From IMG/VR virus record IMGVR_UViG_3300043331_001676, positions 1-64,000 of that record: a stretch of DNA of 64,000 nucleotides. One strand, given 5' to 3'. The notes under the pieces were generated by a model. That model made no database searches, was not told the DNA's origin, and saw nothing but the letters and a program-made list of their open reading frames with translations. Below, piece by piece: positions 1 to 64,000 of this stretch (position 1 is its first letter; each line of letters begins with the position of its first letter). Both the position numbers and the translations under genes were made by a program. The stretch comes from a virus.

Positions 1-3
1 AGA

Positions 4-495
4 TTATTTTGCCTTTTCACCGTTTACCTCCCGATCAATGGCCACCAGTAGCTGCAAGCGGCGGTACTCCATCCTGAGCCGGGTATAGTCCTGCCACAGC
101 TCGGTCGTATTGGCCGGATCCGGGTCCAGGGCCGGCTGAAGCTGGTTTTTGTCCAGGGGTACGCTGGCGCCCACCGGAAGCTGCGCTGCGGGTCGTTCGA
201 GCAACTGCGGGCTGGATAAGTTCCGCAGTTGCCGCCGGCGTTCGGCCAGGGCCTGGCGGGCGCTCTCTTTGCTCGCCTCCAGCCGGGCCTGTCGTTCCAC
301 CACATCCAGCCGGGCCGCTTGCAGCCGGCTGTAGACCTCGATGCCGTCAATAAATGACCTGTGGATAAGTACGACCAGGTGGCGAAACAGGACCAGGCCG
401 GCGCTAATGGTAAGCAGAACCAGGCTGATGATAAAGGCGATCCTCATCAACTGATTAACGATCAATACCTGCTGTGCCCATTCGATAATTGTCAT
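4..495 (-). CDS. Hypothetical membrane protein with coiled coil
   Basis: N-terminal hydrophobic helix; start overlaps the stop of the upstream gene. Confidence 0.65.
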   Translation of the reverse strand: MTIIEWAQQVLIVNQLMRIAFIISLVLLTISAGLVLFRHLVVLIHRSFIDGIEVYSRLQAARLDVVERQARLEASKESARQALAERRRQLRNLSSPQLLERPAAQLPVGASVPLDKNQLQPALDPDPANTTELWQDYTRLRMEYRRLQLLVAIDREVNGEKAK

Positions 496-1478
496 TTTTC
501 TTTCCCGTTAGTATAGATGTATTGTCCCCGGCCAACGTGCTCAATGTATCCACGCCCCTGGGCATATTCCATCAAGCTGTAGAACTGCTTACGGGACAAA
601 CCGGCACGTTCCATTCCATCTGCCGGGCCAAAAGGTTCGTGCCTGCTATGTTCCAGAAGGCGGCTTAATTGCTCCTCTCGCTCATGGTTCAACTCCGGCA
701 CTTTCAGGGAACGTTCCGGGGTTATGACGGAACGTTCCGCCTGCTCTCTTTTTGCCTCGGCCCTGGCCAACGCCGCCCGCTGCTTGATGATCTCGGCCTC
801 GGCCCGGCCGGCCTCAGCCTGAGCCTGAATGATAACCGCCTGGGCCTGGCTTTCTCGCTCCCTGGCCTGAGTCTCTCGCTCTCTGAGCGCTGCTTCCTGC
901 TCGGCCAGTTTTAAATCGTTCTCCCGGTTCGCCTGGGCCTCGGCCTTGCGCTCTCGCCGGCGGGCCTCCAGGCGGCGGATATTGTGCTCGGTGGCAAAGA
1001 CCCAGTGGCCAAAGGGGGCCAGCAGGAAGAAACCCAGCAGGGTCCAGCGGGCGATCTGGGCATCCTGGACCCACTCATAGTGGGGCAGAATTTCGCCGAC
1101 AATAACCATGCCCATACCGAGAATGATGTAGGCAGCCAGGGCATAGCCGCCCACATCCTGGTTTAGCCTCGGTTCTTCCTTCTCCTTGGTCAGGTTGAAC
1201 CGCTCGGCGTGCTGGCTGACGATCAGGCAGGCCAGGGCAAAGGATTCCAGGGCCAGGCCGACCAGCAAGGAGACGGCCAGGCGCAGCCAGGCTTCGGTGA
1301 TGGCGGTCAGGATGCTGCCGTAAAGCATGAGGGTGATGATGCTGACCGGGGCCAGGGGGATCATCACCGGCGACAGGATAACGGCATAACCGCCCATGAG
1401 CCGAACCAGCTCGTTGCCGAGGTTGAGCAGAAAGTCAACGATAGTTTCAACCCTTAGCTTCCTGAGATCAGCCCACAT
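492..1478 (-). CDS. Multi-TM membrane protein with coiled coil and possible C-terminal winged HTH
   Basis: Start reassigned to ATG 1478 (MWADLRK, AGGAG upstream); 4 hydrophobic segments, EAQAR-rich coil, LSRKQFYSLMEYA...GRGQY wing-like end. Confidence 0.7.
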   Translation of the reverse strand: MWADLRKLRVETIVDFLLNLGNELVRLMGGYAVILSPVMIPLAPVSIITLMLYGSILTAITEAWLRLAVSLLVGLALESFALACLIVSQHAERFNLTKEKEEPRLNQDVGGYALAAYIILGMGMVIVGEILPHYEWVQDAQIARWTLLGFFLLAPFGHWVFATEHNIRRLEARRRERKAEAQANRENDLKLAEQEAALRERETQARERESQAQAVIIQAQAEAGRAEAEIIKQRAALARAEAKREQAERSVITPERSLKVPELNHEREEQLSRLLEHSRHEPFGPADGMERAGLSRKQFYSLMEYAQGRGYIEHVGRGQYIYTNGKEK

Positions 1479-1713
1479 TATCCCTCTCCTCCTTGACCAC
1501 CCAGACGGAATTTTTGACAATGTTTTTGGCCGCCCGGACCTCCAGGCCGGCCACCGGCTCGACCTGGCCCACCTGCTTCTCGTTGACGTAAACGATAGCC
1601 GGCGGGTAGCCGAAGCGGGCCTTAAAGCGGCTAACTCCGCCCGCGAGAACACTATTGATGGATTCGCCAGGCCCATCCGCACCCCACAGCAAGCCTTCCA
1701 GTTTGATCGCCAT
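1468..1713 (-). CDS. Hypothetical protein
   Basis: ATG 1713 with GGGAG RBS; tiles between neighbouring genes. Confidence 0.65.
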   Translation of the reverse strand: MAIKLEGLLWGADGPGESINSVLAGGVSRFKARFGYPPAIVYVNEKQVGQVEPVAGLEVRAAKNIVKNSVWVVKEERDNVG

Positions 1714-1723
1714 ATAAGTCTCC

Positions 1724-2056
1724 CTAATTCCGCCGCTGCGGGTTGTCCACCCACAGGGTGGTGATGGCCGAATCAAACAGCCCCCGCACCTCGGCCTCGA
1801 TTGCCTGGACCACCTGGGGGCAGCCGGCCGGGTCCAGGATGGTGATGGCAGTAAAGCCGTTATCGCTTTCCAGGATAAAGCCCCGGTGGTAGATGTAGTA
1901 AGTCAGCCGGTGGGGCAGGGCGTCAATGAAGACAAAGATTTGTTTCGGACCGGGCTGGACCCGGTCCATCTGCTCCTGGAAGGTGTCATAGATGCCGGCA
2001 GCCTGCATCTCCCTCACAATCTGCTCGTTTTTGGTCTGAAAGAGGACGGGCTGCAT
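1724..2056 (-). CDS. Hypothetical protein
   Basis: Operon tiling, RBS-like GAGG. Confidence 0.65.
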   Translation of the reverse strand: MQPVLFQTKNEQIVREMQAAGIYDTFQEQMDRVQPGPKQIFVFIDALPHRLTYYIYHRGFILESDNGFTAITILDPAGCPQVVQAIEAEVRGLFDSAITTLWVDNPQRRN

Positions 2057-2488
2057 TTAAGCCTCACCTTGGCCTCTGCGGGCCACTTCGTCCGGGAACC
2101 TGACGCCGAGGATGCCCAGGGCGCGCCTTGCCGGTTCGGGCAGCGCCAGCAGCCGCTCGATGGCATCTGCCGGCATTTCCAGGTGAAAGACGGTGTACTT
2201 GATCTGGCGCAGCCGGGCTTCGAGCTGGCTGAAATCGGGTAAATCACCCGACCCCAAAAGCCGGTTCGCATCGGCGATCCCGGCCTCCTCTCTGGCCACA
2301 ACGGCGGCCCGCGCGGCCCATTCCCAGGCCAGCCCTTCGGCAGGTCCTTCGAGGGCCTCAGGAGGCTCCTTAGGATGCTGGGTGGCCGCAGCCCGGCCCA
2401 GCTCGCAGGCGGCCAGGGCGCGGTCACGGGGTGTAGCGTTGGGGTTGTTGTAGGTTTCCAGATGTGACCATTCGTCAGGATGCGACAT
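2057..2488 (-). CDS. Hypothetical protein carrying in-frame micro-repeat insertions
   Basis: GAGGAGG RBS; contains repeat copies at 2070-2090 and 2333-2376. Confidence 0.6.
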   Translation of the reverse strand: MSHPDEWSHLETYNNPNATPRDRALAACELGRAAATQHPKEPPEALEGPAEGLAWEWAARAAVVAREEAGIADANRLLGSGDLPDFSQLEARLRQIKYTVFHLEMPADAIERLLALPEPARRALGILGVRFPDEVARRGQGEA

Positions 2489-2984
2489 TATCGGTTTCCT
2501 CCTCGGCCATCTGCTCTTTGATCTGCCGGTTGATTAAAGTAAAGGCTTGCTCGTCTGCGCCGGCAGCCAGTTCCCGGTACTCAACCGCCAGGCCGTAAAT
2601 CTCGGCCAGGAATTCAAAGGCATTTTTCAGTTCTTTGTAGGCATGGCCCCCTGAACCGCTGTAGTCGGTCATCCCACAGGTCAGATAGACAGTGGTTTCG
2701 GTGCGGACCTCGGCAAAGATTTGATGGCCGCCTGCGATCTCTTTTTGCGGGCAGAGCCAGAAGGTCAGGCCGGTAACAGGGCCGTAGCCGCCCGCCAGGG
2801 CGTGGTAGAGCAAAGGGTAGATGTCATCGGACGAAAAGCCGATGAAGTCCACCAGGTCGTCCCGGCTGGGGTCAAAGGGATGCCGGGTCAGGTACCAGGT
2901 TTGACCGTATTCCCTGGCCTCCTTCATATGATCCGGCCGTTTGATGGCCTTGACGATAGTTTTGAGAGCTTGCTGCTTGTTCAT
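2475..2984 (-). CDS. Hypothetical protein
   Basis: AAAGGA RBS, operon tiling. Confidence 0.7.
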   Translation of the reverse strand: MNKQQALKTIVKAIKRPDHMKEAREYGQTWYLTRHPFDPSRDDLVDFIGFSSDDIYPLLYHALAGGYGPVTGLTFWLCPQKEIAGGHQIFAEVRTETTVYLTCGMTDYSGSGGHAYKELKNAFEFLAEIYGLAVEYRELAAGADEQAFTLINRQIKEQMAEEETDNVAS

Positions 2985-3008
2985 GGTTGTTTGGTCCTTT
3001 CTGGTTAA

Positions 3009-4022
3009 TTATTCGACTTGATCCTGGGCGTTTAGCATCGCGCCCTGGCACATCTGCACGTAATCGGCCAGCGCTTGCAATTCGTCACCTAAAGCTTCCT
3101 GAAACAGCTTCAAATCACCCTTCAGTTCCAGAAATCGCGCCCCGGCGACCTCTACCCGTTTCGCCGTCGCCTGCGGCCCCCGGCCATCCGGCTCGGTGAA
3201 CTCCTTGAGCAGGCCGGCCAGCTCGCGCTTGAAGCTGTCAATCACACCGGCCCTGATCTCCTGCTTATTGCGGGCGGCGAAGGCGCTGCCGTCGTCGGCC
3301 ACCTGGTAGACCTGGCAGGTCAGAGGGTTTTGGGTAGTCCGGTACTTTTCCAGGCTGAGCACAAAGGTTTGCAGCGCTTCCAGCTTGTCAGCCGCCCCGG
3401 CGACATTCGCCGGGATGAAGTAAGTCCCATCGGCCAGGCACTTGGCCTTGAGTTTATCAAGGTACTTGCGCAGCCCGCCCCGCACGTCCTGGCCGTCAGC
3501 CATTACAAGCTGGCGGTCGTACTCATCCCGCATCCGGTTGATCAGGACCTTGATATTGCCGTTGGTGGCCGAGAGCGGGTCGAAATCAGGGTGGTACAGG
3601 CCGATGAACTTATCGGTATTGGTGGCGGCGTCGGCGTCGAATTTGAGGATAGCCACCGACTTCATATCGAGCTGCCTGTCCTTCTCGCCGGCAGCCTTGA
3701 CGACCACGCTGCGGACCAGGTGGCGGCAGACGCCGAATTGTTCATCGTTGGCAATAATTTTTGTTTCGACGTAGACCAGGGGATCGCAGCCGAACTGCGA
3801 GCGGATTTTGGCGGCGAAGGCAGCCGGCGGCTGAAGCTTCTGCTTTTTGATGTTGGTCGCCTTCTCCCAGGCATCGTGGGGCCGGGGCGGGAGCGGGACA
3901 TAGGCGGCATCGAAGCCGGCAGCCTGGGCGATTGCAGCAAGATCGGCGTAGGGCGCGGCGATGTCAGCCATACGATAGATGATGAGGTAGCCGAGTTGTT
4001 GAGTATTGTTAGCGGCGGTCAT
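3009..4022 (-). CDS. Conserved hypothetical protein, DUF6744/DUF3150-like
   Basis: AGGAG RBS; GYLIIY...GFD..YVP.PPRP.DAW N-terminus recalls this family. Confidence 0.55.
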   Translation of the reverse strand: MTAANNTQQLGYLIIYRMADIAAPYADLAAIAQAAGFDAAYVPLPPRPHDAWEKATNIKKQKLQPPAAFAAKIRSQFGCDPLVYVETKIIANDEQFGVCRHLVRSVVVKAAGEKDRQLDMKSVAILKFDADAATNTDKFIGLYHPDFDPLSATNGNIKVLINRMRDEYDRQLVMADGQDVRGGLRKYLDKLKAKCLADGTYFIPANVAGAADKLEALQTFVLSLEKYRTTQNPLTCQVYQVADDGSAFAARNKQEIRAGVIDSFKRELAGLLKEFTEPDGRGPQATAKRVEVAGARFLELKGDLKLFQEALGDELQALADYVQMCQGAMLNAQDQVE

Positions 4023-4051
4023 TGCTAGATGCTCCTATGAGACCTGTATGG

Positions 4052-5194
4052 TCAAGGCGATTCCATTAAGGCTTTCACGGCGAAATACATCTCGGTTGAT
4101 TTTTTGGCCTTGTCGCCGTTGGCTGGAAAGCCGGTATAGTTACGTTCTTTTAGTTTGCCCTTGGCCTCAGATTCAGACAGGCCGAAATCCAGGTGTAGCT
4201 GATAAAGTAGATCCTCCAGGGTCTCAAAGCCCCGCTTGGCACGGCGGGCGCCCACGTCTCGCCGCCACAGCCGGCTAAGCTCAGCAGGGGCCGCCTGGCC
4301 TCTGCGGGCCACTTCGCCAGCGTATTTTTCTTTGACTTCGCTATAAGCGTTTTTGGCATGCTGCAAGGCTCCAAATACGCCTTGCTCCATGGCCCACTCG
4401 ATAGCCGCCTCGTCGTTGACAAAGGTATCCGGCCCGGCCTGCTCAATCTGGTCCTGCTCGGCCTGGCTGAGGCCCCCGTAAACTGCTGCCTCGATCTTCT
4501 CCGGCATCCCGGTCCACTTGCCGCTATCATCCCACAGGGTCATTCCGCTGCGGCCCCGGCGCGCCCAGACTACCTTGACCCCCCGGCGCTTTTCATCAGC
4601 CGACTTGACGATATGCAGCTCTACATTGAGCGAGCGATATAGGCGCGCCCGCTCGGTGGCGCTCAAGGTGTGCCGGATCACTTCTTTGGCGTTTTCGTCG
4701 CGGCTATCTTGAAGGTGATAGATCCAGAGTACATCCGTGCCCCAACGGGTTATGGCGTCTTGCAAGAGGCGCATTGTGAGTGCCTTGTCCTTAAACGGAG
4801 TGGTTAGATTTTCCAGGTCTTTGCGGCCCTCTACTTTCTTCTGGCGATTGCGTTCGCGCCGGGCGTCACTTTCTATAACAGCCTCGACCACCTTTGGCGT
4901 AATGATCGCGGTCAGGCTATCTACTACGATGGTCTTTACCCCACTGTCAGGCATATTTTCTCCGAGCAGCTTATGGATTGTCTCAGGTGAGGCGCTATCG
5001 GCGGGATCGTTCGACAGCTCGTACACATCACCCTCGACCAGGTTGACCACCTCGCTAAAGCGATGGTCGGCATCAATCGGTAGCAGCGGAGTGCGCATCT
5101 GGGTAGCAAAGGTGCTTTTGCCATCGCCGGGATAACTTACCAGCGCCCAGTGGCGCGGTGGATATTGGGGCTTGGTCATTTTTTGAAAAGGCAT
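4052..5194 (-). CDS. AAA_24 / Sak4-like phage recombination ATPase
   Basis: Walker A SYPGDGKST, LPIDAD, Walker B TIVVDSLT; AAGGAG RBS. Confidence 0.8.
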   Translation of the reverse strand: MPFQKMTKPQYPPRHWALVSYPGDGKSTFATQMRTPLLPIDADHRFSEVVNLVEGDVYELSNDPADSASPETIHKLLGENMPDSGVKTIVVDSLTAIITPKVVEAVIESDARRERNRQKKVEGRKDLENLTTPFKDKALTMRLLQDAITRWGTDVLWIYHLQDSRDENAKEVIRHTLSATERARLYRSLNVELHIVKSADEKRRGVKVVWARRGRSGMTLWDDSGKWTGMPEKIEAAVYGGLSQAEQDQIEQAGPDTFVNDEAAIEWAMEQGVFGALQHAKNAYSEVKEKYAGEVARRGQAAPAELSRLWRRDVGARRAKRGFETLEDLLYQLHLDFGLSESEAKGKLKERNYTGFPANGDKAKKSTEMYFAVKALMESP

Positions 5195-5206
5195 TTTGGA
5201 TACTCC

Positions 5207-5428
5207 TTAGTTGATCTTGAGTTCAGCTAAAATCTCAAACGTCGCGCCCCGGCGGACCTGCTGGCGCAACGCCCCGGCGCAGGCCGGGCAGCGCTTGACA
5301 TCGTAGCAGTCGGTGGGCGTAAGGATGGTCAGGCGGACTGTGGCCGGCTCGTAGCAGCGCAAGAGTAAGGGCAGGTCGGTACCCGGGTTGATAGGCCGGG
5401 TTGGGAAACCAGGCATCACATACGTCAC
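5207..5428 (-). CDS. Small hypothetical protein with CxxC
   Basis: Operon tiling, CPAC motif. Confidence 0.5.
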   Translation of the reverse strand: MTYVMPGFPTRPINPGTDLPLLLRCYEPATVRLTILTPTDCYDVKRCPACAGALRQQVRRGATFEILAELKIN

Positions 5429-5494
5429 CCATCCCGGCGGGCCGGGGGTGGATAGCGGATAGCGAGCGGTTGGGAAGTCTGGGGGATGCGATGG

Positions 5495-6076
5495 TCATAG
5501 TAGGTCTCCTATATTTCGCCAATCGGCCAGGCCCGGCAGGTCGGCCAGGTGTGCGTTCCAGGGCAGGGCAAAGCGGATCACCCGCCGGCCCGCCTCGGAT
5601 AGTTTGGTCAGGGTCGTTGGGCTATCGTCTACGTGCCAGTCAAAGGCCACGCTGCCCTTGTCGGTCGTGTGAATGATTGAACTATAGGGAATATTCCAGC
5701 GTTTGAGCCACGGCTCGGTGAGCCAGGGGCAGGCTGTGGCGGTGGTGATGACCAGGCGGTAATCCCGGCTGAGGCGGCGCAGGGCCGGGACGACGCCAGG
5801 CAAGGGCTTCGCTTCGGCGAAAATCATTGGGTCGGCCCAGGCCCAGCTTGTGAATTCTTGATTATCCAGGCCGAGCAGGTTGCCCAGGGGCGGGTCCCAG
5901 CAGCTAAACATCTGGCGCTGAAGCTTGAGAGAATAGCGGCGCTGGACGGCGGCGATGATAGAGCCGATCTGGTCGCGGATGACGTTGTCCAGGTCCAGGG
6001 AGAGGGTGGATTGGCAGGGCCGAACAGGCCCGAAGGCATGGGCTGGAATGGTTTGCGGGAAGAAGTAGGGCTGCAT
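5495..6076 (-). CDS. HAD-family 5'(3')-deoxyribonucleotidase (NT5C-like)
   Basis: Motif I LDLDNVI, motif II VITTA, K, motif IV HVDDSP. Confidence 0.85.
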   Translation of the reverse strand: MQPYFFPQTIPAHAFGPVRPCQSTLSLDLDNVIRDQIGSIIAAVQRRYSLKLQRQMFSCWDPPLGNLLGLDNQEFTSWAWADPMIFAEAKPLPGVVPALRRLSRDYRLVITTATACPWLTEPWLKRWNIPYSSIIHTTDKGSVAFDWHVDDSPTTLTKLSEAGRRVIRFALPWNAHLADLPGLADWRNIGDLL

Positions 6077-6324
6077 TAGATAATCTCCTGGTGATTGAGA
6101 GCGATTTGTGACCAGGCCAGGCGGTCGTCGGGTTGGGCGACCTGGCCGAGATAGGGCAAGCTGCGTCCTGAGTTTATCGAAGGGTTGGGTTTTTCGGCAG
6201 CGGTCATGGTGACCACGCCCGCGCGAGTGCTGATGAGATGCGCCCAGTAAGCGGCTTCGCCCTGCGGGGCATCGAGGAAACGACCAGAGAAGAAGATACG
6301 GGTGGTGGGCCGGCTCATCCTCAT
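6076..6324 (-). CDS. Hypothetical protein containing a repeat insertion
   Basis: Operon tiling; repeat copy at 6164-6184. Confidence 0.5.
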   Translation of the reverse strand: MRMSRPTTRIFFSGRFLDAPQGEAAYWAHLISTRAGVVTMTAAEKPNPSINSGRSLPYLGQVAQPDDRLAWSQIALNHQEII

Positions 6325-6476
6325 CGGGGCACCTCGCGTTCTTTGAGTAGCCGCTGGGTTTCCTGCAACTGGTCCAGTGGTCTCAGGCGAGCATAGCCGG
6401 TGGCGGTCCTTAGTTTGCGTTTGAGGCTGGCAATGCGGTTGCGTAAAACTTGCTTGTAGGTTTCATAGCTGTTCAT
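6321..6476 (-). CDS. Small basic protein (51 aa, MNSYETYKQVLRNRIASLKRKL), not in the ORF track
   Basis: ATGA overlaps with both neighbours; GGAGG RBS. Confidence 0.6.
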   Translation of the reverse strand: MNSYETYKQVLRNRIASLKRKLRTATGYARLRPLDQLQETQRLLKEREVPR

Positions 6477-6664
6477 CGGGCGGCCTCCAGGGCGGGGGCC
6501 AGACTTTCAAAAAAGCCAAAGGCTAGCTGGCCGGAGGGACGGGCCAGCCGGGCTTCCTGCTCGCGGCGGTAGCGGTCGGGGTTGCTGCCTTCGGGGACGC
6601 GGACCCAGTCGCCGCTGGAGAGGATAATGATGGTTTTGACGGCTTGCTTGGGTTGTGATACCAT
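6473..6664 (-). CDS. Hypothetical protein, first gene of the leftward operon
   Basis: AAGGAGA RBS, downstream of a strong promoter. Confidence 0.65.
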   Translation of the reverse strand: MVSQPKQAVKTIIILSSGDWVRVPEGSNPDRYRREQEARLARPSGQLAFGFFESLAPALEAAR

Positions 6665-6788
6665 GATGTCTCCTTGTTCTGAAACCCTGTGGTTGCCGTT
6701 TGCTTTGCCGGCGGCGGCAGCCGGAGGGTTTTTTATTGGTTATTTATAATTGCATATAATCAATATTTCGTTGCTGTAATGCAAAAGG

Positions 6789-6828
6789 ATTATATCACAC
6801 AATCCCGAATATTGTCAAGATGCAATTT
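6789..6828 (-). promoter_or_regulatory. Leftward early promoter (PL-like) with overlapping operator
   Basis: TTGACA-18 nt-TATAAT with extended -10 TG; AAATTGCATCTTGACAA is identical to the rightward promoter at 8652-8668. Confidence 0.85.
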
Positions 6829-6857
6829 TTTCTTTCTTGTATGCAATTCCATCATCC

Positions 6858-6889
6858 AAAAAAATACCCCGGCTTAACCGGGGTATTTT
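6858..6889 (-). terminator. Intrinsic terminator closing the repressor-side accessory operon
   Basis: Perfect 12-bp stem AAAATACCCCGG/CCGGGGTATTTT, 5-nt loop, T-run on the minus strand. Confidence 0.85.
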
Positions 6890-6903
6890 GTCTCGAAGTT
6901 GTC

Positions 6904-7161
6904 CTACTCAAGGAAGTCGGGCAATTCGCTCGATTCGGTTCTTGGCCCAATAGTGGAACCGCCGGAGGTTAACCCGGCGTTTAGCTGAGTTGCGGCATCA
7001 AGCAGGTCGCCGGCTAAAGCTTGCTCAACTCCCAATTCGGCCATTATATTCTCAATGCTTGCATTGCCCCTGTATAGCATTATCAGCACCTTGACCAACA
7101 AGGCTACGGCTACCTCTTGATCATTTTTCCATAACGTACCCAGGATGCTCCCGCTCGCCAT
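6904..7161 (-). CDS. Hypothetical protein (MASGSILG start)
   Basis: GGAAGGG RBS; ends just before the terminator. Confidence 0.55.
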   Translation of the reverse strand: MASGSILGTLWKNDQEVAVALLVKVLIMLYRGNASIENIMAELGVEQALAGDLLDAATQLNAGLTSGGSTIGPRTESSELPDFLE

Positions 7162-7198
7162 CAGTCGCCCTTCCCGCAACAATATTTTTGGGTTGTTT

Positions 7199-7564
7199 TT
7201 ATCCCATTCCGAGCACGTACCTGGTAACGATGCTGTAAACCAGGTGGGCTTTATCGGCTCCACGAAACTCAAACGAAAACCTGCCGGCCGCCGTGATCAG
7301 GGTAATTTCACTGGTCTGAAAGATAAGCCCTTCGTCGGCAGAGGCAACACCAATGACCTGGTGGTAGGGGATTGAGACCATTGACTTTTTCTTCAGCAGG
7401 ACACCCTGATCGTAGAAGATAAGGCGGCGATTCGTGATCCCGACAAAGCCGGTGCCGCCACCTTTACAATCGAAAACTGCATGGAGCACTTCTCCCTGCA
7501 CCAGATAGGGAACGACGCGCTTGTATTGGTCTTCCTTGTCATAGGTGGTTTTTAGCTGGTTCAT
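7199..7564 (-). CDS. Bacterial PH-domain protein (bPH_1/bPH_3-like)
   Basis: LVQGEVL...VGITNRRLIFYD...SIPYHQVIGV pattern. Confidence 0.8.
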   Translation of the reverse strand: MNQLKTTYDKEDQYKRVVPYLVQGEVLHAVFDCKGGGTGFVGITNRRLIFYDQGVLLKKKSMVSIPYHQVIGVASADEGLIFQTSEITLITAAGRFSFEFRGADKAHLVYSIVTRYVLGMG

Positions 7565-7794
7565 ACGGGCCTGCCTATGGGGAGCGTACAACTTCTAATA
7601 AATTCTAACCAAACCCTAACCGCTTTCTCAGGGTTTCCAGTACCTTAGTACCGAAAATTTTCTAGGATTCGCTCTGTGACTATGATAAAATTTCTGATAC
7701 CAGTTGGCTCAGTATTTGATACTATTCGGTCCCAGTCCCCCTCCCCATTAAAAATAACTTATAATAATCCCCTCAAGGCGGAAGGGAATTCGAT

Positions 7795-8004
7795 ATGCCC
7801 CATGTGCTTTATCAAACTTTGCTCCATAACCCTATAAACGTTCCATCACATTCTGAATTCGCTTTTCTAATCATTCTCAACCTGGCAGAGAAGGCCGGTG
7901 TATCAGTTAGGGATGTGATTGACTGGCTCAAGTCAGGCCAGCCCGAACCTAGGGAACTTCCTTCCGTTGTTGTTCATTCAATATCTTCTGTAAACGACCG
8001 ATGA
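7795..8004 (+). CDS. Small possible HTH protein convergent with the repressor
   Basis: GGAAGGG RBS; LAEKAGVSVRDVIDWL is HTH-like. Confidence 0.35.
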   Translation: MPHVLYQTLLHNPINVPSHSEFAFLIILNLAEKAGVSVRDVIDWLKSGQPEPRELPSVVVHSISSVNDR

Positions 8005-8608
8005 CCCTCTGGACCATTTCCGGGTCGGCTTCATCAACGGCAAGATATAAATCAATATGTTCTATTGCGCGCCGCCACTCTTCTTTTTTGGCCTCGCTTG
8101 TCCTTGAGCGCTCGCCGCTGGAATTATGCCGGCTCTCCTGTTCGTATTTCTGCCACCTGGCAAAGTCGTAGAGCTGCCTCCGCGAGTATTCATCAAATCC
8201 CTGGACGATGTCCCAGACATCTTCCAGGGTTGGACTGGGTTCATCCAGGTCAGGAATAGATGGTGCTGTTGTTCTGGGCGGCGCCGGCACGCCGGATGCG
8301 CCCCGGATCATAGCCAGGATGGCTTGCTGATACGCAGCCGGCAGAGAGCGAAAGCCGTGCAGTAAGTCCTGCTCGACCCCCTCAGTTTCCGGCGCAGGCG
8401 GCAGCCGGCCGGCCAGCCGAAAAATCTTTTCCGGCGGCTCCCCCAGCGCCTTCGCGATCTTTGAAAGCGCGTCATCGCCCGGCGTAACGTGCTCGCCCAG
8501 GATGCGACTGATCGTACTTGGAGATAGGCCCGAATCCCGCGCCAAATCGGCCGAGCTTATTCCCCGAACTCTTATTTCTTTGCGCAGCCAATCAATAAAT
8601 TGTTCCAT
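7949..8608 (-). CDS. CI-like XRE-family repressor
   Basis: HTH SADLARDSGLSPSTISRIL; divergent from a second HTH gene; no S24 peptidase domain evident. Confidence 0.85.
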   Translation of the reverse strand: MEQFIDWLRKEIRVRGISSADLARDSGLSPSTISRILGEHVTPGDDALSKIAKALGEPPEKIFRLAGRLPPAPETEGVEQDLLHGFRSLPAAYQQAILAMIRGASGVPAPPRTTAPSIPDLDEPSPTLEDVWDIVQGFDEYSRRQLYDFARWQKYEQESRHNSSGERSRTSEAKKEEWRRAIEHIDLYLAVDEADPEMVQRVIGRLQKILNEQQRKEVP

Positions 8609-8647
8609 ACAAGTAATCCTAACATAATATCAATTGATTGTGTGCAA
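8609..8647 (-). promoter_or_regulatory. PRM-like repressor promoter, probably leaderless
   Basis: Extended -10 TGtTAGGAT (8616-8621) lies 7 nt before the ATG; no SD sequence. Confidence 0.55.
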
Positions 8648-8651
8648 TATT

Positions 8652-8691
8652 AAATTGCATCTTGACAAGAAATGTGGTTGTGTGGTAATAT
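8652..8691 (+). promoter_or_regulatory. Rightward early promoter (PR-like)
   Basis: TTGACA (8662)-18 nt-TAATAT (8686); shares a 17-bp box with PL. Confidence 0.8.
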
Positions 8692-8729
8692 TCCATAAAC
8701 GCAATAAATCGTTGCAAGGATGGACTAAG

Positions 8730-9071
8730 ATGCAATTTCGAGATTGGTTATCAAGCGAACTGGAACAGCGCGGCTGGACTGCGGCGGAGCTGGCAAAGCG
8801 AGCCAGCATCAACCCCAGCACCTTAAGTCGTATTCTGGACGACAAGGAGCCGCGCCCGGTCGGCGTTGAAGTGGCCCGAAAGATAGCCCTCGGCCTGGGC
8901 GAAGCGCCGGAAAAAGTATTCATCCTGGCCGGCCTGCTGCCCGCCCCATTGGGCGAAGATGATCCCACGGTCCATGAAATTACCAACCTGGTCAAGCAAC
9001 TGCCTGAATCAAAGCGCAGGGAAGTCCTGGAATTTACCCGGTTCAAAGCTACCACCATGCTTGCCGTCTAG
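8730..9071 (+). CDS. Cro-position XRE-family HTH regulator
   Basis: TAAELAKRASINPSTLSRIL; AAGGA RBS before ATG 8730. Confidence 0.85.
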   Translation: MQFRDWLSSELEQRGWTAAELAKRASINPSTLSRILDDKEPRPVGVEVARKIALGLGEAPEKVFILAGLLPAPLGEDDPTVHEITNLVKQLPESKRREVLEFTRFKATTMLAV

Positions 9072-9183
9072 GCAGCCCGGCCCCACGGCCCCGGCTGCTT
9101 TGTATTTTATGCCGGACCCTGCCGCAAGCCGGCAATTTCTCCGACCCCTGGCCAGCCGGGGATAGCAACGAAGTAGGAAGACC

Positions 9184-9432
9184 ATGAAGCTTACTTCTCA
9201 AACCTCTGATTATGCCCTTGAGGAAGTTCCTGGTTCACAGTACCAGACAGTTGAACAGTGCCAGGAAGCGCTTCTTGAGCCACTGGCCCGGTTGATCGCC
9301 GAGATGATCTGCCAGGCCCGGTTAGCAGATGAGGGCAAACGTGATACAATAGAGCCGTGTCCTGAGAACTTCCTGAGCGCAACCGAAGGGTTTATCGAAG
9401 GACCAAAAAACTTCGAGGCGAGCAATGTTTAA
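9184..9432 (+). CDS. Small protein upstream of the integrase (RDF candidate)
   Basis: AGGA RBS; overlaps the integrase start; function inferred from position only. Confidence 0.45.
   Translation: MKLTSQTSDYALEEVPGSQYQTVEQCQEALLEPLARLIAEMICQARLADEGKRDTIEPCPENFLSATEGFIEGPKNFEASNV
9322..9350 (+). promoter_or_regulatory. Possible dedicated integrase promoter
   Basis: TTAGCA-17 nt-TACAAT with extended -10 TG. Confidence 0.5.
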
Positions 9433-11032
9433 GTTTCCCCCTTGTCCGCTGCCGCCCTTCTCGCGGGTGTGGCTCTACCTGCGCGATTCCGGCGGCGACA
9501 ACCAGGATTTATCCAGCCAACGGGCTTACGGCCTGGCCTACTGTGAGCATTACCGGCTTCAACTCGTGCGTGGTTTTGAGGATAGCGCCGTAAGCGGTGG
9601 CTCAATCAAGGGTCGGGATGAATTTGAAGCCATGATCGAGCTGGCCCGGACAGGCAAAAACCCTCTCGTAAACGCCATCCTCTATTGGGATACAAAGCGA
9701 TTCGCCCGCAACCAAACTGATTCTCAGTATTATAAAGCCCTGCTGAGGCGACATGGCTATAAACTCATCTCGCTTTCTGATGATATTCCTGATAATGAAC
9801 TCTCGTTCGTGTTTGAGGCGTTTTTAGAGTGGAAAGCCCAAAAGGACAGAGAAGATTTATCAAAGGACATCAAACGAGGGATGTCCCACATTGTAAGCTT
9901 GAGAGACAGCGATGGCAATTATCTGGGCATCTTCCCCGGTGCTCTGCCAACATTCTTCAAAGGCATCCCCTACAATACCGGCATTACCAGAAACGATGGC
10001 AGCGTCAGGATTCTCCAACGCATTATCCCCGACCCCGATACATGGCCCCTGGGCCAGCGGGCCTGGCAAATGCGGGCCGACCGGGCCAGCTACCAGGAGA
10101 TCGAAAGAGCCTTGCAGATTTTTCCGAAAAACCCCAACCCTTCGCCCACCTACTACTATCTTTTCCGCAACGAGATTTACATCGGCCGGCTGCGCTACAG
10201 CGGCCAGGTCTACGAAAACTTCGTGCCGGCCCTGGCTACCCCAGAGCAGTGGGAGCAGGTGCAGGAGTTGAGTTACGAGCGGCCCAGAGCCAATACGTCT
10301 TTTCCGGCCGACAAGCTGCACCCCAAGGCGGGACGCGGGGGTTTCCTGCTCTCCGGCCTGTGCCAGTGCCTTTACTGCGCGGCCAATATTCATGGCTCGA
10401 CCAACCGCCGGCCCGAACGCCAGACCGCCTGGCGTTACTATGTCTGCTCGACCAAGGAGAAGCGGCCCGAGCAGTGCCGGGAGAGCAAGCGGCTGCCGGC
10501 GCACAGGATCGAGCACGAGGTGGTTGATTTTGTGCTTTCACGGGTGCTGACCGTTGACTTCGTGAGCAAACTGGCCGAGCGGGTCAACGCTATCCTGAAC
10601 AATACCGAGGTCATTCAAGACGAGATCGAGCGGCGGCAAAAGCGGTTAGGCGAGCTTCGCCGGGCCGTAAGCAGCTTGCTGGATGCGATTGAGCTGACCC
10701 CATCCACCGACCTTCTGGAGCGCCTGGCCAGGCGGCAGAGAGAACGAGATACCTGCGAGCGAGAGTTAAAACAACTGCAAGCACAGATGAGTACAAACCG
10801 CTATCTGGTTGATGAAACTTCTATCTTGAACCTGCTGACCGAAATGCGATCAACGCTAACGGCCGGGGAAATTAAGGCGAGGCAACTCATACTGCAAGGC
10901 GCAGTGGTCAAAATCGAGCTGGGCCGTGACGCGGGCCGGATCCATTATCGCTTCCCATTGACACGGGTTTATTTAGAGCGGGTAAACTGGCTCGAATTAA
11001 ACCCTGTACAAATTTACGACTTTGAGTATTGA
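9425..11032 (+). CDS. int: Large serine recombinase (integrase)
   Basis: YLRDS catalytic Ser, D..SG...R, RFARN, recombinase domain, LSGLCQCLYC...YYVC...C zinc ribbon, coiled coil. Confidence 0.95.
   Translation: MFKFPPCPLPPFSRVWLYLRDSGGDNQDLSSQRAYGLAYCEHYRLQLVRGFEDSAVSGGSIKGRDEFEAMIELARTGKNPLVNAILYWDTKRFARNQTDSQYYKALLRRHGYKLISLSDDIPDNELSFVFEAFLEWKAQKDREDLSKDIKRGMSHIVSLRDSDGNYLGIFPGALPTFFKGIPYNTGITRNDGSVRILQRIIPDPDTWPLGQRAWQMRADRASYQEIERALQIFPKNPNPSPTYYYLFRNEIYIGRLRYSGQVYENFVPALATPEQWEQVQELSYERPRANTSFPADKLHPKAGRGGFLLSGLCQCLYCAANIHGSTNRRPERQTAWRYYVCSTKEKRPEQCRESKRLPAHRIEHEVVDFVLSRVLTVDFVSKLAERVNAILNNTEVIQDEIERRQKRLGELRRAVSSLLDAIELTPSTDLLERLARRQRERDTCERELKQLQAQMSTNRYLVDETSILNLLTEMRSTLTAGEIKARQLILQGAVVKIELGRDAGRIHYRFPLTRVYLERVNWLELNPVQIYDFEY
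10958..11011. other. Probable attP site within the integrase 3' end
   Basis: 22-bp imperfect inverted arms (16/22 match) around the 10-bp core GGGTAAACTG. Confidence 0.7.
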
Positions 11033-11070
11033 AGCACGCCGGCGAGGATGACTCGCCCGGCGTGCTTTCT
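11032..11070 (+). terminator. Hairpin/terminator after the integrase
   Basis: AAGCACGCCGG..CGAG/CTCG..CCGGCGTGCTTT. Confidence 0.65.
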
Positions 11071-11313
11071 ATTATACAACAAAAAACAAGAGCCGCTATC
11101 CGCCCACGCCTCCCAGCGCCAGATAGCGACTCTCTCGATGAGTTCAGGACGAGTGCCCTGACTGACTACTTTACGGCATCCGCCGCGTTACCGTCCCCAG
11201 TGGCCGTTCGGCTGAGCCTATCGAAGCCTTTTAACTTTCTTCTAACCACTGTTAAGGTCAATGGTATCACAGTACCACAAGATTTTCAACGATGCGGGAG
11301 GAATACGGGCCTT

Positions 11314-11649
11314 ATGCGGGAGGAAACCTTTATCCGATTTATCGTCATCTGCGCCGTGTTGTTCGTATTTTTCGGTATTCCCTACGCCATCCTGATCGCG
11401 CTTCGGCCCTTCCGGCCCAGGCTGACCTGGCTGAGCGTATTTTTCGGCGATATGGTCACCGACATCGCCACAGCCGGCCAGCTCCTGCTCTTCACCGGCG
11501 ACCCGTTCCTGGCCGCCATTCCGATCATCAACCACGTCCTGAGCGGCGGGCCGATGATCCTGGGCCAGATATTAAAGCACGCCCTGCAAAACGGGGACAT
11601 CAATCTTTTGAGGGACGAGGATGACGACGCCGAGGAAGCCGTGGCCTGA
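11314..11649 (+). CDS. Small multi-TM membrane protein
   Basis: GGAGG RBS before ATG 11314; hydrophobic segments. Confidence 0.65.
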   Translation: MREETFIRFIVICAVLFVFFGIPYAILIALRPFRPRLTWLSVFFGDMVTDIATAGQLLLFTGDPFLAAIPIINHVLSGGPMILGQILKHALQNGDINLLRDEDDDAEEAVA

Positions 11650-12079
11650 GTGGGCCGGGGATGACTACCACGCCCTGCGCCGGCAGGCCCGGCGGATCAA
11701 CCGGATGGCCGGGAAGGCGCGCCGGGTCCAGCACAGCAACATCTACGTGACCGCGGAACTTCTCTCCCGCCTGGCCGGGGCCGGCCAGCAGATCACCAAT
11801 ACGGCCCGCAGGCTGGAGCTGGAGAAGGGCGGCAAGAAGTGGCCGGATTGGGCCAACCGGGCGCTGAGTATTGCGAAGAAGAGCGGCAAGTACATCGCCG
11901 CCGGGGCCAGGCACGGCCTGGCCGGCATCGAGGCCGATAACTGGAAGATGGTCCTGAAAGGCATTGATACCGTGATCGAGCAGGCCGGAAAAGTAGAGGC
12001 GGCGCTGCTGGAAGGCCCGCCCCCGTTAGGGGAGCTGGAGCAGGCCGCGCTGTCTATTTTAGAGAGGTCGAAATTGTGA
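11621..12079 (+). CDS. Hypothetical protein
   Basis: Operon tiling, followed by a hairpin. Confidence 0.65.
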   Translation: MTTPRKPWPEWAGDDYHALRRQARRINRMAGKARRVQHSNIYVTAELLSRLAGAGQQITNTARRLELEKGGKKWPDWANRALSIAKKSGKYIAAGARHGLAGIEADNWKMVLKGIDTVIEQAGKVEAALLEGPPPLGELEQAALSILERSKL

Positions 12080-12085
12080 CATACT

Positions 12086-12110
12086 CCCCCGGCATGATGC
12101 CGGGGGCTTC
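12086..12110 (+). terminator. GC-rich hairpin, possible terminator
   Basis: CCCCCGGCAT-G-ATGCCGGGGG; weak U tail. Confidence 0.45.
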
Positions 12111-12148
12111 TGATAGCCGAAACTATCGAGTAAAAGCGAGGTAATTTT

Positions 12149-12364
12149 ATGCGAGAGCGAACACTAGAGGAACAAGCCGAGATGGAGCGATTAGTCAAAT
12201 TGTCCAATCAGGCGAGGCGACTTCGGCAAAACCTAGAGCATATCTGTAGCCTTCTTGACGAAAGACACAGGCGAATTTATCACCGCGCTTACTCGCGTGA
12301 AAAACGCCGTGAGAGAAGCATGATTGCCACCTCCAATAGGCTGAAAGAAATGGGGGTTTGGTGA
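12149..12364 (+). CDS. Hypothetical protein
   Basis: GAGGT RBS. Confidence 0.6.
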   Translation: MRERTLEEQAEMERLVKLSNQARRLRQNLEHICSLLDERHRRIYHRAYSREKRRERSMIATSNRLKEMGVW

Positions 12365-12567
12365 TGGAAAAGTGTAACTACTGCGGGGTGGAGTATATGC
12401 CAATGTTGAGAGCTACCCGGCCCGGCAATCTGATTTATGTCTGCGAATACCGCTTTACATATAACGAGGATGGGTCTCTTAACGAGATGATTCCGTCAAG
12501 CGAGTGCAAGGACAAAGCAGTTGCGGATGGCTACACTCTGCGGCGTGATTTGACGCCGAGCCGATAG
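12358..12567 (+). CDS. Small Cys-rich hypothetical protein
   Basis: CNYC...C...C; coupled to the upstream gene. Confidence 0.55.
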   Translation: MVMEKCNYCGVEYMPMLRATRPGNLIYVCEYRFTYNEDGSLNEMIPSSECKDKAVADGYTLRRDLTPSR

Positions 12568-12689
12568 ACAAGCTAATTTTCCGCCCGGCTAGAAGCCGGG
12601 ACGGGAGCGAACACACATTTTACAGAAAGCGAGGTAAGCCCCGCTCCTCCCCTGGCTCGAAGCCAGAGGTTTCCAGGGGCTAGATTTTT

Positions 12690-12917
12690 ATGAGTGATGA
12701 GCTTACCAAAACTGAGGTAAATACGCTGAGCCACGAAGCCCTGCTTGAGCACATCGGCCGCCTGGCCGTAGCCTGCGCGCATCACCCGGAAAACCTGGCT
12801 TTGCTTGAGACTTTCGAGCGAGAGTTTAGACTTGAGCGGGGCCGGATCCGGCTAAAAGAGGCGCTGCCGGTGGCGAAAAGTATATTCCTTGACGGATGGA
12901 AGGCTGAGGAATTGTGA
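12690..12917 (+). CDS. Hypothetical protein
   Basis: GTGA overlap with the next gene. Confidence 0.55.
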   Translation: MSDELTKTEVNTLSHEALLEHIGRLAVACAHHPENLALLETFEREFRLERGRIRLKEALPVAKSIFLDGWKAEEL

Positions 12918-13420
12918 GCCGCAAAGCCCAGGCCGTGGGGGCATCTATCGAAGAGTGGGCCGAGATCTCCTTCCGGCGCTACGAAGCCGAGGGGAAGGTT
13001 TCCTGGTCCAGGTGCTACCCGGCCACAAAGACCGTCTATAACGGCAGGATGCAGCGCAAGCAGACCTTCCTCTTACCGGAGGAGGGACCGCCGGATTACT
13101 GCCTTTCGTTAGCCCCGGCTGGCCAGCTCTTGTGGCTGGAGGTCAAGACCTGGGAAGCGGTAGACCTGCACACCGAGCGCAAGCGGCTGCACCAGTACCG
13201 GCAGATGATGGAAGCTTGCCGCGTGGGTGCGCTGGGGGCATACCTGGTGGCGTGGCGAGCTGGTGATTTAGTAGATTGGCGGCTGCATCCGGTGGGTGGC
13301 TTGGAGGCGCTGGACAATGCGCTGGTTTTTCGGCGGTCCGAGGGGCTTCAGATAGTGAGTAGTGTTGAGGGCTGGCCGGAGTGGTGGGGGACGCTGGTCG
13401 AGACGAGAGGGGCACGATGA
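12914..13420 (+). CDS. RecU-like PD-(D/E)xK Holliday-junction resolvase
   Basis: G..IE, PPDY, LEVKT, HQ motifs. Confidence 0.7.
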   Translation: MSRKAQAVGASIEEWAEISFRRYEAEGKVSWSRCYPATKTVYNGRMQRKQTFLLPEEGPPDYCLSLAPAGQLLWLEVKTWEAVDLHTERKRLHQYRQMMEACRVGALGAYLVAWRAGDLVDWRLHPVGGLEALDNALVFRRSEGLQIVSSVEGWPEWWGTLVETRGAR

Positions 13421-13767
13421 GCAAACAAAAACCGACCATCAAGTCAAGAAATACCTGTGGAGGAGCTAATTCGTGCCAGGATTGGCGGTGGCCTCAAAGG
13501 GACTGACATTTTTCCAACTCAGGATCATCTTATAAATACAAAACATTGGTGCCACTTCTGCATCTGGCGGGACCAGGACCAATGCCGGGCACAAAAGGCC
13601 GTGATCTCTGATAGCGCTATATCATCTTGCAAGATTACGGGTGGCCTCAGAACTTTTCCTACCGGGTTCCCGCAGGGAGGCGGCATTACAAGCGGTCGCG
13701 CCGAGAACTTGATGGAGATGATGGCGATAATCCATCCTACCCAGACCACCCCATTTGGTGAGGGCAA

Positions 13768-14421
13768 ATGATAACGCTTAAGCTCGGCACTAAACAGGAC
13801 CTCGACTGGGCGCAGGCCGTCGCCCTAAAGTATCACTACCTGCACCAGCGCGTGGACAACCGGGCCAGACCTATGGTCTACCTGGTTACGATAGCCGGGG
13901 TCCGGCTGGGTCTGGTCATGGTCGGCATCCCCCACGCCACCCGCTGCCGGGGTTGGTGGGGCTATCCTGGCCTGCCGACCCAGTGGCAGGTGCTGGACCT
14001 GTGCCGCATCTGGCTCGACCCGGCCATCCAGGCTGGCGGCGAATTTGCCAGGCCCGGTTATGTCCCCGGCTTCGTGGACCGCCACGGCCAGTTTCGCCCG
14101 ACCGTGGCGAGCTGGGCTATCGGCCAGGTGCTGGAGCGGTTACAGCGGGACTGGATCAGCCTGTGGCCGCCGGTCTTTCCTGAGCGGCCTTATCACATTC
14201 GTCTGGTCATCAGTTATCACGACCCGAAGCATCACAGGGGGACCATCTACCGGCTAATGAAAGCCCTGCCGATGTACACCGACAAAAGCAAGCTGCCTAT
14301 CCCTGGACCATCCGGCAAGTTCGGCTGGTGCTGGCGGCTGCCGGAGCCGGCCTGGGAGTGGCCGGAGGTCGAGATCAGGCAGCCGCGCACCATGCGGCTG
14401 GAGTTGGGGGACTATGGCTAG
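13768..14421 (+). CDS. Mom-like GNAT-fold DNA modification protein
   Basis: YHYLH, GLVMVG.P, DLCRIWL, VISYHDP..HRGTIYR resemble phage Mu Mom-family motifs. Confidence 0.65.
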   Translation: MITLKLGTKQDLDWAQAVALKYHYLHQRVDNRARPMVYLVTIAGVRLGLVMVGIPHATRCRGWWGYPGLPTQWQVLDLCRIWLDPAIQAGGEFARPGYVPGFVDRHGQFRPTVASWAIGQVLERLQRDWISLWPPVFPERPYHIRLVISYHDPKHHRGTIYRLMKALPMYTDKSKLPIPGPSGKFGWCWRLPEPAWEWPEVEIRQPRTMRLELGDYG

Positions 14422-14611
14422 AGTGCTCCGGGGCGCGGTCCCGGCCCACGACCAGAAGCTTGAGCCGGAGGCTCGACTATTGATCGCGGTCTTCCGGCAG
14501 GCCCGGATTGATCTATTTTCAGCCTCGGACCAGATCAGGACCATGGCCGAGCGGTTCCTGGCCTCGTATGGCTACGATGTCGAGGAGATCAGGGCTTGCT
14601 GGAAGCGATAA
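14414..14611 (+). CDS. Small phage hypothetical protein
   Basis: RLLIAVFRQARIDL helix; GGGGG RBS. Confidence 0.55.
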   Translation: MARVLRGAVPAHDQKLEPEARLLIAVFRQARIDLFSASDQIRTMAERFLASYGYDVEEIRACWKR

Positions 14612-14645
14612 ATCAGAACGAGCGTTTCGAGAAAGGACACTGACG

Positions 14646-15644
14646 ATGGGCGAAAATAGCAAGATTGAATGGTGTGACCACTCCTGGAATCCGTGGATTG
14701 GCTGCGTCAAGGTTAGTCCTGGCTGCAAGTTCTGTTATGCCGAGGAGCTAATGACCCGCAAGGGGCGCTGGGCCAACACATGGGGACCGGCACAGACTTC
14801 CGAACGGATTAAAACCAGTGATGACAACTGGCGCAAGCCCTTGCGGTGGAATCGACAGGCCCAAAAAGAGGGACGGCGGTTCAAGGTCTTTTGCGCGTCG
14901 TTGGCCGACGTGTTTGAAGATAATCCCCAAGTTTATGATTGGCGGCTTCAGCTATTTAGCCTTATTAGCGAGACGCCTAACCTGGATTGGCAGATACTAA
15001 CCAAGCGGCCTGAATTTGCCAGGGCGTTTTTTGAGAAGCGCCCACACTTGCTTTGGCCCAATGTTTGGCTTGGTACGAGTGTCGAAAATCAGGAGCAAGC
15101 CGATAAGCGCATACCCGAATTGCTCAGGACCCCGGCTCAGGTTCGTTTCCTGAGTTGTGAGCCGCTTTTGGAGCCGGTACGGTTGGCTGATGCGTGGTTA
15201 TATGATTATGTAACTGATAGGCGAGACGCTTGTTTTATTGATTGGGTCATTGTTGGCGGCGAATCAGGACCGCAGGCGAGGCCGATGCACCCCGAATGGG
15301 CGTGGCAAATCGAGCGGCAATGTGAAGCGGCAGGCGTAGCCTTTTTCTTTAAGCAGCACGGCGAATTTATTAGCAAACCCGAAATTGCCGATTTGACCGA
15401 AGATGGATGGAAGGTCAGGCCAGAATGGTTGCCGATGATTCAAGGTAGCCGGTGGGGTTGTCTTGACATCAACGGAAAGTACAGGCCGGAAACTACAACC
15501 TGGAATGGGCGGCAAAATGATCCACAGGATGATTATGAGGTTACGGTTTATAAGGTCGGCAAACATAACGCTGGTCGCCTGCTCGATGGCCGGACGTGGG
15601 ACGAGTTCCCCGACACCGCCACGCTTGAGCCGGCCACACTTTAA
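14646..15644 (+). CDS. DUF5131 / phage Gp37-Gp68 radical-SAM-like protein
   Basis: SKIEWCDHSWNPWIGCVKVSPGCKFCYAE, LTKRP, FLSCEPLL, WVIVGGESG, FFKQ; AAAGGA RBS. Confidence 0.92.
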   Translation: MGENSKIEWCDHSWNPWIGCVKVSPGCKFCYAEELMTRKGRWANTWGPAQTSERIKTSDDNWRKPLRWNRQAQKEGRRFKVFCASLADVFEDNPQVYDWRLQLFSLISETPNLDWQILTKRPEFARAFFEKRPHLLWPNVWLGTSVENQEQADKRIPELLRTPAQVRFLSCEPLLEPVRLADAWLYDYVTDRRDACFIDWVIVGGESGPQARPMHPEWAWQIERQCEAAGVAFFFKQHGEFISKPEIADLTEDGWKVRPEWLPMIQGSRWGCLDINGKYRPETTTWNGRQNDPQDDYEVTVYKVGKHNAGRLLDGRTWDEFPDTATLEPATL

Positions 15645-15661
15645 TCTCTTGAGGGAGGGTT

Positions 15662-15970
15662 ATGAGTATGCGAATCGGAGACAAAGCCACCTACACGGGC
15701 ACGGCCTACCCCTGGGCCACCGGCCGCGAAGTCGAGATCAAGGGGATCATCCGGGATAACCGGACCATCAAGGATAACGTGCTGCTGGACGCTACAGGCG
15801 GCACCCGGGAGAGCGACCACGTGATCTTCTCGCTGCTGGATGCCGATGGCTTCCGGTTTAGCGCGCCGGATGCGCGGCTGGGGGATTTTGAGGTGCAGCC
15901 GGTGATTGCTCAAGCGCCGCTGGGTGCGGCCGTGGAGGCTGCCGAACCGGAATTCCTAACGCTCGTTTGA
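15662..15970 (+). CDS. Hypothetical protein
   Basis: GGAGG RBS. Confidence 0.65.
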   Translation: MSMRIGDKATYTGTAYPWATGREVEIKGIIRDNRTIKDNVLLDATGGTRESDHVIFSLLDADGFRFSAPDARLGDFEVQPVIAQAPLGAAVEAAEPEFLTLV

Positions 15971-15973
15971 ACG

Positions 15974-16002
15974 TTGATTTCGGGATTCGAGTGTGATAGA
16001 CT
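15974..16002 (+). promoter_or_regulatory. Promoter of the methyltransferase cassette
   Basis: TTGATT-17 nt-TAGACT with extended -10 TG; the 12-bp palindrome lies just upstream. Confidence 0.5.
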
Positions 16003-16179
16003 GAATAAAATAAAATTGCCTTGACCCGTCCTGCCGCCAAGCTAAGCCGGGTCAAGGCTGATGACAGGAGTCCGCAGGTAAGGGCAAACTACCGTCTTTT
16101 GCTATTATACCATGCTTTGCCCCCGACCGGGCAAGTTTGCCGCCTCGCCTGTTGATTCCACAAACGGGATCAGCGATCA

Positions 16180-17730
16180 ATGCCAAAATACAAACCTATA
16201 GGTCAGGGCCAGGGTTGGACCGTTATTAAGGCTGATGTGCTAGATTACCTGGTTGGCTCGCTCTGGCTGCGCCAATACTACGGCGAATATTTCCATTTCC
16301 TGTTTGACGATTGGCCCTATAACCTCGATTCTATCACCCGGCGGTTCGGCCCAGCGGGCAGCGCCCCGGCTCAATTTGGCCGGGACGGGGCCTTTGCCCG
16401 GCAGTCACGCGGATTCATGGGGCAAACCTGGGACACTGATTTGGCCTACCAGCCGGAAACCTGGACCACTATCCTACCCCATCTCTACCCCGGCGCGTTT
16501 ACCGCCAGCTTCAGCCATCCCCGAAAGCAGCACCGACTGGCGCTGGCCCAGGAGTTAGCCAGGTTTGTGATAAATCCGGCGCTGTACCAGATCGGCTGGG
16601 TGTATGCAAGTGGCAAGCCGAGCGGGACGCGCATTGACACACAGATTGACCGGCGAGCTGGGGCCGAGCGGGAAGTGGTGGGGCAGGTAAAACGATGGGG
16701 TCACAATGCAGGGGCCGGCTCCGGCAGCTTCTATGCTAATGGATATCAGGCCACCACCGGCAGAGCGAAACTTGACGTTATTACTACCCCCGCCACCGCC
16801 CTGGCCCAAACCTGGGCCGGCCATCAATACGGCTCACCCCTGGCCCCGGAACTGGAACCGATCATTATCGCTCAAGCTCCCTGGCCAGAGAACAGGCTCG
16901 ATACCATCTTGAAAACCGGCGCAGGCGCGGTCAATATCGAGGCGGGGAAAAATGGGATGCCGGAACGGGGATACCCCGGCCACTTTATCCTCACGCATCA
17001 TCCTGGATGTGGCTACCTGGGCGAGAAGCGGGTCAGGAACGGCAGCGGTGACGTGACCGGCCAGGAGCCGAGCAGCCAGGCTTACGGCAAGACATTAAAC
17101 ACTTACGCCGGGAACTTTAAGCCCAAACCCTATCAAGCCAAAGGGGACCAGGACGGCTATATCAGCGTCCCTGATTACGATTGCCACCCGGATTGCCCGG
17201 CCCGGCGGCTCGACGAGCAGGCGGGCGAAAAGAGTTACCACTTCTACCAGGCCGACTGGACGTATGATATTCAGGAGCGCCTGGCCGGGATCAATCCGCT
17301 TTATTACCAGGGCAAGGTCACTGCGCTTGAGCGCAATGCCGGCTGTGGCCAACTGCCGCTTAAGGAGAGGCGGCGAGTCAATCCGGGCGGGCTGGAACGA
17401 GAGAAGCGATTCGCGAGTACCTGGCAGCACAATGATCACCCTACCCTGAAAAGCATCAAGTTGTGCAAGTGGATTGCTGGCCTGTTTCTGCCGCCGGAGC
17501 AGTACCGGCCCAGGCGGGTCCTTGTGCCGACCTGTGGCACGGGCAGCGAAATGATCGGCTGCCTGCTGGCCGGGTGGGATGAGGTAATTGGGGTGGAATT
17601 AAATGCCGGTTACGCAGAGGTGGCCTGCCGGCGCCTGGAGTGGTGGTCCAGGCATCTGGAATGGGGCCTGAATGATGTGGACCGGATTATGGCCAGCGCC
17701 AGGACGGGCGCGGCCCAGGCAATGTTTTAA
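16180..17730 (+). CDS. Phage DNA N6-adenine/N4-cytosine methyltransferase (beta class, divergent motifs)
   Basis: DWPY (DPPY-like), GFMGQTWD, EPIIIA, HPTLKS, VLVPTCGTGS, IGVEL. Confidence 0.85.
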   Translation: MPKYKPIGQGQGWTVIKADVLDYLVGSLWLRQYYGEYFHFLFDDWPYNLDSITRRFGPAGSAPAQFGRDGAFARQSRGFMGQTWDTDLAYQPETWTTILPHLYPGAFTASFSHPRKQHRLALAQELARFVINPALYQIGWVYASGKPSGTRIDTQIDRRAGAEREVVGQVKRWGHNAGAGSGSFYANGYQATTGRAKLDVITTPATALAQTWAGHQYGSPLAPELEPIIIAQAPWPENRLDTILKTGAGAVNIEAGKNGMPERGYPGHFILTHHPGCGYLGEKRVRNGSGDVTGQEPSSQAYGKTLNTYAGNFKPKPYQAKGDQDGYISVPDYDCHPDCPARRLDEQAGEKSYHFYQADWTYDIQERLAGINPLYYQGKVTALERNAGCGQLPLKERRRVNPGGLEREKRFASTWQHNDHPTLKSIKLCKWIAGLFLPPEQYRPRRVLVPTCGTGSEMIGCLLAGWDEVIGVELNAGYAEVACRRLEWWSRHLEWGLNDVDRIMASARTGAAQAMF

Positions 17731-17796
17731 GCGGGTCCTTCGTAAATTCTAAACGAGCGTTTCAAAGTAAGGCGGCGGAGAAAAACAAGGAGTGCA

Positions 17797-18993
17797 ATGA
17801 ATCACGACACATCTATCGAGGCCAGATTTGAAGGACATGAAGTCGTCGAAGCTGGCACAGCTACCATCCCTCACCTGCTTCTGTGGCATTATCGTGACCT
17901 GGGATTGGTGGATGCTCAATTCACCCTGCTCACTCTGATCATTGCCAGGAAGTGGACCAGGGAAGCCCCCTATCCATCCCTGGCCCGGCTGCCCATGACC
18001 GCCAATTTGGACAGCCGGCGGCGCTATGTCCGGGACCTGCGCCAGAAGGGCCTCATTTTTACAAGCCGGCTTTACTGGACCAATAAGGACATAGAGGGAA
18101 ATCCGAGCGCCAGGCCGGGGCGCGTCAGGTCCAATATATGGTATCTGGGCAGCCTTTTTCATAATCTGGTCAGGATTCACCGCTGGCTCCACGAAGGCAA
18201 TCCCGCAGCATCATTTTGCGTTGAAATCCCCCTGACCACGATCAAGATGTTTCTCAAGGGCGATTTTCACGATACACCGGAATATATCATCAACATTATC
18301 AATCAGCAGACTCAGGGTGGGGTCGTTCTCAAGACAGTTACTCTACCGTGCGAAAAACGCACAGTAGGAAAATCTACTATGCGTTTTTCTAGTAGTAGTT
18401 TTTCTAGTAGTAGAAAAACGCATAGTCATGAAGAAGAATCAGAGTCTAAGAAGAATCAAAAGAAAAAGAAGAATAAGGTAAAGGGCGCTGACGCGCCGCC
18501 TCTTCATGGGAGGAACAACCTGCCGGCAGAGGTGGCTATCAAAACCAGGGTTAAGGAAGTCTTTTGTCTAAAGACAGGCTTAAGCATGCCCCGACGCAAA
18601 ACGGATCAAAACTTCTGGTGGTCCAACTTTGGCGAGATCGCCAGTATTGCCGAACAAAACATCGAGCGGGCCGAATGGCTGGTCGAGGAGGTCATTACTT
18701 ACATGACAGATGAGCACCTGACTATTTCCGGCCCGCAAAGCATTGTAAATCTGTGCCGGTCGTTAGCCGCCGGCCAGGTATTAGCAAAAGGAGGTACTAA
18801 GAAAGATGGACAAACTAGACGCAGTAATATCAAAGGTTTACGAGAAAACGGCAGCGATAACCCCATCAAGCCAATCTTCGACCCCGACACCGGGGAAGAT
18901 TACTACGTTGACGCCCGATCCGGGCAGCGGGTCCATCCTGACGGCTGCCCCTGCTACGGGTGCCATCCAGAGCACCGACCCGACCCAGCCTGA
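17797..18993 (+). CDS. Replication initiator protein
   Basis: N-terminal wHTH (YPSLARL...RRYVRDLRQKGLI), central iteron-coded low-complexity linker, precedes a DnaC-like gene. Confidence 0.75.
   Translation: MNHDTSIEARFEGHEVVEAGTATIPHLLLWHYRDLGLVDAQFTLLTLIIARKWTREAPYPSLARLPMTANLDSRRRYVRDLRQKGLIFTSRLYWTNKDIEGNPSARPGRVRSNIWYLGSLFHNLVRIHRWLHEGNPAASFCVEIPLTTIKMFLKGDFHDTPEYIINIINQQTQGGVVLKTVTLPCEKRTVGKSTMRFSSSSFSSSRKTHSHEEESESKKNQKKKKNKVKGADAPPLHGRNNLPAEVAIKTRVKEVFCLKTGLSMPRRKTDQNFWWSNFGEIASIAEQNIERAEWLVEEVITYMTDEHLTISGPQSIVNLCRSLAAGQVLAKGGTKKDGQTRRSNIKGLRENGSDNPIKPIFDPDTGEDYYVDARSGQRVHPDGCPCYGCHPEHRPDPA
18346..18480. other. Probable replication origin within the initiator gene
   Basis: Perfect 16-bp inverted repeat 18376-18391/18411-18426, 15-bp direct repeats GTTTTTCTAGTAGTA, then an A-rich tract. 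Confidence 0.7.
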
Positions 18994-19852
18994 TCCCTTC
19001 GATGAACCCTTCGACCGCGCCCTTCGACAGGCTCAGGACAGCGCTCAGGAAGTTCTCAGGGCGCAGCCCTGCCCGGCCTGCGGCGGGACCGGCTTTTTCC
19101 GCCTCGATGCCCCGGTCGGTGCGCCCGGCTTTGGCCGCCTGGAAGCCTGCGATCACCCCAACCATACCCCAGTGAGGTTGGCCCGCCTGTCCGGCCTATC
19201 TAGCCTGCTTCCGGCTGAGGCAAAAAAGCGGCTTAAGGACATAAGGTCCAATAGCAAAAATGGCGAGGTCCTGGAGGCGGCCAGGGAGATGATTCGCAAT
19301 CCGCGCGGCTGGTGGCTGTACCTGTACGGCAAGGCTGGCAACGCCAAGAGCGATGTCCTTCTGGCCGTCCACAACGAGATCAATGCCGCAGGCCGGGGTC
19401 CGGCGCTCTACGTTGAATTCACCCGGCTGCTGAACTGGATCACCGAAGCCCACAACGAGAAGGATTATCGCAGCAAATTCCTGGCCGGCGGGGGCGGGAA
19501 AGAGGGGGGGATGCCCGACAGTCTCGGCTACCAGGCCCGCCTGGACCGGATTACGGCCCTCCCGGTCATCCTCATTGACGAATTCGACAAGGCTCGGATG
19601 ACCGACTTCCGGGAAGAGTTCCTGTTCGAGTTCCTGAACACCCGCTGGCGGCAGGCCGTGGCCGGGGAGACGGCCACCCTGTTTGCCGGCCAGACCGCGC
19701 CCATTGACTGGCCCGACCCGATCCGCAGCCGGATTGAAGACGGGCGTTTCAAAGTCGTCCACAACCTGGCCGGCGATGCCCGACGGGCGATGAAAAGAAC
19801 CCTTCGACCCTTCGACTTCGCTCAGGAAGTTCAAGCTCAGGATGGGAGGTGA
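18806..19852 (+). CDS. DnaC/IstB-like AAA+ helicase loader
   Basis: CPACGGTG zinc motif, variant Walker A GKAGNAKS, Walker B ILIDEFD, IRSRI. Confidence 0.8.
   Translation: MDKLDAVISKVYEKTAAITPSSQSSTPTPGKITTLTPDPGSGSILTAAPATGAIQSTDPTQPDPFDEPFDRALRQAQDSAQEVLRAQPCPACGGTGFFRLDAPVGAPGFGRLEACDHPNHTPVRLARLSGLSSLLPAEAKKRLKDIRSNSKNGEVLEAAREMIRNPRGWWLYLYGKAGNAKSDVLLAVHNEINAAGRGPALYVEFTRLLNWITEAHNEKDYRSKFLAGGGGKEGGMPDSLGYQARLDRITALPVILIDEFDKARMTDFREEFLFEFLNTRWRQAVAGETATLFAGQTAPIDWPDPIRSRIEDGRFKVVHNLAGDARRAMKRTLRPFDFAQEVQAQDGR
18995..19063 (+). repeat. Triple-nested REP-like (CGTC-type) unit CCCTTCGACAGGCTCAGGAC; family has more than 12 loci in the window
   Basis: Three CCCTTCGA left halves followed by three CTCAGG right halves; other loci at 2333, 6164, 9358, 11131, 11202, 19800, 32020, 36362, 37008, 38823, 43969, 49462. 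Confidence 0.85.
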
Positions 19853-19855
19853 ACG

Positions 19856-20266
19856 ATGTGGCTCTTTACAACCTTCGGCTTTTTCTCTGTCGTCAAAAAG
19901 CACGGCGACACAGATTTAACCGTTCGCGCTCGTGTGGCCGCCGACCTGGACAATCTCAGAACGCGCGTTCCCGAACTCTCGGAGACTATTGCCACCCCGG
20001 ACCAGGATTACCCGTACCGGGCCACCGTCTCGGCGGTAAACCTGGCTATCGGCCTGGGTGAGGCGATCCAGGAGATTGACTACGATAACTTCAAGGCCGA
20101 GGGACCCATTGGGCCGACACTGGCCCGGCGGCAGGGCTATTTCCGGGCCGGGATGTACAGCCAGGTCTGGATGGGGCTGCATAACCTGCCTTATGAAGCG
20201 GGAAACCCTTCGACCTTGCTGGCCTCTCCGGGCCACTTCGTCTGGACAGGCCCTGATGTCAAGTAA
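19856..20266 (+). CDS. Conserved phage hypothetical protein
   Basis: MWLFT.FGFFSVV..VRAR..DYPYRA..IDYDNFK; GGAGGT RBS. Confidence 0.7.
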   Translation: MWLFTTFGFFSVVKKHGDTDLTVRARVAADLDNLRTRVPELSETIATPDQDYPYRATVSAVNLAIGLGEAIQEIDYDNFKAEGPIGPTLARRQGYFRAGMYSQVWMGLHNLPYEAGNPSTLLASPGHFVWTGPDVK

Positions 20267-20483
20267 ACGCCGCCGGCGCAGGCGCGAGTGCGAGGGCAAG
20301 CAGCGCTTCGAGAGTCCCGAAGCGGCAGGCCGGATGATCGGCTGGCTGGCCCGCATTGGCCGGCTCAGGCCCGGCACCCACGCCTACCCCTGCGATTTCG
20401 GCAACCACTGGCACATTGGCCGGGGCAGGAGAGGGCTGCGCCGGCAGCGGATCAAGAGCTGGCAGTGGAATATGGGAGTATGA
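20256..20483 (+). CDS. Small basic zinc-binding phage protein
   Basis: C.GKQRF...AYPCDFGNHWHIG. Confidence 0.65.
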   Translation: MSSKRRRRRRECEGKQRFESPEAAGRMIGWLARIGRLRPGTHAYPCDFGNHWHIGRGRRGLRRQRIKSWQWNMGV

Positions 20484-20484
20484 G

Positions 20485-21786
20485 ATGACTTTAGTAAAAC
20501 AAACCAACCGCCGTATCTCTTTTTTTGACGACCAGCGCTTAACTCAGAGCGAGGCTATCGAGCTGACCGCGCAGGCGCTTATCTACTACATCGGCCAGTA
20601 CCCGGACGTGGTTGTGTCCTATTCCGGCGGCAAAGACAGCACGTCTTTGCTGACCCTGCTCCTGGTTCTGATCGAAGCCGGGCGGGTGCCCCGGCCCAGG
20701 TCGCTGCGGGTGCTCCTGGCTAATACGCGGGTCGAACTGCCCCTGCTGCACCTGGCGGCCCTCCAGATCATGCAGATCGTGCGAGAAAAGGGCTACCTGG
20801 CACAGGTGGTCGAGCCTCCCCTGGATGACAGGTTTTTTGTGCGCATGTTCGGCTTTGGCTATCCACCCCCACACAATGGCTTTCGCTGGTGCACCGATCT
20901 CTTAAAACTCAAGCCGATGCTGACCGCGCTATTAGCGGCGCGCCAGGCTGCCGGCCAGAAATTTCTGGCCTTGACCGGGATGCGTATTGGGGAATCAGCC
21001 ATGCGCGATCAGCGGATTGTCCTGGCCTGTGGCAGCAAGGATGGCGAGTGCGGCCAGGGAGCTATCCTGGCCCAGGCCCAGGAGAAGGCCAGGAAGGGTG
21101 GGGATAAATTTGGCCTGTACGAAAGCTCCCCGATCTCTTACCTTTTTACCCACACCCCGGCCAGTGAACCCGCCGATGTGCTTTCGCCCTTGCTTCACTG
21201 GCGTGTCTGCCATGTGGCCGACTGGCTGATGCTGGAAGCGCCTTCCTACGGCTTCCCCACCCATCGTGTGCTGGAAGCTTACGGGGCGGGCGTGGGCGAT
21301 AGTGAACCGCTCGAGGCCCGCACCGGCTGCATCGCCTGCCCGGTCGCGGGTAACGGCGATCCGGTCCTGGTCAAGACCACCAGGCTGCCGGGCTGGGAGT
21401 ACCTGCGGCCCCTGCTGCGCCTGCGCGACCTGTACAACGAACTATCCAGGCCGAAGTACCGTCTCAAAAAGTCCGGCGAGCGCAACAAGGACGGCAAGTT
21501 ATCCTCCCGGCCCAACCGGGGCGGACCACTTTTATTTGAGTCACGCCTGTATGGGATGGAGCAGGTATTGCGGATCCAGGCCGAGGTGAATGAAGGCGCG
21601 CGAGCTGCGGGCCGGCCCGAGCTGGTCTTGATCAGCGACGAGGAAAAGACCCGCATCCTGGAACTTATCGAGGCTGAAACCTGGCCTCAGAAATGGAGCG
21701 GGGATGATCTCCGGGGGGATGCGCTGGTAGACCTGGTGGTAGGCGAAGGATTGACCCAGCCGGTTTTGGCCGGGCTGAAAATATAA
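20485..21786 (+). CDS. DndC-like phosphoadenosine-phosphosulfate reductase family protein
   Basis: PP-loop SYSGGKDS, GYPPP..FRWCTD.LK..PM, G.R.GES..R, ARTGCIAC. Confidence 0.85.
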   Translation: MTLVKQTNRRISFFDDQRLTQSEAIELTAQALIYYIGQYPDVVVSYSGGKDSTSLLTLLLVLIEAGRVPRPRSLRVLLANTRVELPLLHLAALQIMQIVREKGYLAQVVEPPLDDRFFVRMFGFGYPPPHNGFRWCTDLLKLKPMLTALLAARQAAGQKFLALTGMRIGESAMRDQRIVLACGSKDGECGQGAILAQAQEKARKGGDKFGLYESSPISYLFTHTPASEPADVLSPLLHWRVCHVADWLMLEAPSYGFPTHRVLEAYGAGVGDSEPLEARTGCIACPVAGNGDPVLVKTTRLPGWEYLRPLLRLRDLYNELSRPKYRLKKSGERNKDGKLSSRPNRGGPLLFESRLYGMEQVLRIQAEVNEGARAAGRPELVLISDEEKTRILELIEAETWPQKWSGDDLRGDALVDLVVGEGLTQPVLAGLKI

Positions 21787-21818
21787 AAGATAGTGAGATA
21801 TTTTACAGGAGGTGCAAT

Positions 21819-22958
21819 ATGACCAATCAAATTCAAACGACGCCAATCACAATACCGCTGGCCAAATTAAAAACAGGCCGGTACCAGCAGCGCAAGGCGT
21901 TTGATGTAGCCGAGATGGGCGGCCTGGCCCGGACAATAAAAGCCGGCAAGCTAATGTTTCCACCTATGGTTATGGCAGTCAACGGCCATTATGAGCTGAT
22001 TGCCGGCGACCGGCGTCGGCGCGCGCTGTATGCCCTGGCCCTGGAATCAGACGGCATGGGGATGGACCAGGCTTTAACCCTGGTTTGCAGTCCGACCGTA
22101 GACCAACTGCCGGACCGCTTCCCGGTGCTGCACAAGATAACAGTGCAGGTCAATCTGAGCCAGGAAACCGACCCTGCCACCCTGCAAACCCTGGCAGCAA
22201 TCGAGAACCTGCAACGGGTTGATTTGACCCCACTGGAGAAAGCAGTGGGGTTTCAAAGTCTGCTCGATGACGGCCTGACCCTGGCCGAGGTTGTCGAGCG
22301 TACCGGCGAAAAAGCCTCTTCCATCAAGCGCTATCTGGCCCTGCTCTCGCTGCCGGAGCCTGTTCAGGAACATTTCGACAAGCGGCGTATCCCCCTTGAT
22401 GTCCTGAAAGAACTGAGCGGGCTGCCCAAAGAAGTACAAATCCAGGTAGCCGAAAAGATGGCAGGCCGCAAAAGTAGTGAAATCAAGGCGCTGGTCAAGA
22501 TGGTTCAGAAGCGGCTGTCTAACTCGCCTCGTGCAACCCCCGGTAACGGATTATCAACGCTGCCGGCGTCGGAAACGGAAGGGGTATCGCTCGGTCTGGA
22601 TAGTACAGAAGTGGAAGCCAATGCGATAGAAACCCGGCCCGCCTCGATTCGGGAGCAGTTGGCCGGGGCGAAGGAGATAATCTCCAAACTCACCATGCAG
22701 CTTCACCTGGATAGCCGGTTACTTAGAATGTGCGCGGAAGAGTTAATTGCTTGCACTCCCGACTCGCGCGTAGCGCTGATAGCCAACGCCAGAGCTGAGC
22801 AAATCGAGCGGTCAATCAAGCTGCGCAAGCGGCAGCCGCCGGTGGCCCAGGTGCAGCGTGGTCTAAAGATCGAGCGCTTCATGGAGAAGCGGCAGCGTGG
22901 CATCAGGCTTCGTCCTGAAGCTCAGCCCGAAGGGAGGCGAGATGCCCAACCTGGTTGA
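21819..22958 (+). CDS. ParB/Spo0J-family protein
   Basis: YQQRK.F, YELIAGDRRRRA, IENLQRVDLTPLE, HTH. Confidence 0.85.
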   Translation: MTNQIQTTPITIPLAKLKTGRYQQRKAFDVAEMGGLARTIKAGKLMFPPMVMAVNGHYELIAGDRRRRALYALALESDGMGMDQALTLVCSPTVDQLPDRFPVLHKITVQVNLSQETDPATLQTLAAIENLQRVDLTPLEKAVGFQSLLDDGLTLAEVVERTGEKASSIKRYLALLSLPEPVQEHFDKRRIPLDVLKELSGLPKEVQIQVAEKMAGRKSSEIKALVKMVQKRLSNSPRATPGNGLSTLPASETEGVSLGLDSTEVEANAIETRPASIREQLAGAKEIISKLTMQLHLDSRLLRMCAEELIACTPDSRVALIANARAEQIERSIKLRKRQPPVAQVQRGLKIERFMEKRQRGIRLRPEAQPEGRRDAQPG

Positions 22959-24303
22959 TGAAGCAGTCCGCCAACTTGATACAGCCCTGGTCTGGCTCGA
23001 AGTACCGCAAGGCAACCGTCGCTATGGGTGGCATCGGCAGGAAGATGCGGTTCTGCGCCGGTGGTGGGGGAAAATTCCCCGGCCCGAACTGGCCCGGCGC
23101 GTTACCGGCGCGCTGCGTCAGGCAACCGGAGACAATCAAGCCGAACGGAGCATCAATGCCTGCATGAACCGGGCCGCTGAATTGGCCCTTGTCGCCTATG
23201 ACGGTGAGCCGGGGGAAACTTATCTCAAGCGGCTTTGCGAGGAGTCGAATGCCCCCTATGAAATGGCGCACAAGTCGGTCAGAGACGGCGAACTGGCCGC
23301 GACGAAAAAAGGCAAGAAACTGTACGTCACCGACCTGGCCTGGGCGCTGTGGCTGACAAGCTACCGTGAACGGCTGCTCACTCAAGGCGAGGTTCTGAAC
23401 GCGCTTGAAGGCGAAGTGGTCCTGACCAAGCGTGAGGCAATGAAATTTACCTGCCTGTCTGAAACTCATCTCGCCCGGTATTTACAGACCGGGGTTATCC
23501 AGGCGTGGCTGCTGCCGGGTATCAAAACCGGCAGGCCGGGAGAGTGGCTGGTGAGTAAAGCTTCAGCCGAAGCTTTTGTTCAGGCGCGTTCAGAAGGCCG
23601 GCTGCGGGCGCTGCTAGATCAAAACCCGAAGTATGTAGCCTTGAGAAACCAATTGACCGGCCAAATTGGCGGGCTGCGCCGGGCCGGCCGGTTAAACGAT
23701 GCCGACCCTCTGACAGAGCCGCAAAGCCTTTACCATCCCGGCTGCTTCACCATCAAGCAGGTGGCCTCTCACCTGGACCTATCTACCCAGGCCGTGCACG
23801 AGGCAATTGCCACTGGCCGGGTCAAAGCAAAAATCATCGTTAAAGGCGGCCGGCCACGCTACGCGATCACGCCGGAGGAGGCCCGGCGCTACGCCGGGCA
23901 GGTAAAGAGCCAGTCTGATACCGCTATCCGGCGCGACACCTGGTATCTGCGCCAGATTAAAGAGGCGAGACTGCTTACGGTACGCGACCTGGCCGAGCGC
24001 TGGCATAGATCGGAAGCGACGGTTCTTTTATGGGCCAAAAAAGCGGGTCTGCCGCGCCGCCGCTGGGGCCGGTACTGGGTCTTTGAACCGGAAGCTCTTG
24101 CTTCATTTGAAGCCACTAATTTCTTGACCCTGAGCGACCTGGCCCAGCGGTGGGGTAAATCTCCCGCTACGGCCGGGTTGTGGACCCGGCAGGCCGGATT
24201 ACCCAGACGCCGGTGGGGCCGGGGGTGGGTATTTGAGCTTGACGTTATCACCTCGTTTGAAACCAGGAAGGGAATTCAGGGTGAAGCAGTTAGATTTTCT
24301 TGA
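22942..24303 (+). CDS. Protein with tandem excisionase/MerR-like HTH domains
   Basis: At least 4-5 units: LTKREAMKF, FTIKQVASHL, LTVRDLAERW, LTLSDLAQRW; GGAGG RBS. Confidence 0.7.
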   Translation: MPNLVDEAVRQLDTALVWLEVPQGNRRYGWHRQEDAVLRRWWGKIPRPELARRVTGALRQATGDNQAERSINACMNRAAELALVAYDGEPGETYLKRLCEESNAPYEMAHKSVRDGELAATKKGKKLYVTDLAWALWLTSYRERLLTQGEVLNALEGEVVLTKREAMKFTCLSETHLARYLQTGVIQAWLLPGIKTGRPGEWLVSKASAEAFVQARSEGRLRALLDQNPKYVALRNQLTGQIGGLRRAGRLNDADPLTEPQSLYHPGCFTIKQVASHLDLSTQAVHEAIATGRVKAKIIVKGGRPRYAITPEEARRYAGQVKSQSDTAIRRDTWYLRQIKEARLLTVRDLAERWHRSEATVLLWAKKAGLPRRRWGRYWVFEPEALASFEATNFLTLSDLAQRWGKSPATAGLWTRQAGLPRRRWGRGWVFELDVITSFETRKGIQGEAVRFS

Positions 24304-24574
24304 GATCGTGCAAAAGACCTCGTTCGACTTCAAACACCACCCTGATCCCGAAATGGTTTTTGGTGATTTAAAAGTGGGCGACTGGTTTCAGATAATTACC
24401 TGGGTTAGCGGGGAATGGCACACGATTTCTGAGGTTTTTGTTCGGGTGGATCAATCTGATGTTTCATTTCCTAACAGCATCGCTCTTGAACGCGACAGGC
24501 GGTATCCTTACCGGCTCGCCACAACCTCATTTTTTAAAGATGTGCCGGTCAGGCTGGTAATAAAATCTGCATAA
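24281..24574 (+). CDS. Hypothetical protein
   Basis: GTG start with AAGGG upstream. Confidence 0.5.
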   Translation: MKQLDFLEIVQKTSFDFKHHPDPEMVFGDLKVGDWFQIITWVSGEWHTISEVFVRVDQSDVSFPNSIALERDRRYPYRLATTSFFKDVPVRLVIKSA

Positions 24575-24604
24575 TTCAAGTAAAAAGAGACGAAGGATCC
24601 CAAT

Positions 24605-24865
24605 ATGTCCCCTCTCCGAATCCAGCAAAAAATAGTCCACCTCAGCCGGCTGCTCAGAGACCTCTCGATGCGCTATACCATCGCCTGCCTGGGGGATGAG
24701 CACGAGGAGGCCCGCCGGCTGGGGGCCGAGGCTCACGAGATCCGTTTTGAGATTTTGCGGCTCAAGCGCGCCTACCAGGATGAAGTGTCGCTCAGGGCAG
24801 AGCAGGCGGCGGCGGTGGCCGAAGCCTGCCGGATCATGGGAGCCGTGGCAGATACCCGGTCATAA
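24605..24865 (+). CDS. Hypothetical protein
   Basis: AAGGA RBS. Confidence 0.6.
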   Translation: MSPLRIQQKIVHLSRLLRDLSMRYTIACLGDEHEEARRLGAEAHEIRFEILRLKRAYQDEVSLRAEQAAAVAEACRIMGAVADTRS

Positions 24866-24892
24866 TCTTTATCCAAAGCACAAGGAGGCTTT

Positions 24893-25504
24893 ATGAACGC
24901 AATCACTCTCAAGCAAAGCCTGGTCGAGGCATTACGCGATAAATCCGGCCTGGAGCAGCACCGGCCCTACCTGGGGATGAGCAGTATCTACTACTGCCCG
25001 CGCAAGCTCTATTTTGATTTTGTCGAGGGCCGGCAGTCATTTACGGATAGGGATCACTATTACTGCTGGCTGGGCTATATGTACGAGGACAGGCTCAAGC
25101 AGCTTCTGGGCGAACAGGTCCAGTATAGGCCCATCGAGATCGTGGCCGAGTGGGATGCGCGCTTCCGGGGACACGCCGACTACCAGTTCGACAGCGCCCT
25201 GGTCGAGATCAAGTCTACCAACTGGGACAAGTATCAGAAGATCGTCGCCGACCGCAGGCCCGACCCGGCTCACGTGGCCCAGGTCCAGATGTATCTCCGC
25301 CACGGCGGCTGGCCGGCCTGCTTCATGATCTATATCGCGCGGGATGTGCCGCCGCGCGAGTGGCAGGCATTCCCGCTCTGGATTTTTGAGATCGGGCCGG
25401 ACCCGGCCCTGGCTGACACGCTGGACCAGAAGGCCCGTCGTATCCTGATGGCCGTAGATAAAGGGCTTCCGCCGAACTGCATTTGTAACTGGTGCCGGCG
25501 GTAG
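24893..25504 (+). CDS. Cas4-like PD-(D/E)xK exonuclease
   Basis: YCPRKLY, GHAD, VEIKS, QVQMY, terminal CICNWC. Confidence 0.85.
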   Translation: MNAITLKQSLVEALRDKSGLEQHRPYLGMSSIYYCPRKLYFDFVEGRQSFTDRDHYYCWLGYMYEDRLKQLLGEQVQYRPIEIVAEWDARFRGHADYQFDSALVEIKSTNWDKYQKIVADRRPDPAHVAQVQMYLRHGGWPACFMIYIARDVPPREWQAFPLWIFEIGPDPALADTLDQKARRILMAVDKGLPPNCICNWCRR

Positions 25505-25555
25505 GGTGGAATTCCAAACGCGCGTTTTGATTTCTTGTAGCCATAGGATTATCCG

Positions 25556-26209
25556 ATGAAGAACCCACAGATAGACACCTTACTGCAAGCAGCCAGAGCC
25601 ACTAACATTCCAGCCGCCTGGTCTGGCGGCTGGTTTGTCGAGAAAACCCAACTCAAATTGCCGCAGCCTGTCTCGTACAGAGGGGGGATAAGGCTCCTGT
25701 CACCCGGAATCTACACGGCTCTTTTCCGAATGACCGACTCGACCATGATGAATTGGCCGCCGGGCGAGGTCGTAATGGAAGATACGCCCTTCGAGTTAAA
25801 AACCCATCTTGAGTTTATGCTCAAAGCAAGGGGCAGCATCCTTGTGACCGGCCTCGGCCTGGGCTGCGTCACGCGCGGCCTGCTGGCAAATCCAGCCGTG
25901 AACCATGTCACCTGCATCGAGAAATCAGCCGACGTTCTAAAGCTGGTGCAGCCTTATATGCCCCAGACCAACCGGCTGTCCATCATCCACGCCGATGCCC
26001 TGGAGTGGACAACGACGACAACTCAAACCTTTGACTACGCCTGGCACGACATATGGTCGAATCGAGATGCCGGCGAGCCTCATCTTGATGAGCTGCACAC
26101 TCATCTAATTTTCAACTGCCGCGACAAAGTGAGGAACCAGGGCGCGTGGAAATACGCACGAGAAGCCAAACGGTTCCTGGCAGCTAAACAGATGAAGCTG
26201 ATGGCTTAA
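25556..26209 (+). CDS. Class I SAM-dependent methyltransferase (spermidine-synthase-like)
   Basis: ILVTGLGLG, VTCIEKS, IIHADA, FDYAWHDIW. Confidence 0.8.
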   Translation: MKNPQIDTLLQAARATNIPAAWSGGWFVEKTQLKLPQPVSYRGGIRLLSPGIYTALFRMTDSTMMNWPPGEVVMEDTPFELKTHLEFMLKARGSILVTGLGLGCVTRGLLANPAVNHVTCIEKSADVLKLVQPYMPQTNRLSIIHADALEWTTTTTQTFDYAWHDIWSNRDAGEPHLDELHTHLIFNCRDKVRNQGAWKYAREAKRFLAAKQMKLMA

Positions 26210-26220
26210 TATCAAAATCC

Positions 26221-26406
26221 GGGCCGGTGAGGCAGCAAGCCGCCGGCAACACCCAGGCTGCAAAACAAAGACCCCCACACCAGGAATAACCCGGTGTAGG
26301 GGACGGTCACAGAACGACCGGAGCGGGCAGAGCGGGGAGTATGGGAAGGGTCGGGAGAGTACGCTCGCCTTCACGGTCGAGAGTACGGCACTAACGAGAG
26401 TGCCGG
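26221..26406 (+). ncRNA. Candidate structured non-coding RNA
   Basis: About 190-nt gene-free gap with five predicted hairpins and a recurring GAGAGTAC motif; no known family recognised. Confidence 0.3.
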
Positions 26407-26534
26407 GAGGGTGATTGTGACTGATCTCATCCTACAACCAATTGGTTTGCTGTTCAACCCCAATTATTGGGGGTACTAAGGATAAGTTCGCAGGCCGGTC
26501 TCCCAGAATTATAAACGAGTGTTAGGAGATTTAA

Positions 26535-26918
26535 GTGATGCCATTTTCTCAAGAGGACCTTATCAGGGGCTTCGGCGACAAACTGTTTGGCCTGCTCACA
26601 ATGACCCAGGCCGACCTGGAAGCGATCCAGGCGCGGGTAGAGGCGGCGACACCGGGGCCGTGGGAAGGGCGACCAAGGCTTTTGCATAATGGTCGGGAGA
26701 TAAGCTGCGAGATCGTGGGGAATATACATCCCGGCTGGGCTACCCCGGTCTGTCAGCTTTCACCCGGCTTTGCCTGGTACGAAAATGACAAAGATTTTTT
26801 GACCAGTGCCCGCACCGACATCCCCGCCCTCCTGGCCGAGATCGAGGCCCTGCGCCGGGCCTGCTACCATTACGCTACCCAGATGGGGCGATGGGGTGAG
26901 AAGGGCAAGAAAAAATGA
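26535..26918 (+). CDS. Ead/Ea22-like phage protein
   Basis: AATPGPW...DFLTSARTDIPALLAEIEALR. Confidence 0.75.
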   Translation: MMPFSQEDLIRGFGDKLFGLLTMTQADLEAIQARVEAATPGPWEGRPRLLHNGREISCEIVGNIHPGWATPVCQLSPGFAWYENDKDFLTSARTDIPALLAEIEALRRACYHYATQMGRWGEKGKKK

Positions 26919-28033
26919 CCGGCTACTTCGGCGTCATCGGCAACCGCGACTACATCAAGATCAAGGGTGAGCGCCGGCCCTTCTGGGAGTTCCTGGACCG
27001 GCAGCCGGCCGGCTGGCTGTGCTCGCTGGCCTACAGTAGAACTGATGTGCCGGCTGCGCCGATGATCTGGGACTGCGGAGCCTGGAGCTACAAGGCCCAG
27101 GAATCGCCCCGGCTGGGCAAAACAGAAGTCACCCCGGCCTGGGCTGCCGGCCAGTATACCCAACTGGCCCGCCCCGGCGATTTCGCCGTCGCCCCCGACC
27201 ATATGCTTATCCCCTTCGCGGGGGTGGACATCGAGGCTCGCCGGCACTTCAACCGCGCCTCGGCCCTGACCTTCATCGAACTCTGCCCGGCCCACCTGCG
27301 CCCGATGGCCGCCGTCCACGGCCTGAGTTTGGCTGAACGAATCGAGAACGCGCGTTTTCTTATGGATGCCGGCTACCACACGCTGGCCCTGGGCGGCCTC
27401 GCGGGGCAGGCGAATAAACGACAGATGATTTTTGAAGTGGTCGGCGCGATCCGCCGTGAATTCCCCGGCGTCTGGCTGCATGTCCTGGGCCTGTCGTCGC
27501 CGGGCTATGCGGCTGAGTGGCAGCGAATAGGGGTGGACAGTTTCGACGGGGCCAGCCACTTCAAGCAAGCCTTCACTGCCGGCAAGTTCTTTATGGAGCA
27601 GGACGGCAAGCTCGCCGGCTACCAGGCGGCCCGGCCTGGCCAGCCTGTCACGGCCCCGGCTTGCGACTGCCTGGCCTGCCTGCGGCTGCGGGCTGAAGGC
27701 GTGGACACCCGGAGCTACGGCTCCAACGAGCATAATATGGGCCGGGCCGCGCACAATCTGAACCAGTTGATGAGGGCTATTGACATCCAGGCCGTGCGCT
27801 CCCCCAGTTTCCCGCTAGATTGCCCGACCGGGGCAGCCGGCCGGCGAGATAACCGCTTGCCGCGCCACTGCGCGGGCTGCCGGTCCTTTCAGGAGAAGGG
27901 CGGCCTACGATGTGTGTACCCTGATTTTGCCAACGATCATCTTGAATTCATCCAGGCTCACCTGGCTCGGACTGGATCGCTGAAAGAGATCGAGTGGACC
28001 CTGCGTGGTGATAACCGGCCCGGGGTCAGGTAA
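26915..28033 (+). CDS. dpdA: DpdA-like DNA guanine transglycosylase (TGT fold)
   Basis: DCGAWSY, APDH, AVHG, LALGGL, LHVLGL, VDSFDGAS nucleophile motif, CDCLAC...HNL zinc site. Confidence 0.8.
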   Translation: MTGYFGVIGNRDYIKIKGERRPFWEFLDRQPAGWLCSLAYSRTDVPAAPMIWDCGAWSYKAQESPRLGKTEVTPAWAAGQYTQLARPGDFAVAPDHMLIPFAGVDIEARRHFNRASALTFIELCPAHLRPMAAVHGLSLAERIENARFLMDAGYHTLALGGLAGQANKRQMIFEVVGAIRREFPGVWLHVLGLSSPGYAAEWQRIGVDSFDGASHFKQAFTAGKFFMEQDGKLAGYQAARPGQPVTAPACDCLACLRLRAEGVDTRSYGSNEHNMGRAAHNLNQLMRAIDIQAVRSPSFPLDCPTGAAGRRDNRLPRHCAGCRSFQEKGGLRCVYPDFANDHLEFIQAHLARTGSLKEIEWTLRGDNRPGVR

Positions 28034-28047
28034 TTGGAGTTAAAGTT

Positions 28048-28404
28048 ATGAGCACCCTCGACCAATACCGCTTAGGCTACGCGCTCAAAAGCAAGCGGTC
28101 CGGCCTGGACCTGAACCTGCGCGAGGTGGCCGCTGCCACCGGCATCAGCACTTCGACCCTGTCGCGGGTCGAGAACGGCAAGGGCCACCTGCTGCAAATA
28201 GATACCTTTCTGGCCCTGTGCGACTGGCTGGGGGCGGACCCGGCCAGCTTCATCGTGCCCGGTACGGAAGCAAACAGCGCACCCGAAATGGGCGACCTGG
28301 AGGAGATTGAGGTCCGGCTGCGGGCCTGCCTGGAAGCGCCGGCGCTGTGTAAGGCTATCGCCGAAGTCATCCGGCTGATCAGGCTTGAGCAAGCAAATTC
28401 ATAA
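28048..28404 (+). CDS. XRE-family HTH regulator
   Basis: LREVAAATGISTSTLSRVENG. Confidence 0.9.
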   Translation: MSTLDQYRLGYALKSKRSGLDLNLREVAAATGISTSTLSRVENGKGHLLQIDTFLALCDWLGADPASFIVPGTEANSAPEMGDLEEIEVRLRACLEAPALCKAIAEVIRLIRLEQANS

Positions 28405-28421
28405 GAACGGAGGATCATCGA

Positions 28422-29126
28422 ATGTTACCTGTACTGATCGGCTGCCGGGGCAATGACCCAGATGCGCCCAAACTGCTGAAAGCTGAGGGCTGGCGTTATG
28501 GTTTTCGGAGTGATGCAACGCCTTACGGCTGGCCTTACTTCGTAGACATCAAATGGTGTGATTATATTTGGTCTAGCCATTTGGCAGTCATTCGTGAATG
28601 GCGGCCCGTAATAGCGATGGTAGCCGATTATGAATCTCTGACTCGGCAATCTTTTATGTTAGCCCAGATTCGTGACATCTCTTCTCTGGGTGTTCGGCCT
28701 ATGGTTTGCCCCAAGTTTTCAGGCGCAGTAGCCGACATTCCAAAAGGTTGCATTGTGGCTGTTTCTGTACCAACCGATTATGCCGGCTTCTTACCTGAAC
28801 CAAGCGAGGTCAAGGGGCGAGAGTTGCATCTTCTCGGCGGCCATCCTGACCAATTTAGGGTGCTGATTCAGCGATATAATCAAAGCAAAGTAGTAAGTAT
28901 TGATTGTTCGGCTATTTTTCAAAAGGCGCAATTTGGGGCTTTTTGGAGCGCAAAACGAAACACATGGAGACATGTGAAGCATCGCTTTTCTACTCACGCA
29001 CTTACCAGAATGAGTGCAAGGCAAGTCACTACATATCTGGGTCAACCCCCTAAGTTATTCCTAAAACAGAGGAAGCGGCTGTACCAGGTTGGCTTCGAGC
29101 TGAAGCCTTCATTGTTTCAAATTTAA
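28422..29126 (+). CDS. DUF6610-like short TGT-related protein
   Basis: FVD..W, VCPKF, SVPTDYAG, LHLLGG.P, VVSIDCS....AQFG; lower GC than flanks. Confidence 0.6.
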   Translation: MLPVLIGCRGNDPDAPKLLKAEGWRYGFRSDATPYGWPYFVDIKWCDYIWSSHLAVIREWRPVIAMVADYESLTRQSFMLAQIRDISSLGVRPMVCPKFSGAVADIPKGCIVAVSVPTDYAGFLPEPSEVKGRELHLLGGHPDQFRVLIQRYNQSKVVSIDCSAIFQKAQFGAFWSAKRNTWRHVKHRFSTHALTRMSARQVTTYLGQPPKLFLKQRKRLYQVGFELKPSLFQI

Positions 29127-29134
29127 CCCTGATT

Positions 29135-29854
29135 ATGGAGAAGCAATTTATGGAGAAGCAATCAACAAACTTTAAAAAGCACAAAGACGATGAATTTTTT
29201 GACCGCATTGACCTGATAGAAAAACGCACCGGCCAGCCGCTGATCCGGCTGATCGTCGTTCCCCGCTACAAGACAAGCGGCTTAAGTGGGGACGAGTGGC
29301 GCATTAGCGGGCAGATTCAAATCAACAAAGGAAGCCGTTGGGAGCACTTTGACCGGCACTTCCTCGACCTGGAAACGGCGACGATAGGGCTGTATCCGGC
29401 CATCTTTGGCCATCCCAGGTTGCACCAGGTCAGCATTGCCCACGCCGACTTTTACCGTAAAGGGGTTAAGGTCTACGAGTCCACATACGACGGCAAGCTG
29501 CTGCCCCTGATTCACGTCGCCGGCCACCTGCCCTGGGCCTTCATCCTGGCCCGTGAAAATGTGGAGCCGGGAAATTGGGACGAGTTCTGTTTTCAGCCCA
29601 GTTGCTCAGCCGAGGCGGTTTCGACCTATCAGTTGAAATACGAGTATTGCCACCGGGGCCATAAAACCAAGCCTGTAACCGGCCCATATCATCGCCGGTT
29701 CTGCAAGCGGCATTTGAGGCGTGGCAACTGCGGCCTGGAAGATGCGGATGAGAATTACATCGTCATCGAAGGCCTCGGTCCCGACCAGGCCGAGGGCTGG
29801 GAGGAAGACGCCAGGCCGGCTGTATTTGGCGGGTTTATTGATTTAGCAAAGTAG
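29135..29854 (+). CDS. Cys/His-rich hypothetical protein
   Basis: PRYKTSGLSGDEWR; CFQPSC...FCKRH..RG.C..ED. Confidence 0.65.
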   Translation: MEKQFMEKQSTNFKKHKDDEFFDRIDLIEKRTGQPLIRLIVVPRYKTSGLSGDEWRISGQIQINKGSRWEHFDRHFLDLETATIGLYPAIFGHPRLHQVSIAHADFYRKGVKVYESTYDGKLLPLIHVAGHLPWAFILARENVEPGNWDEFCFQPSCSAEAVSTYQLKYEYCHRGHKTKPVTGPYHRRFCKRHLRRGNCGLEDADENYIVIEGLGPDQAEGWEEDARPAVFGGFIDLAK

Positions 29855-29876
29855 TTAGCCAGGAGGAAAACCAGGA

Positions 29877-30128
29877 ATGAACATTGACACAGGCCATTTG
29901 GTAGACACATCGGGAATGACGCCGGAGGAGCTGCTGGGGCTGCGCCAGGTCGGCTATGAGGAAGTCCCGCCCGGGCTCAGCCGGGCGGCCCGGCGGGCGC
30001 TGGCGGGCAAGAAGGAAACAAAGATCAGCCTGACTTCAGGCGGCCAGCTTTCCCGGTGGGCGGCGGCGAAGCGGAAGGCGCGCCGGAAGATGGCGAAGGA
30101 GTCGAGAAGGAAGAATAGGGGGAAATGA
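29877..30128 (+). CDS. Small basic phage protein
   Basis: AGGAGG RBS; RRKMAKESRRKNR tail. Confidence 0.7.
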   Translation: MNIDTGHLVDTSGMTPEELLGLRQVGYEEVPPGLSRAARRALAGKKETKISLTSGGQLSRWAAAKRKARRKMAKESRRKNRGK

Positions 30129-30190
30129 TCGTCATCTTCAAGTGCGCCAGCGAGGGGGAAATGATCGTCATCTTCAAGTGCGCCAGCGAG
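30118..30190 (+). repeat. Perfect 36-bp tandem duplication of RBS plus start codon
   Basis: GGGGGAAATGATCGTCATCTTCAAGTGCGCCAGCGA x2. Confidence 0.95.
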
Positions 30191-30370
30191 CACTGCCTCC
30201 AGCAGTTTACCGAGGAATGGCCGCTCTCCTCCCTTTTGGGTCACTTTCTCCAGGGCCGAGTGGTACAGTGTCCGACCTGCGGCCTTCGGCAACTGCTGCA
30301 TCCACCGCAGCCGGCCACGGCCATCGTGGTCAGTATTGATCCGGTTGACCCCAAAAAACCTATTGCCTAA
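30125..30370 (+). CDS. Small zinc-ribbon protein
   Basis: C...HC and CPTC pairs. Confidence 0.55.
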   Translation: MIVIFKCASEGEMIVIFKCASEHCLQQFTEEWPLSSLLGHFLQGRVVQCPTCGLRQLLHPPQPATAIVVSIDPVDPKKPIA

Positions 30371-30521
30371 TCTTTCCACCTGTGATAGACTCATAACCAA
30401 GCGGCGGGTAGTCCATCATTGGCTACTCTTGCCGCTTCGTTTTAAAAGCGCCAAAGCTTTTGGGACGAAATCTAAAAGCACCTCGGACAACCCGCCGCCG
30501 TCCGAGGTGTGCTTTTTTAAA

Positions 30522-30550
30522 AGGATGAAGGATGAAGGATGAAGGATGAA
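30522..30550 (+). repeat. Heptamer tandem repeat (AGGATGA) x4
   Basis: Direct reading. Confidence 0.9.
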
Positions 30551-30590
30551 ATAAAGAAAATGTTCCCCCTCACTCCTCATCCCTCTAAAG

Positions 30591-31193
30591 ATGGCCGATG
30601 TCAATGACCTCCAGGAGGCGCTGAACGCGCCCCCGCCAACCCAGGCCCAGATCATCGAGACCTGGCTGGCGTTAAAGGAGGCTCACGAGAAGGCGGAGCA
30701 GGCGGCCAGGGAAGCGGCTGAACGCAGCCGGCGGGCTGAAACGGCGGCCAAAAACCAGATCAGGATCCACGAGACGCTGCTGTCGGAGCTGGGCCGGATC
30801 ATCCAGCAAAACGCCCTGTGGATCGCGGCCATCGGCGAATTCCAGGAGGAGATCAGCCAGAAGCTGGAGCAGGGCGATTACCGACTATCCCTGATCCTGG
30901 AGGGAACCCGGATCAGGCTTGAGGGGGCCAGGGCCGATAAGGAGCGACTGGCCCAACTCATCGAGGAGATCAAGCTCTCAGAGCTTGATCTGATCGAGAC
31001 TGAGGAGGTTGGGCTGCGCAGGCGGATCAGGCTGCACCACAAAAACCTGAGCAGCCTGGAGATCCAGAAGGCGGCTTTTGGTTCGATGTCCACGCCGCTC
31101 TACATCCTCAACCAGATCGCCGATGAGGAGGATAAAATCAAGGAACTTGAGGCCAGGCTGGCCGAACTTATGAAAGACAGGAATACCCCATGA
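30591..31193 (+). CDS. Coiled-coil protein
   Basis: Heptad-rich; C-terminal KNLSSLEIQKAAFG.MSTPLYILNQI motif. Confidence 0.7.
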   Translation: MADVNDLQEALNAPPPTQAQIIETWLALKEAHEKAEQAAREAAERSRRAETAAKNQIRIHETLLSELGRIIQQNALWIAAIGEFQEEISQKLEQGDYRLSLILEGTRIRLEGARADKERLAQLIEEIKLSELDLIETEEVGLRRRIRLHHKNLSSLEIQKAAFGSMSTPLYILNQIADEEDKIKELEARLAELMKDRNTP

Positions 31194-31268
31194 TCCTGCT
31201 AAAAAACAATCTCCCTTTCTTCTGGCAATGTCCACTTGACTTTTTGAAACTGAAGGTGGTGCTGAGGC

Positions 31269-32297
31269 GTGTCTTCTGTCGTTGAACTTATGGATGCCCT
31301 GCTCCTCCTGCTGGGCTTTATCCTATTTACGCAGTTTCTGTATGCCGGCTTTTACGCCTGGAGGGACCTGCTGGCCGGCCAGAACGGCTTCATCCGGGCT
31401 ATCGCCCTGTTTTCCCTGGGAGGCGTCCTGGCCGGCTCGCGGACCATTGCCGAGGTCGTGCTGCAAAACCTGGACATGAATACCCAGCCCTATATCAACC
31501 TGCTACTGAAACTCTGGCAGGCCGGCGTCTATGGCCTGGTTACCTTCTCGCTGCACCTGATGATCCAGAAGCTCAGAGATGAGCGAAAGAACGAAGAGGG
31601 GCAGGTCCCTCGATCCCACTCAGGACAGGCCCTGGTCGAGATGGCCCTGATCCTGCCCATCCTGATTTTCATATTGATCGGCGTCTTTGAGGTCGGCTAC
31701 GCTCTGCGCTCCTACATCGTCCTGGCCAATGCCAACCGGGAGGCGGCCCGCTTTGCCGTCCGGCCCCGGGTGCTCGATTACAAACTGCCCGACCCCGGCT
31801 ATGCCAAGATCTGGACGCACACCCTTAACTCTATCGAGGGCCAGATTGCGTTCGAGCGCGGCGGGGAGATGCTGGTGAGCCGGGTCTTTGTGGACGCCGG
31901 CATGGCCTGCCCGCTCACGGGCACGTGCAACTGCGACCAGGCCATGCGGGCCCCCTTCACCCCGACGATCCTGCTTAACCCGGTCCTGTATCCGACCCAT
32001 ACGGCCCGCTTCCCGGCCACCCTTCGGGCTGAGCCTCAGGACGAAGCCTCGACCCGCCAGAGCCGGGTCCTCAGCCCCGACTTTTATCTGTACCTGGTCG
32101 CGCAGAACCGGCGGCATAATTGCGAACTGATCCAGAAGGGAGTCCTGCCGGTGGTGGACGACCTGATCGTGGTCGAGATGTGGTACGAGCAGCCGCAACT
32201 GTTCGGATTTCCACTCATCTCTAACCCCTATACCGACCCCGTGCCGATGTACACCCACACGGTCATGCGGCGCATCGAAGCCGTGAGGAGTCCATGA
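31269..32297 (+). CDS. Three-TM N-terminal domain fused to a TadE/TadG pseudopilin
   Basis: SGQALVEMALILPILIFILIGVFEVG...NANREAARFA TadE signature beginning near residue 120. Confidence 0.8.
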   Translation: MSSVVELMDALLLLLGFILFTQFLYAGFYAWRDLLAGQNGFIRAIALFSLGGVLAGSRTIAEVVLQNLDMNTQPYINLLLKLWQAGVYGLVTFSLHLMIQKLRDERKNEEGQVPRSHSGQALVEMALILPILIFILIGVFEVGYALRSYIVLANANREAARFAVRPRVLDYKLPDPGYAKIWTHTLNSIEGQIAFERGGEMLVSRVFVDAGMACPLTGTCNCDQAMRAPFTPTILLNPVLYPTHTARFPATLRAEPQDEASTRQSRVLSPDFYLYLVAQNRRHNCELIQKGVLPVVDDLIVVEMWYEQPQLFGFPLISNPYTDPVPMYTHTVMRRIEAVRSP

Positions 32298-32803
32298 GTT
32301 CTACCCTGTTCGGCCCCCTGAACAAGACCCTGCGCCGGATGGTCAACGATAGCGCCAATTACCAACGCGGCGTGCTGGACCTGGTCAAAAACATTGGCCG
32401 GTCTGAAACCAACCGGGAGCAGTTCGAGCGGGACCTGAATAAATTAAACGAGAGCGCGCTGGCGATGATCCGGGACAATATGGCCCTGGCTGCCAGCTCG
32501 CGGGAGCTTGAGGAAGCGCCTTCGATTGCCGATGATATAGCCGATCTGACCATCAAACTACAGTTGATGGATTACGCCCAGCGGCTGGATTACATCGGCC
32601 TGGCCCGCTTCCTGGAAAATATTGACCCCGAACTGTTTGAGCCGACCTTAAAAGAGCTGTCCACTTACGAGGGCGGGGAGGAGCGGATCCGGGCGCTGCT
32701 CGCGGCTATCGGGAAGGTGCTGCTGAAAGATAGCCAACCCGCCGGGGAAGCGGGCCAGGCTGTCGAGGTATTGCCGGCAGAGGATTCCCAAACGAGCGTT
32801 TGA
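32294..32803 (+). CDS. Hypothetical helical protein
   Basis: GAGGAG RBS, ATGA overlap. Confidence 0.65.
   Translation: MSSTLFGPLNKTLRRMVNDSANYQRGVLDLVKNIGRSETNREQFERDLNKLNESALAMIRDNMALAASSRELEEAPSIADDIADLTIKLQLMDYAQRLDYIGLARFLENIDPELFEPTLKELSTYEGGEERIRALLAAIGKVLLKDSQPAGEAGQAVEVLPAEDSQTSV
32790..32801. promoter_or_regulatory. Representative copy of the dispersed palindrome AAACG(A/C)GCGTTT
   Basis: Copies at 14616, 15957, 17751, 19959, 25516, 26513, 27346, 32790, 35261, 38789, 41125, 50940 (degenerate), 52778, 54211. Confidence 0.75.
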
Positions 32804-32824
32804 AGTTTCTCAAGGAGAGACATT

Positions 32825-33400
32825 ATGGCAGGAGGCAGGCCGTCCAAATTGGACGCCTCAACCCAACAGATCATCTGCGCGGCCATCCGGCGCGGTCTGG
32901 GCTACGAGCCGGCGGCGCGAATGGCCGGCATCCGCTATTCTACTCTGCGCAACTGGATCAACCGGGCCGAGGCCGAACTGGAGCGGCTGAAAAAGTCCAG
33001 GACCCGCCTTTATGCTTCGGAAAAGCCATTTGTGGAGTTTTTGGATGAACTCCAAAGGGCTGAGGCCGAGGGTGAAAATACCAATGCCGACATCATCAAT
33101 GATGCGGCCCGGGGCGGGCAGCAGGTCACCAAAACCGAGAAGTACGAAAAGCGGATTTGGGATAAAAAAACCGGGGCCTTTGTTGTCATCGAACAAACGG
33201 AGACGACAAAAATAGAGACGGCTGCCCCCGACTGGCGCGCGGCAGCCTTCATCCTGGAGCGCCGGCACGCCGACCGCTGGGGCCGGCAGGTAAGGACCGA
33301 GATCAGCGGGCCAGGCGGCAAGCCGGTACCGATTCAGATCACTTCTATTGAGGTAGTAGCCCCGGCAGGGCCGGACGATGCAAACGGCGACGACGAATGA
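32825..33400 (+). CDS. Terminase small subunit
   Basis: GRPSKL, HTH, DWRAAAFILERR, EISGPGGKPV; precedes the large subunit. Confidence 0.85.
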   Translation: MAGGRPSKLDASTQQIICAAIRRGLGYEPAARMAGIRYSTLRNWINRAEAELERLKKSRTRLYASEKPFVEFLDELQRAEAEGENTNADIINDAARGGQQVTKTEKYEKRIWDKKTGAFVVIEQTETTKIETAAPDWRAAAFILERRHADRWGRQVRTEISGPGGKPVPIQITSIEVVAPAGPDDANGDDE

Positions 33401-34700
33401 ACTGGTTGAAATTACCCCGGAAGGTAAACTCAGGCTTCACTTCCACCATGGCCAGTGGCAGGCGTGGCACAGCAGCCGGCGCATCGTCGGCGTCATTGCC
33501 GGCACTCAATCCGGCAAAACCGTTTTTGGTTCTCCGTGGCTTCATCGAGAGATCCAGCAGCGCGGCCCCGGTGATTACATGGTGGTCACGCCTACTTTCC
33601 CCCTGCTCGAACTCAAGGCCCTGCCCGAATTTCGCCGCTATTTTGAGGACATCCTGGCCCTGGGGACTTACCGGGCATCCCCGGTCCGAATTTTCAACTT
33701 CTCCGAATCCGGCCAACTGCGCACCTTTGGCAACAGCGGCTACGACTATCGCACAAACGTTTTTTTTGGCTACGCGGCTGAGCCTGAGAGCCTGGAAAGC
33801 GCTACGGCCAAGGCGGCCTGGCTGGACGAAGCCGGGCAGAAGCGATTCAAGGTTGACTCCTGGGAGGCGATCCGCCGCCGGCTGTCCATCCACCGGGGCC
33901 GGGTCCTCATCACGACCACGCCCTACAACCTGGGCTGGCTCAAGCAGCGGGTGTGGGATAAGTGGAAAGAAGGCGATCCCAACATTGACGTTATTCGCTT
34001 TGTGTCTATCACTAACCCGCTTTTTAGCCGGGAGGAGTGGGACGACGCCAGGCGGAATCTGCCCCGCTGGAAATTCGATATGTTCTACCGGGCCATCTTT
34101 ACCCGCCCGGCGGGGCTTATCTACGATGTTTTTGATGAGACCCGGCACAGGATTCCGCGCGGGCAGATTACTGTCCAGGATGACTGGCCGCGCTACCTGG
34201 GCCTCGACTTCGGCGGGGTGAACACAGTCGGCCTGTTCTATGCCCAGATACCGGGCACAAGCAAGCTCTACCTCTACCGGGAATATAAGGCCGGGGGGCG
34301 GACGGCCAGGGAGCATGTCGAGCATCTGCTCGAGGGCGAGCCAGTCGTCCCCTTCTGCGTGGGCGGCTCCAGGTCCGAAGGGCAGTGGCGCAGGGAATTT
34401 CTGGCAGCCGGCTTGCGGGTCAGAGGCCCGGCAGTCACCGATGTCGAGGTGGGTATTGACCGGGTCTATGGCCGGCATAAGGCCGACGAGATTTTGGTCT
34501 CTGGGGACTGCACCGGCTACCTGGACGAGAAGTTGACCTACAGCCGGGTGCTGGATGAGAACGGCGAGCCGACCGAAGAGATCGAGGACAAGAGCGAATT
34601 CCATTTTATGGATGCTGAGCGCTACGTTCTGGGCTGGCTGACCCGGCCCAGGCAGCAGCAGGGTGGAGGCCGCTCGCATTCTTCGCGCTCGCTGCGCTAA
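33378..34700 (+). CDS. terL: Terminase large subunit
   Basis: AGTQSGKT, WLDEAG, ITTTP, LGLDFG, HFMDAERY. Confidence 0.93.
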   Translation: MQTATTNELVEITPEGKLRLHFHHGQWQAWHSSRRIVGVIAGTQSGKTVFGSPWLHREIQQRGPGDYMVVTPTFPLLELKALPEFRRYFEDILALGTYRASPVRIFNFSESGQLRTFGNSGYDYRTNVFFGYAAEPESLESATAKAAWLDEAGQKRFKVDSWEAIRRRLSIHRGRVLITTTPYNLGWLKQRVWDKWKEGDPNIDVIRFVSITNPLFSREEWDDARRNLPRWKFDMFYRAIFTRPAGLIYDVFDETRHRIPRGQITVQDDWPRYLGLDFGGVNTVGLFYAQIPGTSKLYLYREYKAGGRTAREHVEHLLEGEPVVPFCVGGSRSEGQWRREFLAAGLRVRGPAVTDVEVGIDRVYGRHKADEILVSGDCTGYLDEKLTYSRVLDENGEPTEEIEDKSEFHFMDAERYVLGWLTRPRQQQGGGRSHSSRSLR

Positions 34701-34710
34701 AGGAGCACTT

Positions 34711-36354
34711 ATGGACTTTGAAACGCTGGACCTCAAAAAAGCCACCGAGCTGATCCCGGATGCCAGCGCCGATTGGCTCAAGGTCAACAAGAAGTTTTAT
34801 GAGGGCGACCACTGGCAGGACGCCGGCGGCTGGTCCGGCCCCACCCCGGAGGATGATCACCCGCTGCGTAAGGACCTGATGCTGGAGATCCAGCGCGGCT
34901 TTGTCTCCAAGAACACGGTGGCCGAAGTGACGAACCGGCACGTGGGCGGGGTGATTGGCCGCGAGCCGATGTGGGCGATGGCCCTCATCCGGCCCCTGGC
35001 CGAGGGGGAGGAGCCGAGCGCCGAGGAGCAGGCCCTGATAGACGAGGCCGAGGCGCTGCTCACGGACTGGTGGGACGATTCCAGCCGGGGGGTATCCTGG
35101 CGCGACCAGACCGACCACGGCGTTCACAGCATCCTGCAAGACGCCGTGGCCACGGCCCTGTGGGCCAAACGGGGCGCGCTCAGGCTGTTTGTGCCCCCCG
35201 GCCAGCTTCAGGCCGATCCCACTGACCCCACCGGCCGGATCGTGCCCCGGGCCGATCTCAAAACGAGCGTTATGAGAATACACCTGGACCACCCCGACCC
35301 AACCCAGGCGGCAGTGATCCTGGACCGGGAAACGATGGCCCAGGCCGGGATTTATCTGTACGAGAAGGATAAGCAGAAGTTCGCCGAGGTTGTATACCTG
35401 GACGAGCAGGGCAACACGGTCATTCGGATCGTCGGAGCAGGTGAAACCAAGCAGGATGCCCCTTCGCCGGCCTTCAGCCTGACCCTGGGCGGCCAGCTCA
35501 CGATGCACGAGATAGCCCGCGAGCGGCTCATCACCGACCAGGTCATCCAGAATCAGAAGGCCCTCAACCTGGCCCTGACGATGCTCAGCCGCAACGTGGT
35601 CCTGGGCGGCTTTCTGGAACGGACCTATCTCAACGCCCAACTGCCCGGCAGAGAGGAGGATGATCCCAACCGGCCCGGCCAGAAGCGCTTTGTGCCGGAA
35701 CGGCTGCACGTGGGGGCCGGGGCGACCAACTTTATCAGCGGCGTTGTGACCGGCATTGACCAGAACGGGAATGATGTCATCGCCACGCCGCAGCTTATCT
35801 ACCGCGACCCGGTCCCCGTGACCACCTTCCGCGACACCAAGGCAGAGAGCTACCGCACCATCCTGGAAGAAGTTCAGCAGCTCCACGCCCTGATCTCAGG
35901 TGACGCGACGAGCACCGGCGAGAGCCGCAAGCAGGCCCGGTCAGATTTCGAGGAGAGCTTGTCCGACACCAAAACCCAGGTCGAAGCGGCCATTCGCTGG
36001 CTCCTGGAGACGGTGCTGGCCATGGCGGCCACTTTCGCCGGCCAGCCGGGCCGCTACGCCAGCCTGCGGGCCAGCGTTACCTGCCGGCTCAACCTGGGGC
36101 CGATCAGTTCCGAGGACCAGCGGGTCGCCAAAGAGCTGGTCGAGGCCGAGATCATCAGCCGGGAAACCGGCCGTAATTGGGTTGGCGTGGACGATGTGGA
36201 TGCCGAGGCGGCAAAGATCGAGGCCGAACAGGAGGTTATCGGAAAGCGGACCCAGGCGAATATAGCGGCGGGCGTGCTGGGTGCGCAGCGGGCGCTGGCC
36301 GGGGGCGGGGGTAATGGCCTGGAGCGGGGAACGGATCAAGATGAGGATGAGTAG
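34711..36354 (+). CDS. Portal protein
   Basis: Follows terL; AAGGAG RBS; FYEGDHW, TGESRK, IISRET (SPP1-like). Confidence 0.85.
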   Translation: MDFETLDLKKATELIPDASADWLKVNKKFYEGDHWQDAGGWSGPTPEDDHPLRKDLMLEIQRGFVSKNTVAEVTNRHVGGVIGREPMWAMALIRPLAEGEEPSAEEQALIDEAEALLTDWWDDSSRGVSWRDQTDHGVHSILQDAVATALWAKRGALRLFVPPGQLQADPTDPTGRIVPRADLKTSVMRIHLDHPDPTQAAVILDRETMAQAGIYLYEKDKQKFAEVVYLDEQGNTVIRIVGAGETKQDAPSPAFSLTLGGQLTMHEIARERLITDQVIQNQKALNLALTMLSRNVVLGGFLERTYLNAQLPGREEDDPNRPGQKRFVPERLHVGAGATNFISGVVTGIDQNGNDVIATPQLIYRDPVPVTTFRDTKAESYRTILEEVQQLHALISGDATSTGESRKQARSDFEESLSDTKTQVEAAIRWLLETVLAMAATFAGQPGRYASLRASVTCRLNLGPISSEDQRVAKELVEAEIISRETGRNWVGVDDVDAEAAKIEAEQEVIGKRTQANIAAGVLGAQRALAGGGGNGLERGTDQDEDE

Positions 36355-36607
36355 TGGCCGGCCCTTCGGCAAGCTCAGGAGGAACCGAGATAGACCTTCA
36401 AGCTGTTTTTACCCAGTTTACCAACCTTGAGCAGCGTTACCTGCCGGGCGCGCCGGCTGAGCACGACATCCTGCTGATCCTGGAAAATGCGCTGATTGGT
36501 GGGGAGTTGATGTTACTAAAGGATTTGACCGGATCTTGCGACCATCTAAGGCTGCTGCGCAACGCGCTGCGGATTGCCTACCAGGTGGGGAAAAGTGAGG
36601 CCGAAGC

Positions 36608-37006
36608 GTGAACGCGGCCCAGTTCCACCAGGAAATGTTTGAAGCAAAGTTTGAGGCGCTCTGTCACAAGTGGACAGGTTTGTTGAACCTGGGCAACTGG
36701 GCCATTGATTATTGGGTGGCCGAAGTAATTGATGAGGACGGTACAGTTGAGGGTAAATGTCACGTCAAAACCCAGCTCGGCCACCGGGCCACGGTCACTT
36801 TTGCCAGCCGGATCGGCTTTGAGGATGACCTGATGCGAGAAGAGTTGATTGTTCACGAGCACCTACACGTTGTCCTGGACGAGCTGGGCCAGTTCGTCTA
36901 CCAACATCTGCCCAGAGAGCACCACGATTACTTTACCCGGCTGATGGAGATTGCGGTAAGCGACCTGGGCCGGGTACTGGTCAGGCTGAGTAGCGCCCAG
37001 GAATGA
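36608..37006 (+). CDS. Small HExxH zinc-metalloprotease-like protein
   Basis: LIVHEHLHV. Confidence 0.65.
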   Translation: MNAAQFHQEMFEAKFEALCHKWTGLLNLGNWAIDYWVAEVIDEDGTVEGKCHVKTQLGHRATVTFASRIGFEDDLMREELIVHEHLHVVLDELGQFVYQHLPREHHDYFTRLMEIAVSDLGRVLVRLSSAQE

Positions 37007-37113
37007 ACCCTTCGACGGGTTCGACAGGTCCTTCGAGGGCCTCAGGAGGCTCCTCACCGCAGGCAAGCTCACCCCCGTGAGAAGCCGGGGGCAGGTGATG
37101 AAAGGAGATCAGA

Positions 37114-37656
37114 ATGCAAGCTTATGAGCCATTGAATGTCCTGCCGCCTGACATTCAGCAAGATTGGATGGCTAGTTTACAAAAGGCTGTACCAACCGAA
37201 AAAGGTGTCTTTCGGCTGGTGGGCATCCGCCGGACCAAGCCCAAATCTTTTGAGGAGCAGCGGGTTATTGTTCTGGTCGTTGATGAGAACGGCTTTCTGA
37301 TGCCGAACGTCCGGGTCGCCTTCTCTTACAGCACGGCTGACGGGTACGTGCTCACCCCCGATTTTCTGTGGAGTCCGCCCCCGCCCAGCAAAGCCTTCAT
37401 CGTGCCGACTGCCGGCAGCGGGCAGATTGACCAGGTGCAGGGCAGCGCGGTCAGGCCCGGCGAGCCGGGCGGGATCACGGTTTATATGCTTGAGCCGGAG
37501 TATTCCAGCGATGTGGTGACGGGGGCGGGCATGCTGGCCGATCACACCGGTCTGCACCTGATTTATCAACTTCGCCGCACGGGCATTGTGCCTTTGATGG
37601 AGCGGATCGCCAACCTTGAGGCGCGGGTGGTCGCGCTTGAAGCGTTACAAAATTAA
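37114..37656 (+). CDS. Hypothetical beta-rich protein with C-terminal short coil
   Basis: AAAGGAG RBS; VLVVDENG..MPNVRV, SDVVTG.GM..H motifs. Confidence 0.65.
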   Translation: MQAYEPLNVLPPDIQQDWMASLQKAVPTEKGVFRLVGIRRTKPKSFEEQRVIVLVVDENGFLMPNVRVAFSYSTADGYVLTPDFLWSPPPPSKAFIVPTAGSGQIDQVQGSAVRPGEPGGITVYMLEPEYSSDVVTGAGMLADHTGLHLIYQLRRTGIVPLMERIANLEARVVALEALQN

Positions 37657-37680
37657 ACCAAAACATCTTGGAGGTCAACG

Positions 37681-37992
37681 ATGTACCCAACTTTTGAGAA
37701 CCCGGCAACTTTACCTACAGCCGATGGTGGTCAGGTCAGGCAGACGCAAGTTTCCAGGGAGTGCGTGGGGCTGGTCGAGCAAACCGAAATACTGATGAAG
37801 CTGATCAGTAGTCTTGAGGACCGGCTGCACCCTATCCTTCGGCCCCATCCCACGCCACCCAATGGACGTATTTCGGAGGAGGAAAAAAGGGAACCGCTGG
37901 CGGCCCACGCCGAGTTCCTGCGTGTCCGAAACGCCCAGTTGAATGCCGGTATCCACATTCTGGAAGGCATCCCTAACCGGCTGGAGCTATAA
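37681..37992 (+). CDS. Hypothetical protein
   Basis: GGAGGT RBS. Confidence 0.6.
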   Translation: MYPTFENPATLPTADGGQVRQTQVSRECVGLVEQTEILMKLISSLEDRLHPILRPHPTPPNGRISEEEKREPLAAHAEFLRVRNAQLNAGIHILEGIPNRLEL

Positions 37993-37995
37993 GCG

Positions 37996-38373
37996 ATGAA
38001 ACGCAACCGCAAAGCTGAAGCCTTGAGGGATCAGCGCCGGCTCAGCCGGCAGGAAGCCGAGCGCAAGCAGGTGGCAATTCTTCTGACCGAGATGGAGCAG
38101 GCGGCAAGCCAGGTGCTGGCCGAGCACTTCAGCTTCACCGAGGAGCAAATCGCCCAATTTCTTGAACTCCTGCGCGCCCGCTACCGCGACATCCAGGCCC
38201 AGCCGCCTATCTTTAGCCAGGAGAAGCGGCTGGGGGTGGCCGCGCAAAAGTTCGGCCTGGCCGCCTTGCAGATACTCATCGAGGCTTACGGGTTCACCCC
38301 GGAACTGGCCGACGCCTGGCTAAAGAAGCTGATCGAGCAGGGGCATAGGAATCGAGCAGGAGAGAAAAAATGA
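37996..38373 (+). CDS. Hypothetical protein with an internal repeat (F.FT.E)
   Basis: GGAG RBS, operon tiling. Confidence 0.6.
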   Translation: MKRNRKAEALRDQRRLSRQEAERKQVAILLTEMEQAASQVLAEHFSFTEEQIAQFLELLRARYRDIQAQPPIFSQEKRLGVAAQKFGLAALQILIEAYGFTPELADAWLKKLIEQGHRNRAGEKK

Positions 38374-38499
38374 GCCGGTTTCTATGTATTAACAGGGGTG
38401 AATGGCAAAGCCGGGAAGGTGAGCCGGCCTTGTTCACCAGGCGGACATTATAAATGTAACTTAAGCTTTATTAAGTTACATTAACATAAGGATAACAAA

Positions 38500-38742
38500 A
38501 TGGTAGCAGTCTTAACCAAAACCGACCCACTGGAAGCCCTGAAACGGGCCAATGCCAAGGAAAGCTACGAGTGGCTGGCTACCAACAGTCCAGACCATTT
38601 CGATGCAGTTACGGTAGCAATAGAGCAAGGCGTCACGCCGGATGACGTTTATAGAGCCGTATATCGTGATACCTATAGACACGAGATCGCCCACCGCTGC
38701 CGGCTGGCGGCCCGCTGGATGACCATCCAGGCTTCGTCGTGA
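38500..38742 (+). CDS. Hypothetical protein
   Basis: AAGGA RBS after an AT-rich spacer. Confidence 0.6.
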   Translation: MVAVLTKTDPLEALKRANAKESYEWLATNSPDHFDAVTVAIEQGVTPDDVYRAVYRDTYRHEIAHRCRLAARWMTIQASS

Positions 38743-38813
38743 GCGCTCAGCCGAACGGCCGGGCAGGCCGCGGCCGCGTAAGACTTTCAAACGCTCGTTT
38801 GGAATTCTAGCCA

Positions 38814-40832
38814 ATGCCCGACCCCTTCGACGCAGCCCTTCGACTGGCTCAGGAGGAGCCTCAGGATGTACCCCTGATTGTCCAGCTCACCCGGCAATTC
38901 CAGGCTTCCCTTGACGCCAGAAATAGCGCGGCCATGCAGCAGATGGCCGCCGAGTGGCTCAAGGTCGAGGACCGGCTGCGTGCCGAGATCGAGCTTTTGG
39001 CCGCCGAGCTGGCCAGCCCACCTGGCCAGCCGCTCAAGCTCGACCCCGTGACCGAAATGGTGGTCAGGATGCGGGAGGCCGGCTACGCCCCGGACCGTAT
39101 CCAGCAGCTTCTCGCCTCTCAGGGCATCTTCAAAATCCCCGACATCCCCCAGCCGCAGGCCAAGGAACTTAAAGCCTGGCAACTCGCCAAACTCCAGCGC
39201 TATGTCCGGCTGCTGGCCCAGGTGCAGCAGGAGATCGAGCGCTTCACGGGCCAGACCGCCACGCCGGTGATTGACCAACTGCTGGCCGATAGCGCCTTCG
39301 CCGGCCTCGAAGATGCCCTGACCCTCATCAATGCCACGATCACCGCGAGCGGCGGCAACGCCATTGACTTTGGCTTCGACCGGCTGGGCATCGAGGCGGT
39401 CCAGAATATCGTGGCTGTAGCTTCAGCCGGCAAGCCGCTCGGCGACCTGCTCCAGGCGGCCTACCCGCTGGCTGCCGGCGGGATCACGGATAGGCTGATC
39501 TACGGCACGGCTGCCGGCTGGAACCCGCGCAAGACGGCCAGGGCGATCATTAACGAGGGCCTGGCGCAGGGGCTGAATCATATTCTGCTTGTCGCGCGGG
39601 ATCAGCAGGTAAGGAATTACCGCGAGGCCAGCCGGCAGCAGTATCTAAAAAGCGGGGTCGTCCAGCAATATCGCCGGCTGGCGGCCAGGCAGTCGCGTTC
39701 GTGCCTGGCCTGCCTGGCCCTGGATGGCACGATCCAGGACGTGGCCGAACTTATGGCCCTACACCCCCAGGATAGATGCTCGATCATCCCTCTCGTCCCC
39801 GGCTTTGATCCTATTCCCACCGAAAGCGGCGAAGCCTGGTTCAATAGGCAGCCCGCCGAGGTGCAGCGGCGGATGATGGGGCCGGGTAGGTATAATGCCT
39901 GGAAAGCCGGCAAGTTCAAGTTCAATCAGTTAGCTACGATCAAGCCCAACGCTACCTGGGGGCCATCGGCGCAGGTAACGCCGCTTAAGGACCTGCTCAA
40001 GGGCCGGGGAGGATTTACCCCTGCTACACCACCTGAGCCGCAGCCTATTCCAACCCCCGGCCAGACGCAGCCGCTAACCGGCCCGGCTGCCCGCAAGCTG
40101 ATCGAGGCGATGAGTCAGGAAAGCCAGTTGGCCCAGTACCGGACGCAGATTGCGGACCAGGAGCGATTGGCTGAGGCTGCCTTTAAGGCCGGTGACGTTG
40201 CCAGCGCGACGGCGCTCCTTGATCAATCAACCGAAGTCCTGGTGCAGCTCAGGCAGGCCGAGGAGGAGGTCAAGACGCGGATCCGGGAGAATTTGCTCTA
40301 TGTCCAGACCCCGGCTACCTTCCAGGTCAATTTTGCCAGCCGGTTCAACAGAGAGCTAAAAGCCCGCTACCAGGTCGGCCTGGATGCTTTTGCCAGGATG
40401 GTCGGCTTAAGAACACTGGATGGCCAGACCGTCCAGGTCAAGGCCAGGCGCGGCGGTGGCCGGGCTTACTATGACCGGATGGCAATTGTTCTATCCAGGG
40501 GAACGGGTGAGCGGGTGGTCATCCATGAGGCCGGCCACTGGCTGGAAGACCTGGACCCGGAAGTGCATCGGAAGGCTCTGGAATTCTATGATCGCCGGAC
40601 CCAGGGCGAGCAGGTGGAATGGCTGGGGCCGGGCTACAGCCGCTGGGAGGTAACTCGGCGGGACAAGTTCTTGAGCGATTATATGGGTAAAGAGTATAAG
40701 GATCGCCGGGGCGAACGGTACGCGACCGAGATTATTTCAATGGGGATGGAATATATGTGGGATGACCCGGTCCGACTGGCGACAGAAGACCCGGATTACT
40801 TTGACTTTATCTTTGAGGTGCTGCGGGGTTAG
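38814..40832 (+). CDS. MuF / SPP1 gp7-like minor head protein with C-terminal HExxH domain
   Basis: RSCLACLALDG...HPQDRCS MuF motif; C-terminal VIHEAGHWLE...EIISMG. Confidence 0.85.
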   Translation: MPDPFDAALRLAQEEPQDVPLIVQLTRQFQASLDARNSAAMQQMAAEWLKVEDRLRAEIELLAAELASPPGQPLKLDPVTEMVVRMREAGYAPDRIQQLLASQGIFKIPDIPQPQAKELKAWQLAKLQRYVRLLAQVQQEIERFTGQTATPVIDQLLADSAFAGLEDALTLINATITASGGNAIDFGFDRLGIEAVQNIVAVASAGKPLGDLLQAAYPLAAGGITDRLIYGTAAGWNPRKTARAIINEGLAQGLNHILLVARDQQVRNYREASRQQYLKSGVVQQYRRLAARQSRSCLACLALDGTIQDVAELMALHPQDRCSIIPLVPGFDPIPTESGEAWFNRQPAEVQRRMMGPGRYNAWKAGKFKFNQLATIKPNATWGPSAQVTPLKDLLKGRGGFTPATPPEPQPIPTPGQTQPLTGPAARKLIEAMSQESQLAQYRTQIADQERLAEAAFKAGDVASATALLDQSTEVLVQLRQAEEEVKTRIRENLLYVQTPATFQVNFASRFNRELKARYQVGLDAFARMVGLRTLDGQTVQVKARRGGGRAYYDRMAIVLSRGTGERVVIHEAGHWLEDLDPEVHRKALEFYDRRTQGEQVEWLGPGYSRWEVTRRDKFLSDYMGKEYKDRRGERYATEIISMGMEYMWDDPVRLATEDPDYFDFIFEVLRG

Positions 40833-41062
40833 AGAATACGACCTTCCGGCTCTTCTGCCGGGGCCTCGGCAGCGACGATCACGCCGCCGAGCCGGCCCAC
40901 CGCATCCTGGGCGGCGGTCAGGTCCGGGTTGGGGTCGGCACCGGAAGGGCCGGCGGGGTTGAGCATGGCGTTCAGTGCGGCCTCCAGCGACGGGTCGGCG
41001 CTGGTCCAGCGGTAATCGGTTATGGTGGCCTCAAGCGGGCCGATGCGGATGGTTGCGCTCAC
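40829..41062 (-). CDS. Small acidic protein convergent with MuF
   Basis: Plausible composition; stop abuts the MuF stop. Confidence 0.55.
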   Translation of the reverse strand: MSATIRIGPLEATITDYRWTSADPSLEAALNAMLNPAGPSGADPNPDLTAAQDAVGRLGGVIVAAEAPAEEPEGRIL

Positions 41063-41167
41063 AAGTTTCCAGATATTCCCTTCCTGAGTAGTATATCATA
41101 TCCCGATCCCCAAAATCAACTTTGAAACGCGCGTTGCAAAATAGGTTATTATGAGAGGCGGGTTAAA

Positions 41168-41395
41168 ATGAGCGATGGACTTAACTTTGCAAAGCTGGCT
41201 GAAGCGTGGGACGCTATTTGCCCGCCGCCTTACTACGCAATCGGCGAATACATAGAGCCGGGCAAGGTGCTCTGGGTAAGCGAAGGCAGGCATTACCCGG
41301 AATACATCGTTTGCCACCCGGATGATCTTGAAATGTTTAAGCGCAATATCGTGGGCCGGCGACTGGCCCCCTTGCAGGATTGGCGGCCGGCGTAG
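41168..41395 (+). CDS. Hypothetical protein
   Basis: GAGG RBS; palindrome box upstream. Confidence 0.55.
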   Translation: MSDGLNFAKLAEAWDAICPPPYYAIGEYIEPGKVLWVSEGRHYPEYIVCHPDDLEMFKRNIVGRRLAPLQDWRPA

Positions 41396-42794
41396 GCTTC
41401 GGTCATGCTGCCAGTTCTGGCACCCGAACCTGCTCAGGAGTGATGGGTATCGCCTGCCCCTCCCATTTTGGGCCACAAGTGCCTGGGTTTTGCGGTACTC
41501 GTCGGCCTGAGCGATCAGGGTAAATTCTATCTCCCCGTGATTTTGACGGACAACCTCCTGGATTTCGGCCAGGCTAACCCTGAAGAATTCCTTGCGTAAG
41601 TTGACCTGGTTGATACGCCTGGAGTCGAAACAGTTGTGTAGCTTCGTCTCCAGGGTAGGCGCGTCCTCGCAGAAGATTAGGGCGTGAATGTCGAAGGGGA
41701 ACGGCACGGAAGCGTCGCCCAACTCCTGGATGCGCTCCTCCGGCACAAGCCGGCGCGTCATCCCGATCTTGTATATATCCTCGCCAAAAGAGCCGATGTT
41801 TGAAATGATATAGACATGGCCTGATCGGGTCATCTGGGCGCGGGACATAGCCCGCTCTTTTTGCTCCTGGGCCTCTATTAGCCGCTGCTGAAGCAGCTCG
41901 ATTTGTGCCTGTAGCTTGTCGTGTCTTGCTCCGGTGGCCTGCTCCATTTCAATGCGAGCCTGCTCTAGGGCCTCTTGATACCGCCGCTCTTCCTTCTCGG
42001 CATCCTGCTGCGCTTTTTCTATCTCGCGGCGAGCAATCTCTTCTTGCCGCATCTGCTCGCGGATCTGGCGCTGCTCTTCCTTCTCGGCGTATAGTTTCTC
42101 CTGGTATTCGTGGACCAGGTGCAATTCTTCGATCTTCAGGTCAAAATAGGCTTCATTGATCCAGCAGGTTTTGGTTTTGCCGAGTTTGTTGATGGCATCA
42201 TATAGCGATTTAATGCGCTCTCCGATCCGCTGAATGTTGTCATATTTCACCTTCATAATCAGAGCATCGCACTCCCCGTTGAAGGCTCGCAGCATGAGCT
42301 TCATCTCTTCTTCAACCATCTTGCGGCCTTCCTTCTTGCTGCCGTGAACCGTCCATTCCGTGCCGCAAATGACGGCCTGTTTGGCCTGGATCATTTGCTT
42401 CTGGCGCTGGTGGATTTTATCTATTTCCAGCTTATATCGCTCGGAGGAGCCAAAGTCATATTTTGGTTCATATAAACCGTAGCTTTGAATGTCCAATTCA
42501 CCATCCAGGCTTTTCAACTGGGCATTTAGCTCGGCAATAGCCTTTTTTGATCTTCACCCCTTCTTCTTTCAGCCGATCCTGTTCGGCCTTCAATTGTTCA
42601 TTCTTTTCAGTCAACTTATTGCTGACACTTCTGATTTTGTCCTGCTCGGCCTCAAGGTCGCTAATACCCTTGTACCTGTGCAGCCGCTTCCTCATACCAA
42701 GAAGCTCGTACACCAACCAGCCGATAACGACCAGTGCCGCGATAAACAGTGCGGCTACAAAGAAAGCGATTAAAAAAGATTGCATATTAGACAT
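41396..42794 (-). pseudogene. DUF4041 + T5orf172 (MUG113-like) protein, frameshifted
   Basis: MLRAFNGECD, GHVYIISNIGSFGE..YKIGMTRR, DASVPFPFDIH, RKEFF; N-terminal TM/coil part is out of frame at an A6 run (42543-42548). Confidence 0.75.
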
Positions 42795-42961
42795 TTTTTA
42801 CGCTCCTACACGTGTCTAAAATGGCCTGAAGTGCCGGCTTCTTCCCCATCCTTATTATAAAATTGCCAGGTGTGTATTCGGTTTGAATCCACGTTCGATA
42901 TATTTTCGGCGGGACTAAATTCCTACACCCTGCCACGTTAAGCCTGTTCAAAATCACCCTA

Positions 42962-42990
42962 TTGCCAACTTCTGTGTCTTATGGTAAAAT
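42962..42990 (+). promoter_or_regulatory. Promoter upstream of the head genes
   Basis: TTGCCA-17 nt-TAAAAT with extended -10 TG. Confidence 0.7.
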
Positions 42991-43114
42991 AAATCCAAGC
43001 GGCGGCCTCTGTGGGGGATTCGCCGTTTTTTTGTCCCCCAGGGAGATGCGACGAAGGACCCAACGGGCCGAATCTGGCCCGTAGAGGCCAAGTGCTAATG
43101 CCTGGAGAAGTCAC

Positions 43115-43261
43115 GTGCCGGAATGGCTACTAAAGCTCGCTCGTCGTTTGATGGCCTTACCAGAGGGTCGCTATCAAATAACAGTGACTATCGGGCCGGG
43201 CAATTATTATGACTGCACAGTGACCGAACTCGGCAAAGTTGAGATTTTAGGCAAAAAGTAA
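43115..43261 (+). CDS. Small protein (48 aa, VPEWLLKLARRLMALPEGRYQITVTIG), not in the ORF track
   Basis: GGAG RBS, GTG start, protein-like composition. Confidence 0.55.
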   Translation: MPEWLLKLARRLMALPEGRYQITVTIGPGNYYDCTVTELGKVEILGKK

Positions 43262-43314
43262 CTTTGCCTGGCCCGGCCACCATACCGGGTAACAGCACCA
43301 GGAACGTTAGATAC

Positions 43315-43352
43315 ACGGGGCTAAGACAACTGTCTTAGCCCCGTTTCTTTTT
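43315..43352 (+). terminator. Intrinsic terminator just before the scaffold gene
   Basis: ACGGGGCTAAGACA/TGTCTTAGCCCCGT followed by TTCTTTTT. Confidence 0.75.
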
Positions 43353-43372
43353 ATCACTCAGGGAGTGCAACT

Positions 43373-44221
43373 ATGTTCGTTCGCCAAAACTTACTGACCC
43401 GGCTCTTTTGGTTTCTTGTCCCGCTTCTGGCCATCTACCAAAGCGACCCGCCAGCCCTGCCGCCGGCTGCCCCACCCGCTCCCCCAGCCCCAGCCCCACC
43501 TACCTCCCCACCCGCCGACCCGGGTGCCGGCGTGCAGGCCCTGATCGCTCGCCACAACAACGACCTGATGCGGGTGATTGACCATCTGTACGGCGACAAC
43601 TTTAGCCTGCGGGAAAAGAACCGGACCCTGAAGGAGCAGGTAAAGGACCTGGGAGAGAAAGCGCCGAAGGATGGCGCGGTGGTCCTGACCAAGGCCGAGG
43701 CCGATCTACTGGAGAGCTACAAGGCCCTCGGCGACATCGAAACGCTAAAGACCGCTCAAAGTGAGCGGGATCAATTCAAGGGAGAGCTAGGAGCGCTCCG
43801 CAAAGACGGCATCCTGCGGGACGTGGCCGAGGTTAGCTCATTCAAGTTCCCGGTACTCAAGACGCTGAGTGAGAACAAAGCGCTCAACGGCGAGACCGAA
43901 CTTGAATTCGAGATCAAAGAAGTCGAGAAGGACGGCCAGAGAAAGAAGGTGGCCTTTGTCAAGAACGGCCCTTCGACAGGCTCAGGACAGGCTTCAGGCG
44001 AAGCCAAACCCCTGGCCGACTACGCCACCGAAAAGTGGGCCGACTTCCTGCCCTCGCTGCAAGCCCAGCCCCAGCCACAAACGAACGGCGTGCCGTATCC
44101 AAGCCAGACAACCGGCGGGCCGCCAGCGCCATCCAACGTCCTGGCCGACTTCAAGAAGCAGAGCCAGGAAGCCCGCGCGGCGCAGCCCAACCCATTGAAT
44201 CCGGTAGTAGGTAGTAAGTAG
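43373..44221 (+). CDS. Capsid scaffolding protein
   Basis: Pro-rich N-terminus, coiled coil, position before the capsid genes. Confidence 0.7.
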   Translation: MFVRQNLLTRLFWFLVPLLAIYQSDPPALPPAAPPAPPAPAPPTSPPADPGAGVQALIARHNNDLMRVIDHLYGDNFSLREKNRTLKEQVKDLGEKAPKDGAVVLTKAEADLLESYKALGDIETLKTAQSERDQFKGELGALRKDGILRDVAEVSSFKFPVLKTLSENKALNGETELEFEIKEVEKDGQRKKVAFVKNGPSTGSGQASGEAKPLADYATEKWADFLPSLQAQPQPQTNGVPYPSQTTGGPPAPSNVLADFKKQSQEARAAQPNPLNPVVGSK

Positions 44222-44271
44222 TAGGGAGTAGGGGAATTTCCCCGTCTACCGTCTACCGTCTACCGTCTACC
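44203..44271. repeat. Paired heptamer arrays (GTAGTAG)n / (CTACCGT)n
   Basis: Direct reading; related arrays at 48315-48360 and 49875-49986. Confidence 0.85.
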
Positions 44272-44294
44272 TCCCAAGAAGGAGATCTCCTATT

Positions 44295-44954
44295 ATGACC
44301 CGACAGACCTTTTATGTTACCAAACCACCCTTTGTGGTTGATTCCAAATCCATTGACCGCAACAGCGGCCGGCAGATAGATTGGTCGGTCGTGCCCGATA
44401 GCTATCGGATGGGCGCGGTCAAGGTCGCGGCTGCGACCGTCGCCGATTCCGGCGCGACCACCATGGCCATTACGGCCATCACCGGCGCGATCCCCAGCGG
44501 TACGAACCTTTATTTCGGCCAGGCCGGCGAATTCGCCCGGCTGGCTGCTGCGGCGGCTGCCGGCGCGACCGCGCTGACCGTGGATGCCCTGGGCACCACG
44601 ATTGAGAGCGGCGACGTGGCCTACTACCCCGGCACCGGGGCCAAGACCCTGCCTGCCGGCAAGCTCCTGGTCGAATTGTCCAGTGGCAAGGTAGCCACTC
44701 GCGCTGAACGGCCCGGTTCTGAGGCGGCCTTTGGGTTTCTCGAAACCAACGCTATCGAGAACGAACCCAGCCACGCCCTGACCGGCTACGGCGTCATCGT
44801 CGGCGGGGTGCTGTTTGAGAACCTGCTGCCGGATGCGGCTGCCGGCACCACCGGCGCGCTGACCGATGCCTACAAGCAGGAGCTGGTCGGCAACACCTCC
44901 AACCCCAAGTCCACCGGCTTTGTCTTTGAACAATACGCCGATAACCGCAGTTAG
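44295..44954 (+). CDS. Head decoration / minor capsid protein
   Basis: KTLPAGK...AFGFL...G.LFENLLP; directly before the major capsid gene. Confidence 0.7.
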   Translation: MTRQTFYVTKPPFVVDSKSIDRNSGRQIDWSVVPDSYRMGAVKVAAATVADSGATTMAITAITGAIPSGTNLYFGQAGEFARLAAAAAAGATALTVDALGTTIESGDVAYYPGTGAKTLPAGKLLVELSSGKVATRAERPGSEAAFGFLETNAIENEPSHALTGYGVIVGGVLFENLLPDAAAGTTGALTDAYKQELVGNTSNPKSTGFVFEQYADNRS

Positions 44955-44991
44955 CCAGGGGCTAAAGCAAAGAAAGATAAGGAGATAAACC

Positions 44992-46107
44992 ATGAACTTC
45001 AATTTTGCTCAAGCCCTGGCCGCCCTGCCCCCAGACGCGGCTTTCCAGATCGCCAACGAGGCCCGGCCCCCGGCCAGCTACCTGTTTGCGACACTGCTGC
45101 CGGAGCGGCCGGTCTATGACTACCAGGCCAAGGCCGGCTCGATGACCGTGCGGACGACAATGGCCGGCCTGGCCGCGATGGACTCGCCCTATCCTGAAGG
45201 CGGACTGATCGAGGTCGAGACCTTCAGTGAGAATACTGCCAAGGTCGCCAACCGGGTCCGGCTGCCTGAAGCCGCGCTCCGCCAGCTTCAGAATATGGTC
45301 AAGGAGCTGATGCTCAGTAACCAGCCGACCCTGGAAGTCCTCCAGCGCGAGGCCCTCAACTTCGTGGACAAGCTCATCGTCCAGGCCCACCTGGACACCT
45401 TTGAGTGGCTGCGCGGCAAGGCTCTGGTGACTGGCGCAATCAATTGGACCTTCAACAAGAAGCAACTGTTGGTGGATTACGGCATTCCCTCGGCCAACCT
45501 GCTGACCAACCGGACCGGCAATGATGCCTACAGCGGCAGCGCCTCCAAGTTCTGGGACGATGTCCAGTCGGCCCGGCGCAAGCTCAAACGCGCCATCCGG
45601 GCGGCCATCGCCCACCCGGACACGATTGACGACATCGTGTACAACAGCGCTAACTCCATCTGGAATGCGAGCGAGGGCAGCGGCGGGGCGATCACCATCA
45701 CCCGGCGCGCCGGCGGGCAGAGTACGGCAGACCGGGCCGAGGAGACCGAACTATACCGGATCACCCTGATCCCTTACGGCCTGGAAGGCGAGATCTTCGA
45801 CCTGGCCAACCCCGGCCAGACCGTGACCGTGCCCTTCATGCCGCGCGGCAAGGTGCTCTTTATCGGCAACGAGGCCCGCCCCCGCTTCATCGTGGGCGAA
45901 GGCTCGACGCCGGAAGTGCAGAACGCGCTGGGCTACACCCACCTGGCCCCGACCGTCGAGGGCGGCGGACGGCCCGGACGCTGGAGCCGGGTCTACACGC
46001 CCGAAGCCGAGCCGTGGGCGCTGGAGGCTCAGGGAGTAAGTAATGGCCTCCCCGTGATCGAAAATGTTAATTTGATCGTGGTTAGTTCCACGGACATGAG
46101 TGCGTAA
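44992..46107 (+). CDS. Major capsid protein (gpE-like)
   Basis: 371 aa; EWLRGKALVTG.I...VDYGIP; AAGGAG RBS. Confidence 0.88.
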   Translation: MNFNFAQALAALPPDAAFQIANEARPPASYLFATLLPERPVYDYQAKAGSMTVRTTMAGLAAMDSPYPEGGLIEVETFSENTAKVANRVRLPEAALRQLQNMVKELMLSNQPTLEVLQREALNFVDKLIVQAHLDTFEWLRGKALVTGAINWTFNKKQLLVDYGIPSANLLTNRTGNDAYSGSASKFWDDVQSARRKLKRAIRAAIAHPDTIDDIVYNSANSIWNASEGSGGAITITRRAGGQSTADRAEETELYRITLIPYGLEGEIFDLANPGQTVTVPFMPRGKVLFIGNEARPRFIVGEGSTPEVQNALGYTHLAPTVEGGGRPGRWSRVYTPEAEPWALEAQGVSNGLPVIENVNLIVVSSTDMSA

Positions 46108-46208
46108 GTTTCAAAGAGGTGGCAGCCGCTCACAGTAGCGGCCGCCACCGCCTTAAAGCGTCCATTCTCACACCCCTAAAGGGTGTGCCAGGGGCAGGGA
46201 GAATTGTT

Positions 46209-47108
46209 ATGGAGCAGACATTCAAGATCATGCTGGCCCGCTTCCCCGGCGGGGATGCCGAGCACCCGGCCGAGGTGAACTGGATCATCAACACCCTGCT
46301 GTTTTGCAAGGATGATCCGCGCATCGGCGGCCTGGAGCACTTCTTTCTCAACGACACGCCGGTGACGATGTCGCGCAACCGCTGCGTCCGCGAGGCGATT
46401 GCGAGGGGTGTGGACATCCTGCTCATGGTGGACAGCGACATGGGGCCGGACCTGGTCAATGCCGACCACTGGTTCTGGCCCAGTGCGCTGGATTTCATCG
46501 CCAGCCGCTGGCACATCGCGCCAACGATCATCGCCGCGCCCTACTGCGGCCCGCCGCCGCACGAGAATGTCTACATCTTCCGCTGGCGCAAGTACCAATC
46601 CGACCACGCCAACCCCGACTACAAGCTGGACCAGTTCACCCGCGAAGAGGCGGCGGAGCGCAAGGGCATCGAGGCCGTGGCTGCTCTGCCGACAGGACTT
46701 ATCGCCATTGATATGCGGGTTTTTACCGGCTTCAAAGCAGGTGATGAGCTTCTCAGGCTCCCCACGCCCTGGTTCTACTACGAGTGGTCGGACGAGTATC
46801 AGAGCCACAAAGCCTCAACCGAGGACGTGACCTTTACCCGTGACGTGCACCTGCTCTTTGGCGCGCACGGCCTGGACACCGTCTTTGTGGATTGGGACGC
46901 CTGGGCGGTCCACTTCAAGACCAAGGGTGTGCCGAAGCCGGCGATGGTTGATCCCGGCGGGCTGGCCCGGCTATTCAAGCAGCGGGCCAGCGAAGTGGCC
47001 CGTAGGAGTGCCGGCCCAATGGGTCCCCAGGCGCTCGGTTCTGTGCCAGCAAACGGCCAGGAGCATGAGCCGCTCACGGTCAACGTTCCTGCCTTTATGC
47101 GACCGTAA
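46209..47108 (+). CDS. GT-A fold (GT2-like) glycosyltransferase
   Basis: SRNRCV, LMVDSDM (DxD), TGLIAIDMRVF, PWF, TEDVTF, H. Confidence 0.8.
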   Translation: MEQTFKIMLARFPGGDAEHPAEVNWIINTLLFCKDDPRIGGLEHFFLNDTPVTMSRNRCVREAIARGVDILLMVDSDMGPDLVNADHWFWPSALDFIASRWHIAPTIIAAPYCGPPPHENVYIFRWRKYQSDHANPDYKLDQFTREEAAERKGIEAVAALPTGLIAIDMRVFTGFKAGDELLRLPTPWFYYEWSDEYQSHKASTEDVTFTRDVHLLFGAHGLDTVFVDWDAWAVHFKTKGVPKPAMVDPGGLARLFKQRASEVARRSAGPMGPQALGSVPANGQEHEPLTVNVPAFMRP

Positions 47109-47126
47109 ACAGAAAGAGGTCCTTAA

Positions 47127-47501
47127 ATGCCTAAAGTCAACCTAACCGGAACCTATGGCTATCGCAACCCGGCCACCCGCGAGATGGTTTACTACGGCCC
47201 CGGTATGGGGATTGAGGTACCGCAAGGGCTGGTAGATACCCTGGGGCTGGACGTGCTGCCGGAAGCCGAGGTCAAGGCTGCACCAGTCGCAGTTACCAAC
47301 AAGGCGGGGCAGGAACCGGCGACCGCAGGGAGGGACGGCGATCTGCCCGAAGATTTTCCGGGCCGTAAGTTCCTGGTCCAGGCGGGCCATACCACCCTGG
47401 CCGATGTCAAAACGCTGTCCATTGACCAGCTCATTGAGGTGAGGGGCATCGGCACCCGGCTGGCCGAGCAAATCCTGCAAAAGGTGAATGAAGATGCTTA
47501 A
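47127..47501 (+). CDS. Small protein with C-terminal helix-hairpin-helix
   Basis: LIEVRGIGTRLAEQI. Confidence 0.7.
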   Translation: MPKVNLTGTYGYRNPATREMVYYGPGMGIEVPQGLVDTLGLDVLPEAEVKAAPVAVTNKAGQEPATAGRDGDLPEDFPGRKFLVQAGHTTLADVKTLSIDQLIEVRGIGTRLAEQILQKVNEDA

Positions 47502-47949
47502 CAAAATTTTGTTTGCCCTGATCCTGATCCTACTTCTGGCTTTTCCGGCGATGGCCCAAGATGCCGACACGCCTCCGGCAACCGCAGCCGAGGGCTTGCA
47601 GTGGCTGGCTGCGGGCCTGGCCGCGCTGGCCGGCCTGCTGGCCTACGCTGTGACCGACGCCATAAAGCGCATCCCCTGGCTGAATGATGAGGAGAAATCA
47701 AAAATCTCCGGCCCGATGGCGAACCTGGTGGCGGCAGTGGTTTCGATTGCCAGCGGCTACCTGGTGGGTAGCTTTGGCCAGGTAGCCGGGTTCCTGGACG
47801 AGAGCGGCCTGTGGCAGGTGGTTGTCTTTGCCTGGCCGGCAGCCAAAGCCTGGTTTGAGGTCACGCCCCGGCATAACTATGTCGAGCTTCAATCGGTACT
47901 GGAAGAGGTCAGAGAGGTCGAAGCGTGGCCCTCGAACCAACAGTCCTGA
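47488..47949 (+). CDS. Membrane protein with signal peptide and 2-3 TM helices (holin-like)
   Basis: AMA|Q signal cleavage pattern; hydrophobic helices. Confidence 0.55.
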   Translation: MKMLNKILFALILILLLAFPAMAQDADTPPATAAEGLQWLAAGLAALAGLLAYAVTDAIKRIPWLNDEEKSKISGPMANLVAAVVSIASGYLVGSFGQVAGFLDESGLWQVVVFAWPAAKAWFEVTPRHNYVELQSVLEEVREVEAWPSNQQS

Positions 47950-48317
47950 TCGAACCGCAGGGCCGGCTGCAGGCCGGCCTCTTTCCCGACGGCGACATTG
48001 TCACCAGGGTGACCGCCTGGCTGGCCACAGCCTACACCAAAGTTGGCGGGATCACGGGCAGCCTGCAAGATGCCGCCGCCACAGCTTACACCTATTACCT
48101 GGCCTACAGCCACGTGGCCGACCGGCTGGCGAATGAACCCAACAGCGTCAGTGTGGACAGCGCGGCCAATGTCAGCAAGGCGGTCGGCCAGGACCGGATC
48201 GCTTACTTCAGCCGGCTGGCCCAGAAGTATCTGGACGAGTACGAGGGCTATCTCTCGACCCCGGCCAACCCGGAGCGGCCCCGGTCAGGGTGGGTCAGAA
48301 ACCAGCCGGTGTTTTAG
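47925..48317 (+). CDS. Head-tail connector (adaptor)
   Basis: Size and position. Confidence 0.6.
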   Translation: MALEPTVLIEPQGRLQAGLFPDGDIVTRVTAWLATAYTKVGGITGSLQDAAATAYTYYLAYSHVADRLANEPNSVSVDSAANVSKAVGQDRIAYFSRLAQKYLDEYEGYLSTPANPERPRSGWVRNQPVF

Positions 48318-48327
48318 GTAGTAGGTA

Positions 48328-48348
48328 CGAAGTGGCCCGTAGAGGCCA
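48328..48348 (+). repeat. 21-bp unit CGAAGTGGCCCG(C/T)AGAGGCCA
   Basis: Other copies at 2070, 4296, 20220 (minus strand), 43052-43090 (interrupted), 46991 (degenerate). Confidence 0.85.
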
Positions 48349-48361
48349 GTAGGTAGTAAGT

Positions 48362-48796
48362 GTGTTCATCTCTAACGCGACCTTGCAGAGCCTAAGACAG
48401 ATCCACCAATCGGCAATGATGGATGAGGCGGAGCTGTATAAGCGCTTCGTGGGCGGGCCGGACCAGTACAATATGCCGGAGCCGGACCGGTACACCTACC
48501 TGGCTACTCTACCCTGCGCCTTCCGGCCCTCTCCCGGCAGCAGCGCGGCCAGCTCGGAGGGGATGACCAGAAGCGAGGTACCGCTCCTGGACGGCCTGAT
48601 CTCCTTCAACTTCGATGTCGAGCGCGCCCACGAGGTTGATTTGAGCAACTTCGACCGGGTCAAGATAGTGAAACTTCACGGTGAGCGGCTGGATAAACCG
48701 CTGCTGTTCGACCTGGCCGGGCCGGCGCGCCGGGATAATCTGGCCAATATTTTTCCGCTCAAGCGGGTGACTGAAAGGGAAGCCGAGGATGGATGA
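48362..48796 (+). CDS. Head closure (stopper) protein
   Basis: Size, position, DQYNMP...LPCAF. Confidence 0.55.
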   Translation: MFISNATLQSLRQIHQSAMMDEAELYKRFVGGPDQYNMPEPDRYTYLATLPCAFRPSPGSSAASSEGMTRSEVPLLDGLISFNFDVERAHEVDLSNFDRVKIVKLHGERLDKPLLFDLAGPARRDNLANIFPLKRVTEREAEDG

Positions 48797-49022
48797 GAAC
48801 AAGTGGCAGGTCATTGTGGCCGAGTGCGAGAAGTTGAGCGAGGCTACCGGCGCGAAGGTGCTGCCGCTTCAGCCACCGGCAGAAGGCCAGCCGGTGGGCC
48901 TGGAATGGGCCGACCCCTGGGTGCGCGAGGGGCGCTACCTGGACTGGCTGACCAGTTTTTTAATGCGGGTCAACGGCGCGCTTCAGCGCGAAGACCAGGA
49001 ACCAGAGGCCGGGAGTAGATGA
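48789..49022 (+). CDS. Hypothetical protein
   Basis: Coupled overlaps on both sides. Confidence 0.55.
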   Translation: MDENKWQVIVAECEKLSEATGAKVLPLQPPAEGQPVGLEWADPWVREGRYLDWLTSFLMRVNGALQREDQEPEAGSR

Positions 49023-49447
49023 CCGCCGAAGCCAAGGTCAACTGGTATGAGGACAAGGTCCGGCTGGTAATTGACGAAAAAACCGGCCAGACCCTGCTCA
49101 ATGCCGCTTTTCGCATCGAGGAGCGGACCAAGGTCAATATCAACCAGGCTCCCGGCGCAAGTGGGCAAGGATTGATTGACACCAGCTTTATGCTCAACTC
49201 GACCTACGTGGTTGGGCCGAAGGTGAGTACCTATGACCAGGCGCTAAGGTCCGGGATGTACACCAACCGGGCCGGCGAAGAAGTCGAGCGCAACCTGGCC
49301 CCCCAGGCGGACCTGCCCAGGGATGCGGCAGCGCTGGTTGCCGTGGGGGCCGAATATGCCGTTTTTCAGGAGATCATCCATCACTTTTTCTTTCAGGCTA
49401 TTGAGGATACCTCAAGGGAGCTTGGCGGACTGATCGAGAAATTTTGA
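49019..49447 (+). CDS. HK97 gp10-like tail completion protein
   Basis: IDTSFMLNS, AEYAVFQE, FF..A. Confidence 0.7.
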   Translation: MTAEAKVNWYEDKVRLVIDEKTGQTLLNAAFRIEERTKVNINQAPGASGQGLIDTSFMLNSTYVVGPKVSTYDQALRSGMYTNRAGEEVERNLAPQADLPRDAAALVAVGAEYAVFQEIIHHFFFQAIEDTSRELGGLIEKF

Positions 49448-49492
49448 TGAGCGACCTGTAGTGAGCCTGTCGAATAGTGAGCCTGTCGAACT

Positions 49493-49876
49493 ATGCGCGA
49501 CACCGACGCGGCCCTGACCGCTTTTTTACTGGCCCGACCCGGCCTGACTGCCGTAGCCGGGCAGCGGATCCACGCCAGCCTTTACCTGCCGAAGGGCTAT
49601 AAGCCGGATGATGGGCCGGCGCTCATTTTTAACCCGCGCGGCGGGGGGCAGGATTATTCCAGGCTGGTCCTGTCGCCATCGTACCAATTCAGAAGCTTTG
49701 GCCTGACCCAGGCCGAGGCCCGCCGGCTGGACCGGGCGCTTTACGATGCACTCAATGACGCGCAGTGCTATCCAATCAAGATGGCCCGGATGGAATCCAT
49801 CGGCCAACTTTTTCAGGAACCGGACACAGGGTGGCCGTTCGTTCTGACATTTTATCGAATTGATTTCTGCAATTAG
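49493..49876 (+). CDS. Tail terminator protein (DUF3168-like)
   Basis: L.AVAGQRI...P...QFRSFG.T..EA. Confidence 0.7.
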   Translation: MRDTDAALTAFLLARPGLTAVAGQRIHASLYLPKGYKPDDGPALIFNPRGGGQDYSRLVLSPSYQFRSFGLTQAEARRLDRALYDALNDAQCYPIKMARMESIGQLFQEPDTGWPFVLTFYRIDFCN

Positions 49877-50005
49877 GTAGTAGGTAGTAGGTAGTAGGTA
49901 GTAGGGGTTTCCTGTACCCCAGGGGGGACCCAACGGGCCGAATCAGGCGAAGCGCTCTCTACCGTTCTACTGTCTACCGTCTACCGCCCAAGAAGGAGAC
50001 CTACT

Positions 50006-50341
50006 ATGGCACGAACAGCCTTATCTGTGCAAACCATCGTCCAGGGCGGGATGACGCCCAGTTACGTTGCGGCCAATACCGACGGCCACTCGTTTGTCAA
50101 CAACGGCAATACCTACCTGGCGATCATCAACAACCATACCTCGGCCACCATGACGGCCACCATCGCCCACCCGGGCCAGATTGACGGCCTGGAGGTGGCC
50201 GACCAGGTGGTGTCGGTGGCCGGCGCCAGTACCAAGTACATTGGACCGTTTTCGGCCCGCTTCCACCAGCCGGGGACCAACGACGTGAACGTGGACGTGA
50301 GCTCGACCGCTGCCTCGGTCGGCGCGTTCAGGATCGGCTAG
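50006..50341 (+). CDS. Small virion structural protein
   Basis: Beta-rich, AAGGAG RBS. Confidence 0.65.
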   Translation: MARTALSVQTIVQGGMTPSYVAANTDGHSFVNNGNTYLAIINNHTSATMTATIAHPGQIDGLEVADQVVSVAGASTKYIGPFSARFHQPGTNDVNVDVSSTAASVGAFRIG

Positions 50342-50350
50342 GAGGATCAT

Positions 50351-50935
50351 ATGGCTGTAGCAGACATCCTGATTACCCCGGTCTGGGTCTGGTCCAGTCC
50401 GGTTGGCACGCCCAGGCCCTACGAGAGCGTGGCCTACGGCGCTGCCTGGCCCGGCTGGAAGCGGCTGGGCTATACCAACAGCCCGCTGACCTCCAATCTG
50501 GAGCGAGAGCGAACCAACAAGATGGTCGAGCAGGCTATGAGCAAGGTCGGCAGCCAGGTGACCGGCGAAACGTTGACCTTTGAAACGGCCCTGGCCGAGT
50601 TCACCCTGGCCAACCTGCAACTGCTCTGGCCGGGTATACTGACGATCACGCCGGCAGCGGTCGGCCAGCCGGGAACCGAGCGGCTGGTTGGGGGCAACAA
50701 AGCCTGCCTTTCGACGCTCCAATGGGGCTTTGAGGGCCTGTACCAGAACGAGGATTGCAGCGTAAGTTTGCCGCTGCGCTTCTGGTGCATTGGTGAGGCC
50801 GAGATGGGCGGCCAGCTCGAATTCGGCAAGGCGACCCAGACGGGGCTGCCGCTCAGGGTCGAGGCCAGCTTCGACTTTGCTACCGGCCAGCTCTACGAGT
50901 GGTTCAAGGTGGTAGCCCCGGCGCTGTCCGCCTAG
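50351..50935 (+). CDS. Major tail (tube) protein
   Basis: WKRLGYT, LAEFTLANL; followed by a terminator and the chaperone gene. Confidence 0.8.
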   Translation: MAVADILITPVWVWSSPVGTPRPYESVAYGAAWPGWKRLGYTNSPLTSNLERERTNKMVEQAMSKVGSQVTGETLTFETALAEFTLANLQLLWPGILTITPAAVGQPGTERLVGGNKACLSTLQWGFEGLYQNEDCSVSLPLRFWCIGEAEMGGQLEFGKATQTGLPLRVEASFDFATGQLYEWFKVVAPALSA

Positions 50936-50958
50936 TTCTGAACGCTCTTTTTTAAATC

Positions 50959-50994
50959 AAGCCGGAGCCGGCCCTTTCCGGCCTCCGGCTTTTT
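50959..50994 (+). terminator. Intrinsic terminator after the tail tube gene
   Basis: AAGCCGGAG..CCGG/CCGG..CTCCGGCTTTTT. Confidence 0.75.
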
Positions 50995-51017
50995 AATTTC
51001 CTAAGAGGAGATACAAA

Positions 51018-51742
51018 GTGGCTGACGAACCAAAGGAAACAAAAGTTGTTCCAATCGAATACGCCGAGCTTGGGTTCGGCGAAAAAGTCTACCAGGTGCC
51101 GGCAGCGGGCCTGATCCGGTCAGAGACCTGGCGGGCCAGGCTGCAACAGGAGATCGATGCCCTGGTGGGCCTGCTCAAGGAGCAGGGCGGGATTTTTGAA
51201 AATATTGACCCGGGTAATCTGAAAGAAACCCTATCCGGCCTGAGCGCCATCGAGCTTGTGCCGGTAGTTGCTGCGGCGTTTGCCCAACTCAATGTCTCGA
51301 TGTCGAGCCTGGGTGAGATCATCTGCCTGTATAGCCCTGATTTGGAAAGGGACCGGGATTACATCCTGGAGCACACCACGACCAGGCAGGCTATTGCCGC
51401 AGTGATGGAGATGGTCAAGTTTGAATTCCCTTTTGGTATGGTCTTCGGCCAGAACGGGAAGACGCCTGGCCCGCCGGCAGCTACGACGTTGCCGAACTCG
51501 CTTACGCGGCCTGGCAAATCCCGCCGCAGGAATTAGACCGGATGGACAGCCTGACCGTCCAGCGCCTGGTTTTCGCCTGGATGCGCCGCAAGCGATGGGA
51601 GAGCCGGCTGCTGGCCGGGGAGATAGCCGCTCTATTTACACCCCCCGGCGCAAAGCCGGCAGGACGCAACTCCGCTCCGGCCCGGACCGTGGGCAGGATC
51701 AGCGGCGGCGAAATGTTAGCGATGATGGGAGTAACGCTTTGA
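51018..51742 (+). CDS. Tail assembly chaperone G (51018-51536) and -1 frameshift product GT (to 51742)
   Basis: In-frame slippery heptamer C CCT TTT at 51428-51434; -1 frame stays open (WQIPPQELDRMDSL) to 51742. Confidence 0.7.
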
Positions 51743-52413
51743 TCACTTTTAACGCCCCTATCGGCCAATACCTCGACCCGGCGGGCCTGGAGCACCTACA
51801 CCTGAGCCTGACCATCGGCCTGCCCCCCGACGCCTCCCTGCCCGAAGCGCCGGGCCGGACCTGCCTGCCGGGGATGCTTGAGCTGATGGGCGCGCGGGTG
51901 GGCGTGGAGGTGGGGGTGCAGCGGGGCGAGTTCTCGGCTTATCTGCTGGCCAACTGGCCGGGCAAGCTGTGGCTGGTGGACCCCTGGCAGGCGCAGGGGC
52001 CGGAGTATGTGGACGTGGCCAACGTATCGAATACTGAGCACGAGGCCAACTACCAGGCCACCCTGGAGGCGATGCGGCCCTTTGCCGGCCGCTACGACAT
52101 CATCCGGGGCTACTCGGCCTGCGCTGCCGGCTTCTTTGAAGATAGCGCCCTGGATTTTGTTTACCTGGACGGCAACCACGGCTACGAAGCTGTGACCCTG
52201 GACCTGAACGCCTGGTGGCCCAAGCTCAGGGTCGGCGGGCTGCTGGCCGGCCACGATTTTTTAGATTACGACGGCCCGCTGGGGTCGTTCCGGGTCCGCC
52301 AGGCGGTGCTGGAGTTTGCTGCCGACCTATCCCCGGTTTCCCACGGGGAAAGGGAACGGCGGGTTTACGCCTCCCGCGAGCCGTGGCCGTCGCTGTGGTA
52401 CATCGTGAAGTGA
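51739..52413 (+). CDS. Methyltransf_24-like SAM methyltransferase
   Basis: VEVGVQRGEFS, LVDPW, DFVYLDGNHGYE, GGLLAGHDF. Confidence 0.85.
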   Translation: MITFNAPIGQYLDPAGLEHLHLSLTIGLPPDASLPEAPGRTCLPGMLELMGARVGVEVGVQRGEFSAYLLANWPGKLWLVDPWQAQGPEYVDVANVSNTEHEANYQATLEAMRPFAGRYDIIRGYSACAAGFFEDSALDFVYLDGNHGYEAVTLDLNAWWPKLRVGGLLAGHDFLDYDGPLGSFRVRQAVLEFAADLSPVSHGERERRVYASREPWPSLWYIVK

Positions 52414-52772
52414 TGAGTGGGTTAAACTTCGACATCTTCCAGGCCCCGGAGATCCGGGATCTGCTCAAGACCAAGGCTCACCTGCTACGGGCCGGCCTGT
52501 CGGCGGATCACGTGGTCATCGAGACCTTTAGCCAGATCGTGGCCGTCTACCGCCGCCGGGTTGGGTTGGAGACATTCCTGAGTCAGATGTTGGGCGAGAT
52601 AGCCACAACTCCGATTCAGGACTGTCAACTGTACCGGGCCAGCGGCGAGCCGGTTGATACTCATGGCGCTCACGGCCAGCCGGTCCAAAGATTTATCGCC
52701 CGTGGCTTTTCTGATCGAAGCCTGCTGGCGGGCCTTCGGGTGGTGGCCGGCGGGCAAGAGCGGTATCTGTAA
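52413..52772 (+). CDS. Hypothetical protein
   Basis: TGATG coupling. Confidence 0.55.
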   Translation: MSGLNFDIFQAPEIRDLLKTKAHLLRAGLSADHVVIETFSQIVAVYRRRVGLETFLSQMLGEIATTPIQDCQLYRASGEPVDTHGAHGQPVQRFIARGFSDRSLLAGLRVVAGGQERYL

Positions 52773-52794
52773 TCTGGAAACGAGCGTTTGAAGT

Positions 52795-54036
52795 TTACAG
52801 CAAAGAGAGCTGACTGCCCTGAAAAGGGGTAATTTGTTTGGGATTGTGAATACGGGTCGTGCGCGTGATAGGTCTAAATGGTGTGCCGGTGTGAAGTTCG
52901 ATGGAGGTCTTTAGGATAGTTTCGATATGACGGTACTCAGTATATGGAATACGAATCAGGATAAAGTTGTGATCCTGGGCAAATTTTGCCTTGATTGCAT
53001 CGCGCCGTTGGGTTTCTTTTAGGTTCTCCCGTCCTCCATAAAATTCAAGGTCTTTAAAGTGATGAGGGCCATCGTATTCTACCAAAAATTGCAACTTGCC
53101 GATTCGAAAATAAAAATCAAATCGCAACATTCTTTTCTCTCGAAGAACACTAAAGCTTTTTTGGTGAACAAAATGAACTTTCCAGGATTTAAGCAGATAA
53201 AGGATACGTTGCTCTCCCTGAGAAGCAGAACACTTAGGGCAACCTTGACCTTGTCCAACATGATTTCCCGGTGTTTGCCAGAAGCTTCCGTGTTGAGAGC
53301 ATATAATTTCAACCTTGACCTTTCCACGCCTATAGACAACTTTGGAATAATCGTACATGTCACCATGTATTCTCCGGGCTTCCTGGATAAAAACATCTTG
53401 CTTCTTGGTATTCTTTATACTTGCCTGATTTTTTCCACATCCAGGGCAACCATGTCCTTTAAGAAAATCGTGGGGACGTGCCCAAAAAGCCCCATGTTCA
53501 TGGCAGATAATTTTCACCCTAAACTTATCGCCATTGTACATAACTTCAGAGTAATTATATCTATTCCCAAAAACAGCCATGCACCCTTTGATAAAGCTGT
53601 CCTGAGTCCTGATTCTGGTTTGCGCCCCCTTTTCCTTACCGCATTTAGGACAACCGGCTCCACGAAGATGGTTACTGGGCACTTGCCAAAAACTCCCATG
53701 TTTAGGGCAAACGATTTCAACCTTAATTTTATTGCCTCTGTATTTTATCTTAGAGTAATCATATTTGCTTGCGTGAATGGATTTAGATTCCTGAACAAAA
53801 GAATCGTGAGACCTCCTTTGTACTTTGGAACGCTGCTCGTTGGCACATATAGGGCAGCCATGACCCTTATGCCCCAGATGATCATGGGGTGTCTGCCAAA
53901 AACTTCCGTGCTGAGGGCAGATGATCTCGACCGGGATTCTGTTGTTCGTGTATTTCACATTGGAATAATCGTACCTATCTCCATGTACCTGTCTGGATTT
54001 TGCAATAAAGTCATCTCTGGTCATCTGTTTCGGCAT
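52795..54036 (-). CDS. Homing-type endonuclease: four zinc-ribbon repeats (DUF723-like) plus a Vsr/DUF2726-like nuclease domain
   Basis: Four YDYS..Y......IIC..HG.FW..P..H...GCP.C units; S.GE, LRFDFY, VEYDGPHH, D..K, LIRIPY; AT-rich. Confidence 0.85.
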   Translation of the reverse strand: MPKQMTRDDFIAKSRQVHGDRYDYSNVKYTNNRIPVEIICPQHGSFWQTPHDHLGHKGHGCPICANEQRSKVQRRSHDSFVQESKSIHASKYDYSKIKYRGNKIKVEIVCPKHGSFWQVPSNHLRGAGCPKCGKEKGAQTRIRTQDSFIKGCMAVFGNRYNYSEVMYNGDKFRVKIICHEHGAFWARPHDFLKGHGCPGCGKNQASIKNTKKQDVFIQEARRIHGDMYDYSKVVYRRGKVKVEIICSQHGSFWQTPGNHVGQGQGCPKCSASQGEQRILYLLKSWKVHFVHQKSFSVLREKRMLRFDFYFRIGKLQFLVEYDGPHHFKDLEFYGGRENLKETQRRDAIKAKFAQDHNFILIRIPYTEYRHIETILKTSIELHTGTPFRPITRTTRIHNPKQITPFQGSQLSLL

Positions 54037-54078
54037 ATTTTTAACCCGTACAAAAAAGCACTCCTGACGTTGATTGCC

Positions 54079-54176
54079 TGATTGTTGCCACACAAGAGGA
54101 ATCACGCCAGGGGTGCTCATCTGGAATAATAGCAAGCCCTAATTATTTCGGCAATTCTCTTGTGTGGCAACAATCA
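54079..54176. repeat. Perfect 20-bp inverted repeat in the endonuclease leader
   Basis: TGATTGTTGCCACACAAGAG (54079-54098) and its reverse complement (54157-54176). Confidence 0.9.
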
Positions 54177-54237
54177 TTATAGCACATTTGAGCTACGAAT
54201 TTCAACTATTAAACGAGCGTTACGAAAAAGGTGATTC

Positions 54238-57081
54238 TTGGCACTTACATTGGGTGATTTAGTCGTTTTCCTTCGCGGGAATAGCGATCATTTAAATAAA
54301 AGCCTCGATTCCGCCGAGCAGAAGTCCCGCTCTGTGGCCGGCAACATCTCCGGCTTCTTTCAGAACGCCTTCTCCTTTATGACCGGACAGGTCATCACCA
54401 ATGCCTTAAGTGGCATTGTGAATAGCCTGGGCGCGGTCAAAGACGCCATGATCGGCGGCAATACTGCCTTCGAACAATATGAAACTCAATTCGCTGTTCT
54501 TTTAGGCAATGCGGATTTGGCCCAAGCCCGCCTGCAAGAATTGGCTGAATTTGGACAGAGGACACCTTTTGAATTACCGGAACTAACACAGGCCGACCGC
54601 ATTCTGCAATCCTTCGGCCTGCACGCCCCGGACGTTACCGCTCACTTCAAACAGATGGGCATTGACATCCGCACCATCACCGGGGATATCGCCGCCGGGA
54701 CCGGCGCTTCCTTCCAGGAAATTGCCACCCTTATTGGCCGCTTCAGCGCCGGGGCCACCGGCGAGGCTATCCAGCGCTTCCAGGAACTGGGCATCACCAC
54801 GCGGGCCGAGATGGCGGCGATGGGGGTTGAGTTCTCCAAATCAGGCGAACTAACCTCACCTCTGAATGAGGCTATGGACGTGGTGCTGCAACTGATGCAG
54901 CAGAAGTTCGGCGGGATGATGGAGGCCCAGAGCCAGACCCTGGGCGGGATGTGGTCTAATTTTCAGGACTGGGTCGGCAACGTGGCCCGGACCCTGGGCG
55001 AACCCATTTTCGACCGGCTCAAAGAGGGCCTGCAAGGCTTCCTGGAGCTGGTCCAACCCGGCTCGCCGGTAGATAACGCGGTCAAGGAATTTGCCAATAC
55101 CATCCGCCTGAGCCTGGACCTGATCGGCACGTTATTTCAGGCCCTGACCGGCGGCGGCCTGGGCGCGACCATCGAGAGCTGGGCCACTTCCCTTGTCAGC
55201 GCCCTGGAGCGGGTCAACGCCTTCCTGCGCCAGCTCAAGGACGAAATCCTGGGGCTGACCGCTGGCGACATACTGGGCGAGCTGGGGCCGGGGCTGGACG
55301 CCTTAAACCAGCAGATGAACCAGTCCCTGGCCGACCTGTCCAACCGGCACAACCAGACCATCTCCAGCTTGCAATCCCAACTGACCAATGCCGCCGATAA
55401 GTTGGGCCAGGACCTGGCCGCGATCAACGAGAAGTACGCCGATAAGATCGCCGATCTACAGGAGCGCCTGGTTGAGACGGCGGAGAGTTTTAGCGAACGG
55501 CTGAACGACCTGGCCGAAGCGCACGGCAAGCGCCGGGCCAAACTGGAAGAGCAGATCGCCAAAGCCGTTGCTGACCGGGAAGAAAAGCTGACCGAGCTGA
55601 AGGCCGAGCACGAGCGCCGGCGGCGGCAGCTCTCGACCGACCTGATGCTGGCCGAGAGCGAAGAGGAATATCTGCGCATCCAGGCCCAAATGCGGACCGA
55701 GGATGAAAAGTACGCCGAGCAAAAGAGCAAGGCCGAGAAGGCCGGCGACGAGCAGATTAGCGAGCTTCAGGCCCGGCTGGCCGAAGAGGACGCCGAGTAC
55801 GCCAAGCAGGAGGCCCGGCTTAAGGCGCAGCGCGATAAGGCCCTGGCCGATCTGAACGAACAACTGAGCAAGGTTGAAGCCGCCAAGGCCAAAGAAGTGG
55901 CCGAGGTCCAGAAGGCTTATGACCAGCAAGTGGCTGCGCTCAACGCCAAGATCGCCGCCGAGAATGCGGCCTACGCCCAGCAGCAGGAAGAGATCAGGGC
56001 GATGTACGCCCAGCGCATGGCCGATTTCGAGGCGGAAATTAACGCCCGTGCGGCGGCCATCGGCCAGGGGCCGGCGGCCCAGGTCGGGGCGATGATCCGG
56101 GACTGGATTGCCCGCTTTGATGAATTCAAGGCCAGTGCGGCGGCAGCCTGGGCTGAGGTCCAGCGGATCGTCGGCATCTTCCAGGAGCAGGGCCTTGGCG
56201 CGGGCCTGAGCGCCCTGGTAGAGCTAGCCACCCAGAAGCTGAACGACTTGACTACAGCCATCAACACCTGGGTCGCCGATCCGGCAGTGGTCGAGCAGTT
56301 CCGCACCTGGGGCCGCAACGCCGGGCAGGCCCTGGTAGATGGGATTGTGTCGCTCTTGACGGGGGAGGGCACCCAGAGCCTGGCCGGGGGTCTTTCCTCG
56401 GCCCTGCTGGGTGCCTGGGTCGCGATCAATACCCTGCCGATTGAGCTGGCAACCTACTTTGTGGAGGGCTTTATCGGGGCCGTGACCTCGGAGGAATCGG
56501 TCGAGCGGCTCAAGACCAGCATCGGTTCGGCCTTGCAGCAGGCCAGTGAGTGGTGGGGTCGGACCCTGGCCGAGTGGGCCGACAGCATCGCCGTGTGGCT
56601 GGCCGAGACCGCCGAGCGCTGGGGCAATGTTCTGACAGAGTTCAATTGGGGCAGCGTGGCCCAGAGCGTGGTGGATGGGGTCGGCGGGCCGTTATTATCC
56701 GGCTTAAGGGACCTGGCTTCTCAGGCCGCGGACGCCCTGCGCGGTATGGCCCAGCAGGGGATGGAGGCGATAGACGCCAACTCGCCCAGCAAGCTGTGGA
56801 TGCCGGTCGGTGAAGCGATGCCCGCCGGCGCCAGCGTGGGTTTTGAGAAAGGCTTGCCCGGTTTGCGCCAGACCATTGCCAAGAGTATGGAAGGGCTGGT
56901 CCCGCCGGCCAACCCGGCTTCGGCCTCGGCTATCGGCGGCTGGGTAACGAACAATATCAGCCTGCTTCAAACTAATAATCTACCCCAGGCCCCGGCGGGC
57001 TTTGACCGGCAGGGTCTGATGAACGACATTCAGCAGCAAACGCTGAATTTGCTGGAGCGGGTTTACACAACGGAGAGTTGA
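54238..57081 (+). CDS. Tape measure protein
   Basis: LAEFGQRTPFELPEL, FGGMMEAQSQTLGGMWSNFQD, NSPSKL..VGE. Confidence 0.92.
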   Translation: MALTLGDLVVFLRGNSDHLNKSLDSAEQKSRSVAGNISGFFQNAFSFMTGQVITNALSGIVNSLGAVKDAMIGGNTAFEQYETQFAVLLGNADLAQARLQELAEFGQRTPFELPELTQADRILQSFGLHAPDVTAHFKQMGIDIRTITGDIAAGTGASFQEIATLIGRFSAGATGEAIQRFQELGITTRAEMAAMGVEFSKSGELTSPLNEAMDVVLQLMQQKFGGMMEAQSQTLGGMWSNFQDWVGNVARTLGEPIFDRLKEGLQGFLELVQPGSPVDNAVKEFANTIRLSLDLIGTLFQALTGGGLGATIESWATSLVSALERVNAFLRQLKDEILGLTAGDILGELGPGLDALNQQMNQSLADLSNRHNQTISSLQSQLTNAADKLGQDLAAINEKYADKIADLQERLVETAESFSERLNDLAEAHGKRRAKLEEQIAKAVADREEKLTELKAEHERRRRQLSTDLMLAESEEEYLRIQAQMRTEDEKYAEQKSKAEKAGDEQISELQARLAEEDAEYAKQEARLKAQRDKALADLNEQLSKVEAAKAKEVAEVQKAYDQQVAALNAKIAAENAAYAQQQEEIRAMYAQRMADFEAEINARAAAIGQGPAAQVGAMIRDWIARFDEFKASAAAAWAEVQRIVGIFQEQGLGAGLSALVELATQKLNDLTTAINTWVADPAVVEQFRTWGRNAGQALVDGIVSLLTGEGTQSLAGGLSSALLGAWVAINTLPIELATYFVEGFIGAVTSEESVERLKTSIGSALQQASEWWGRTLAEWADSIAVWLAETAERWGNVLTEFNWGSVAQSVVDGVGGPLLSGLRDLASQAADALRGMAQQGMEAIDANSPSKLWMPVGEAMPAGASVGFEKGLPGLRQTIAKSMEGLVPPANPASASAIGGWVTNNISLLQTNNLPQAPAGFDRQGLMNDIQQQTLNLLERVYTTES

Positions 57082-57082
57082 A

Positions 57083-57493
57083 ATGAGCTATCCCCAGTAC
57101 AGCATCGGCCTGACCTATCCGCCCCAGAGTTTTGCCGCCTACAATCCCCCTATCCCCTGGCCGATGAAGTCCACGCCAGAGCTATATTCCGTTACCTTCC
57201 CTAGAGGCGACGGGACAATTTTCGGCGGGGGCTTTCCCTATACAACCCTCGTATTTCAATTTATTGACCAGGGTTCATTGAACCACCTGCTGAACCTCCT
57301 CACTATTGGCGGCGTTTTACACAAGTCTCGCTCCGGCATCTACCTCAAAACCCTTACCCCGGAAGATCAATCGCAGTTTGCAGTTTATACGACCATAATG
57401 ATGCTGCCCGACAAACTGGCCGACTACCGGCAGCCGGGTGGTTTTTATGCGGGCGTGCCTTTTGAATTTCGCCACCTTGAGCCATACCCCTGA
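57083..57493 (+). CDS. Distal tail protein-like
   Basis: Position directly after the tape measure gene. Confidence 0.55.
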   Translation: MSYPQYSIGLTYPPQSFAAYNPPIPWPMKSTPELYSVTFPRGDGTIFGGGFPYTTLVFQFIDQGSLNHLLNLLTIGGVLHKSRSGIYLKTLTPEDQSQFAVYTTIMMLPDKLADYRQPGGFYAGVPFEFRHLEPYP

Positions 57494-57501
57494 GCTGACC
57501 A

Positions 57502-60264
57502 ATGGCCGATTTACTGACCAGCGACCAGAAGACCAAGCAGCGTAGCGACGGCCACCGCAGTAAGTTCTACTTGTCCGTGGCCAGGCCGGTTGTTCTACTG
57601 ACTGCGACGGTCAACAACGGCTCGATTGCGATGGGCGCGACGACCATTGCCGTGGACAATGGTACCTCGATTGACCCGGCCCGCATCCGGGACAATACCA
57701 TGTTGCACGTGGTCACGGCCTACGGTGTGTACAAGGTGCGGATCATGTCGGCCTCGTTGTCCGGGTCAAACCCCAACCGGACCGGCACAATCGAGACGGA
57801 CTGCAACTCGATTCCGTGGGCCGACAACCAGACGGTCACGGTCTACGAGATGTTCGAGCCGTGCGTCATCCCGCCCACGTTTGACGCTACGACCGGCATC
57901 TCGACCAAGCGCCGGCAGACCTTCGCCGGCCAGACCGCGCAGCCCGGCCCTATCTGCAAGGCCGGCGTCCACCGGGCCGGCTTTGTCGAGGGCAGCCTGG
58001 TCTTTACCTTGAACGGCGTAGCTGAGGCGATGGCTCCGGGCGCGACCATCGTCTCGTGGGCCTGGTCCGCGACCATCGGCGCGATTGCTGCTCCGACCAG
58101 CCAGAATACGACCCTGACCCTGAACGCGCCGGGCGAGGGCTGGCTGTTTTTGACCGTGACCGATTCCAACGGCAAGACGCACACGGCGGTCCGCCACGTC
58201 TGGGGCCACGACCCGGACCCGGAGTCCGCCGACTACCCGTATAGCGACTTCTCAGTCGGCCAGATTTCGCTGACCTTCGACGGCGGGATGCAAATCCCGA
58301 TCAAGGTGACCGGCGTGGCCGACTTCACCGAGTTCGTGGACGGGGCGCTGGTCATGCTCTGGCGCGAGAGCTGGTTCGGCAGCGAGGCCGGCGCGATCAG
58401 CTTCATCACGAACGGCGCGGAGCAGTTGTTCCTGGGCTACATCGCCAAGGATACGATTGTGACCGACTCGGAGCACGGCACGGTCTCGTTTGAGGCCCAC
58501 GCCATGCCGGGCGTCATGAAGACCATGAATATGCAGGCGCTCAGTATCCACGCCGAGAGCACCTTGCAGTATTGGTTCCAGATGCCGACGTTTATGACCA
58601 TGCGCCACATGCTGTACTGGCTGCTTTACTGGCATAGCAATGTCCTGGAGCTGACCGACTGGTTCCTGCCGGCCAGCACAATCAAGAAAAAGTTATTCTC
58701 GTTCAACGAGGGATCGCTCTACAGCCAGGCCCAGGACTGCGCCGGCAAGTTGTTGGCCCAGATCGGCTGCGACTGGGCGGGCCGTATGTTCGTCGAGCAG
58801 GATGTCCAACTCCTGCCGACTGTGGCCGAACGGGATGCCATCGAGGTTGTCAGCGACATTACCAGCCGGGACTGGCGGGGCGAGCAGACCATCATCCGCC
58901 GCCAGCACAATGAAGCGGCAAAAGTCGAGGTCAAGGGCTTCGCCTTCGACGGGGTGAATGTCATCCCGCACTGTTCGGTCGCCCCGTCCCGTATCCCGGC
59001 CACTCGCGGCAGCAAGCGCAGCGTGGATGGCCTGATGGTGGTAAACCAGCTCTATACCGACCAGCTCGCGGGCCGGCTGTACGGCAAGGCCAACAACGAG
59101 TACGAGGATGTCAGGATGCCGTTCGCCGGGGATTACTCGGTCTGCTGCCCGTTCCCGCAGCGTTGGTGGCGCATGAGCCTGGCAGCCGGCGACACCGGGC
59201 GCGGGATCACCGAGACCGACCTGCGCATGCTGCCCAGAGTGGTCAACCTGGAGCTGGACATGGAGAACGGCTGCGTCATCGCCGACGCGGTTTTTGAGCC
59301 AGAGGTCAATGTCCCGGACGGAATCGCCGTGACCTGCCCGGGTACCGGCGACGACCCGCCCGCAGCCAGTCCGCCCTGGCCGCCGACCCCGCCTCCCGGT
59401 GGTGGCGGTTCAATCGGCTTGCCGGCGTTGCTCACCTTCAGCAGCGCCCAGTACCGCGATGACAACGCCGCCGAGTGGAGCGAGTGGAACGCCGCCGTGG
59501 CCACAGGCGGGTATGTTGACCCGTTCTGGAAGCAGAAGCAGGGATCGGCCAACCCGGCCCAGGCCCTGGCCTGGATGAACACCGATGCCGCCACGATCAG
59601 CCAGGTCACGGCCAGCGGGATCACGCCCCGGCAGCCGGCCACGGACCCGCCGAACAGTTGGGGCGACGATCCGGCCCCGACCATCGAGGAGTGCCACATC
59701 GTCCGCAGCATCGGCAGCCGCTTTGTCCAGAATAAGCATTATGCCCTGGTTGGCTTTACCAACGGCTCGAATGAGTGGCGCGGCTGGCTCGCCGTGACCG
59801 AGAACGACTGGCAGGACGTTGAGTGGGTGACCCTGTTTGAGGGCGGCAACGGCGAGACCCGGCCTTTGTGGCTGGCCGAGGATGGGCAGGACGGCTCGCT
59901 GCTGTACGTGACCGTCTGGCAGGATGGGACGCTGTATCTGGACAGGTGGACCACGGCCACCATGACCCTGACCGCCTCGGTTGACCTGGGTGACGTGGCC
60001 GACATCGCCGACATAGATGCCTTTGTCTGGTGGGCCGGTGTGGCAACTGCGCCCGGAGACAAGAACCTGGTCTTTGTTTTTGGCCGGTTGAACGACCCGG
60101 CTGGCCTGGGAACGCAGCATATCGTCAAGAGCCAGAATGGAGGAGCGACGTTGCAAAGCGTGATTGGCAATTGGGGCAGCGACTATTGTGCTGATTTTCA
60201 CGTCAGCGAGACTTCGGGCGGCAACCGCAAGTGGTATGCCGTCCGGGTAGCGGCAGGGAACTGA
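57502..60264 (+). CDS. Tail tip / hub protein with PKD-like and beta-propeller-like parts
   Basis: IVSWAWS...LTVTDSNGK Ig/PKD motif, Pro linker, SQNGGAT Asp-box-like motif. Confidence 0.7.
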   Translation: MADLLTSDQKTKQRSDGHRSKFYLSVARPVVLLTATVNNGSIAMGATTIAVDNGTSIDPARIRDNTMLHVVTAYGVYKVRIMSASLSGSNPNRTGTIETDCNSIPWADNQTVTVYEMFEPCVIPPTFDATTGISTKRRQTFAGQTAQPGPICKAGVHRAGFVEGSLVFTLNGVAEAMAPGATIVSWAWSATIGAIAAPTSQNTTLTLNAPGEGWLFLTVTDSNGKTHTAVRHVWGHDPDPESADYPYSDFSVGQISLTFDGGMQIPIKVTGVADFTEFVDGALVMLWRESWFGSEAGAISFITNGAEQLFLGYIAKDTIVTDSEHGTVSFEAHAMPGVMKTMNMQALSIHAESTLQYWFQMPTFMTMRHMLYWLLYWHSNVLELTDWFLPASTIKKKLFSFNEGSLYSQAQDCAGKLLAQIGCDWAGRMFVEQDVQLLPTVAERDAIEVVSDITSRDWRGEQTIIRRQHNEAAKVEVKGFAFDGVNVIPHCSVAPSRIPATRGSKRSVDGLMVVNQLYTDQLAGRLYGKANNEYEDVRMPFAGDYSVCCPFPQRWWRMSLAAGDTGRGITETDLRMLPRVVNLELDMENGCVIADAVFEPEVNVPDGIAVTCPGTGDDPPAASPPWPPTPPPGGGGSIGLPALLTFSSAQYRDDNAAEWSEWNAAVATGGYVDPFWKQKQGSANPAQALAWMNTDAATISQVTASGITPRQPATDPPNSWGDDPAPTIEECHIVRSIGSRFVQNKHYALVGFTNGSNEWRGWLAVTENDWQDVEWVTLFEGGNGETRPLWLAEDGQDGSLLYVTVWQDGTLYLDRWTTATMTLTASVDLGDVADIADIDAFVWWAGVATAPGDKNLVFVFGRLNDPAGLGTQHIVKSQNGGATLQSVIGNWGSDYCADFHVSETSGGNRKWYAVRVAAGN

Positions 60265-60269
60265 TCAAG

Positions 60270-61514
60270 ATGGCTGATTTCAACACGTTAGTCACAGATG
60301 TTTTTAGCGGCAGCACGCCGGTCTCCAACGGGGTGGACAAGCTGTACAACGTATCCGGCAAGACGGTCCAGGAGTGGGATTTGGCGACCGGCCTCTCGAC
60401 GTCGCTGGACCAGGTGGGAGACGACAACGACGGCCTGGCCTTCGTGGCCTGGTTTAAGGGGGCGTTGTACGCCCTCTGGACCGACGAAAGCCCGTTCGAT
60501 GTAGGCATTTCGGTCTGGGACGGCGACTCGTGGAGCCGCGTCTGGACGCCCGACCCGGCCATCAATAGCGCGTTAGCTACGGGTATCTGGGCTACGGCCA
60601 GCCAATTAGTAGCCCTGCCCGGCGCTTACGAGAACCCCGGCTCGGTCCGGCAGGGCTGCGTCTATTCGTCGAACGGCAGCAGTTGGAGCCAGGGGACGGT
60701 GGAGGGCGACAGTGGCTTGATCTTGATACCGGACGGCCCGGTGCTGACCCACGACTCGATTTATCTGAAAGGGTCGTCGGAACACCTGAACCCGCTGGCC
60801 GACGCGCACCTGTACCGCTGGAGCGGCAGCGACTGGGTGAACGTGGTGGACAGCTTTGGCTCGATGTTCAGCGGCACACCGTATCCGTATCTGATCGCGG
60901 TGAGTTGGGACAAGTTCTGGCGCTTTGAGGCGGCCACGCCGGAGACCCGCTACGCCGAGACTGTCACCGGGAGCTGGACGACGACGCCCGACAACGAGTC
61001 GGCCTTGACCATGCTGCCGGTCTACCAGATCAACATGCCCCGAACGTATGGCGCGGCCTCCGGCTTCAGCTTCTTGCAGGCGTGGCTGGACGATACCGAG
61101 GAGTGGGAAGCCGGCGTGTTTGACACCTGGGTGTTGGCGACTTACGGCAGCAACGTCCAGTTTCTGGTCAGGGTGGCCAGCGGTGATGTCTACATGGGCG
61201 TCCAGAAGGCCAGCCCATTTGCCTACAACCTGCTGAAGCGCAGCGCCCCGTTACCGTTCTCGGAGGACCCGAACGTGAGCAAGTTCTACCAGGGCGTCGA
61301 GGGCCTGACCTTACGCTCCAGCCTGCCGTTCAAGAGCGTCCGGCCCGGCAACATGGCCGTGCGCGGCGACGGCAAGGTGGCCATCGGCAACGGCGGCGGG
61401 ACCGGGCCGGCTGTGGTGACCGGCCAGGCCGGCGACAACTACGCCACGTGGACCGACAGGACCGGCAATCATCCCGCCCTGACAAATGGGGTGGTCTGGA
61501 TCAACGGTGAGTAA
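60270..61514 (+). CDS. Trp-rich beta-propeller-like tail protein
   Basis: WDGDSWS, SSNGSSW, WSGSDW repeats. Confidence 0.65.
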   Translation: MADFNTLVTDVFSGSTPVSNGVDKLYNVSGKTVQEWDLATGLSTSLDQVGDDNDGLAFVAWFKGALYALWTDESPFDVGISVWDGDSWSRVWTPDPAINSALATGIWATASQLVALPGAYENPGSVRQGCVYSSNGSSWSQGTVEGDSGLILIPDGPVLTHDSIYLKGSSEHLNPLADAHLYRWSGSDWVNVVDSFGSMFSGTPYPYLIAVSWDKFWRFEAATPETRYAETVTGSWTTTPDNESALTMLPVYQINMPRTYGAASGFSFLQAWLDDTEEWEAGVFDTWVLATYGSNVQFLVRVASGDVYMGVQKASPFAYNLLKRSAPLPFSEDPNVSKFYQGVEGLTLRSSLPFKSVRPGNMAVRGDGKVAIGNGGGTGPAVVTGQAGDNYATWTDRTGNHPALTNGVVWINGE

Positions 61515-62356
61515 TGGATATTAGAGACGTAAGAAAGGCCAGGCAGCGGCATGAGCGGCAGTTCGCCCAGGAGACGGTCGTCTTCAACGGCGACACGGTG
61601 GCCCTGAACGGCACGACCGCCGTCATCGGGGTGCCGAACCACGTCTACGTGCAGCCGTGGGAAGGCGGCGACCCGTTTGCCGTCTTTAACCGCAACGTCA
61701 AGGCCAACCGGCCCAGAGTGGCCGTCCAGGTCGGTTTCGCGCCGTATTCCTCGGTGTTGGAGATTTTGAGGACGGTCATTGACACGTCCTACCTGATCGA
61801 GGCCATCGAGGGCCTGGATGTCGGGCCGCATGCCGGCAGCCACCGGGTAGACGGCGACGACCCGCTGTTTGTTGAGGAGCGAGCTATCCTGTCGCTCCTG
61901 ACCTACCCGACCGGCCAGGAGGCCATCGAGGTCCACGTCTCCAATTATGGCTATTGGGCTGATAGCGGGGTCTGGCAGGTCTTTCCAGGCTACCAGAATT
62001 TTAGCCTGGCCGCGTACCAGCCGGGTTCAGGCTCCCTGCTGGCCCTGGTGTACCTGGACCTGACCACGAACACGCTCGGCGTGGCCGTGGGCGAGACGAT
62101 TGCCCAGGACACCCTGGCCATCATCCCCCCACCGCCCGGCTTGCCGGCGACCCCTGGGAGTGCCACGCCGAGCGCCTTTGTCCGGCTGCGGGCCAGCGCG
62201 ACCGAGATAGGATGGGGTGAGATTTTTGGAGCGCGGGACATTCTGTCTACGTCGGGCCGGCTGCTGACGCTGCGCCAGGATATGATAGAGCTGCTGGCTT
62301 CACAGGAAAATGAATTTGATTTGGCCCTGACGGCGCATGCCGTAAACGGCTGGTAA
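61514..62356 (+). CDS. Minor tail / baseplate protein
   Basis: HAGSHRVDGDDP motif; position. Confidence 0.6.
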   Translation: MDIRDVRKARQRHERQFAQETVVFNGDTVALNGTTAVIGVPNHVYVQPWEGGDPFAVFNRNVKANRPRVAVQVGFAPYSSVLEILRTVIDTSYLIEAIEGLDVGPHAGSHRVDGDDPLFVEERAILSLLTYPTGQEAIEVHVSNYGYWADSGVWQVFPGYQNFSLAAYQPGSGSLLALVYLDLTTNTLGVAVGETIAQDTLAIIPPPPGLPATPGSATPSAFVRLRASATEIGWGEIFGARDILSTSGRLLTLRQDMIELLASQENEFDLALTAHAVNGW

Positions 62357-62368
62357 GGAGAGGCATTT

Positions 62369-62863
62369 ATGTACGGAAACACCGGGCCGGGAGACGGAAC
62401 CGGCACAAGTAAGTTCGTCCGGGTCAACAGCCGGGGCGAGCTGATGGATGGCCGGGTGGCCGAGTTGCAGTCCGAGGAGACGCTAAACGACAGCGACAAA
62501 ACGCTGACGGTGCCGGCAGGCTCCGAGTGGGAGGTGCTGTCCATTTACGTCGAGTTGGTGACCACGGCCACCGTGGGCAACCGGCAGATGGCAATCTATT
62601 TCACGGATGAGGCGGATGACATCATCGGCCAGGTGCGGGCCGGGGCGGTGCAGGCGGCCAGCCTGACCCGCTTTTACCAGTTTGCAGCCGGCTTGCCGGA
62701 TTTGGCCGCGTTCCGGGACACCGACTGGCTTTCGACCCCGCTGCCGGCTGGCCTGGTCCTGCCGGCTGGCTACAAGATCAGGGTTTTTGATAAGGCGGCC
62801 ATAGACGCGGCGGCGGACGATATGGATGTCCAGGTGATGGTCAAGGAGAGGCTGGTACCGTAA
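62369..62863 (+). CDS. Minor tail protein (jelly-roll-like)
   Basis: LTVPAGSEW...LVLPAGYKIRV. Confidence 0.6.
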   Translation: MYGNTGPGDGTGTSKFVRVNSRGELMDGRVAELQSEETLNDSDKTLTVPAGSEWEVLSIYVELVTTATVGNRQMAIYFTDEADDIIGQVRAGAVQAASLTRFYQFAAGLPDLAAFRDTDWLSTPLPAGLVLPAGYKIRVFDKAAIDAAADDMDVQVMVKERLVP

Positions 62864-63078
62864 TGGCGCAGTTGATCCATGCCCGTAGCCTGTATATCGG
62901 CACGTCCGCCGAGCGCACAGCGACCACGCCGCCCGCCGACGCGGCTGGCCTGGGTTGGTGGGACACCGACCAGGAGACGATGTACTTCTGGTCCGGCACG
63001 GCCTGGGAGGCCGGAAGCGGGATTGGCGGTCAGACGCCGCCAGCACTCAAGATTTGGATAAGTAGGAATTTCAGGTGA
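62863..63078 (+). CDS. Small tail-associated protein
   Basis: WWDTD..TMYFWSGTAW. Confidence 0.6.
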   Translation: MAQLIHARSLYIGTSAERTATTPPADAAGLGWWDTDQETMYFWSGTAWEAGSGIGGQTPPALKIWISRNFR

Positions 63079-63086
63079 GGTGAAGT

Positions 63087-63476
63087 ATGCCAGCAAATAT
63101 TGATCCAATTTTTACGCTGACGCCGGTCATCGGCATGGCCGCGTTCGATTCGGCCAACACGAACCGGGACGGCTCCGGGACGTTGGCCGACCTGGTGACC
63201 GGGGCAACCAATGGGACGTTGGTCGAGTACGTTGTTTTCAAGGCCACTGTCTCGACCACGGCGGGTATGATTCGGCTGTTTATCCATGACGGTACGAACA
63301 ACAGGCTGCTGGATGAGCTAGAGGTAGACGCCATCACCGTCAGCGCCACGCAGAAGGCTTGGAAGGGTATCTATTACCCCGACTGGTCGCTGGTGCTGCC
63401 GGTCAACCATATATTGAGGGTTGCCACGCACATAGGCGAGATGTTCCACGCCGTCGCCTTTGGAGGCAATTACTGA
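63087..63476 (+). CDS. Minor tail protein
   Basis: ANTNRDGSGT...IRLFI...LVLP. Confidence 0.6.
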   Translation: MPANIDPIFTLTPVIGMAAFDSANTNRDGSGTLADLVTGATNGTLVEYVVFKATVSTTAGMIRLFIHDGTNNRLLDELEVDAITVSATQKAWKGIYYPDWSLVLPVNHILRVATHIGEMFHAVAFGGNY

Positions 63477-64000
63477 TGACCAGGATGCCGGTGCTGCGCG
63501 GCCAGAAACAGCACGTGCAGTCGTTCTCGTACAACCGCAAAGAGGTCTACGAGCCGAGCAGCGAGATCGTCATTGACAGGTCCTCGCACCATGCTCACTT
63601 CAATGACCTGCTGGCGGCGATTTTGTGGAAAAAGGCGCATTTGCCGCAGCACCAGGTTGTGTTTCGCCTGGGGCCGGGCGAATGGATTTTCAACGGCAGC
63701 ATTGCTCTGCCTGGAATCAGCCTCAAGGGCAGCGGCAGAGGCGTGACGATTATCAGGCTGTTCAAGGGAGCTATGAGTATCCTGGTCAATCCTGAGATCA
63801 GCCAGGACGCGGAGACTGGCATTGTCCTGTCCGACTTTTCGCTGTATGTAGAAGATTCGGTGTCTACAATTCTGGCGCTTGGGATGGCTATTTCGGGTGG
63901 AGCGACCAAAACCGTATTATGTCACAACGTTGATCTGAACCTGGCGGTCGGCGCTGCGGCCTCGGCCTACGGGTTTTATAATGTCGCCAATCAAGTGACG
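63476..64000 (+). CDS. Tailspike / beta-helix receptor-binding protein, truncated by the window end
   Basis: ATG 63476, open to the end; LGPGEW...ISLKGSGRGVTII pectin-lyase-like start. Confidence 0.65.
   Translation, partial: MTRMPVLRGQKQHVQSFSYNRKEVYEPSSEIVIDRSSHHAHFNDLLAAILWKKAHLPQHQVVFRLGPGEWIFNGSIALPGISLKGSGRGVTIIRLFKGAMSILVNPEISQDAETGIVLSDFSLYVEDSVSTILALGMAISGGATKTVLCHNVDLNLAVGAAASAYGFYNVANQVT

Follow-up and report, generated by a model that had tools for sequence, protein, structure and literature searches.

The window analyzed here comprises 64,000 nucleotides (positions 1 to 64,000) of a 79-kb temperate phage record, IMGVR_UViG_3300043331_001676, from a phage of a filamentous Chloroflexota (Anaerolineales) host. 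Three families of fixed-length units are present in its genes, in its intergenic regions, in heptamer repeat arrays, and inside each other (Table 1). The first family, F21, consists of CGAAG plus the hairpin TGGCC-CGNAGA-GGCCA and is represented by 4 intact and 2 interrupted copies. The second family, F18, is GACCCAACGGGCCGAATC, plus a variant, with 4 copies. The third family, F24, is CCCTTCGA-N4/5-CTCAGGA-N5/4, exactly 24 nt long, with about 12 units in single, double, and triple nests. The initial annotation had reported three families of 18, 21, and about 24 bp that preserve reading frames and nest in each other and in genes, and this observation was confirmed. In addition, copies that it did not list were found, namely the two copies of the F18 variant, the F21 copy split by 48 nt, and the F24 unit that holds an F21 copy.

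Table 1. Insertion units and heptamer arrays in the 64-kb window. Designations beginning with P are protein homologs; G001 and G002 are Anaerolineales genomes.
Position	Strand	Feature	Location	Observation
2070-2090	-	F21 unit	In frame, 3 codons before the stop of gene 2057-2488; read as EVARRGQ	P0122 shares it; P0123 lacks 7 residues there
4296-4316	-	F21 unit	In frame inside the AAA_24 ATPase gene (4052-5194); read as EVARRGQ	All 12 aligned homologs, the closest 80% identical, lack exactly these 7 residues
6161-6184	-	Single F24 unit	Upstream of gene 5495-6076	
18995-19066	+	Triple nest of F24 units (3 x 24 nt)	In frame in the N-terminal linker of the helicase-loader-like gene 18806-19852	24 residues absent from all 10 homologs
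19800-19847	+	Double nest of F24 units (48 nt)	Last 16 residues of gene 18806-19852	Absent from 10 homologs; excision gives AMKRR-stop, the ending of homolog P0281
20103-20120	+	F18 variant (GACCCATTGGGCCGACAC)	In frame in gene 19856-20266, adding GPIGPT just 5' of a TGGCCCG	11 homologs lack the 6 residues; excision gives NFKAEVARRQG as in them
20206-20250	+	F24 unit (one mismatch in its 7-nt block) holding an antisense F21 unit (20220-20240) after its 14th base	C-terminal tail of gene 19856-20266	Together they encode 15 residues of the tail
37008-37052	+	Decayed F24 cluster with one intact 24-nt unit (37029-37052)	Intergenic	
38823-38870	+	Double nest of F24 units (48 nt)	Right after codon 3 of gene 38814-40832	
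43052-43090	+	F21 unit interrupted between its CGAAG tail and its hairpin by F18 (43057-43074)	Intergenic	Removal of F18 restores an F21 copy; the same 39-nt composite, with 1 mismatch, occurs at an unrelated place in host genome G001
43969-43992	+	Single F24 unit	Inside ORF 43373-44221; read as PSTGSGQ	
44203-44271	+	Paired heptamer arrays (GGTAGTA then CCGTCTA)		Module highly iterated in G001 and G002
46991-47059	+	F21 unit split in its loop by a 48-nt insert that contains an antisense F18 variant (47008-47025)	In frame in the C-terminal tail of gene 46119-47108	One low-depth soil contig carries a different arrangement here
48328-48348	+	F21 unit, intact	Inside a TAGGTAG heptamer array (48313-48360), intergenic	Excision joins TAGGTAGTAGGTA to GTAGGTAG, giving three in-phase TAGGTAG units
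49459-49490	-	Two tandem 16-nt units sharing the F24 core TTCGACAGGCTCA	Intergenic	
49927-49944	+	F18 unit, same 18-mer as at 43057-43074	Intergenic, between the TAGGTAG array (49874-49905) and the TCTACCG array (49958-49986)	

For F21, no copies were found in 100 shuffles. For F18, three matches at up to 3 mismatches, two of them exact, were observed against 0.07 expected from shuffles, and for F24, 10 pattern matches were observed against 0.01 expected. Parsed by hand, each F24 unit has an 8-nt block, a 4–5 nt spacer, a 7-nt block, and a 5–4 nt tail, and the nests are whole multiples of 24 nt. All three families have lengths that are multiples of 3 in intergenic copies as well. No consistent target duplication was seen, although there is a 1-nt boundary ambiguity for F21 because the unit ends in A and 23 of 26 independent F21 sites have A at -1.

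Comparison with homologs, made at the protein level, showed clean empty sites for all three families, and the initial annotation's reading of the units as precise, frame-preserving DNA insertions is supported by its own criterion. Besides the AAA_24 ATPase, a 52%-identical homolog of the 143-aa protein lacks 7 residues, whereas a 76%-identical one shares the insert. Gaps of 6, 24, and 16 residues correspond to the F18 variant and to the two F24 nests in the homologs of genes 19856-20266 and 18806-19852. A host GH1 beta-glucosidase gene also has 8 extra residues from one F24 unit. In silico excision of a unit restores a heptamer array, another unit, or the protein sequence seen in homologs. One alternative is that the strings are functional sites, such as protein-binding sites or terminators, kept or created by selection rather than inserted. 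Several copies do lie just before start codons or after stops, and in G001 F21 clusters in islands that carry the CCCCAATTGGGG motif. However, a string built by substitution would not give alignment gaps of exactly the unit's length, and copies also sit in the middle of ORFs, in heptamer arrays, and inside each other. This alternative is considered very unlikely.

The same units occur in Anaerolineales genomes and in soil and sediment metagenomes. Among 185,579 species genomes, F21 was found in only two Anaerolineales MAGs, in which F24 has 41 and 105 copies. F24 was found in 40 of 201 sampled genomes of the phylum, with up to 145 copies each. The heptamer arrays of the phage match those of the host. 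No gene-level homology exists between the phage and the host regions examined, so the units are not carried over by common descent. No homologous prophage was found in G001 or G002, where only repeats match, and no close phage was found in the phage collection searched. The one protein shared with an 80-kb contig of G001 is encoded by ORF 77104-78465 of the record, outside the window, and by eye is an FtsK-like ATPase, not a plausible insertion enzyme. F21 is about 40 times denser in the phage (6 in 79 kb) than in G001 (15 in 9.4 Mb), and 8 of the 15 copies in G001 lie in palindrome-bearing islands or in the 80-kb contig. The source may therefore be mobile DNA or an unsampled host rather than the chromosome of this host.

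Nesting of unit within unit was seen in independent places. In addition to F18 in F21, F21 in F24, and F24 in F24 in the phage, another 21-nt insert was found at the same F21 junction in G001, and F21 in F21 was found in metagenomes. F21 also lies inside other repeats, namely a different heptamer array in the viral contig L001 and, in G001, the centre of the palindrome CCCCAATTGGGG, between CCCCAA and TTGGGG. The ends of F21 are fixed, and the unit inserts preferentially just 3' of (G)A, with A at -1 in 23 of 26 independent contexts (p about 7e-12) and GA in 15 of 26. A general preference for hairpin loops as targets was tested and was not supported, with a mean stem of 3.0 against 2.8 at random places. 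It is possible, but rather doubtful, that no dedicated enzyme is involved and that the units are copied by replication template switching or short-patch repair between small hairpin-forming repeats, the nests and inserts being by-products of stalled forks. Many sites are indeed other repeats, the single shared A at the F21 junction could be microhomology, and no co-distributed transposase was found. Microhomology-driven events, however, should give variable end points and variable cargo, and the ends are constant across 46 distinct contexts, including unique coding sequence with no nearby repeat.

No transposase was found among the 30 phage proteins scanned, and a Y1_Tnp family search of the whole record found nothing. 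The strong Y1_Tnp genes examined, one in G001 and two in G002, are flanked by other hairpin repeats, and none of the three families lies within 1.5 kb of them. Across genomes, a PF01797 match was present in 13 of 21 F24-rich genomes against 78 of 180 others (Fisher p=0.16), and genomes with 145, 62, 54, and 53 copies showed no hit. A RAYT/HUH link is not supported by these data, although the comparison across genomes is inconclusive and MAGs may be incomplete. Movement through an RNA or reverse-transcribed intermediate was also considered, as 15 of 18 loci in the phage point the same way as the local genes and all units can form small hairpins. This appears very unlikely, since no reverse transcriptase was seen in the phage proteins scanned, host copies of F24 lie equally on both strands, and no Rfam family matched in the window. 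The orientation bias can come from selection on the encoded peptide.

Overall, the units are best explained, with moderate confidence, as very small, non-autonomous insertion units of the small-dispersed-repeat (SDR) type that belong to the repeat repertoire of the Anaerolineales host. In genes, the unit stays because its length is a multiple of 3 and it has few or no stop codons. It is inferred that the temperate phage, which carries a large serine recombinase, picked the units up while resident in the host cell, and that a host-encoded, sequence-specific enzyme acted in trans. For F21, this inferred enzyme would place the unit 3' of (G)A and recognize it through its 5' tail plus small hairpin. 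The intermediate would probably be single-stranded DNA, in the manner of HUH-type systems, and selection would then leave copies mainly between genes, at gene ends, and in variable linkers. Mobilization in trans, as proposed by the initial annotation, and current activity remain inferences. No insertion event has been seen happening. Contigs from four soil runs, at 2–6x depth and ending at the repeats, showed no clean allele lacking exactly 18, 21, or 24 nt at a unit. One ambiguous contig (depth 2.6) joins 47002 to 43050 and 43090 to 47055, which suggests another unit arrangement at that locus.

The initial annotation missed the closest precedent, the small dispersed repeats SDR4-6 of Nostoc punctiforme and relatives reported by Elhai et al. 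(2008, Genome Res 18:1484, PMC2527708; see also PMC4390886, PMC5861425, PMC13756078). Both are dispersed units of about 21–27 nt with many near-identical copies, SDR5 being given as 21 nt, and F18 lies just below the published range. Both insert precisely into an iterated palindrome, SDR5 between bases 3 and 4 of HIP1 and F21 in the centre of CCCCAATTGGGG, although the latter is a local motif of islands in G001, with 20 sites, and is not genome-wide like HIP1. The Nostoc repeats also appear to occur in tandem heptamer repeats and to nest within each other. In both cases, the host is a filamentous bacterium with a large, repeat-rich genome, and the way of moving is unknown. SDRs have been described as restricted to heterocyst-forming cyanobacteria (PMC5861425). 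What is new here is the occurrence of such units in another phylum, Chloroflexota, in a phage genome, and as in-frame inserts in phage and host genes, as well as the 18-nt family. The phenomenon is therefore not a cyanobacterial oddity.

Resemblances to other elements are more limited. F21 has the layout of REP elements, a short conserved 5' tail followed by a small hairpin, and the units form mosaics of small modules, as BIMEs do (REPINs, PMC3116915). REPs are extragenic and usually flank a RAYT gene, whereas in-frame copies were found here in at least five phage genes and one host gene. Rickettsia palindromic elements (RPE) are likewise inserted in frame and add peptide segments, but appear to be about 100–150 bp long, five to eight times longer. 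IS200/IS605-derived palindrome-associated elements share the absence of target duplication, insertion next to a short conserved motif, and a hairpin near the end of the element, but need two distinct hairpin ends and are about 100 nt or more, whereas F21 has a single hairpin. MITEs are defined by terminal inverted repeats and a target-site duplication, and the flanks of 46 F21 contexts show no duplication beyond a single A.

Units of 18–24 nt are far below the size at which any known transposition mechanism has been shown to work, and the Nostoc SDRs have stayed unexplained since 2008. The phage offers a compact replicon, together with many metagenomic alleles, on which the mechanism can be sought. 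The units show a route by which phage and host proteins gain short peptide segments at termini and linkers. They explain odd low-complexity stretches in Chloroflexota proteins, such as PFD..LR.AQD, PSTGSGQ, and EVARRGQ, and account for contig breaks in assemblies at these sites. A tentative and more far-reaching possibility is that a single, still unknown kind of micro-transposition machinery moves sequence-defined 18–24-nt units in unrelated lineages, namely Nostocales, Chloroflexota, their phages, and perhaps giant viruses. It would routinely remodel protein termini and linkers, with viruses both receiving and spreading the units. One F18 match in a viral contig lies in ordinary-looking coding sequence and may be due to chance, as one to three chance matches are expected for an 18-mer in that collection. 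In an AT-rich giant-virus MAG, where no Rfam family matched around the copy, the exact F18 string sits in a 45-nt GC-rich in-frame insert of an RNase H gene.

The virus record is 79,023 bp in length with 58.5% G+C and encodes a large serine recombinase, a terminase, a portal and a tape-measure-like protein, ParB-like, DnaD-like and helicase-loader-like proteins, and a DpdA-like TGT protein. It is therefore a temperate tailed phage, and no close relative was found in the phage collection searched. Genes for PAPS-reductase-like and DUF5131 proteins are also present, and the TGT-like gene hints at 7-deazaguanine-type DNA modification by the phage. The ORFs of the DnaD-like and helicase-loader-like proteins overlap by 188 nt in different frames. 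The N-terminus of the second is conserved in one homolog (P0279), so the overlap or the end of the first gene should be regarded with caution. In addition, a 15-nt motif, AAACGAGCGTTTGAA, and near copies recur about 15 times, mostly just upstream of genes and often as overlapping inverted pairs, and probably represent a phage promoter or operator motif.

Every string that the initial annotation had assigned to three families of short, frame-preserving insertion units was found where it had been placed. The first family, F21, is CGAAG followed by a 5-bp stem and 6-nt loop, TGGCC-CGNAGA-GGCCA, in which only the loop base N varies between copies. Four intact copies are present, and none were found in 100 shuffles. 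Excision of the intact copy on the + strand gives three in-phase TAGGTAG units, and excision of the 18-nt unit, F18, restores a fifth F21 copy. F18 recurs once more in the window. Further copies, in addition to those of the initial annotation, were an F18 variant (GACCCATTGGGCCGRCAC) at two places and a sixth F21 copy split in its loop by 48 nt. The third family, F24, which had been described as about 24 bp, resolves into units of exactly 24 nt consisting of CCCTTCGA, a 4-5 nt spacer, CTCAGGA, and a 5-4 nt tail. With that parse the clusters are whole multiples of 24. One F24 unit carries an antisense F21 copy after its 14th base, so the families nest across one another.

Coordinates of the repeat units, the genes and other features discussed in the text (window positions unless another sequence is named)
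Position	Strand	Feature	Remarks
2070	-	F21	intact
4296	-	F21	intact
20220	-	F21	intact; within the F24 unit at 20206-20250
48328-48348	+	F21	intact
43057-43074		F18	tail-F18-hairpin layout at 43052
46991-47059		F21	sixth copy, split by 48 nt
49927		F18
20103	+	F18 variant
47008	-	F18 variant
18995-19066		F24 cluster	72 nt; three units, each in the spacer of the next
19800-19847		F24 cluster	48 nt
38823-38870		F24 cluster	48 nt
43969		F24	single unit
6161	-	F24	single unit
20206-20250		F24	single unit with antisense F21
2057-2488		gene of the 143-aa protein
4052-5194		AAA_24 ATPase gene
9425-11032		large serine recombinase
17797-18993		DnaD-like ORF
18806-19852		helicase-loader-like gene
19856-20266	+	gene with thousands of homologs
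20356-21786, 26915-28033, 14508-15644		PAPS-reductase-like, DpdA/TGT-like and DUF5131 genes
14616-54225		15-nt motif	e.g. 17751, 32790, 38786, 52778
30117-30190 and 29133-29162		perfect tandem duplications	36 nt (2.1 copies) and 15 nt (2 copies)
47002-47055		possible other unit arrangement	one low-depth soil contig
H5_CFX7, C4:136-193 kb, C4:754-831 kb and contig C10		regions with the palindrome CCCCAATTGGGG
Giant-virus MAG contig, 13230-13268		exact F18 and hairpin	contig of 28.6% G+C

Comparison with homologs was used to establish whether the units are insertions. All 12 aligned homologs of the AAA_24 ATPase, the closest being 80% identical, lack exactly the seven residues EVARRGQ, and after excision the sequence runs collinear with them. 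In the case of the 143-aa protein, a 76%-identical relative shares the insert and a 52%-identical one lacks seven residues there. The gene at 19856-20266 has thousands of homologs and is therefore the real gene on the + strand. The F18 variant adds GPIGPT to its product, and excision gives NFKAEVARRQG, against NFKSEVARKAG and the like in 11 homologs. In the helicase-loader-like gene, the 72-nt nest adds 24 residues to a variable N-terminal linker and the 48-nt nest adds the last 16 residues. Excision yields AMKRR-stop, the very ending of one homolog (P0281). In the Anaerolineales MAG H5_CFX7, one F24 unit adds eight residues (APSTGSGR) inside the conserved PEG.G..N.KG stretch of a GH1 beta-glucosidase. 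The empty sites are therefore shown at protein level. Contigs from soil metagenomes, in which the phage itself is found, break at the units and show no clean presence/absence allele, although one low-depth contig suggests another unit arrangement in the region of the split F21 copy.

Among one genome for each of 185,579 species, F21 occurs in only two Anaerolineales MAGs, H5_CFX7 with 10 exact and 4 near copies and H5_CFX5 with one. It was not found in 58 of 61 sampled relatives. In H5_CFX7, F21 sits in the centre of a palindrome, between CCCCAA and TTGGGG, beside that palindrome, in a recurrent context with GAGCCGA before it and AGGCCCCCTATGGGC after it, and once with another 21-nt insert at the same tail/stem junction that F18 uses. 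The 39-nt F21-plus-F18 composite also occurs in this genome at an unrelated place. Two viral contigs hold F21, one of them inside an AATCGTA heptamer array that excision restores. JGI metagenomes give 46 more copies, most of them in the GAGCCRA...AGGCCCCCTRTGGGC context within heptamer arrays, some with an empty copy of that context alongside, and some with F21 nested in F21. This context, GAGCCRA-AGGCCCCCTRTGGGC, is a further small unit of about 21-24 nt that occurs both empty and filled with F21 inside AATTCAC-type heptamer arrays. Other small modules such as CCAAGGGGAGGC recur nearby, so the host repertoire holds more families than the three seen in the phage. F24 has 41 and 105 copies within 2 mismatches of its 19-nt core in H5_CFX7 and H5_CFX5, respectively, and was found in 40 of 201 sampled genomes of the phylum, with up to 145 copies. 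The paired heptamer arrays of the phage are the only other DNA it shares with the two MAGs, and no gene-level homology links the phage to the host regions that carry F21. The units are thus shared as units, not by descent of their surroundings. The likely host is an Anaerolineales bacterium related to H5_CFX7. Unexpectedly, F21 is about 40-fold denser in the phage than in H5_CFX7. The palindrome CCCCAATTGGGG has 20 sites in that genome, all but one of which lie in two islands and an 80-kb contig that also hold 8 of its 15 F21 copies. These regions look like related mobile islands, or a plasmid-like contig, and mobile DNA, or a host not yet sampled, may be the main home of F21.

The length and ends of the units are fixed, insertion is precise, and there is no duplication beyond a possible single base. 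Nesting occurs at set positions. F18 lies at the junction of CGAAG and TGGCC, and the F18 variant again just 5' of a TGGCCCG in a gene; F21 lies after the AGA of another F21, and F24 and F21 lie in the spacer of F24. F21 also has a strong 5' flank preference, with A at -1 in 23 of 26 independent contexts and GA in 15 of 26. It is inferred that a trans-acting, sequence-specific host enzyme recognises tail plus hairpin and places the unit 3' of (G)A, probably on single-stranded DNA, and that the prophage was hit while resident in the cell. Tests of obvious candidates did not support them. The phage has no Y1_Tnp match, and no transposase was found among the 30 proteins scanned. The Y1_Tnp (RAYT-like) genes examined in H5_CFX7 and H5_CFX5 are flanked by their own REP-like hairpin repeats, for example arrays of GCCGGGCGGCTTCAGCCCCCGGCG, a separate repeat system in the same genomes. 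Across the 201 sampled genomes, Y1_Tnp presence was not shown to track F24 load (13 of 21 F24-rich genomes against 78 of 180 others, p=0.16), and genomes with 145, 62, 54 and 53 copies have no match. Two of the 201 genomes are unpublished, but they belong to the F24-poor group and the result does not depend on them. Insertion sites were not enriched for hairpin loops.

The behaviour of the units matches that of the known but unexplained small dispersed repeats (SDRs) of Nostoc (Elhai et al., 2008). SDR5 has been cited as a 21-nt unit (PMC13756078) that inserts precisely between bases 3 and 4 of HIP1 (PMC4390886), and SDRs were not found outside Nostocaceae (PMC5861425). SDRs also appear to occur in heptamer repeats and to nest within each other. 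The units described here differ in the phylum, in an 18-nt family, in their presence in a virus, and in documented in-frame inserts with empty sites. REP/RAYT, MITE, RPE and IS200/IS605-derived elements each fail at least one of the defining features tested. Overall, the feature is real and well supported as precise micro-insertions, although the mechanism proposed for it is inferred. The exact F18 18-mer was also found in a giant-virus MAG contig, in a 45-nt GC-rich stretch that is read in frame inside an RNase H-like gene (..EQYSN[RTTQRAESVGETHLL]TNNQCEL..). There F18 is followed by a 21-nt hairpin, the same tail-F18-hairpin layout as in the phage, and the locus has other GC-rich hairpin islands.

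Follow-up and report, generated by a model that had tools for sequence, protein, structure and literature searches.

A probable mosaic of DNA-modification modules in the early region of an uncultivated temperate phage

Mom of phage Mu is a Gly-tRNA-dependent DNA adenine aminoacyltransferase (PDB 8bv8; PMC13219725). The bacterial DpdA of the Dpd system (PDB 7ui4) and the phage enzymes DpdA1-3 have a catalytic pair of aspartates and a zinc site in common. The DpdA4 family was named in the preQ1-modified halovirus HVTV-1 (gp69) and was published as specific to archaeal viruses, in which it is the only transglycosylase (Cui, Hutinet et al. 2023, PMC10516641). Proteins resembling each of these are encoded within ~15 kb of one uncultivated virus. 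The DNA analysed here (the window, 64,000 nucleotides) belongs to a 79-kb record with a CheckV completeness estimate of 81%, and the eight DNA-modification-type genes named in a preliminary description were each found as a plus-strand open reading frame inside positions 13768-29126; all features given below lie on that strand unless noted. The annotations of DUF5131, ParB, DpdA and DUF6610 are firm, and those of the Mom-family GNAT, the PP-loop "PAPS reductase" and two methyltransferase-like proteins are distant; the chemical activity discussed for each is what we would infer from its family and fold.

We consider it reasonably probable that the early region of this temperate phage holds a mosaic of four or more DNA-modification or anti-restriction modules, each separable from the others, and that the block is not one pathway. 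The phage can be called temperate, as had been proposed, because it encodes a large serine recombinase (integrase; 9425..11032; Resolvase, Recombinase and Zn_ribbon_recom domains) and a CI/Cro-type HTH repressor-like gene (7949..8608, minus strand; HTH_3 2e-9), the latter transcribed divergently from the integrase and the early genes. The block does not form one dedicated operon, since DnaD-like and DnaC-like loader replication genes (17797..19852; DnaD_N weak, PHROG 50 (DnaC-like) 9e-9), a Cas4-like PD-(D/E)xK exonuclease (24893..25504; PHROG 1990 6e-14) and two HTH genes, one encoding a multi-HTH (HTH_17) protein of 468 aa (22897..24303; HTH_17 5e-17) and the other of XRE type (28048..28404; HTH_31 3e-10), are interleaved with the modification genes.

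The first putative module pairs DpdA with DUF6610. The DpdA-family DNA-guanine transglycosylase (26915..28033; NF041059 1.4e-20) had been described as a DpdA-like TGT, and its profile bears this out, matching the DNA-guanine transglycosylase 7ui4 at 7e-16 versus 1e-3 for tRNA TGT. Two aspartates (D95 and D211) and a CxCxxC..H zinc site (C250/C252/C255/H280) are invariant, as in the bacterial enzyme and DpdA1-3; at 73 bits the protein nevertheless falls below the NCBIfam equivalog cut-off of 200 bits. By homology its action would come after replication, as with other DpdA enzymes, and would put a 7-deazaguanine in place of guanine in already synthesised DNA. QueC, QueD and FolE were not found in G000, in the closest relative G006 or in three related records (two at least 96% complete), and therefore any such base (preQ0, perhaps preQ1) would be derived from the host; a preQ0 cluster could sit in the missing part of the record, given its 81% completeness, and a profile search with PF01702 missed the DpdA homolog of G006, so that some caution is due where a family search came out negative. 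The product is likely to be dPreQ0 rather than dADG, because the DpdC-like DUF6884 domain is missing from the window DpdA. DUF6884 is YaaA-like according to Pfam's authors (PMC11701544), and DpdC belongs to the same family as YaaA, DUF328/PF03883 (PMC12839542). DUF6884 usually accompanies DpdA in the relatives, as a fusion or a neighbour in at least seven of them; it is absent from the window phage, whose DpdA has a Cys-rich C-terminal tail in its place. No DpdB-type ParB ATPase was recognised, and among GenBank phage records DpdA found only one weak match. The DpdA start codon is overlapped by the stop codon of a small phage protein (26535..26918; PHROG 1667/722, both unknown; generic phage hypotheticals in the Atlas).

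DUF6610 (28422..29126), previously listed as a second TGT-like protein, belongs to the "DpdA4" family (PF20314 4e-26; 92 bits against a cut-off of 27) and appears as a minimal TGT-like TIM barrel without the zinc subdomain. The earlier reading agrees with its model (pLDDT 93), for which the top PDB matches were Z. mobilis TGT (TM 0.56-0.62). Comparison with DpdA by hhalign (E 6e-4) matched LHLLGG..SxD and aligned a retained Asp with the invariant Asp211 of DpdA; Asp and HLLGG motifs are invariant across 21 aligned DUF6610 homologs. A tblastn search found homologs at ~25% identity in HVTV-1, HCTV, HF1/HF2 and HRTV, and others occur in a Flavobacteriaceae MAG and a Terriglobales record. The haloarchaeal and window proteins are alike in family and barrel; in contrast to the haloarchaeal setting, the window DUF6610 has a canonical DpdA next to it, and its phage carries genes of bacterial type. 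In Mycobacterium phage Knocker (Bclasvirinae), gp1 fuses ParB to DUF6610 (E 2e-19) and lies directly beside FolE, DpdA, QueC, QueD and QueE; this gp1-gp8 7-deazaguanine cluster likewise has DpdA and a DUF6610 domain on different proteins, side by side, in one phage. Knocker has the ParB-like N-terminal fusion and its own FolE, QueC, QueD and QueE; in the window DUF6610 stands unfused, que genes are absent, and ParB is a separate, unrelated protein encoded 5.5 kb upstream. DpdA and DUF6610 are neighbours in two phages, that of the window and G006; they abut in L008/G006, where the XRE-type gene that separates them in the window is absent. DUF6610 would probably be a second, minimal transglycosylase-fold enzyme using a different host-supplied base or acting in other sequence contexts. 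What is new is the pairing of two putative guanine-swapping enzymes, of which one belongs to a family hitherto reported only in archaeal viruses.

The second candidate module is a divergent Mom-family GNAT (13768..14421; PHROG 1384 "Mom-like" 1e-4), which would use a charged tRNA to acylate N6 of adenine if it works as Mu Mom does. It had no match in Pfam at the default threshold and reached 15 bits with PF25680 ("Mom"), below the cut-off of 27.1, which homologs 67-68% identical to it do pass (27-30 bits). The best PDB match of its AF2 model (pLDDT 86) was Mu Mom 8bv8 (Foldseek E 7e-6; VIA Z 14.1 versus 12.9 for the next GNAT), on which it superposes with an rmsd of 2.4 A over 143 residues at ~15% identity; a profile search gave no sequence match to 8bv8. 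The likeness to Mu Mom, an enzyme with essential residues (R111, S124 and R151) and an HTH-like insert, lies in the GNAT fold and, through close homologs, in the family profile; the Mom-like label stands as a distant assignment. Homologs numbered 311, the best 120 of which are 59-73% identical. Conservation within the clade is unusually high (mean column identity 53% over 20 aligned homologs), and GenBank phage records gave no match to it.

One or two amino-methyltransferases would make up a third module. The N6/N4 methyltransferase of the preliminary description is a 516-aa protein (16180..17730) with a beta-class motif order, a match to PHROG 67 (2e-7) and a C-terminal HPTxK...GxGS region (motif I) that aligns with the PDB methyltransferases 9c3u/8urk (E 0.02). 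This agrees with the class proposed, on weak evidence and with deviant motifs: motif IV is an unusual DWPY where homologs have DAPY or DPPY, and the protein has an insert of ~330 aa. With non-canonical motifs (DWPY, VPTCGTG) it could be inactive. A small Rossmann SAM-dependent transferase (25556..26209; PHROG 15480 2e-29), methyltransferase-like and distantly SpeE-like, carries a GLGLG motif; its nearest Atlas clusters are viral "spermidine synthase family" and methyltransferase ones, and the small SAM methyltransferase of the preliminary description is retained as a distant assignment. DUF5131 (14646..15644; PF07505 4e-87), also named there, is a three-Cys radical-SAM superfamily member with a visible GCx7CxxC motif; its reading frame opens at 14508 and the ATG at 14646 is the likely start. 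It is placed in Megacluster-5-2 of RadicalSAM.org (PMC9477430). The protein also matches the PADLOC candidate families PDC-M41B/M30B (1e-61), and the gene is a common radical-SAM-like phage gene that moves independently.

A stand-alone PP-loop "PAPS reductase"-family enzyme (20485..21786; PHROG 12882 8e-108; frame opening at 20356, likely ATG at 20485) would constitute the fourth module. It had been called DndC-like. The PAPS-reductase family membership holds, and identity with DndC was rejected: TIGR03183 gave 86 bits where its cut-off is 290, and the PADLOC DndC profile matched only residues 33-178 (3e-26), the N-terminal PP-loop half, so that the phosphorothioation role of DndC does not transfer. 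It shares the SGGKDS PP-loop motif with the sulfurtransferases DndC, SspD and BrxP, and its N-terminal half is like DndC. The annotated open reading frames included no recognisable partner genes of Dnd, Ssp or BREX type. Immediately 3' is the ParB-family protein noted earlier (21819..22958; N-terminal and HTH domains, ParB_N 4e-9 and HTH_ParB 7e-12; TIGR00180 above its cut-off), an adjacency that we take to resemble the E. coli ibrA/ibrB pair of a PAPS reductase and a ParB. Most close relatives do not keep it, ParB_N having no match in 6 of 10 records with close PAPS-reductase loci. In L031, a ParB (53% identity) adjoins a homolog (64%) of the multi-HTH protein, as in the window.

Across about 180 related loci the eight genes assort largely independently. 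G006 shares the structural genes (major capsid protein 77% identical) and is 96% complete; of the eight it holds only DpdA (59%) and DUF6610 (67%), adjacent, and the PAPS reductase (45%) 43 kb off, with no Mom-like gene, DUF5131, 516-aa methyltransferase or small methyltransferase. Six other DpdA loci (53-55% identity) contained no close homologs of the remaining genes, a profile search adding no more than distant PAPS_reduct genes close to two of them and, in one, a short methyltransferase; nine viral DUF6610 loci had no DpdA, and 10 of 12 close PAPS-reductase loci had none of the other genes. In 80 DUF5131 loci (1.05 Mb) the PAPS reductase occurred once and the Mom-like gene, DpdA and DUF6610 never. 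The preliminary description had offered either several independent marks or a shared pathway to an undescribed hypermodified base. These data fit the former and, since the genes assort in this way, do not support a single eight-gene pathway. Neighbourhood co-occurrence, its suggested check, failed to recover the full set and did bring out smaller links, DpdA with DUF6610 and the Mom-like gene near the PAPS reductase or DUF6610.

That most of the eight genes build one such base, for example a methylated, acylated or thiolated deazaguanine, is accordingly very improbable. Its appeal lies in eight genes on one strand within 15 kb, in the N-terminal GNAT domain fused in about half of the DUF6610 family, which links acylation to this fold in other phages, and in the succession of a GNAT gene, DUF6610 and Mom-like gene in L031; yet the GNAT of the DUF6610 fusions is not Mom-like (hhalign probability 20%), only two genes stay together in the closest relative, no other locus of the roughly 180 has more than four of the families, and replication and recombination genes intervene. 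The enrichment near the Mom-like gene and a recurring trio suggest that some modules may cooperate. Two multi-enzyme pathways could then replace the single-enzyme modules, one in which the GNAT adds an aminoacyl group to a base and the PP-loop enzyme (perhaps with DUF5131) adenylates and converts it, and one in which DpdA and DUF6610 jointly insert 7-deazaguanine. Of 15 non-redundant Mom-like loci, 5 have the PAPS reductase no more than 4 kb from the Mom-like gene (directly adjoining it in three), compared with 1 of 80 in the baseline (p = 3e-4), and DUF6610 is nearby in 3 of 15 versus 0 of 80 (p = 0.003), the baseline having a different anchor gene and possibly other host lineages. Mom-like gene, PAPS reductase and DUF5131 are consecutive in that order in L044 and all present in L034 and the window, and DpdA adjoins DUF6610 in the window and G006. 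We still regard this arrangement as unlikely: the PAPS reductase is missing from 10 of 15 Mom-like loci and the Mom-like gene from 10 of 12 close PAPS-reductase loci and all 80 DUF5131 loci, the two lie 6 kb apart in the window with replication genes between, and Mom of Mu works without a partner enzyme (PMC13219725).

Compared with the mosaic of modules that we favour, the arsenal might also be smaller, comprising DpdA, the Mom-like GNAT and perhaps one methyltransferase. The PAPS reductase and ParB would then be an IbrA/IbrB-type regulatory pair (ParB having a role in partition or transcription), the 516-aa methyltransferase would lack activity, and DUF6610 would be non-catalytic or an enzyme that does not act on DNA. 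We judge this quite unlikely. The presumed ibrA/ibrB resemblance speaks for it, as do the off-consensus methyltransferase motifs IV and I, the missing zinc subdomain of DUF6610 and the published failure of attempts to obtain DpdA4 activity in E. coli (PMC10516641). On the other side, the PAPS-reductase/ParB pairing is not kept in the PAPS-reductase clade, the conserved Asp and HLLGG of DUF6610 and its place within the Knocker preQ0 cluster argue for a catalytic role, and the 516-aa methyltransferase keeps D-x-P-Y and GxG.

All eight genes that the preliminary description had placed within 15 kb proved to be real ORFs on the + strand (13768-29126). The modification genes are interspersed with replication genes, HTH proteins and a Cas4-like nuclease, and a megablast search of the 15-kb block against GenBank phages returned no match. 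The block had been read either as a set of independent anti-restriction marks or as one shared pathway, and assortment of the genes across loci had been named beforehand as the pattern refuting the latter. Gene neighbourhoods were compiled from related loci, genome searches and profile scans, and co-occurrence was surveyed across about 180 loci with each family as the anchor in turn, using tblastn and locally built profiles. Assortment was the pattern found. The closest related phage (G006; 96% complete, major capsid protein 77% identical) keeps only DpdA (59% identity) and DUF6610 (67% identity) together, directly adjacent to each other; a PAPS-reductase homolog (45% identity) is found 43 kb off, and the phage has no Mom-like gene, no DUF5131 and neither of the methyltransferase-like genes. 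Close PAPS-reductase loci carried no other block gene in 10 of 12 cases, and 80 sampled DUF5131 loci (1.05 Mb) contained a PAPS reductase once and a Mom-like gene, DpdA or DUF6610 never. The DpdA-DUF6610 pair was found in the window and in G006. Partial support therefore goes to the reading as independent marks, and a pathway shared by the whole set is not supported; taken as an arsenal, the block is no more than an ordinary phage mosaic.

The Mom-like gene showed some tendency to keep company with other members of the block. A PAPS reductase was located within 4 kb of it at 5 of 15 non-redundant loci, compared with 1 of 80 loci in a baseline anchored on DUF5131 (Fisher p = 3e-4), and DUF6610 was present at 3 of 15 against 0 of 80 (p = 0.003). 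The Mom-like loci compared are mostly unrelated at the nucleotide level, and the trio of Mom-like gene, PAPS reductase and DUF5131 occurs in the window and in the related loci L034 and L044, with the three genes in a row in L044. Because the baseline uses another anchor gene and is not host-matched, we treat this enrichment as a lead only.

The assignment of the gene at 26915-28033 (P0004) as a DpdA-like transglycosylase is firm. A profile of this protein and five homologs matched the DNA-guanine transglycosylase structure 7ui4 at 7e-16, compared with 1e-3 for tRNA TGT, and the catalytic aspartate pair (D95, D211) and the CxCxxC...H zinc site (C250, C252, C255, H280) are invariant in six homologs. 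DpdA also matched the PADLOC DpdA model (7e-20) and NF041059 (1.4e-20, under the equivalog cut-off). Its other relatives (38-63% identity) are without DUF6610 and usually bear a DUF6884 domain, either fused at the C-terminus or adjacent (L002:8656-9960, L003:9998-11308, L005:166-1437, L095 and L100; PF21818, 4e-39). DUF6884 is YaaA-like according to Pfam's authors (PMC11701544) and hence DpdC-like, as the YaaA family, DUF328, includes DpdC, which turns dPreQ0 into dADG (PMC12839542). By sequence, proteins of this type resemble naturally occurring fusions of DpdA with a DpdC-like domain, which are described nowhere in the searched literature. In the place of DUF6884, a Cys-rich tail (CPTG..CAGC..C; 27780-28033, residues 290-372) forms the end of the window's DpdA. 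A DUF6884 match on this tail was disregarded as possibly circular, since the tail may have been in the profile, and what the profile had picked up as "DpdA-like" in L024 and L031 proved to be DUF6884 standing alone. An Atlas look-up of the 127-aa gene upstream of DpdA returned generic viral clusters only.

With respect to base supply, QueC, QueD and FolE profiles gave no match in the 79-kb record, in G006, in two further relatives or in another relative that has terminal repeats and is 100% complete. HerA, FtsK and MoxR/VWA proteins, and no que genes, are encoded in the last 15 kb of the record. Any deazaguanine would therefore have to come from the host, with two reservations: the record may be short of 19% of the genome, and the loose first filter of the family search overlooked a divergent DpdA.

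The second TGT-like protein of the preliminary description, encoded at 28422-29126, was likewise borne out. It matches PF20314 (DUF6610) with 92.2 bits (cut-off 27; 4e-26), and Z. mobilis TGT structures are the top Foldseek matches, and the best in the PDB, of its AF2 model (pLDDT 93; TM 0.56-0.62). Aligned with DpdA by hhalign, it gave a local profile-profile match over LHLLGG..SxD (E 6e-4), and the aspartate aligned with the invariant Asp211 of DpdA is kept. DUF6610 was named DpdA4 by Cui, Hutinet et al. (2023), who described it as archaeal-virus-specific (PMC10516641); there is no mention of either name in the searched literature beyond that paper. The published picture of a family restricted to archaeal viruses, and of the sole transglycosylase of its virus, does not hold: a canonical DpdA lies 389 bp upstream in the window, and homologs were also found in Mycobacterium phages, a Flavobacteriaceae MAG and a Terriglobales record. 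Among GenBank phages the family otherwise occurs in haloarchaeal viruses and three mycobacteriophages. A single-sequence query against viral contigs gave no match and an alignment query was needed.

Beyond these cases, no DpdA was found at nine further viral and 19 metagenome DUF6610 loci, and 20 of these 28 carry an N-terminal GNAT fusion. An exhaustive profile search of 1.84 billion proteins placed DUF6610 in 675 representative clusters, with about half of the top matches of fusion length. Within the family, the most frequent architecture is a GNAT-DUF6610 fusion of about 350-390 aa (proteins P0060-P0122; loci L010, L011, L014, L016, L017 and L074-L090), and the Flavobacteriaceae MAG (L017) carries one such fusion. 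PF01702 searches of DUF6610-bearing records were negative, yet they are unreliable because the known DpdA homolog of G006 was likewise overlooked. A DpdA/DUF6610 heterodimer like QTRT1/QTRT2 is not claimed here, as 9 of 11 viral DUF6610 loci are without DpdA. It is also unlikely that the Mom-like gene replaces the GNAT domain fused to DUF6610, since L031 holds both and the similarity between the two types of GNAT is no more than generic.

In Mycobacterium phage Knocker, gp1 (L104:1-1317) contains a C-terminal DUF6610 domain (aa 227-414, E 2e-19); its annotation as a "ParB-like nuclease domain protein" misses the fusion of ParB to a TGT-like domain. The gene heads a FolE-DpdA-QueC-QueD-QueE cluster and directly adjoins it, which ties DUF6610 to bacteriophage 7-deazaguanine clusters with a separate DpdA. 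The same ParB-DUF6610 architecture is present in Rinkes and Funsized.

The Mom-like GNAT (P0001, 217 aa; 13768-14421) was upheld in part. Its model (pLDDT 86) is nearest to Mu Mom (8bv8) by both Foldseek and VIA, with a small margin (Z 14.1 versus 12.9 for the next GNAT), and homologs at 67-68% identity pass PF25680 (30.3 and 27.4 bits; cut-off 27.1), whereas P0001 itself scores 15 bits, below the cut-off. A profile search of the family against 8bv8 gave no sequence match. Mom transfers glycine from Gly-tRNA to adenine N6; R111 and S124 are essential, and R151A has no detectable in vivo activity (PMC13219725). In P0001 the invariant R80, S149, D152 and residues of the R157 region are candidates only for essential residues. 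Judged from sequence comparison, P0001 belongs to a divergent clade of Mom that is highly conserved and has no member among cultured phages. A close homolog lies on a 283-kb contig of an Anaerolineae MAG.

The PP-loop protein matched the phage "PAPS reductase" PHROG at 8e-108, but its earlier designation as DndC-like had to be dropped: TIGR03183 scored 85.9 bits against a cut-off of 290.4, and the PADLOC DndC match was limited to residues 33-178, in the N-terminal half. Among the annotated ORFs, no partner of the Dnd (DndA/D/E) or Ssp type was detected. Gene order was compared with that of an IbrA/IbrB-type pair of PAPS reductase and ParB: the two genes are adjacent in the window and in L048, and ParB_N had no match in 6 of 10 records holding close PAPS-reductase relatives. 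The ParB assignment is itself firm (N-terminal domain plus HTH). Bacterial DpdA requires DpdB, a ParB-like ATPase (PMC10164549); the window's ParB, considered as a DpdB analogue, matched no DpdB model and has no similarity to the ParB domain of Knocker gp1. ParB and a 468-aa multi-HTH_17 protein form a conserved adjacent pair (window 21819-24303 and L031:10954-13274; 53% and 64% identity). This pair persists in L031 without a PAPS reductase, so the steady partner of ParB may be the HTH_17 protein, not the PP-loop enzyme.

The 516-aa protein had no match to PF01555. It has DWPY at motif IV (DAPY or DPPY in homologs) and TCGTGS at motif I after HPTLK, weakly suggesting a beta-class amino-methyltransferase by the order of its motifs, with DWPY for DPPY and about 330 inserted residues. 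The small Rossmann protein (217 aa) is tentatively methyltransferase-like and distantly SpeE-like; a true aminopropyltransferase is unlikely, as its motif is GLGLG and not the SpeE-type GGGDG. This small methyltransferase gave generic viral clusters only in an Atlas look-up, and about 300 bp without an ORF (26219-26534) separate it from the gene coupled to DpdA. DUF5131 was securely identified (PF07505, 4e-87, 292 bits against a cut-off of 28.9) and contains the three-Cys motif GCVKVSPGCKFCY. It is a radical-SAM superfamily cluster, placed in Megacluster-5-2 as a neighbour of spore photoproduct lyase (PMC9477430), and is very common (at least 587 viral matches). A large ParB-domain protein (about 470-800 aa) lies less than 5 kb from DUF5131 in 9 of 80 loci (L105-L184) and is its only recurrent neighbour there detected by the profiles used.

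Taken as a whole, the block is probably best explained by separate modification modules that jointly counter restriction. Following replication, DpdA would replace guanine with host preQ0, and dPreQ0 would stay the final mark because the window's DpdA is without a DpdC-like domain. DUF6610 would be a second, minimal transglycosylase, acting with another base or in another sequence context; the Mom-family GNAT would acylate adenine; one or two methyltransferases would generate m6A or m4C; and the PP-loop enzyme and DUF5131 would have separate actions. Together, the marks could blunt several host restriction systems simultaneously.

Other readings were weighed against these separate modules. An arrangement as two multi-enzyme pathways is unlikely, and that several of the members are not DNA modifiers at all is very unlikely. 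Highly improbable is one pathway shared by most of the genes, given their assortment across loci. It is distinctly unlikely that DUF6610 of bacterial phages installs an amine-bearing (preQ1-like) 7-deazaguanine in DNA that is then N-acylated, which here would yield an acylated deazaguanine besides dPreQ0. In such a scheme preQ0 would be added by DpdA and a second base by DUF6610; an acyl or aminoacyl transferase would follow, and the PP-loop enzyme would perhaps join. Acylation would explain why about half of the DUF6610 family is fused to a GNAT and why unfused forms lie near GNAT or Mom-family genes.

The 7-deazaguanine modification of DNA is now mapped by DpdA subfamilies, with DpdA4/DUF6610 treated as a speciality of archaeal viruses. 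The present results alter this picture: DUF6610 is also present in mycobacteriophages, in bacterial MAGs and in viral contigs whose genes are of bacterial type, it can adjoin a canonical DpdA, and very often an acetyltransferase domain is fused to it. These properties point to possible acylated deazaguanines or a two-enzyme base exchange. The searched literature contains no description of the pairing of DpdA with DUF6610, of the fusions of GNAT to DUF6610 or of the divergent Mom clade, and the DpdA fusions to a DpdC-like domain are a further yield. The dense cluster also serves as a caution, in that modification genes packed closely together in the early region of a phage need not belong to a joint pathway.

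The source record, an IMG/VR virus record of which the window covers bases 1-64000, spans 79,023 bp, with a completeness of 81% estimated by CheckV. A long + strand early region is preceded by genes for a large serine recombinase (9425-11032) and, divergently oriented, an HTH repressor (7949-8608); from 32.8 kb on come the terminase (small and large), portal and major capsid genes. The earlier description of a temperate phage is reasonable, considering the recombinase, the repressor and the classification of several relatives as proviruses. Genes of the two record ends (DUF6744, AAA_24, a MoxR-type AAA and a VWA protein; window 1-5200 and record positions 71229-75226, L001:7229-11226) are contiguous in G006, a 99-kb phage. 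Because the end genes neighbour each other there, the record behaves as a circularly permuted phage genome would, and not as a prophage flanked by host DNA. The MoxR-VWA pair and the HerA/FtsK-type ATPases are unusual phage cargo. An NT5C-type 5'-deoxynucleotidase (5495-6076, - strand; 6e-16), encoded in a leftward operon, could alter nucleotide pools.

Follow-up and report, generated by a model that had tools for sequence, protein, structure and literature searches.

The DNA analysed here (the window) comprises 64,000 nt of a 79,023-bp contig (G000) from an uncultured soil phage of Chloroflexota. Scattered among its genes, which include those for two methyltransferases, a terminase, a MuF-like protein and an HNH endonuclease, are copies of a short palindrome with the core AACGNNCGTT. 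The window contains 12 copies of this core and the contig 14, the two additional ones being located at 69310 and 78499, while 0.04–1.3 copies are expected. Together with two degenerate copies, the contig contains 16 sites (Table 1 lists those of the window).

Compared to shuffled sequence, the motif is strongly enriched. The exact word AAACGNNCGTTT was found five times in the window (0.04 expected) and 12 positions match it with at most one mismatch (1.28 expected, shuffle maximum 4). Eleven of these 12 belong to the 14 positions named in the original prediction, whereas the twelfth, at 19738, is weak and was not listed. The remaining three listed sites carry two mismatches (19959, GAACGCGCGTTC; 26513, AAACGAGTGTTA; 50940, GAACGCTCTTTT), so that the motif is present at all 14 positions. 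A 26-bp symmetric weight matrix, trained on the same 16 sites that it scores, assigned them values of 18.6–33.1 and the next matches values of up to 17.4. The maxima obtained for the null sequences were mostly 7–16, with two outliers of 19.4 and 21.1. The predicted absence of sites from the first 14 kb was borne out by the matrix scan, in which the best match of this region (12816) reached a score of 12.5, which is inside the null range.

The full unit is about 24 bp long and reads A-N2-T-N2-AAACG(M)(K)CGTTT-N2-A-N2-T. Its centre is limited to AG, CT or CG, with a single TG among the 16 sites. AT-rich flanks had been proposed to extend the symmetry of the core. This applies to fixed positions only: 12 of 16 sites have A at −6 and T at +6, and 12 of 16 have T at −3 and A at +3. 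At ±1, ±2 and ±5, complementarity does not exceed chance.

Ten of the 16 sites are wholly non-coding, although non-coding DNA accounts for 7.3% of the sequence (binomial p = 2.4e-8), which agrees with the predicted position mostly between genes. The sites at 15957 and 32790 cover the last codons and the TGA stop codon of the upstream ORF, bringing the number of intergenic or stop-codon sites to 12 of 16. The original prediction had counted three stop-codon overlaps. The site at 41125 falls within the final 13 codons of an ORF on the minus strand. Deep intragenic copies are confined to 19959, 27346 and 35261. Sites are located 10–34 nt 5′ of start codons, just ahead of the Shine-Dalgarno sequences. 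The leftward early operon has few or no sites, as does the tail-fibre region.

Table 1 Motif copies, associated promoters and candidate binder genes in the window
Feature	Coordinates	Strand	Context
Site GAACGAGCGTTT	14616..14627		Junction type; ATG 14646 (PHROG 2045 gene) 18 nt downstream
Site TAACGCTCGTTT	15957..15968	+	Over TGA of ORF 15662-15970; docked on promoter
Promoter TTGATT-17-TAGACT	15974..16002	+	5 nt after site 15957; faces DNA methyltransferase gene 16180-17730
Site AAACGAGCGTTT	17751..17762		20 nt past methyltransferase stop; 34 nt ahead of DnaD-like gene 17797
Weak intragenic copy GAACGCGCGTTC	19959..19970		In ORF 19856-20266; sole copy also fitting GAAC-N4-GTTC
Orphan ParB (candidate binder)	21819..22958	+	ParB_N with GDRRRRA box, HTH_ParB
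Multi-HTH protein (weaker candidate binder)	22897..24303	+	HTH_17 and others
Site AAACGCGCGTTT, perfect palindrome	25516..25527		11 nt after Cas4-like exonuclease gene; 28 nt before SAM methyltransferase gene 25556
Degenerate site AAACGAGTGTTA	26513..26524		ORF 26535 starts 10 nt on
Weak intragenic copy GAACGCGCGTTT	27346..27357		Within TGT/DpdA-like gene 26915-28033
XRE-family HTH protein, 118 aa (candidate binder)	28048..28404	+	Weak site 27931 about 105 nt upstream
Site AAACGAGCGTTT	32790..32801		Over stop of ORF 32294-32803; 23 nt before small terminase gene 32825
Intragenic copy AAACGAGCGTTA	35261..35272		In ORF 34663-36354 (presumed portal, not annotated as such here), directly 3′ of large terminase gene
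Best-scoring site TTTCAAACGCTCGTTTGGAA	38789..38800		MuF-like gene 38814 starts 13 nt on
Promoter TTGATT-18-TATACT, TG-extended	41090..41119	-	5 nt after site 41125; faces small ORF 40829-41062 (-)
Site AAACGCGCGTTG	41125..41136	-	Last codons of minus-strand ORF 41096-42517; docked on leftward promoter
Degenerate site GAACGCTCTTTT	50940..50951		4 nt past ORF 50351-50935 (weak PHROG matches to major tail and Ig-domain proteins)
Site AAACGAGCGTTT	52778..52789		Between convergent 52215-52772 (+) and HNH endonuclease gene 52795-54135 (-)
Promoter TTGAAA-18-TATAAT, 11/12 matches	54176..54205	-	5 nt after site 54211; for AT-rich HNH endonuclease gene
Site AAACGAGCGTTA	54211..54222	-	Docked on leftward HNH promoter; 15 nt before ORF 54238-57081 (947 aa, tape-measure position, not annotated here)

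At three sites, a predicted promoter of the sigma-70 type is docked on the motif, its -35 box beginning exactly 5 nt away. With a background of 8.4e-4 per position, three cases in 32 correspond to p = 2.8e-6. Host-type promoters are canonical in the Chloroflexota group examined. The promoter scan revealed no promoter pointing into or out of any of the remaining 13 sites. The immunity switch of the phage employs a different sequence. A copy of AAATTGCATC precedes both of its promoters, PL (6818, minus strand) and PR (8662, plus strand), and clusters of ATTGCAT half-sites are found at 6.75–6.85 kb and 8.64–8.74 kb. The motif is absent from this region, and an assignment of the 16 sites as CI/Cro operators was rejected, the switch using the ATTGCAT sites.

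The element behaves as a double-stranded protein-binding site and not as an RNA hairpin. We consider it somewhat more probable than its negation that the sites are double-stranded DNA operators, each about 24 bp long with the half-site A-N2-T-N2-AAACG(M), and most likely bound by one sequence-specific DNA-binding protein in the form of a symmetric dimer or of two dimers. The general idea of an operator/stoperator set, as put forward in the original prediction, is best supported because the sites are intergenic, are conserved in sequence rather than in pairing, and are docked on promoters in three cases at a fixed spacing, with 13 further sites being promoter-less. The motif is not enriched in about 550 Chloroflexota genomes (0–25 copies per genome, two iterated-palindrome genomes excepted). 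At the promoters of the methyltransferase gene, the small ORF 40829-41062 and the HNH endonuclease gene, the site abuts and slightly overlaps the -35 box, and a bound protein would probably occlude RNA polymerase and thereby repress transcription. The 13 promoter-less sites fill the short gap from a stop codon to the next ribosome-binding site, where the blocks for replication, modification, packaging, head and tail begin. In these places, they may act as a roadblock or a clamp-loading point that gates transcription along long operons. The operators would thus form a second regulatory layer, apart from the CI/Cro-type immunity switch. Against this reading, the scarcity of sites in the leftward early operon and the tail-fibre region does not fit a simple model in which all lytic genes are silenced, no protein could be matched to the sites as their binder, and no obvious regulator gene adjoins any of the 16 sites, contrary to what autoregulation would predict. 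In addition, the motif is missing from the two relatives with which G000 shares ParB and the multi-HTH protein, and none of the other viral or metagenome contigs searched has multiple copies of it.

Several other explanations were weighed against this reading. A role at the RNA level, with a hairpin or protein site in the intercistronic mRNA controlling processing or translation of the next gene, would suit the position of the sites ahead of Shine-Dalgarno sequences, and two of eight sites folded somewhat better than shuffles (z −2.38 and −1.76). However, the other six did not (z −0.69 to +0.70), a 5-bp arm with a 2-nt centre is unable to close, the variation in the outer arms is mostly non-compensatory and the flanks are conserved by sequence (±3, ±6) instead of pairing. 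Three copies lie 5′ of promoters and would therefore not be transcribed from them; overall, we regard an RNA element as highly improbable. We give equally little credence to a host-type highly iterated palindrome, i.e. a dialect of the Chloroflexota word ACGGCCGT that arises by mutational or repair bias and not by regulation. The variant AACGGCCGTT of this HIP1-like word shares the arms AACG...CGTT with the motif and is present in phages of the same terminase family. The genomes G258 and G511 contain about one copy per kb (124 copies in 131 kb), and 16 copies were counted in G001, a phage with a related terminase. The 16 copies of AAACGCGCGTTT in G529 lie mostly within ORFs. The ACGGCCGT palindrome explains the look-alike AACGGCCGTT in terminase-related phages. 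In contrast, G000 has no ACGGCCGT and no over-represented 8-mer palindrome, and the centre of its motif is mostly the non-palindromic AG/CT, whereas the iterated word is an exact palindrome. The latter is equally found inside genes (87% of the copies in G258 and G511, 12 of 16 in G001), unlike the sites of G000, and lacks the flank conservation seen in G000.

The original prediction had further suggested that the sites mark cassette boundaries, i.e. that they are short recombination sites for the gain, loss or swap of gene cassettes. The AT-rich HNH endonuclease cassette, encoded on the opposite strand, is indeed flanked by direct AAACGAGCGTT copies (52778 and 54211), and both methyltransferase genes and MuF are bracketed by the named pairs as well. 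Such bracketing is trivial because sites precede many consecutive genes, and in two of the pairs one copy is explained as a promoter operator. Blocks of homology with the mosaic relative G545 have their ends within genes, and the borders of three of the four (13.8–14.4 kb, 21.9–24.1 kb and 37.2–37.6 kb) lack the motif. Apart from the direct copies at the HNH cassette, the relative orientation of the bracketing copies is mixed (CT/AG, CG/AG, CT/CG). An attC site is much longer than 24 bp. The sole recombinase found is a large serine integrase, none of the tyrosine (integron) type being seen. A recombination site is very unlikely, and apart from the HNH cassette this part of the prediction found no support. 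The proposed link to LexA fails, and we attach almost no probability to SOS boxes of the host repressor. The shape does recall GAAC-N4-GTTC, four copies begin with GAAC and 19959 has the full GAACGCGCGTTC; this one full match is, however, intragenic with poor flanks. In five Chloroflexota genomes, the box upstream of lexA invariably reads GAAC-N4-GTTC and its N4 varies freely (GAGT, ACTT, ACCT, AATA, GCGT, ACAG and ACAC), whereas in the phage the N4 is constrained to G-NN-C, A replaces G as the first base of 11 of 16 sites and 10 of 16 end in T. Operators of a recruited host regulator, e.g. a TetR-family repressor of the PsrA/PaaR type with few chromosomal targets, are a rather unlikely explanation. 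Thermus PaaR, a member of the TetR family, is linked with CNAACGNNCGTTNG (PMC6651687), and the Shewanella lipid-catabolism motif AAtTtAAACgNNcGTTTaAaTT has nearly the same core, AAACG-NN-CGTTT, with AT-rich symmetric flanks (PMC2532739). Host genomes contain 0–15 copies, as would be expected if the regulon were small, but no candidate host genome is enriched over the reversed-pattern control. To our knowledge, 16 sites for a metabolic repressor on a phage are without precedent; known PsrA/PaaR operators are few chromosomal sites in metabolic regulons, and the phage encodes no TetR domain.

As a specific version of the operator reading, the sites may be loading sites, similar to parS, NBS or OB, of an orphan ParB-family CTPase that clamps, slides and silences neighbouring promoters in the manner of KorB on RK2, or that resembles Noc with its many binding sites dispersed over a chromosome, a possibility that we put forward tentatively and consider doubtful. 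The orphan Spo0J/Noc-like ParB is the best named, if weakly supported, candidate binder. It combines ParB_N and HTH_ParB domains, and its GDRRRRA arginine box is invariant and intact. Among solved proteins, it is closest to Spo0J, ParB and Noc (E-values 1e-28 to 1e-21), with a value of 3e-7 for KorB. ParA (AAA_31) was not found in the contig; a pure partition role is therefore unlikely. Several observations argue against ParB. The relatives G545 and G644 share both ParB (53–54% identical) and the multi-HTH protein, yet have no AACGNNCGTT, although the recognition-helix residues differ. The parB gene itself lacks a site, and the half-site order AAAC...GTTT is the reverse of that of parS (GTTTC...GAAAC). 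In addition, the gene lies just 3′ of a DndC/PAPS-reductase-like gene, because of which ParB may, we presume, serve DNA modification instead. The end of parB is overlapped by the multi-HTH gene (22897 vs 22958), and G545 and G644 have retained this gene pair. For the 118-aa XRE-family protein, no relative was found in viral contigs.

The dispersed arrangement can be compared with three known systems. ParB-family proteins bind short palindromes, and KorB does so at the dispersed OB operators of plasmid RK2 (PMC11790492), some of which are located beside -35 boxes. KorB OB and Noc NBS resemble the phage sites in being short dispersed palindromes with some copies beside -35 boxes and others far from promoters, and the orphan ParB of G000 has kept its CTP-binding box intact. 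They differ in that the OB core is TTTAGCGGCTAAA, the phage ParB, a candidate binder, is closer to Spo0J/Noc than to KorB and its relatives occur without the motif. The Streptomyces phage phiC31, a temperate phage with a serine integrase, carries CIRs, i.e. a highly conserved inverted repeat found in many intergenic regions and bound by the phage repressor. The CIR is also the autoregulatory operator of this repressor, whereas the G000 motif is absent from the immunity region, and both sequence and host phylum differ. In Cluster A mycobacteriophages (L5, Bxb1), too, a single short site recurs many times along the genome of a temperate phage with a few copies in promoters, most repressor sites being promoter-less stoperators (PMC6550527) that occupy short intergenic gaps and block elongation (PMC6550527; PMC9283540). 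These sites are 13–14 bp long, asymmetric and oriented with transcription, in contrast to the 24-bp palindrome of G000, and their binder is the immunity repressor, a monomer by which the early lytic promoter is controlled as well, while immunity in G000 relies on ATTGCAT-type operators. The style of phage control proposed for G000 is already known, but the form that it would take here is new.

The dispersed palindrome is a real feature of the phage contig and was found at all 14 positions named in the original prediction, which was also correct in placing none in the first 14 kb. Exact AAACGNNCGTTT occurred five times compared to 0.04 expected; with up to one mismatch, 12 window positions were obtained (1.28 expected, shuffle maximum 4), namely 11 of the predicted sites and a weak extra one at 19738. 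The core AACGNNCGTT has 14 copies in the contig, including those at 69310 and 78499, and sites 26513 and 50940 are degenerate copies.

Alignment of the 16 sites on both strands showed that the unit exceeds 12 bp. Twelve of 16 sites have A at − 6 together with T at + 6, and 12 have T at − 3 together with A at + 3; the best copies read GAATTCC-AAACGCGCGTTT-TGATTTC and GACTTTC-AAACGCTCGTTT-GGAATTC. In 15 sites the centre is AG, CT or CG; it is non-palindromic in 12 of the 16. Ten sites are wholly non-coding, where 7.3% of the contig is non-coding according to our own gene map (p = 2.4e-8). Two further sites span the last codons and the TGA stop of the upstream gene, one falls among the final 13 codons of an ORF on the minus strand and three lie deep in genes, the two lowest-scoring sites among them. 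Sequence duplication was rejected as the origin of the copies, since flank homology ends within ~15 nt, except for the promoter common to sites 15957, 41125 and 54211.

When both sides of each site were scanned for promoters under relaxed criteria, three matches of identical geometry emerged, with the site 5 nt from the − 35 box of a sigma-70-type promoter ('docked' sites, Table). The background rate of such promoters in the contig is 8.4e-4 per position, which gives p = 2.8e-6 for 3 of 32 site-sides at one fixed offset. In the host group, canonical TTGACA-17-TATAAT promoters were seen at lexA promoters and in the repeated promoter of phage G545, a mosaic relative. The genes behind the docked promoters, coding for the DNA methyltransferase, a 77-codon ORF (40829–41062, minus strand) and the HNH endonuclease, are accessory and moron-like. 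The − 35 box begins with the conserved + 6 T of the operator, so a protein bound over the 24-bp site would overlap the region-4 contact of sigma, from which we infer repression.

The other 13 sites ('junction' sites) have no sigma-70-type promoter running through, towards or away from them in the promoter scan. They precede the first genes of recognisable blocks (Table), 4–46 nt past a stop codon, 10–34 nt ahead of the next start and just upstream of the Shine-Dalgarno sequence. We favour the reading that the motif set forms a phage-specific operator network of the stoperator or KorB kind, with a putative binding protein and a presumed sign and timing of regulation. The predicted dispersed operator or stoperator-like set is thereby retained (3 sites docked, 13 promoter-less, 10 of 16 non-coding); the match to the LexA box that came with it is dropped, as the outer G and C and the N4 differ.

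Sites, headed genes and further elements of the phage contig
Feature	Position	Strand	Detail
Docked site	15957	+	TAACGCTCGTTT-gaacg-TTGATT-17-TAGACT
Docked site	41125	-	CAACGCGCGTTT-caaag-TTGATT-18-TATACT
Docked site	54211	-	TAACGCTCGTTT-aatag-TTGAAA-18-TATAAT
PHROG 2045 gene	14646		headed by a site
DnaD-like replication gene	17797		headed by a site
SAM methyltransferase gene	25556		headed by a site
ORF 26535	26535		headed by a site
Small terminase gene	32825		headed by a site
MuF-like gene	38814		headed by a site
ORF 51018	51018		headed by a site; downstream of a gene with weak major-tail-protein matches
947-aa ORF	54238		headed by a site; tape-measure position
FtsK/terminase-like ATPase gene	69290	-	headed by a site
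FtsK/terminase-like ATPase gene	78465	-	headed by a site
Promoter PL	6818	-	TTGACA-18-TATAAT, 12/12 matches
CI-like XRE repressor	7949-8608	-	faces the Cro-like XRE gene
Promoter PR	8662	+	TTGACA-18-TAATAT
Cro-like XRE gene	8730-9071		
Large serine integrase	9425-11032		
DNA methyltransferase	16180-17730		part of the DNA-modification/replication block
ParB	21819-22958		
XRE protein	28048-28404		
Terminator-like hairpin	26272-26302	-	within a 300-nt gap ahead of site 26513
Terminator-like hairpin	43315-43344	+	closes a low-GC minus-strand island (41.1-43.3 kb)

Beyond the window, at contig positions 66120–66200 on the minus strand (locus L060, 4120–4200), a promoter TTGACA-17-TATACT drives three small genes. 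Its spacer contains CCGTTTATAAACGG, and the promoter is closely followed by CCGTTAATAAACGG; these half-sites are the AAACG and CGTTT pentamers of the dispersed motif in everted order.

The evidence favours a DNA site rather than an RNA structure. The arms keep the sequence itself, beyond mere complementarity, and most substitutions in the outer part of the arms are not compensated. Flank positions ± 1, ± 2 and ± 5 pair in 6, 5 and 3 of the 16 sites, which is chance level, and only ± 3 and ± 6 are kept. RNA folding of eight sites gave results no better than shuffled sequence for six of them, and a 5-bp arm with a 2-nt centre makes a hairpin loop impossible. The motif bears the signature of a symmetric protein on double-stranded DNA, covering about two helical turns.

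Cassette exchange at the motif had also been proposed, with the sites acting as short recombination sites reminiscent of integron core sites. The sole point in favour of this reading is the HNH cassette, which is flanked by direct copies of AAACGAGCGTT. Of these, the copy on the right serves as operator for the promoter of the cassette itself. The other bracketing pairs are of mixed relative orientation, and flank similarity among copies stops at the operator and the shared promoter. Since about one in five genes from 14.6 to 54.3 kb has a site ahead of it, some genes are expected to be bracketed. Against the proposal stand the four DNA blocks common to the contig and G545, which end inside genes and lack the motif at the borders of three. 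Integron attC sites are imperfect palindromes 57–141 bp long that contain paired core sites; they have a cognate tyrosine integrase, and their cassettes share one orientation. The sites studied here are ~24 bp long and of mixed orientation, and the only recombinase found in the contig is the serine integrase. Soil-metagenome contigs over 36–56 kb are short low-depth pieces with low-support joints, none of them at a motif site, and tell nothing about gene gain or loss. In four soil runs, high-depth contigs cover short stretches of the window (38087–38122, 47605–47647, 55597–55632 and bin 44004–44670) and continue into unrelated sequence; these stretches are short repeats common to other organisms of the same soils.

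Known regulators of host and phage were considered as well. For the LexA (SOS) box, lexA was located and its upstream DNA read in five Chloroflexota genomes (G005, G007, G008, G258 and G529; L124–L129). Six lexA genes are preceded by seven full boxes, all of them GAAC-N4-GTTC with unconstrained N4, and in every gene examined the boxes are found between or beside the − 35 and − 10 boxes of a canonical promoter; G529 has two lexA genes with two boxes each, the second box of the first pair being imperfect. These boxes provide a usable SOS-box reference for Chloroflexota. The motif was rejected as a LexA box because it departs at the invariant outer G and C, starting with AAAC in 11 and ending with GTTT in 10 of 16 sites, and has N4 fixed to G-NN-C. 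The motif set has one full GAAC-N4-GTTC, the intragenic site 19959, and a second GAAC-N4-GTTC, outside the set, lies at 9797 inside the integrase gene; neither is placed at a promoter of a damage-inducible or lytic-switch gene. A host regulon was likewise rejected for the genomes searched: in about 550 Chloroflexota genomes, AAACGNNCGTTT did not exceed the reversed-pattern control, except in G258 and G511. This sample took in G153, a genome marked as unpublished (count 1), on which no claim is based. A host TetR-type repressor may also be the binder; Thermus PaaR (PMC6651687) and a Shewanella lipid-catabolism motif (PMC2532739) have almost identical cores, and the contig itself encodes no TetR_N domain. 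A role as immunity operator was rejected, as the motif is absent from the repressor region, which has ATTGCAT-type sites instead. The two strongest promoters of the contig, the divergent PL and PR, flank the repressor gene and are each preceded by AAATTGCATC. ATTGCAT/ATGCAAT half-sites cluster solely at this region (window 6720–6850 and 8609–8740), with TGCAAT-N5-ATTGCA at 8643; CI and Cro probably have their operators in these half-sites, which differ from the dispersed motif.

Caution is needed with a look-alike in related phages, AACGGCCGTT, which is the iterated palindrome of the host. Coding bias, conservation of the flanks and symmetry of the centre distinguish it from the dispersed motif. 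The terminase-related phage G001 has 16 copies in 33.7 kb; it shares the terminase alone with our contig and encodes no ParB, XRE, TetR or sigma domain. Its copies are mostly intragenic and in all codon phases, with no conserved flanks and no insertion in the terminase alignment. The core pattern is also present in L017, L038, L039 and L024. A scan of the phylum yielded two genomes (G258 and G511) with 966 and 813 copies of AAACGGCCGTTT. Within 131 kb of these genomes, AACGGCCGTT occurs 124 times (~1/kb), with the centre GC in 121 copies and 87% inside ORFs (loci L061–L068; those of phage G001 are L058 and L059). Both genomes and G001 fit the definition of a highly iterated palindrome, and AACGGCCGTT in them is the ACGGCCGT highly iterated palindrome of the host. 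The dispersed motif was rejected as a member of this class, from which it is set off by its centre, flanks, density and coding bias. A HIP1-like word is an exact palindrome with about one copy per kb, equally inside and outside genes and also in the host genome, whereas the motif occurs once per 5.6 kb with a strong intergenic bias. The contig contains no copy of ACGGCCGT and no over-represented 8-mer palindrome. On contig 3 of G380, AACGGCCGTT forms clusters at ~2.84 Mb and ~4.00 Mb that resemble prophage islands, the rest of that genome being free of it. The 4.7-Mb genome G529 (L069–L086) has 16 copies of AAACGCGCGTTT, mostly inside ORFs and without conserved flanks, and other centres at most three times; these copies may represent a weak variant of the iterated palindrome. 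The arms of this palindrome and of the dispersed motif could resemble each other by chance or because the DNA-binding folds are related.

Among the proteins of the contig, ParB is the best named candidate for binding the operator set, because it has ParB_N and HTH_ParB domains and the invariant GDRRRRA (CTP-binding arginine) box, because the contig encodes no ParA, and because Noc and KorB are ParB-family proteins that work without ParA at many dispersed palindromes (PMC11790492). Its nearest solved relatives are Spo0J/ParB/Noc and its closest homologues (P0002 and P0003) share 68–69% identity. Phage G545 (57 kb) and a 12-kb contig of G644 encode ParB with 53–54% identity and an adjacent multi-HTH protein with 62–64% identity, and both have zero copies of AACGNNCGTT. 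This absence is only weak evidence against ParB, since the recognition helices differ (EKASSIKRY compared to HTRGQIQPF in G545). The scheme in which the 16 sites load an orphan ParB-CTPase, whose clamping and sliding would silence docked promoters and neighbouring blocks over long range, in the manner of KorB or Noc, within a temperate phage and beside an ordinary CI/Cro switch, appears rather unlikely to us.

The ParB gene overlaps the start of the multi-HTH (HTH_17) gene, and this pair is kept in our contig (21819–24303), G545 (16102–18353) and G644 contig 214 (10089–12028), three elements that are otherwise mosaic; a DndC/PAPS-reductase-like gene adjoins the pair in our contig and is 13 kb away in G545. 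Near-identical promoters TTGACAAAACTATAGTTTTATAGTAATAT with an AT-rich palindrome in the spacer occur four times in G545 (14083, 14857, 26063 and 39070; L088–L090). AAAC-N4-GTTT is not enriched there, so the motif has no theme in common with this repeated promoter.

Pfam and PHROG scans of about 90 proteins of the contig gave no further DNA-binding candidates, and most early genes are without a name. Searches of viral contigs with ParB and the XRE protein at 28048 found nothing, the latter having no relatives there; with a ParB profile, G545 was the one relative among viral contigs, and metagenome contigs yielded none. No match to the contig was obtained in a nucleotide search of the phage collection. 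The terminase search yielded 57 loci (best 72% amino-acid identity), none with the motif. Scans with the 24-bp consensus gave single chance-level matches in 33 viral and at least 120 metagenome stretches, and three or more core copies in none of the matches listed.

The contig, of which the window covers the first 64 kb, is 79,023 bp long, belongs to a temperate tailed phage with a G + C content of ~59%, is classed as linear in IMG/VR and has a CheckV completeness estimate of 81%. Besides the methyltransferase, the DNA-modification/replication block holds DnaD-like, DndC/PAPS-reductase-like, ParB, multi-HTH, Cas4-like exonuclease and SAM methyltransferase genes and two TGT-like proteins. The structural set includes small and large terminase, a MuF-like protein, the major head protein and further head and tail genes, and the AT-rich HNH endonuclease gene lies on the opposite strand. 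Two matches to the transposase family PHROG 506 (66268–66987 and 70065–71189, beyond the window; one truncated) share a minus-strand block with the two FtsK/terminase-like ATPase genes. The two terminator-like hairpins (Table) are strong, with 13-bp stems followed by T runs. Terminase relatives occur in Chloroflexota prophages (Herpetosiphon, Caldilineales, Ardenticatenaceae, Anaerolineae), and the host is therefore probably a member of this phylum. Soil metagenome runs contain DNA near-identical to the contig.

Among phages and plasmids, only a few genome-wide operator sets have, to our knowledge, been studied in depth: the stoperators of L5 and Bxb1, the phiC31 repeats and KorB on RK2. The present contig is an independent addition to these, from an uncultured Chloroflexota phage of soil. 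Its site is a 24-bp palindrome, the copies fall cleanly into docked and junction sites, and the CI/Cro switch is separate from them, which suggests a control circuit with two layers. Should the orphan ParB indeed bind the sites, clamp-based long-range silencing would extend from plasmids to phages. In mycobacteriophages, the immunity repressor also uses the stoperator as its operator at the promoter for early lytic genes, whereas PL and PR here are without the AAACG motif. The stoperator is asymmetric and has one orientation relative to transcription, whereas the present site is a palindrome, asymmetric only in its central AG/CT; of the 10 junction sites with an asymmetric centre, 8 have AG in the direction of transcription, a bias that does not reach significance. 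Mycobacteriophage stoperators occur in many dispersed copies, with a minority at promoters and a promoter-less intergenic majority, and the set described here matches this arrangement, with 3 of 16 sites docked, 13 promoter-less and 10 non-coding.
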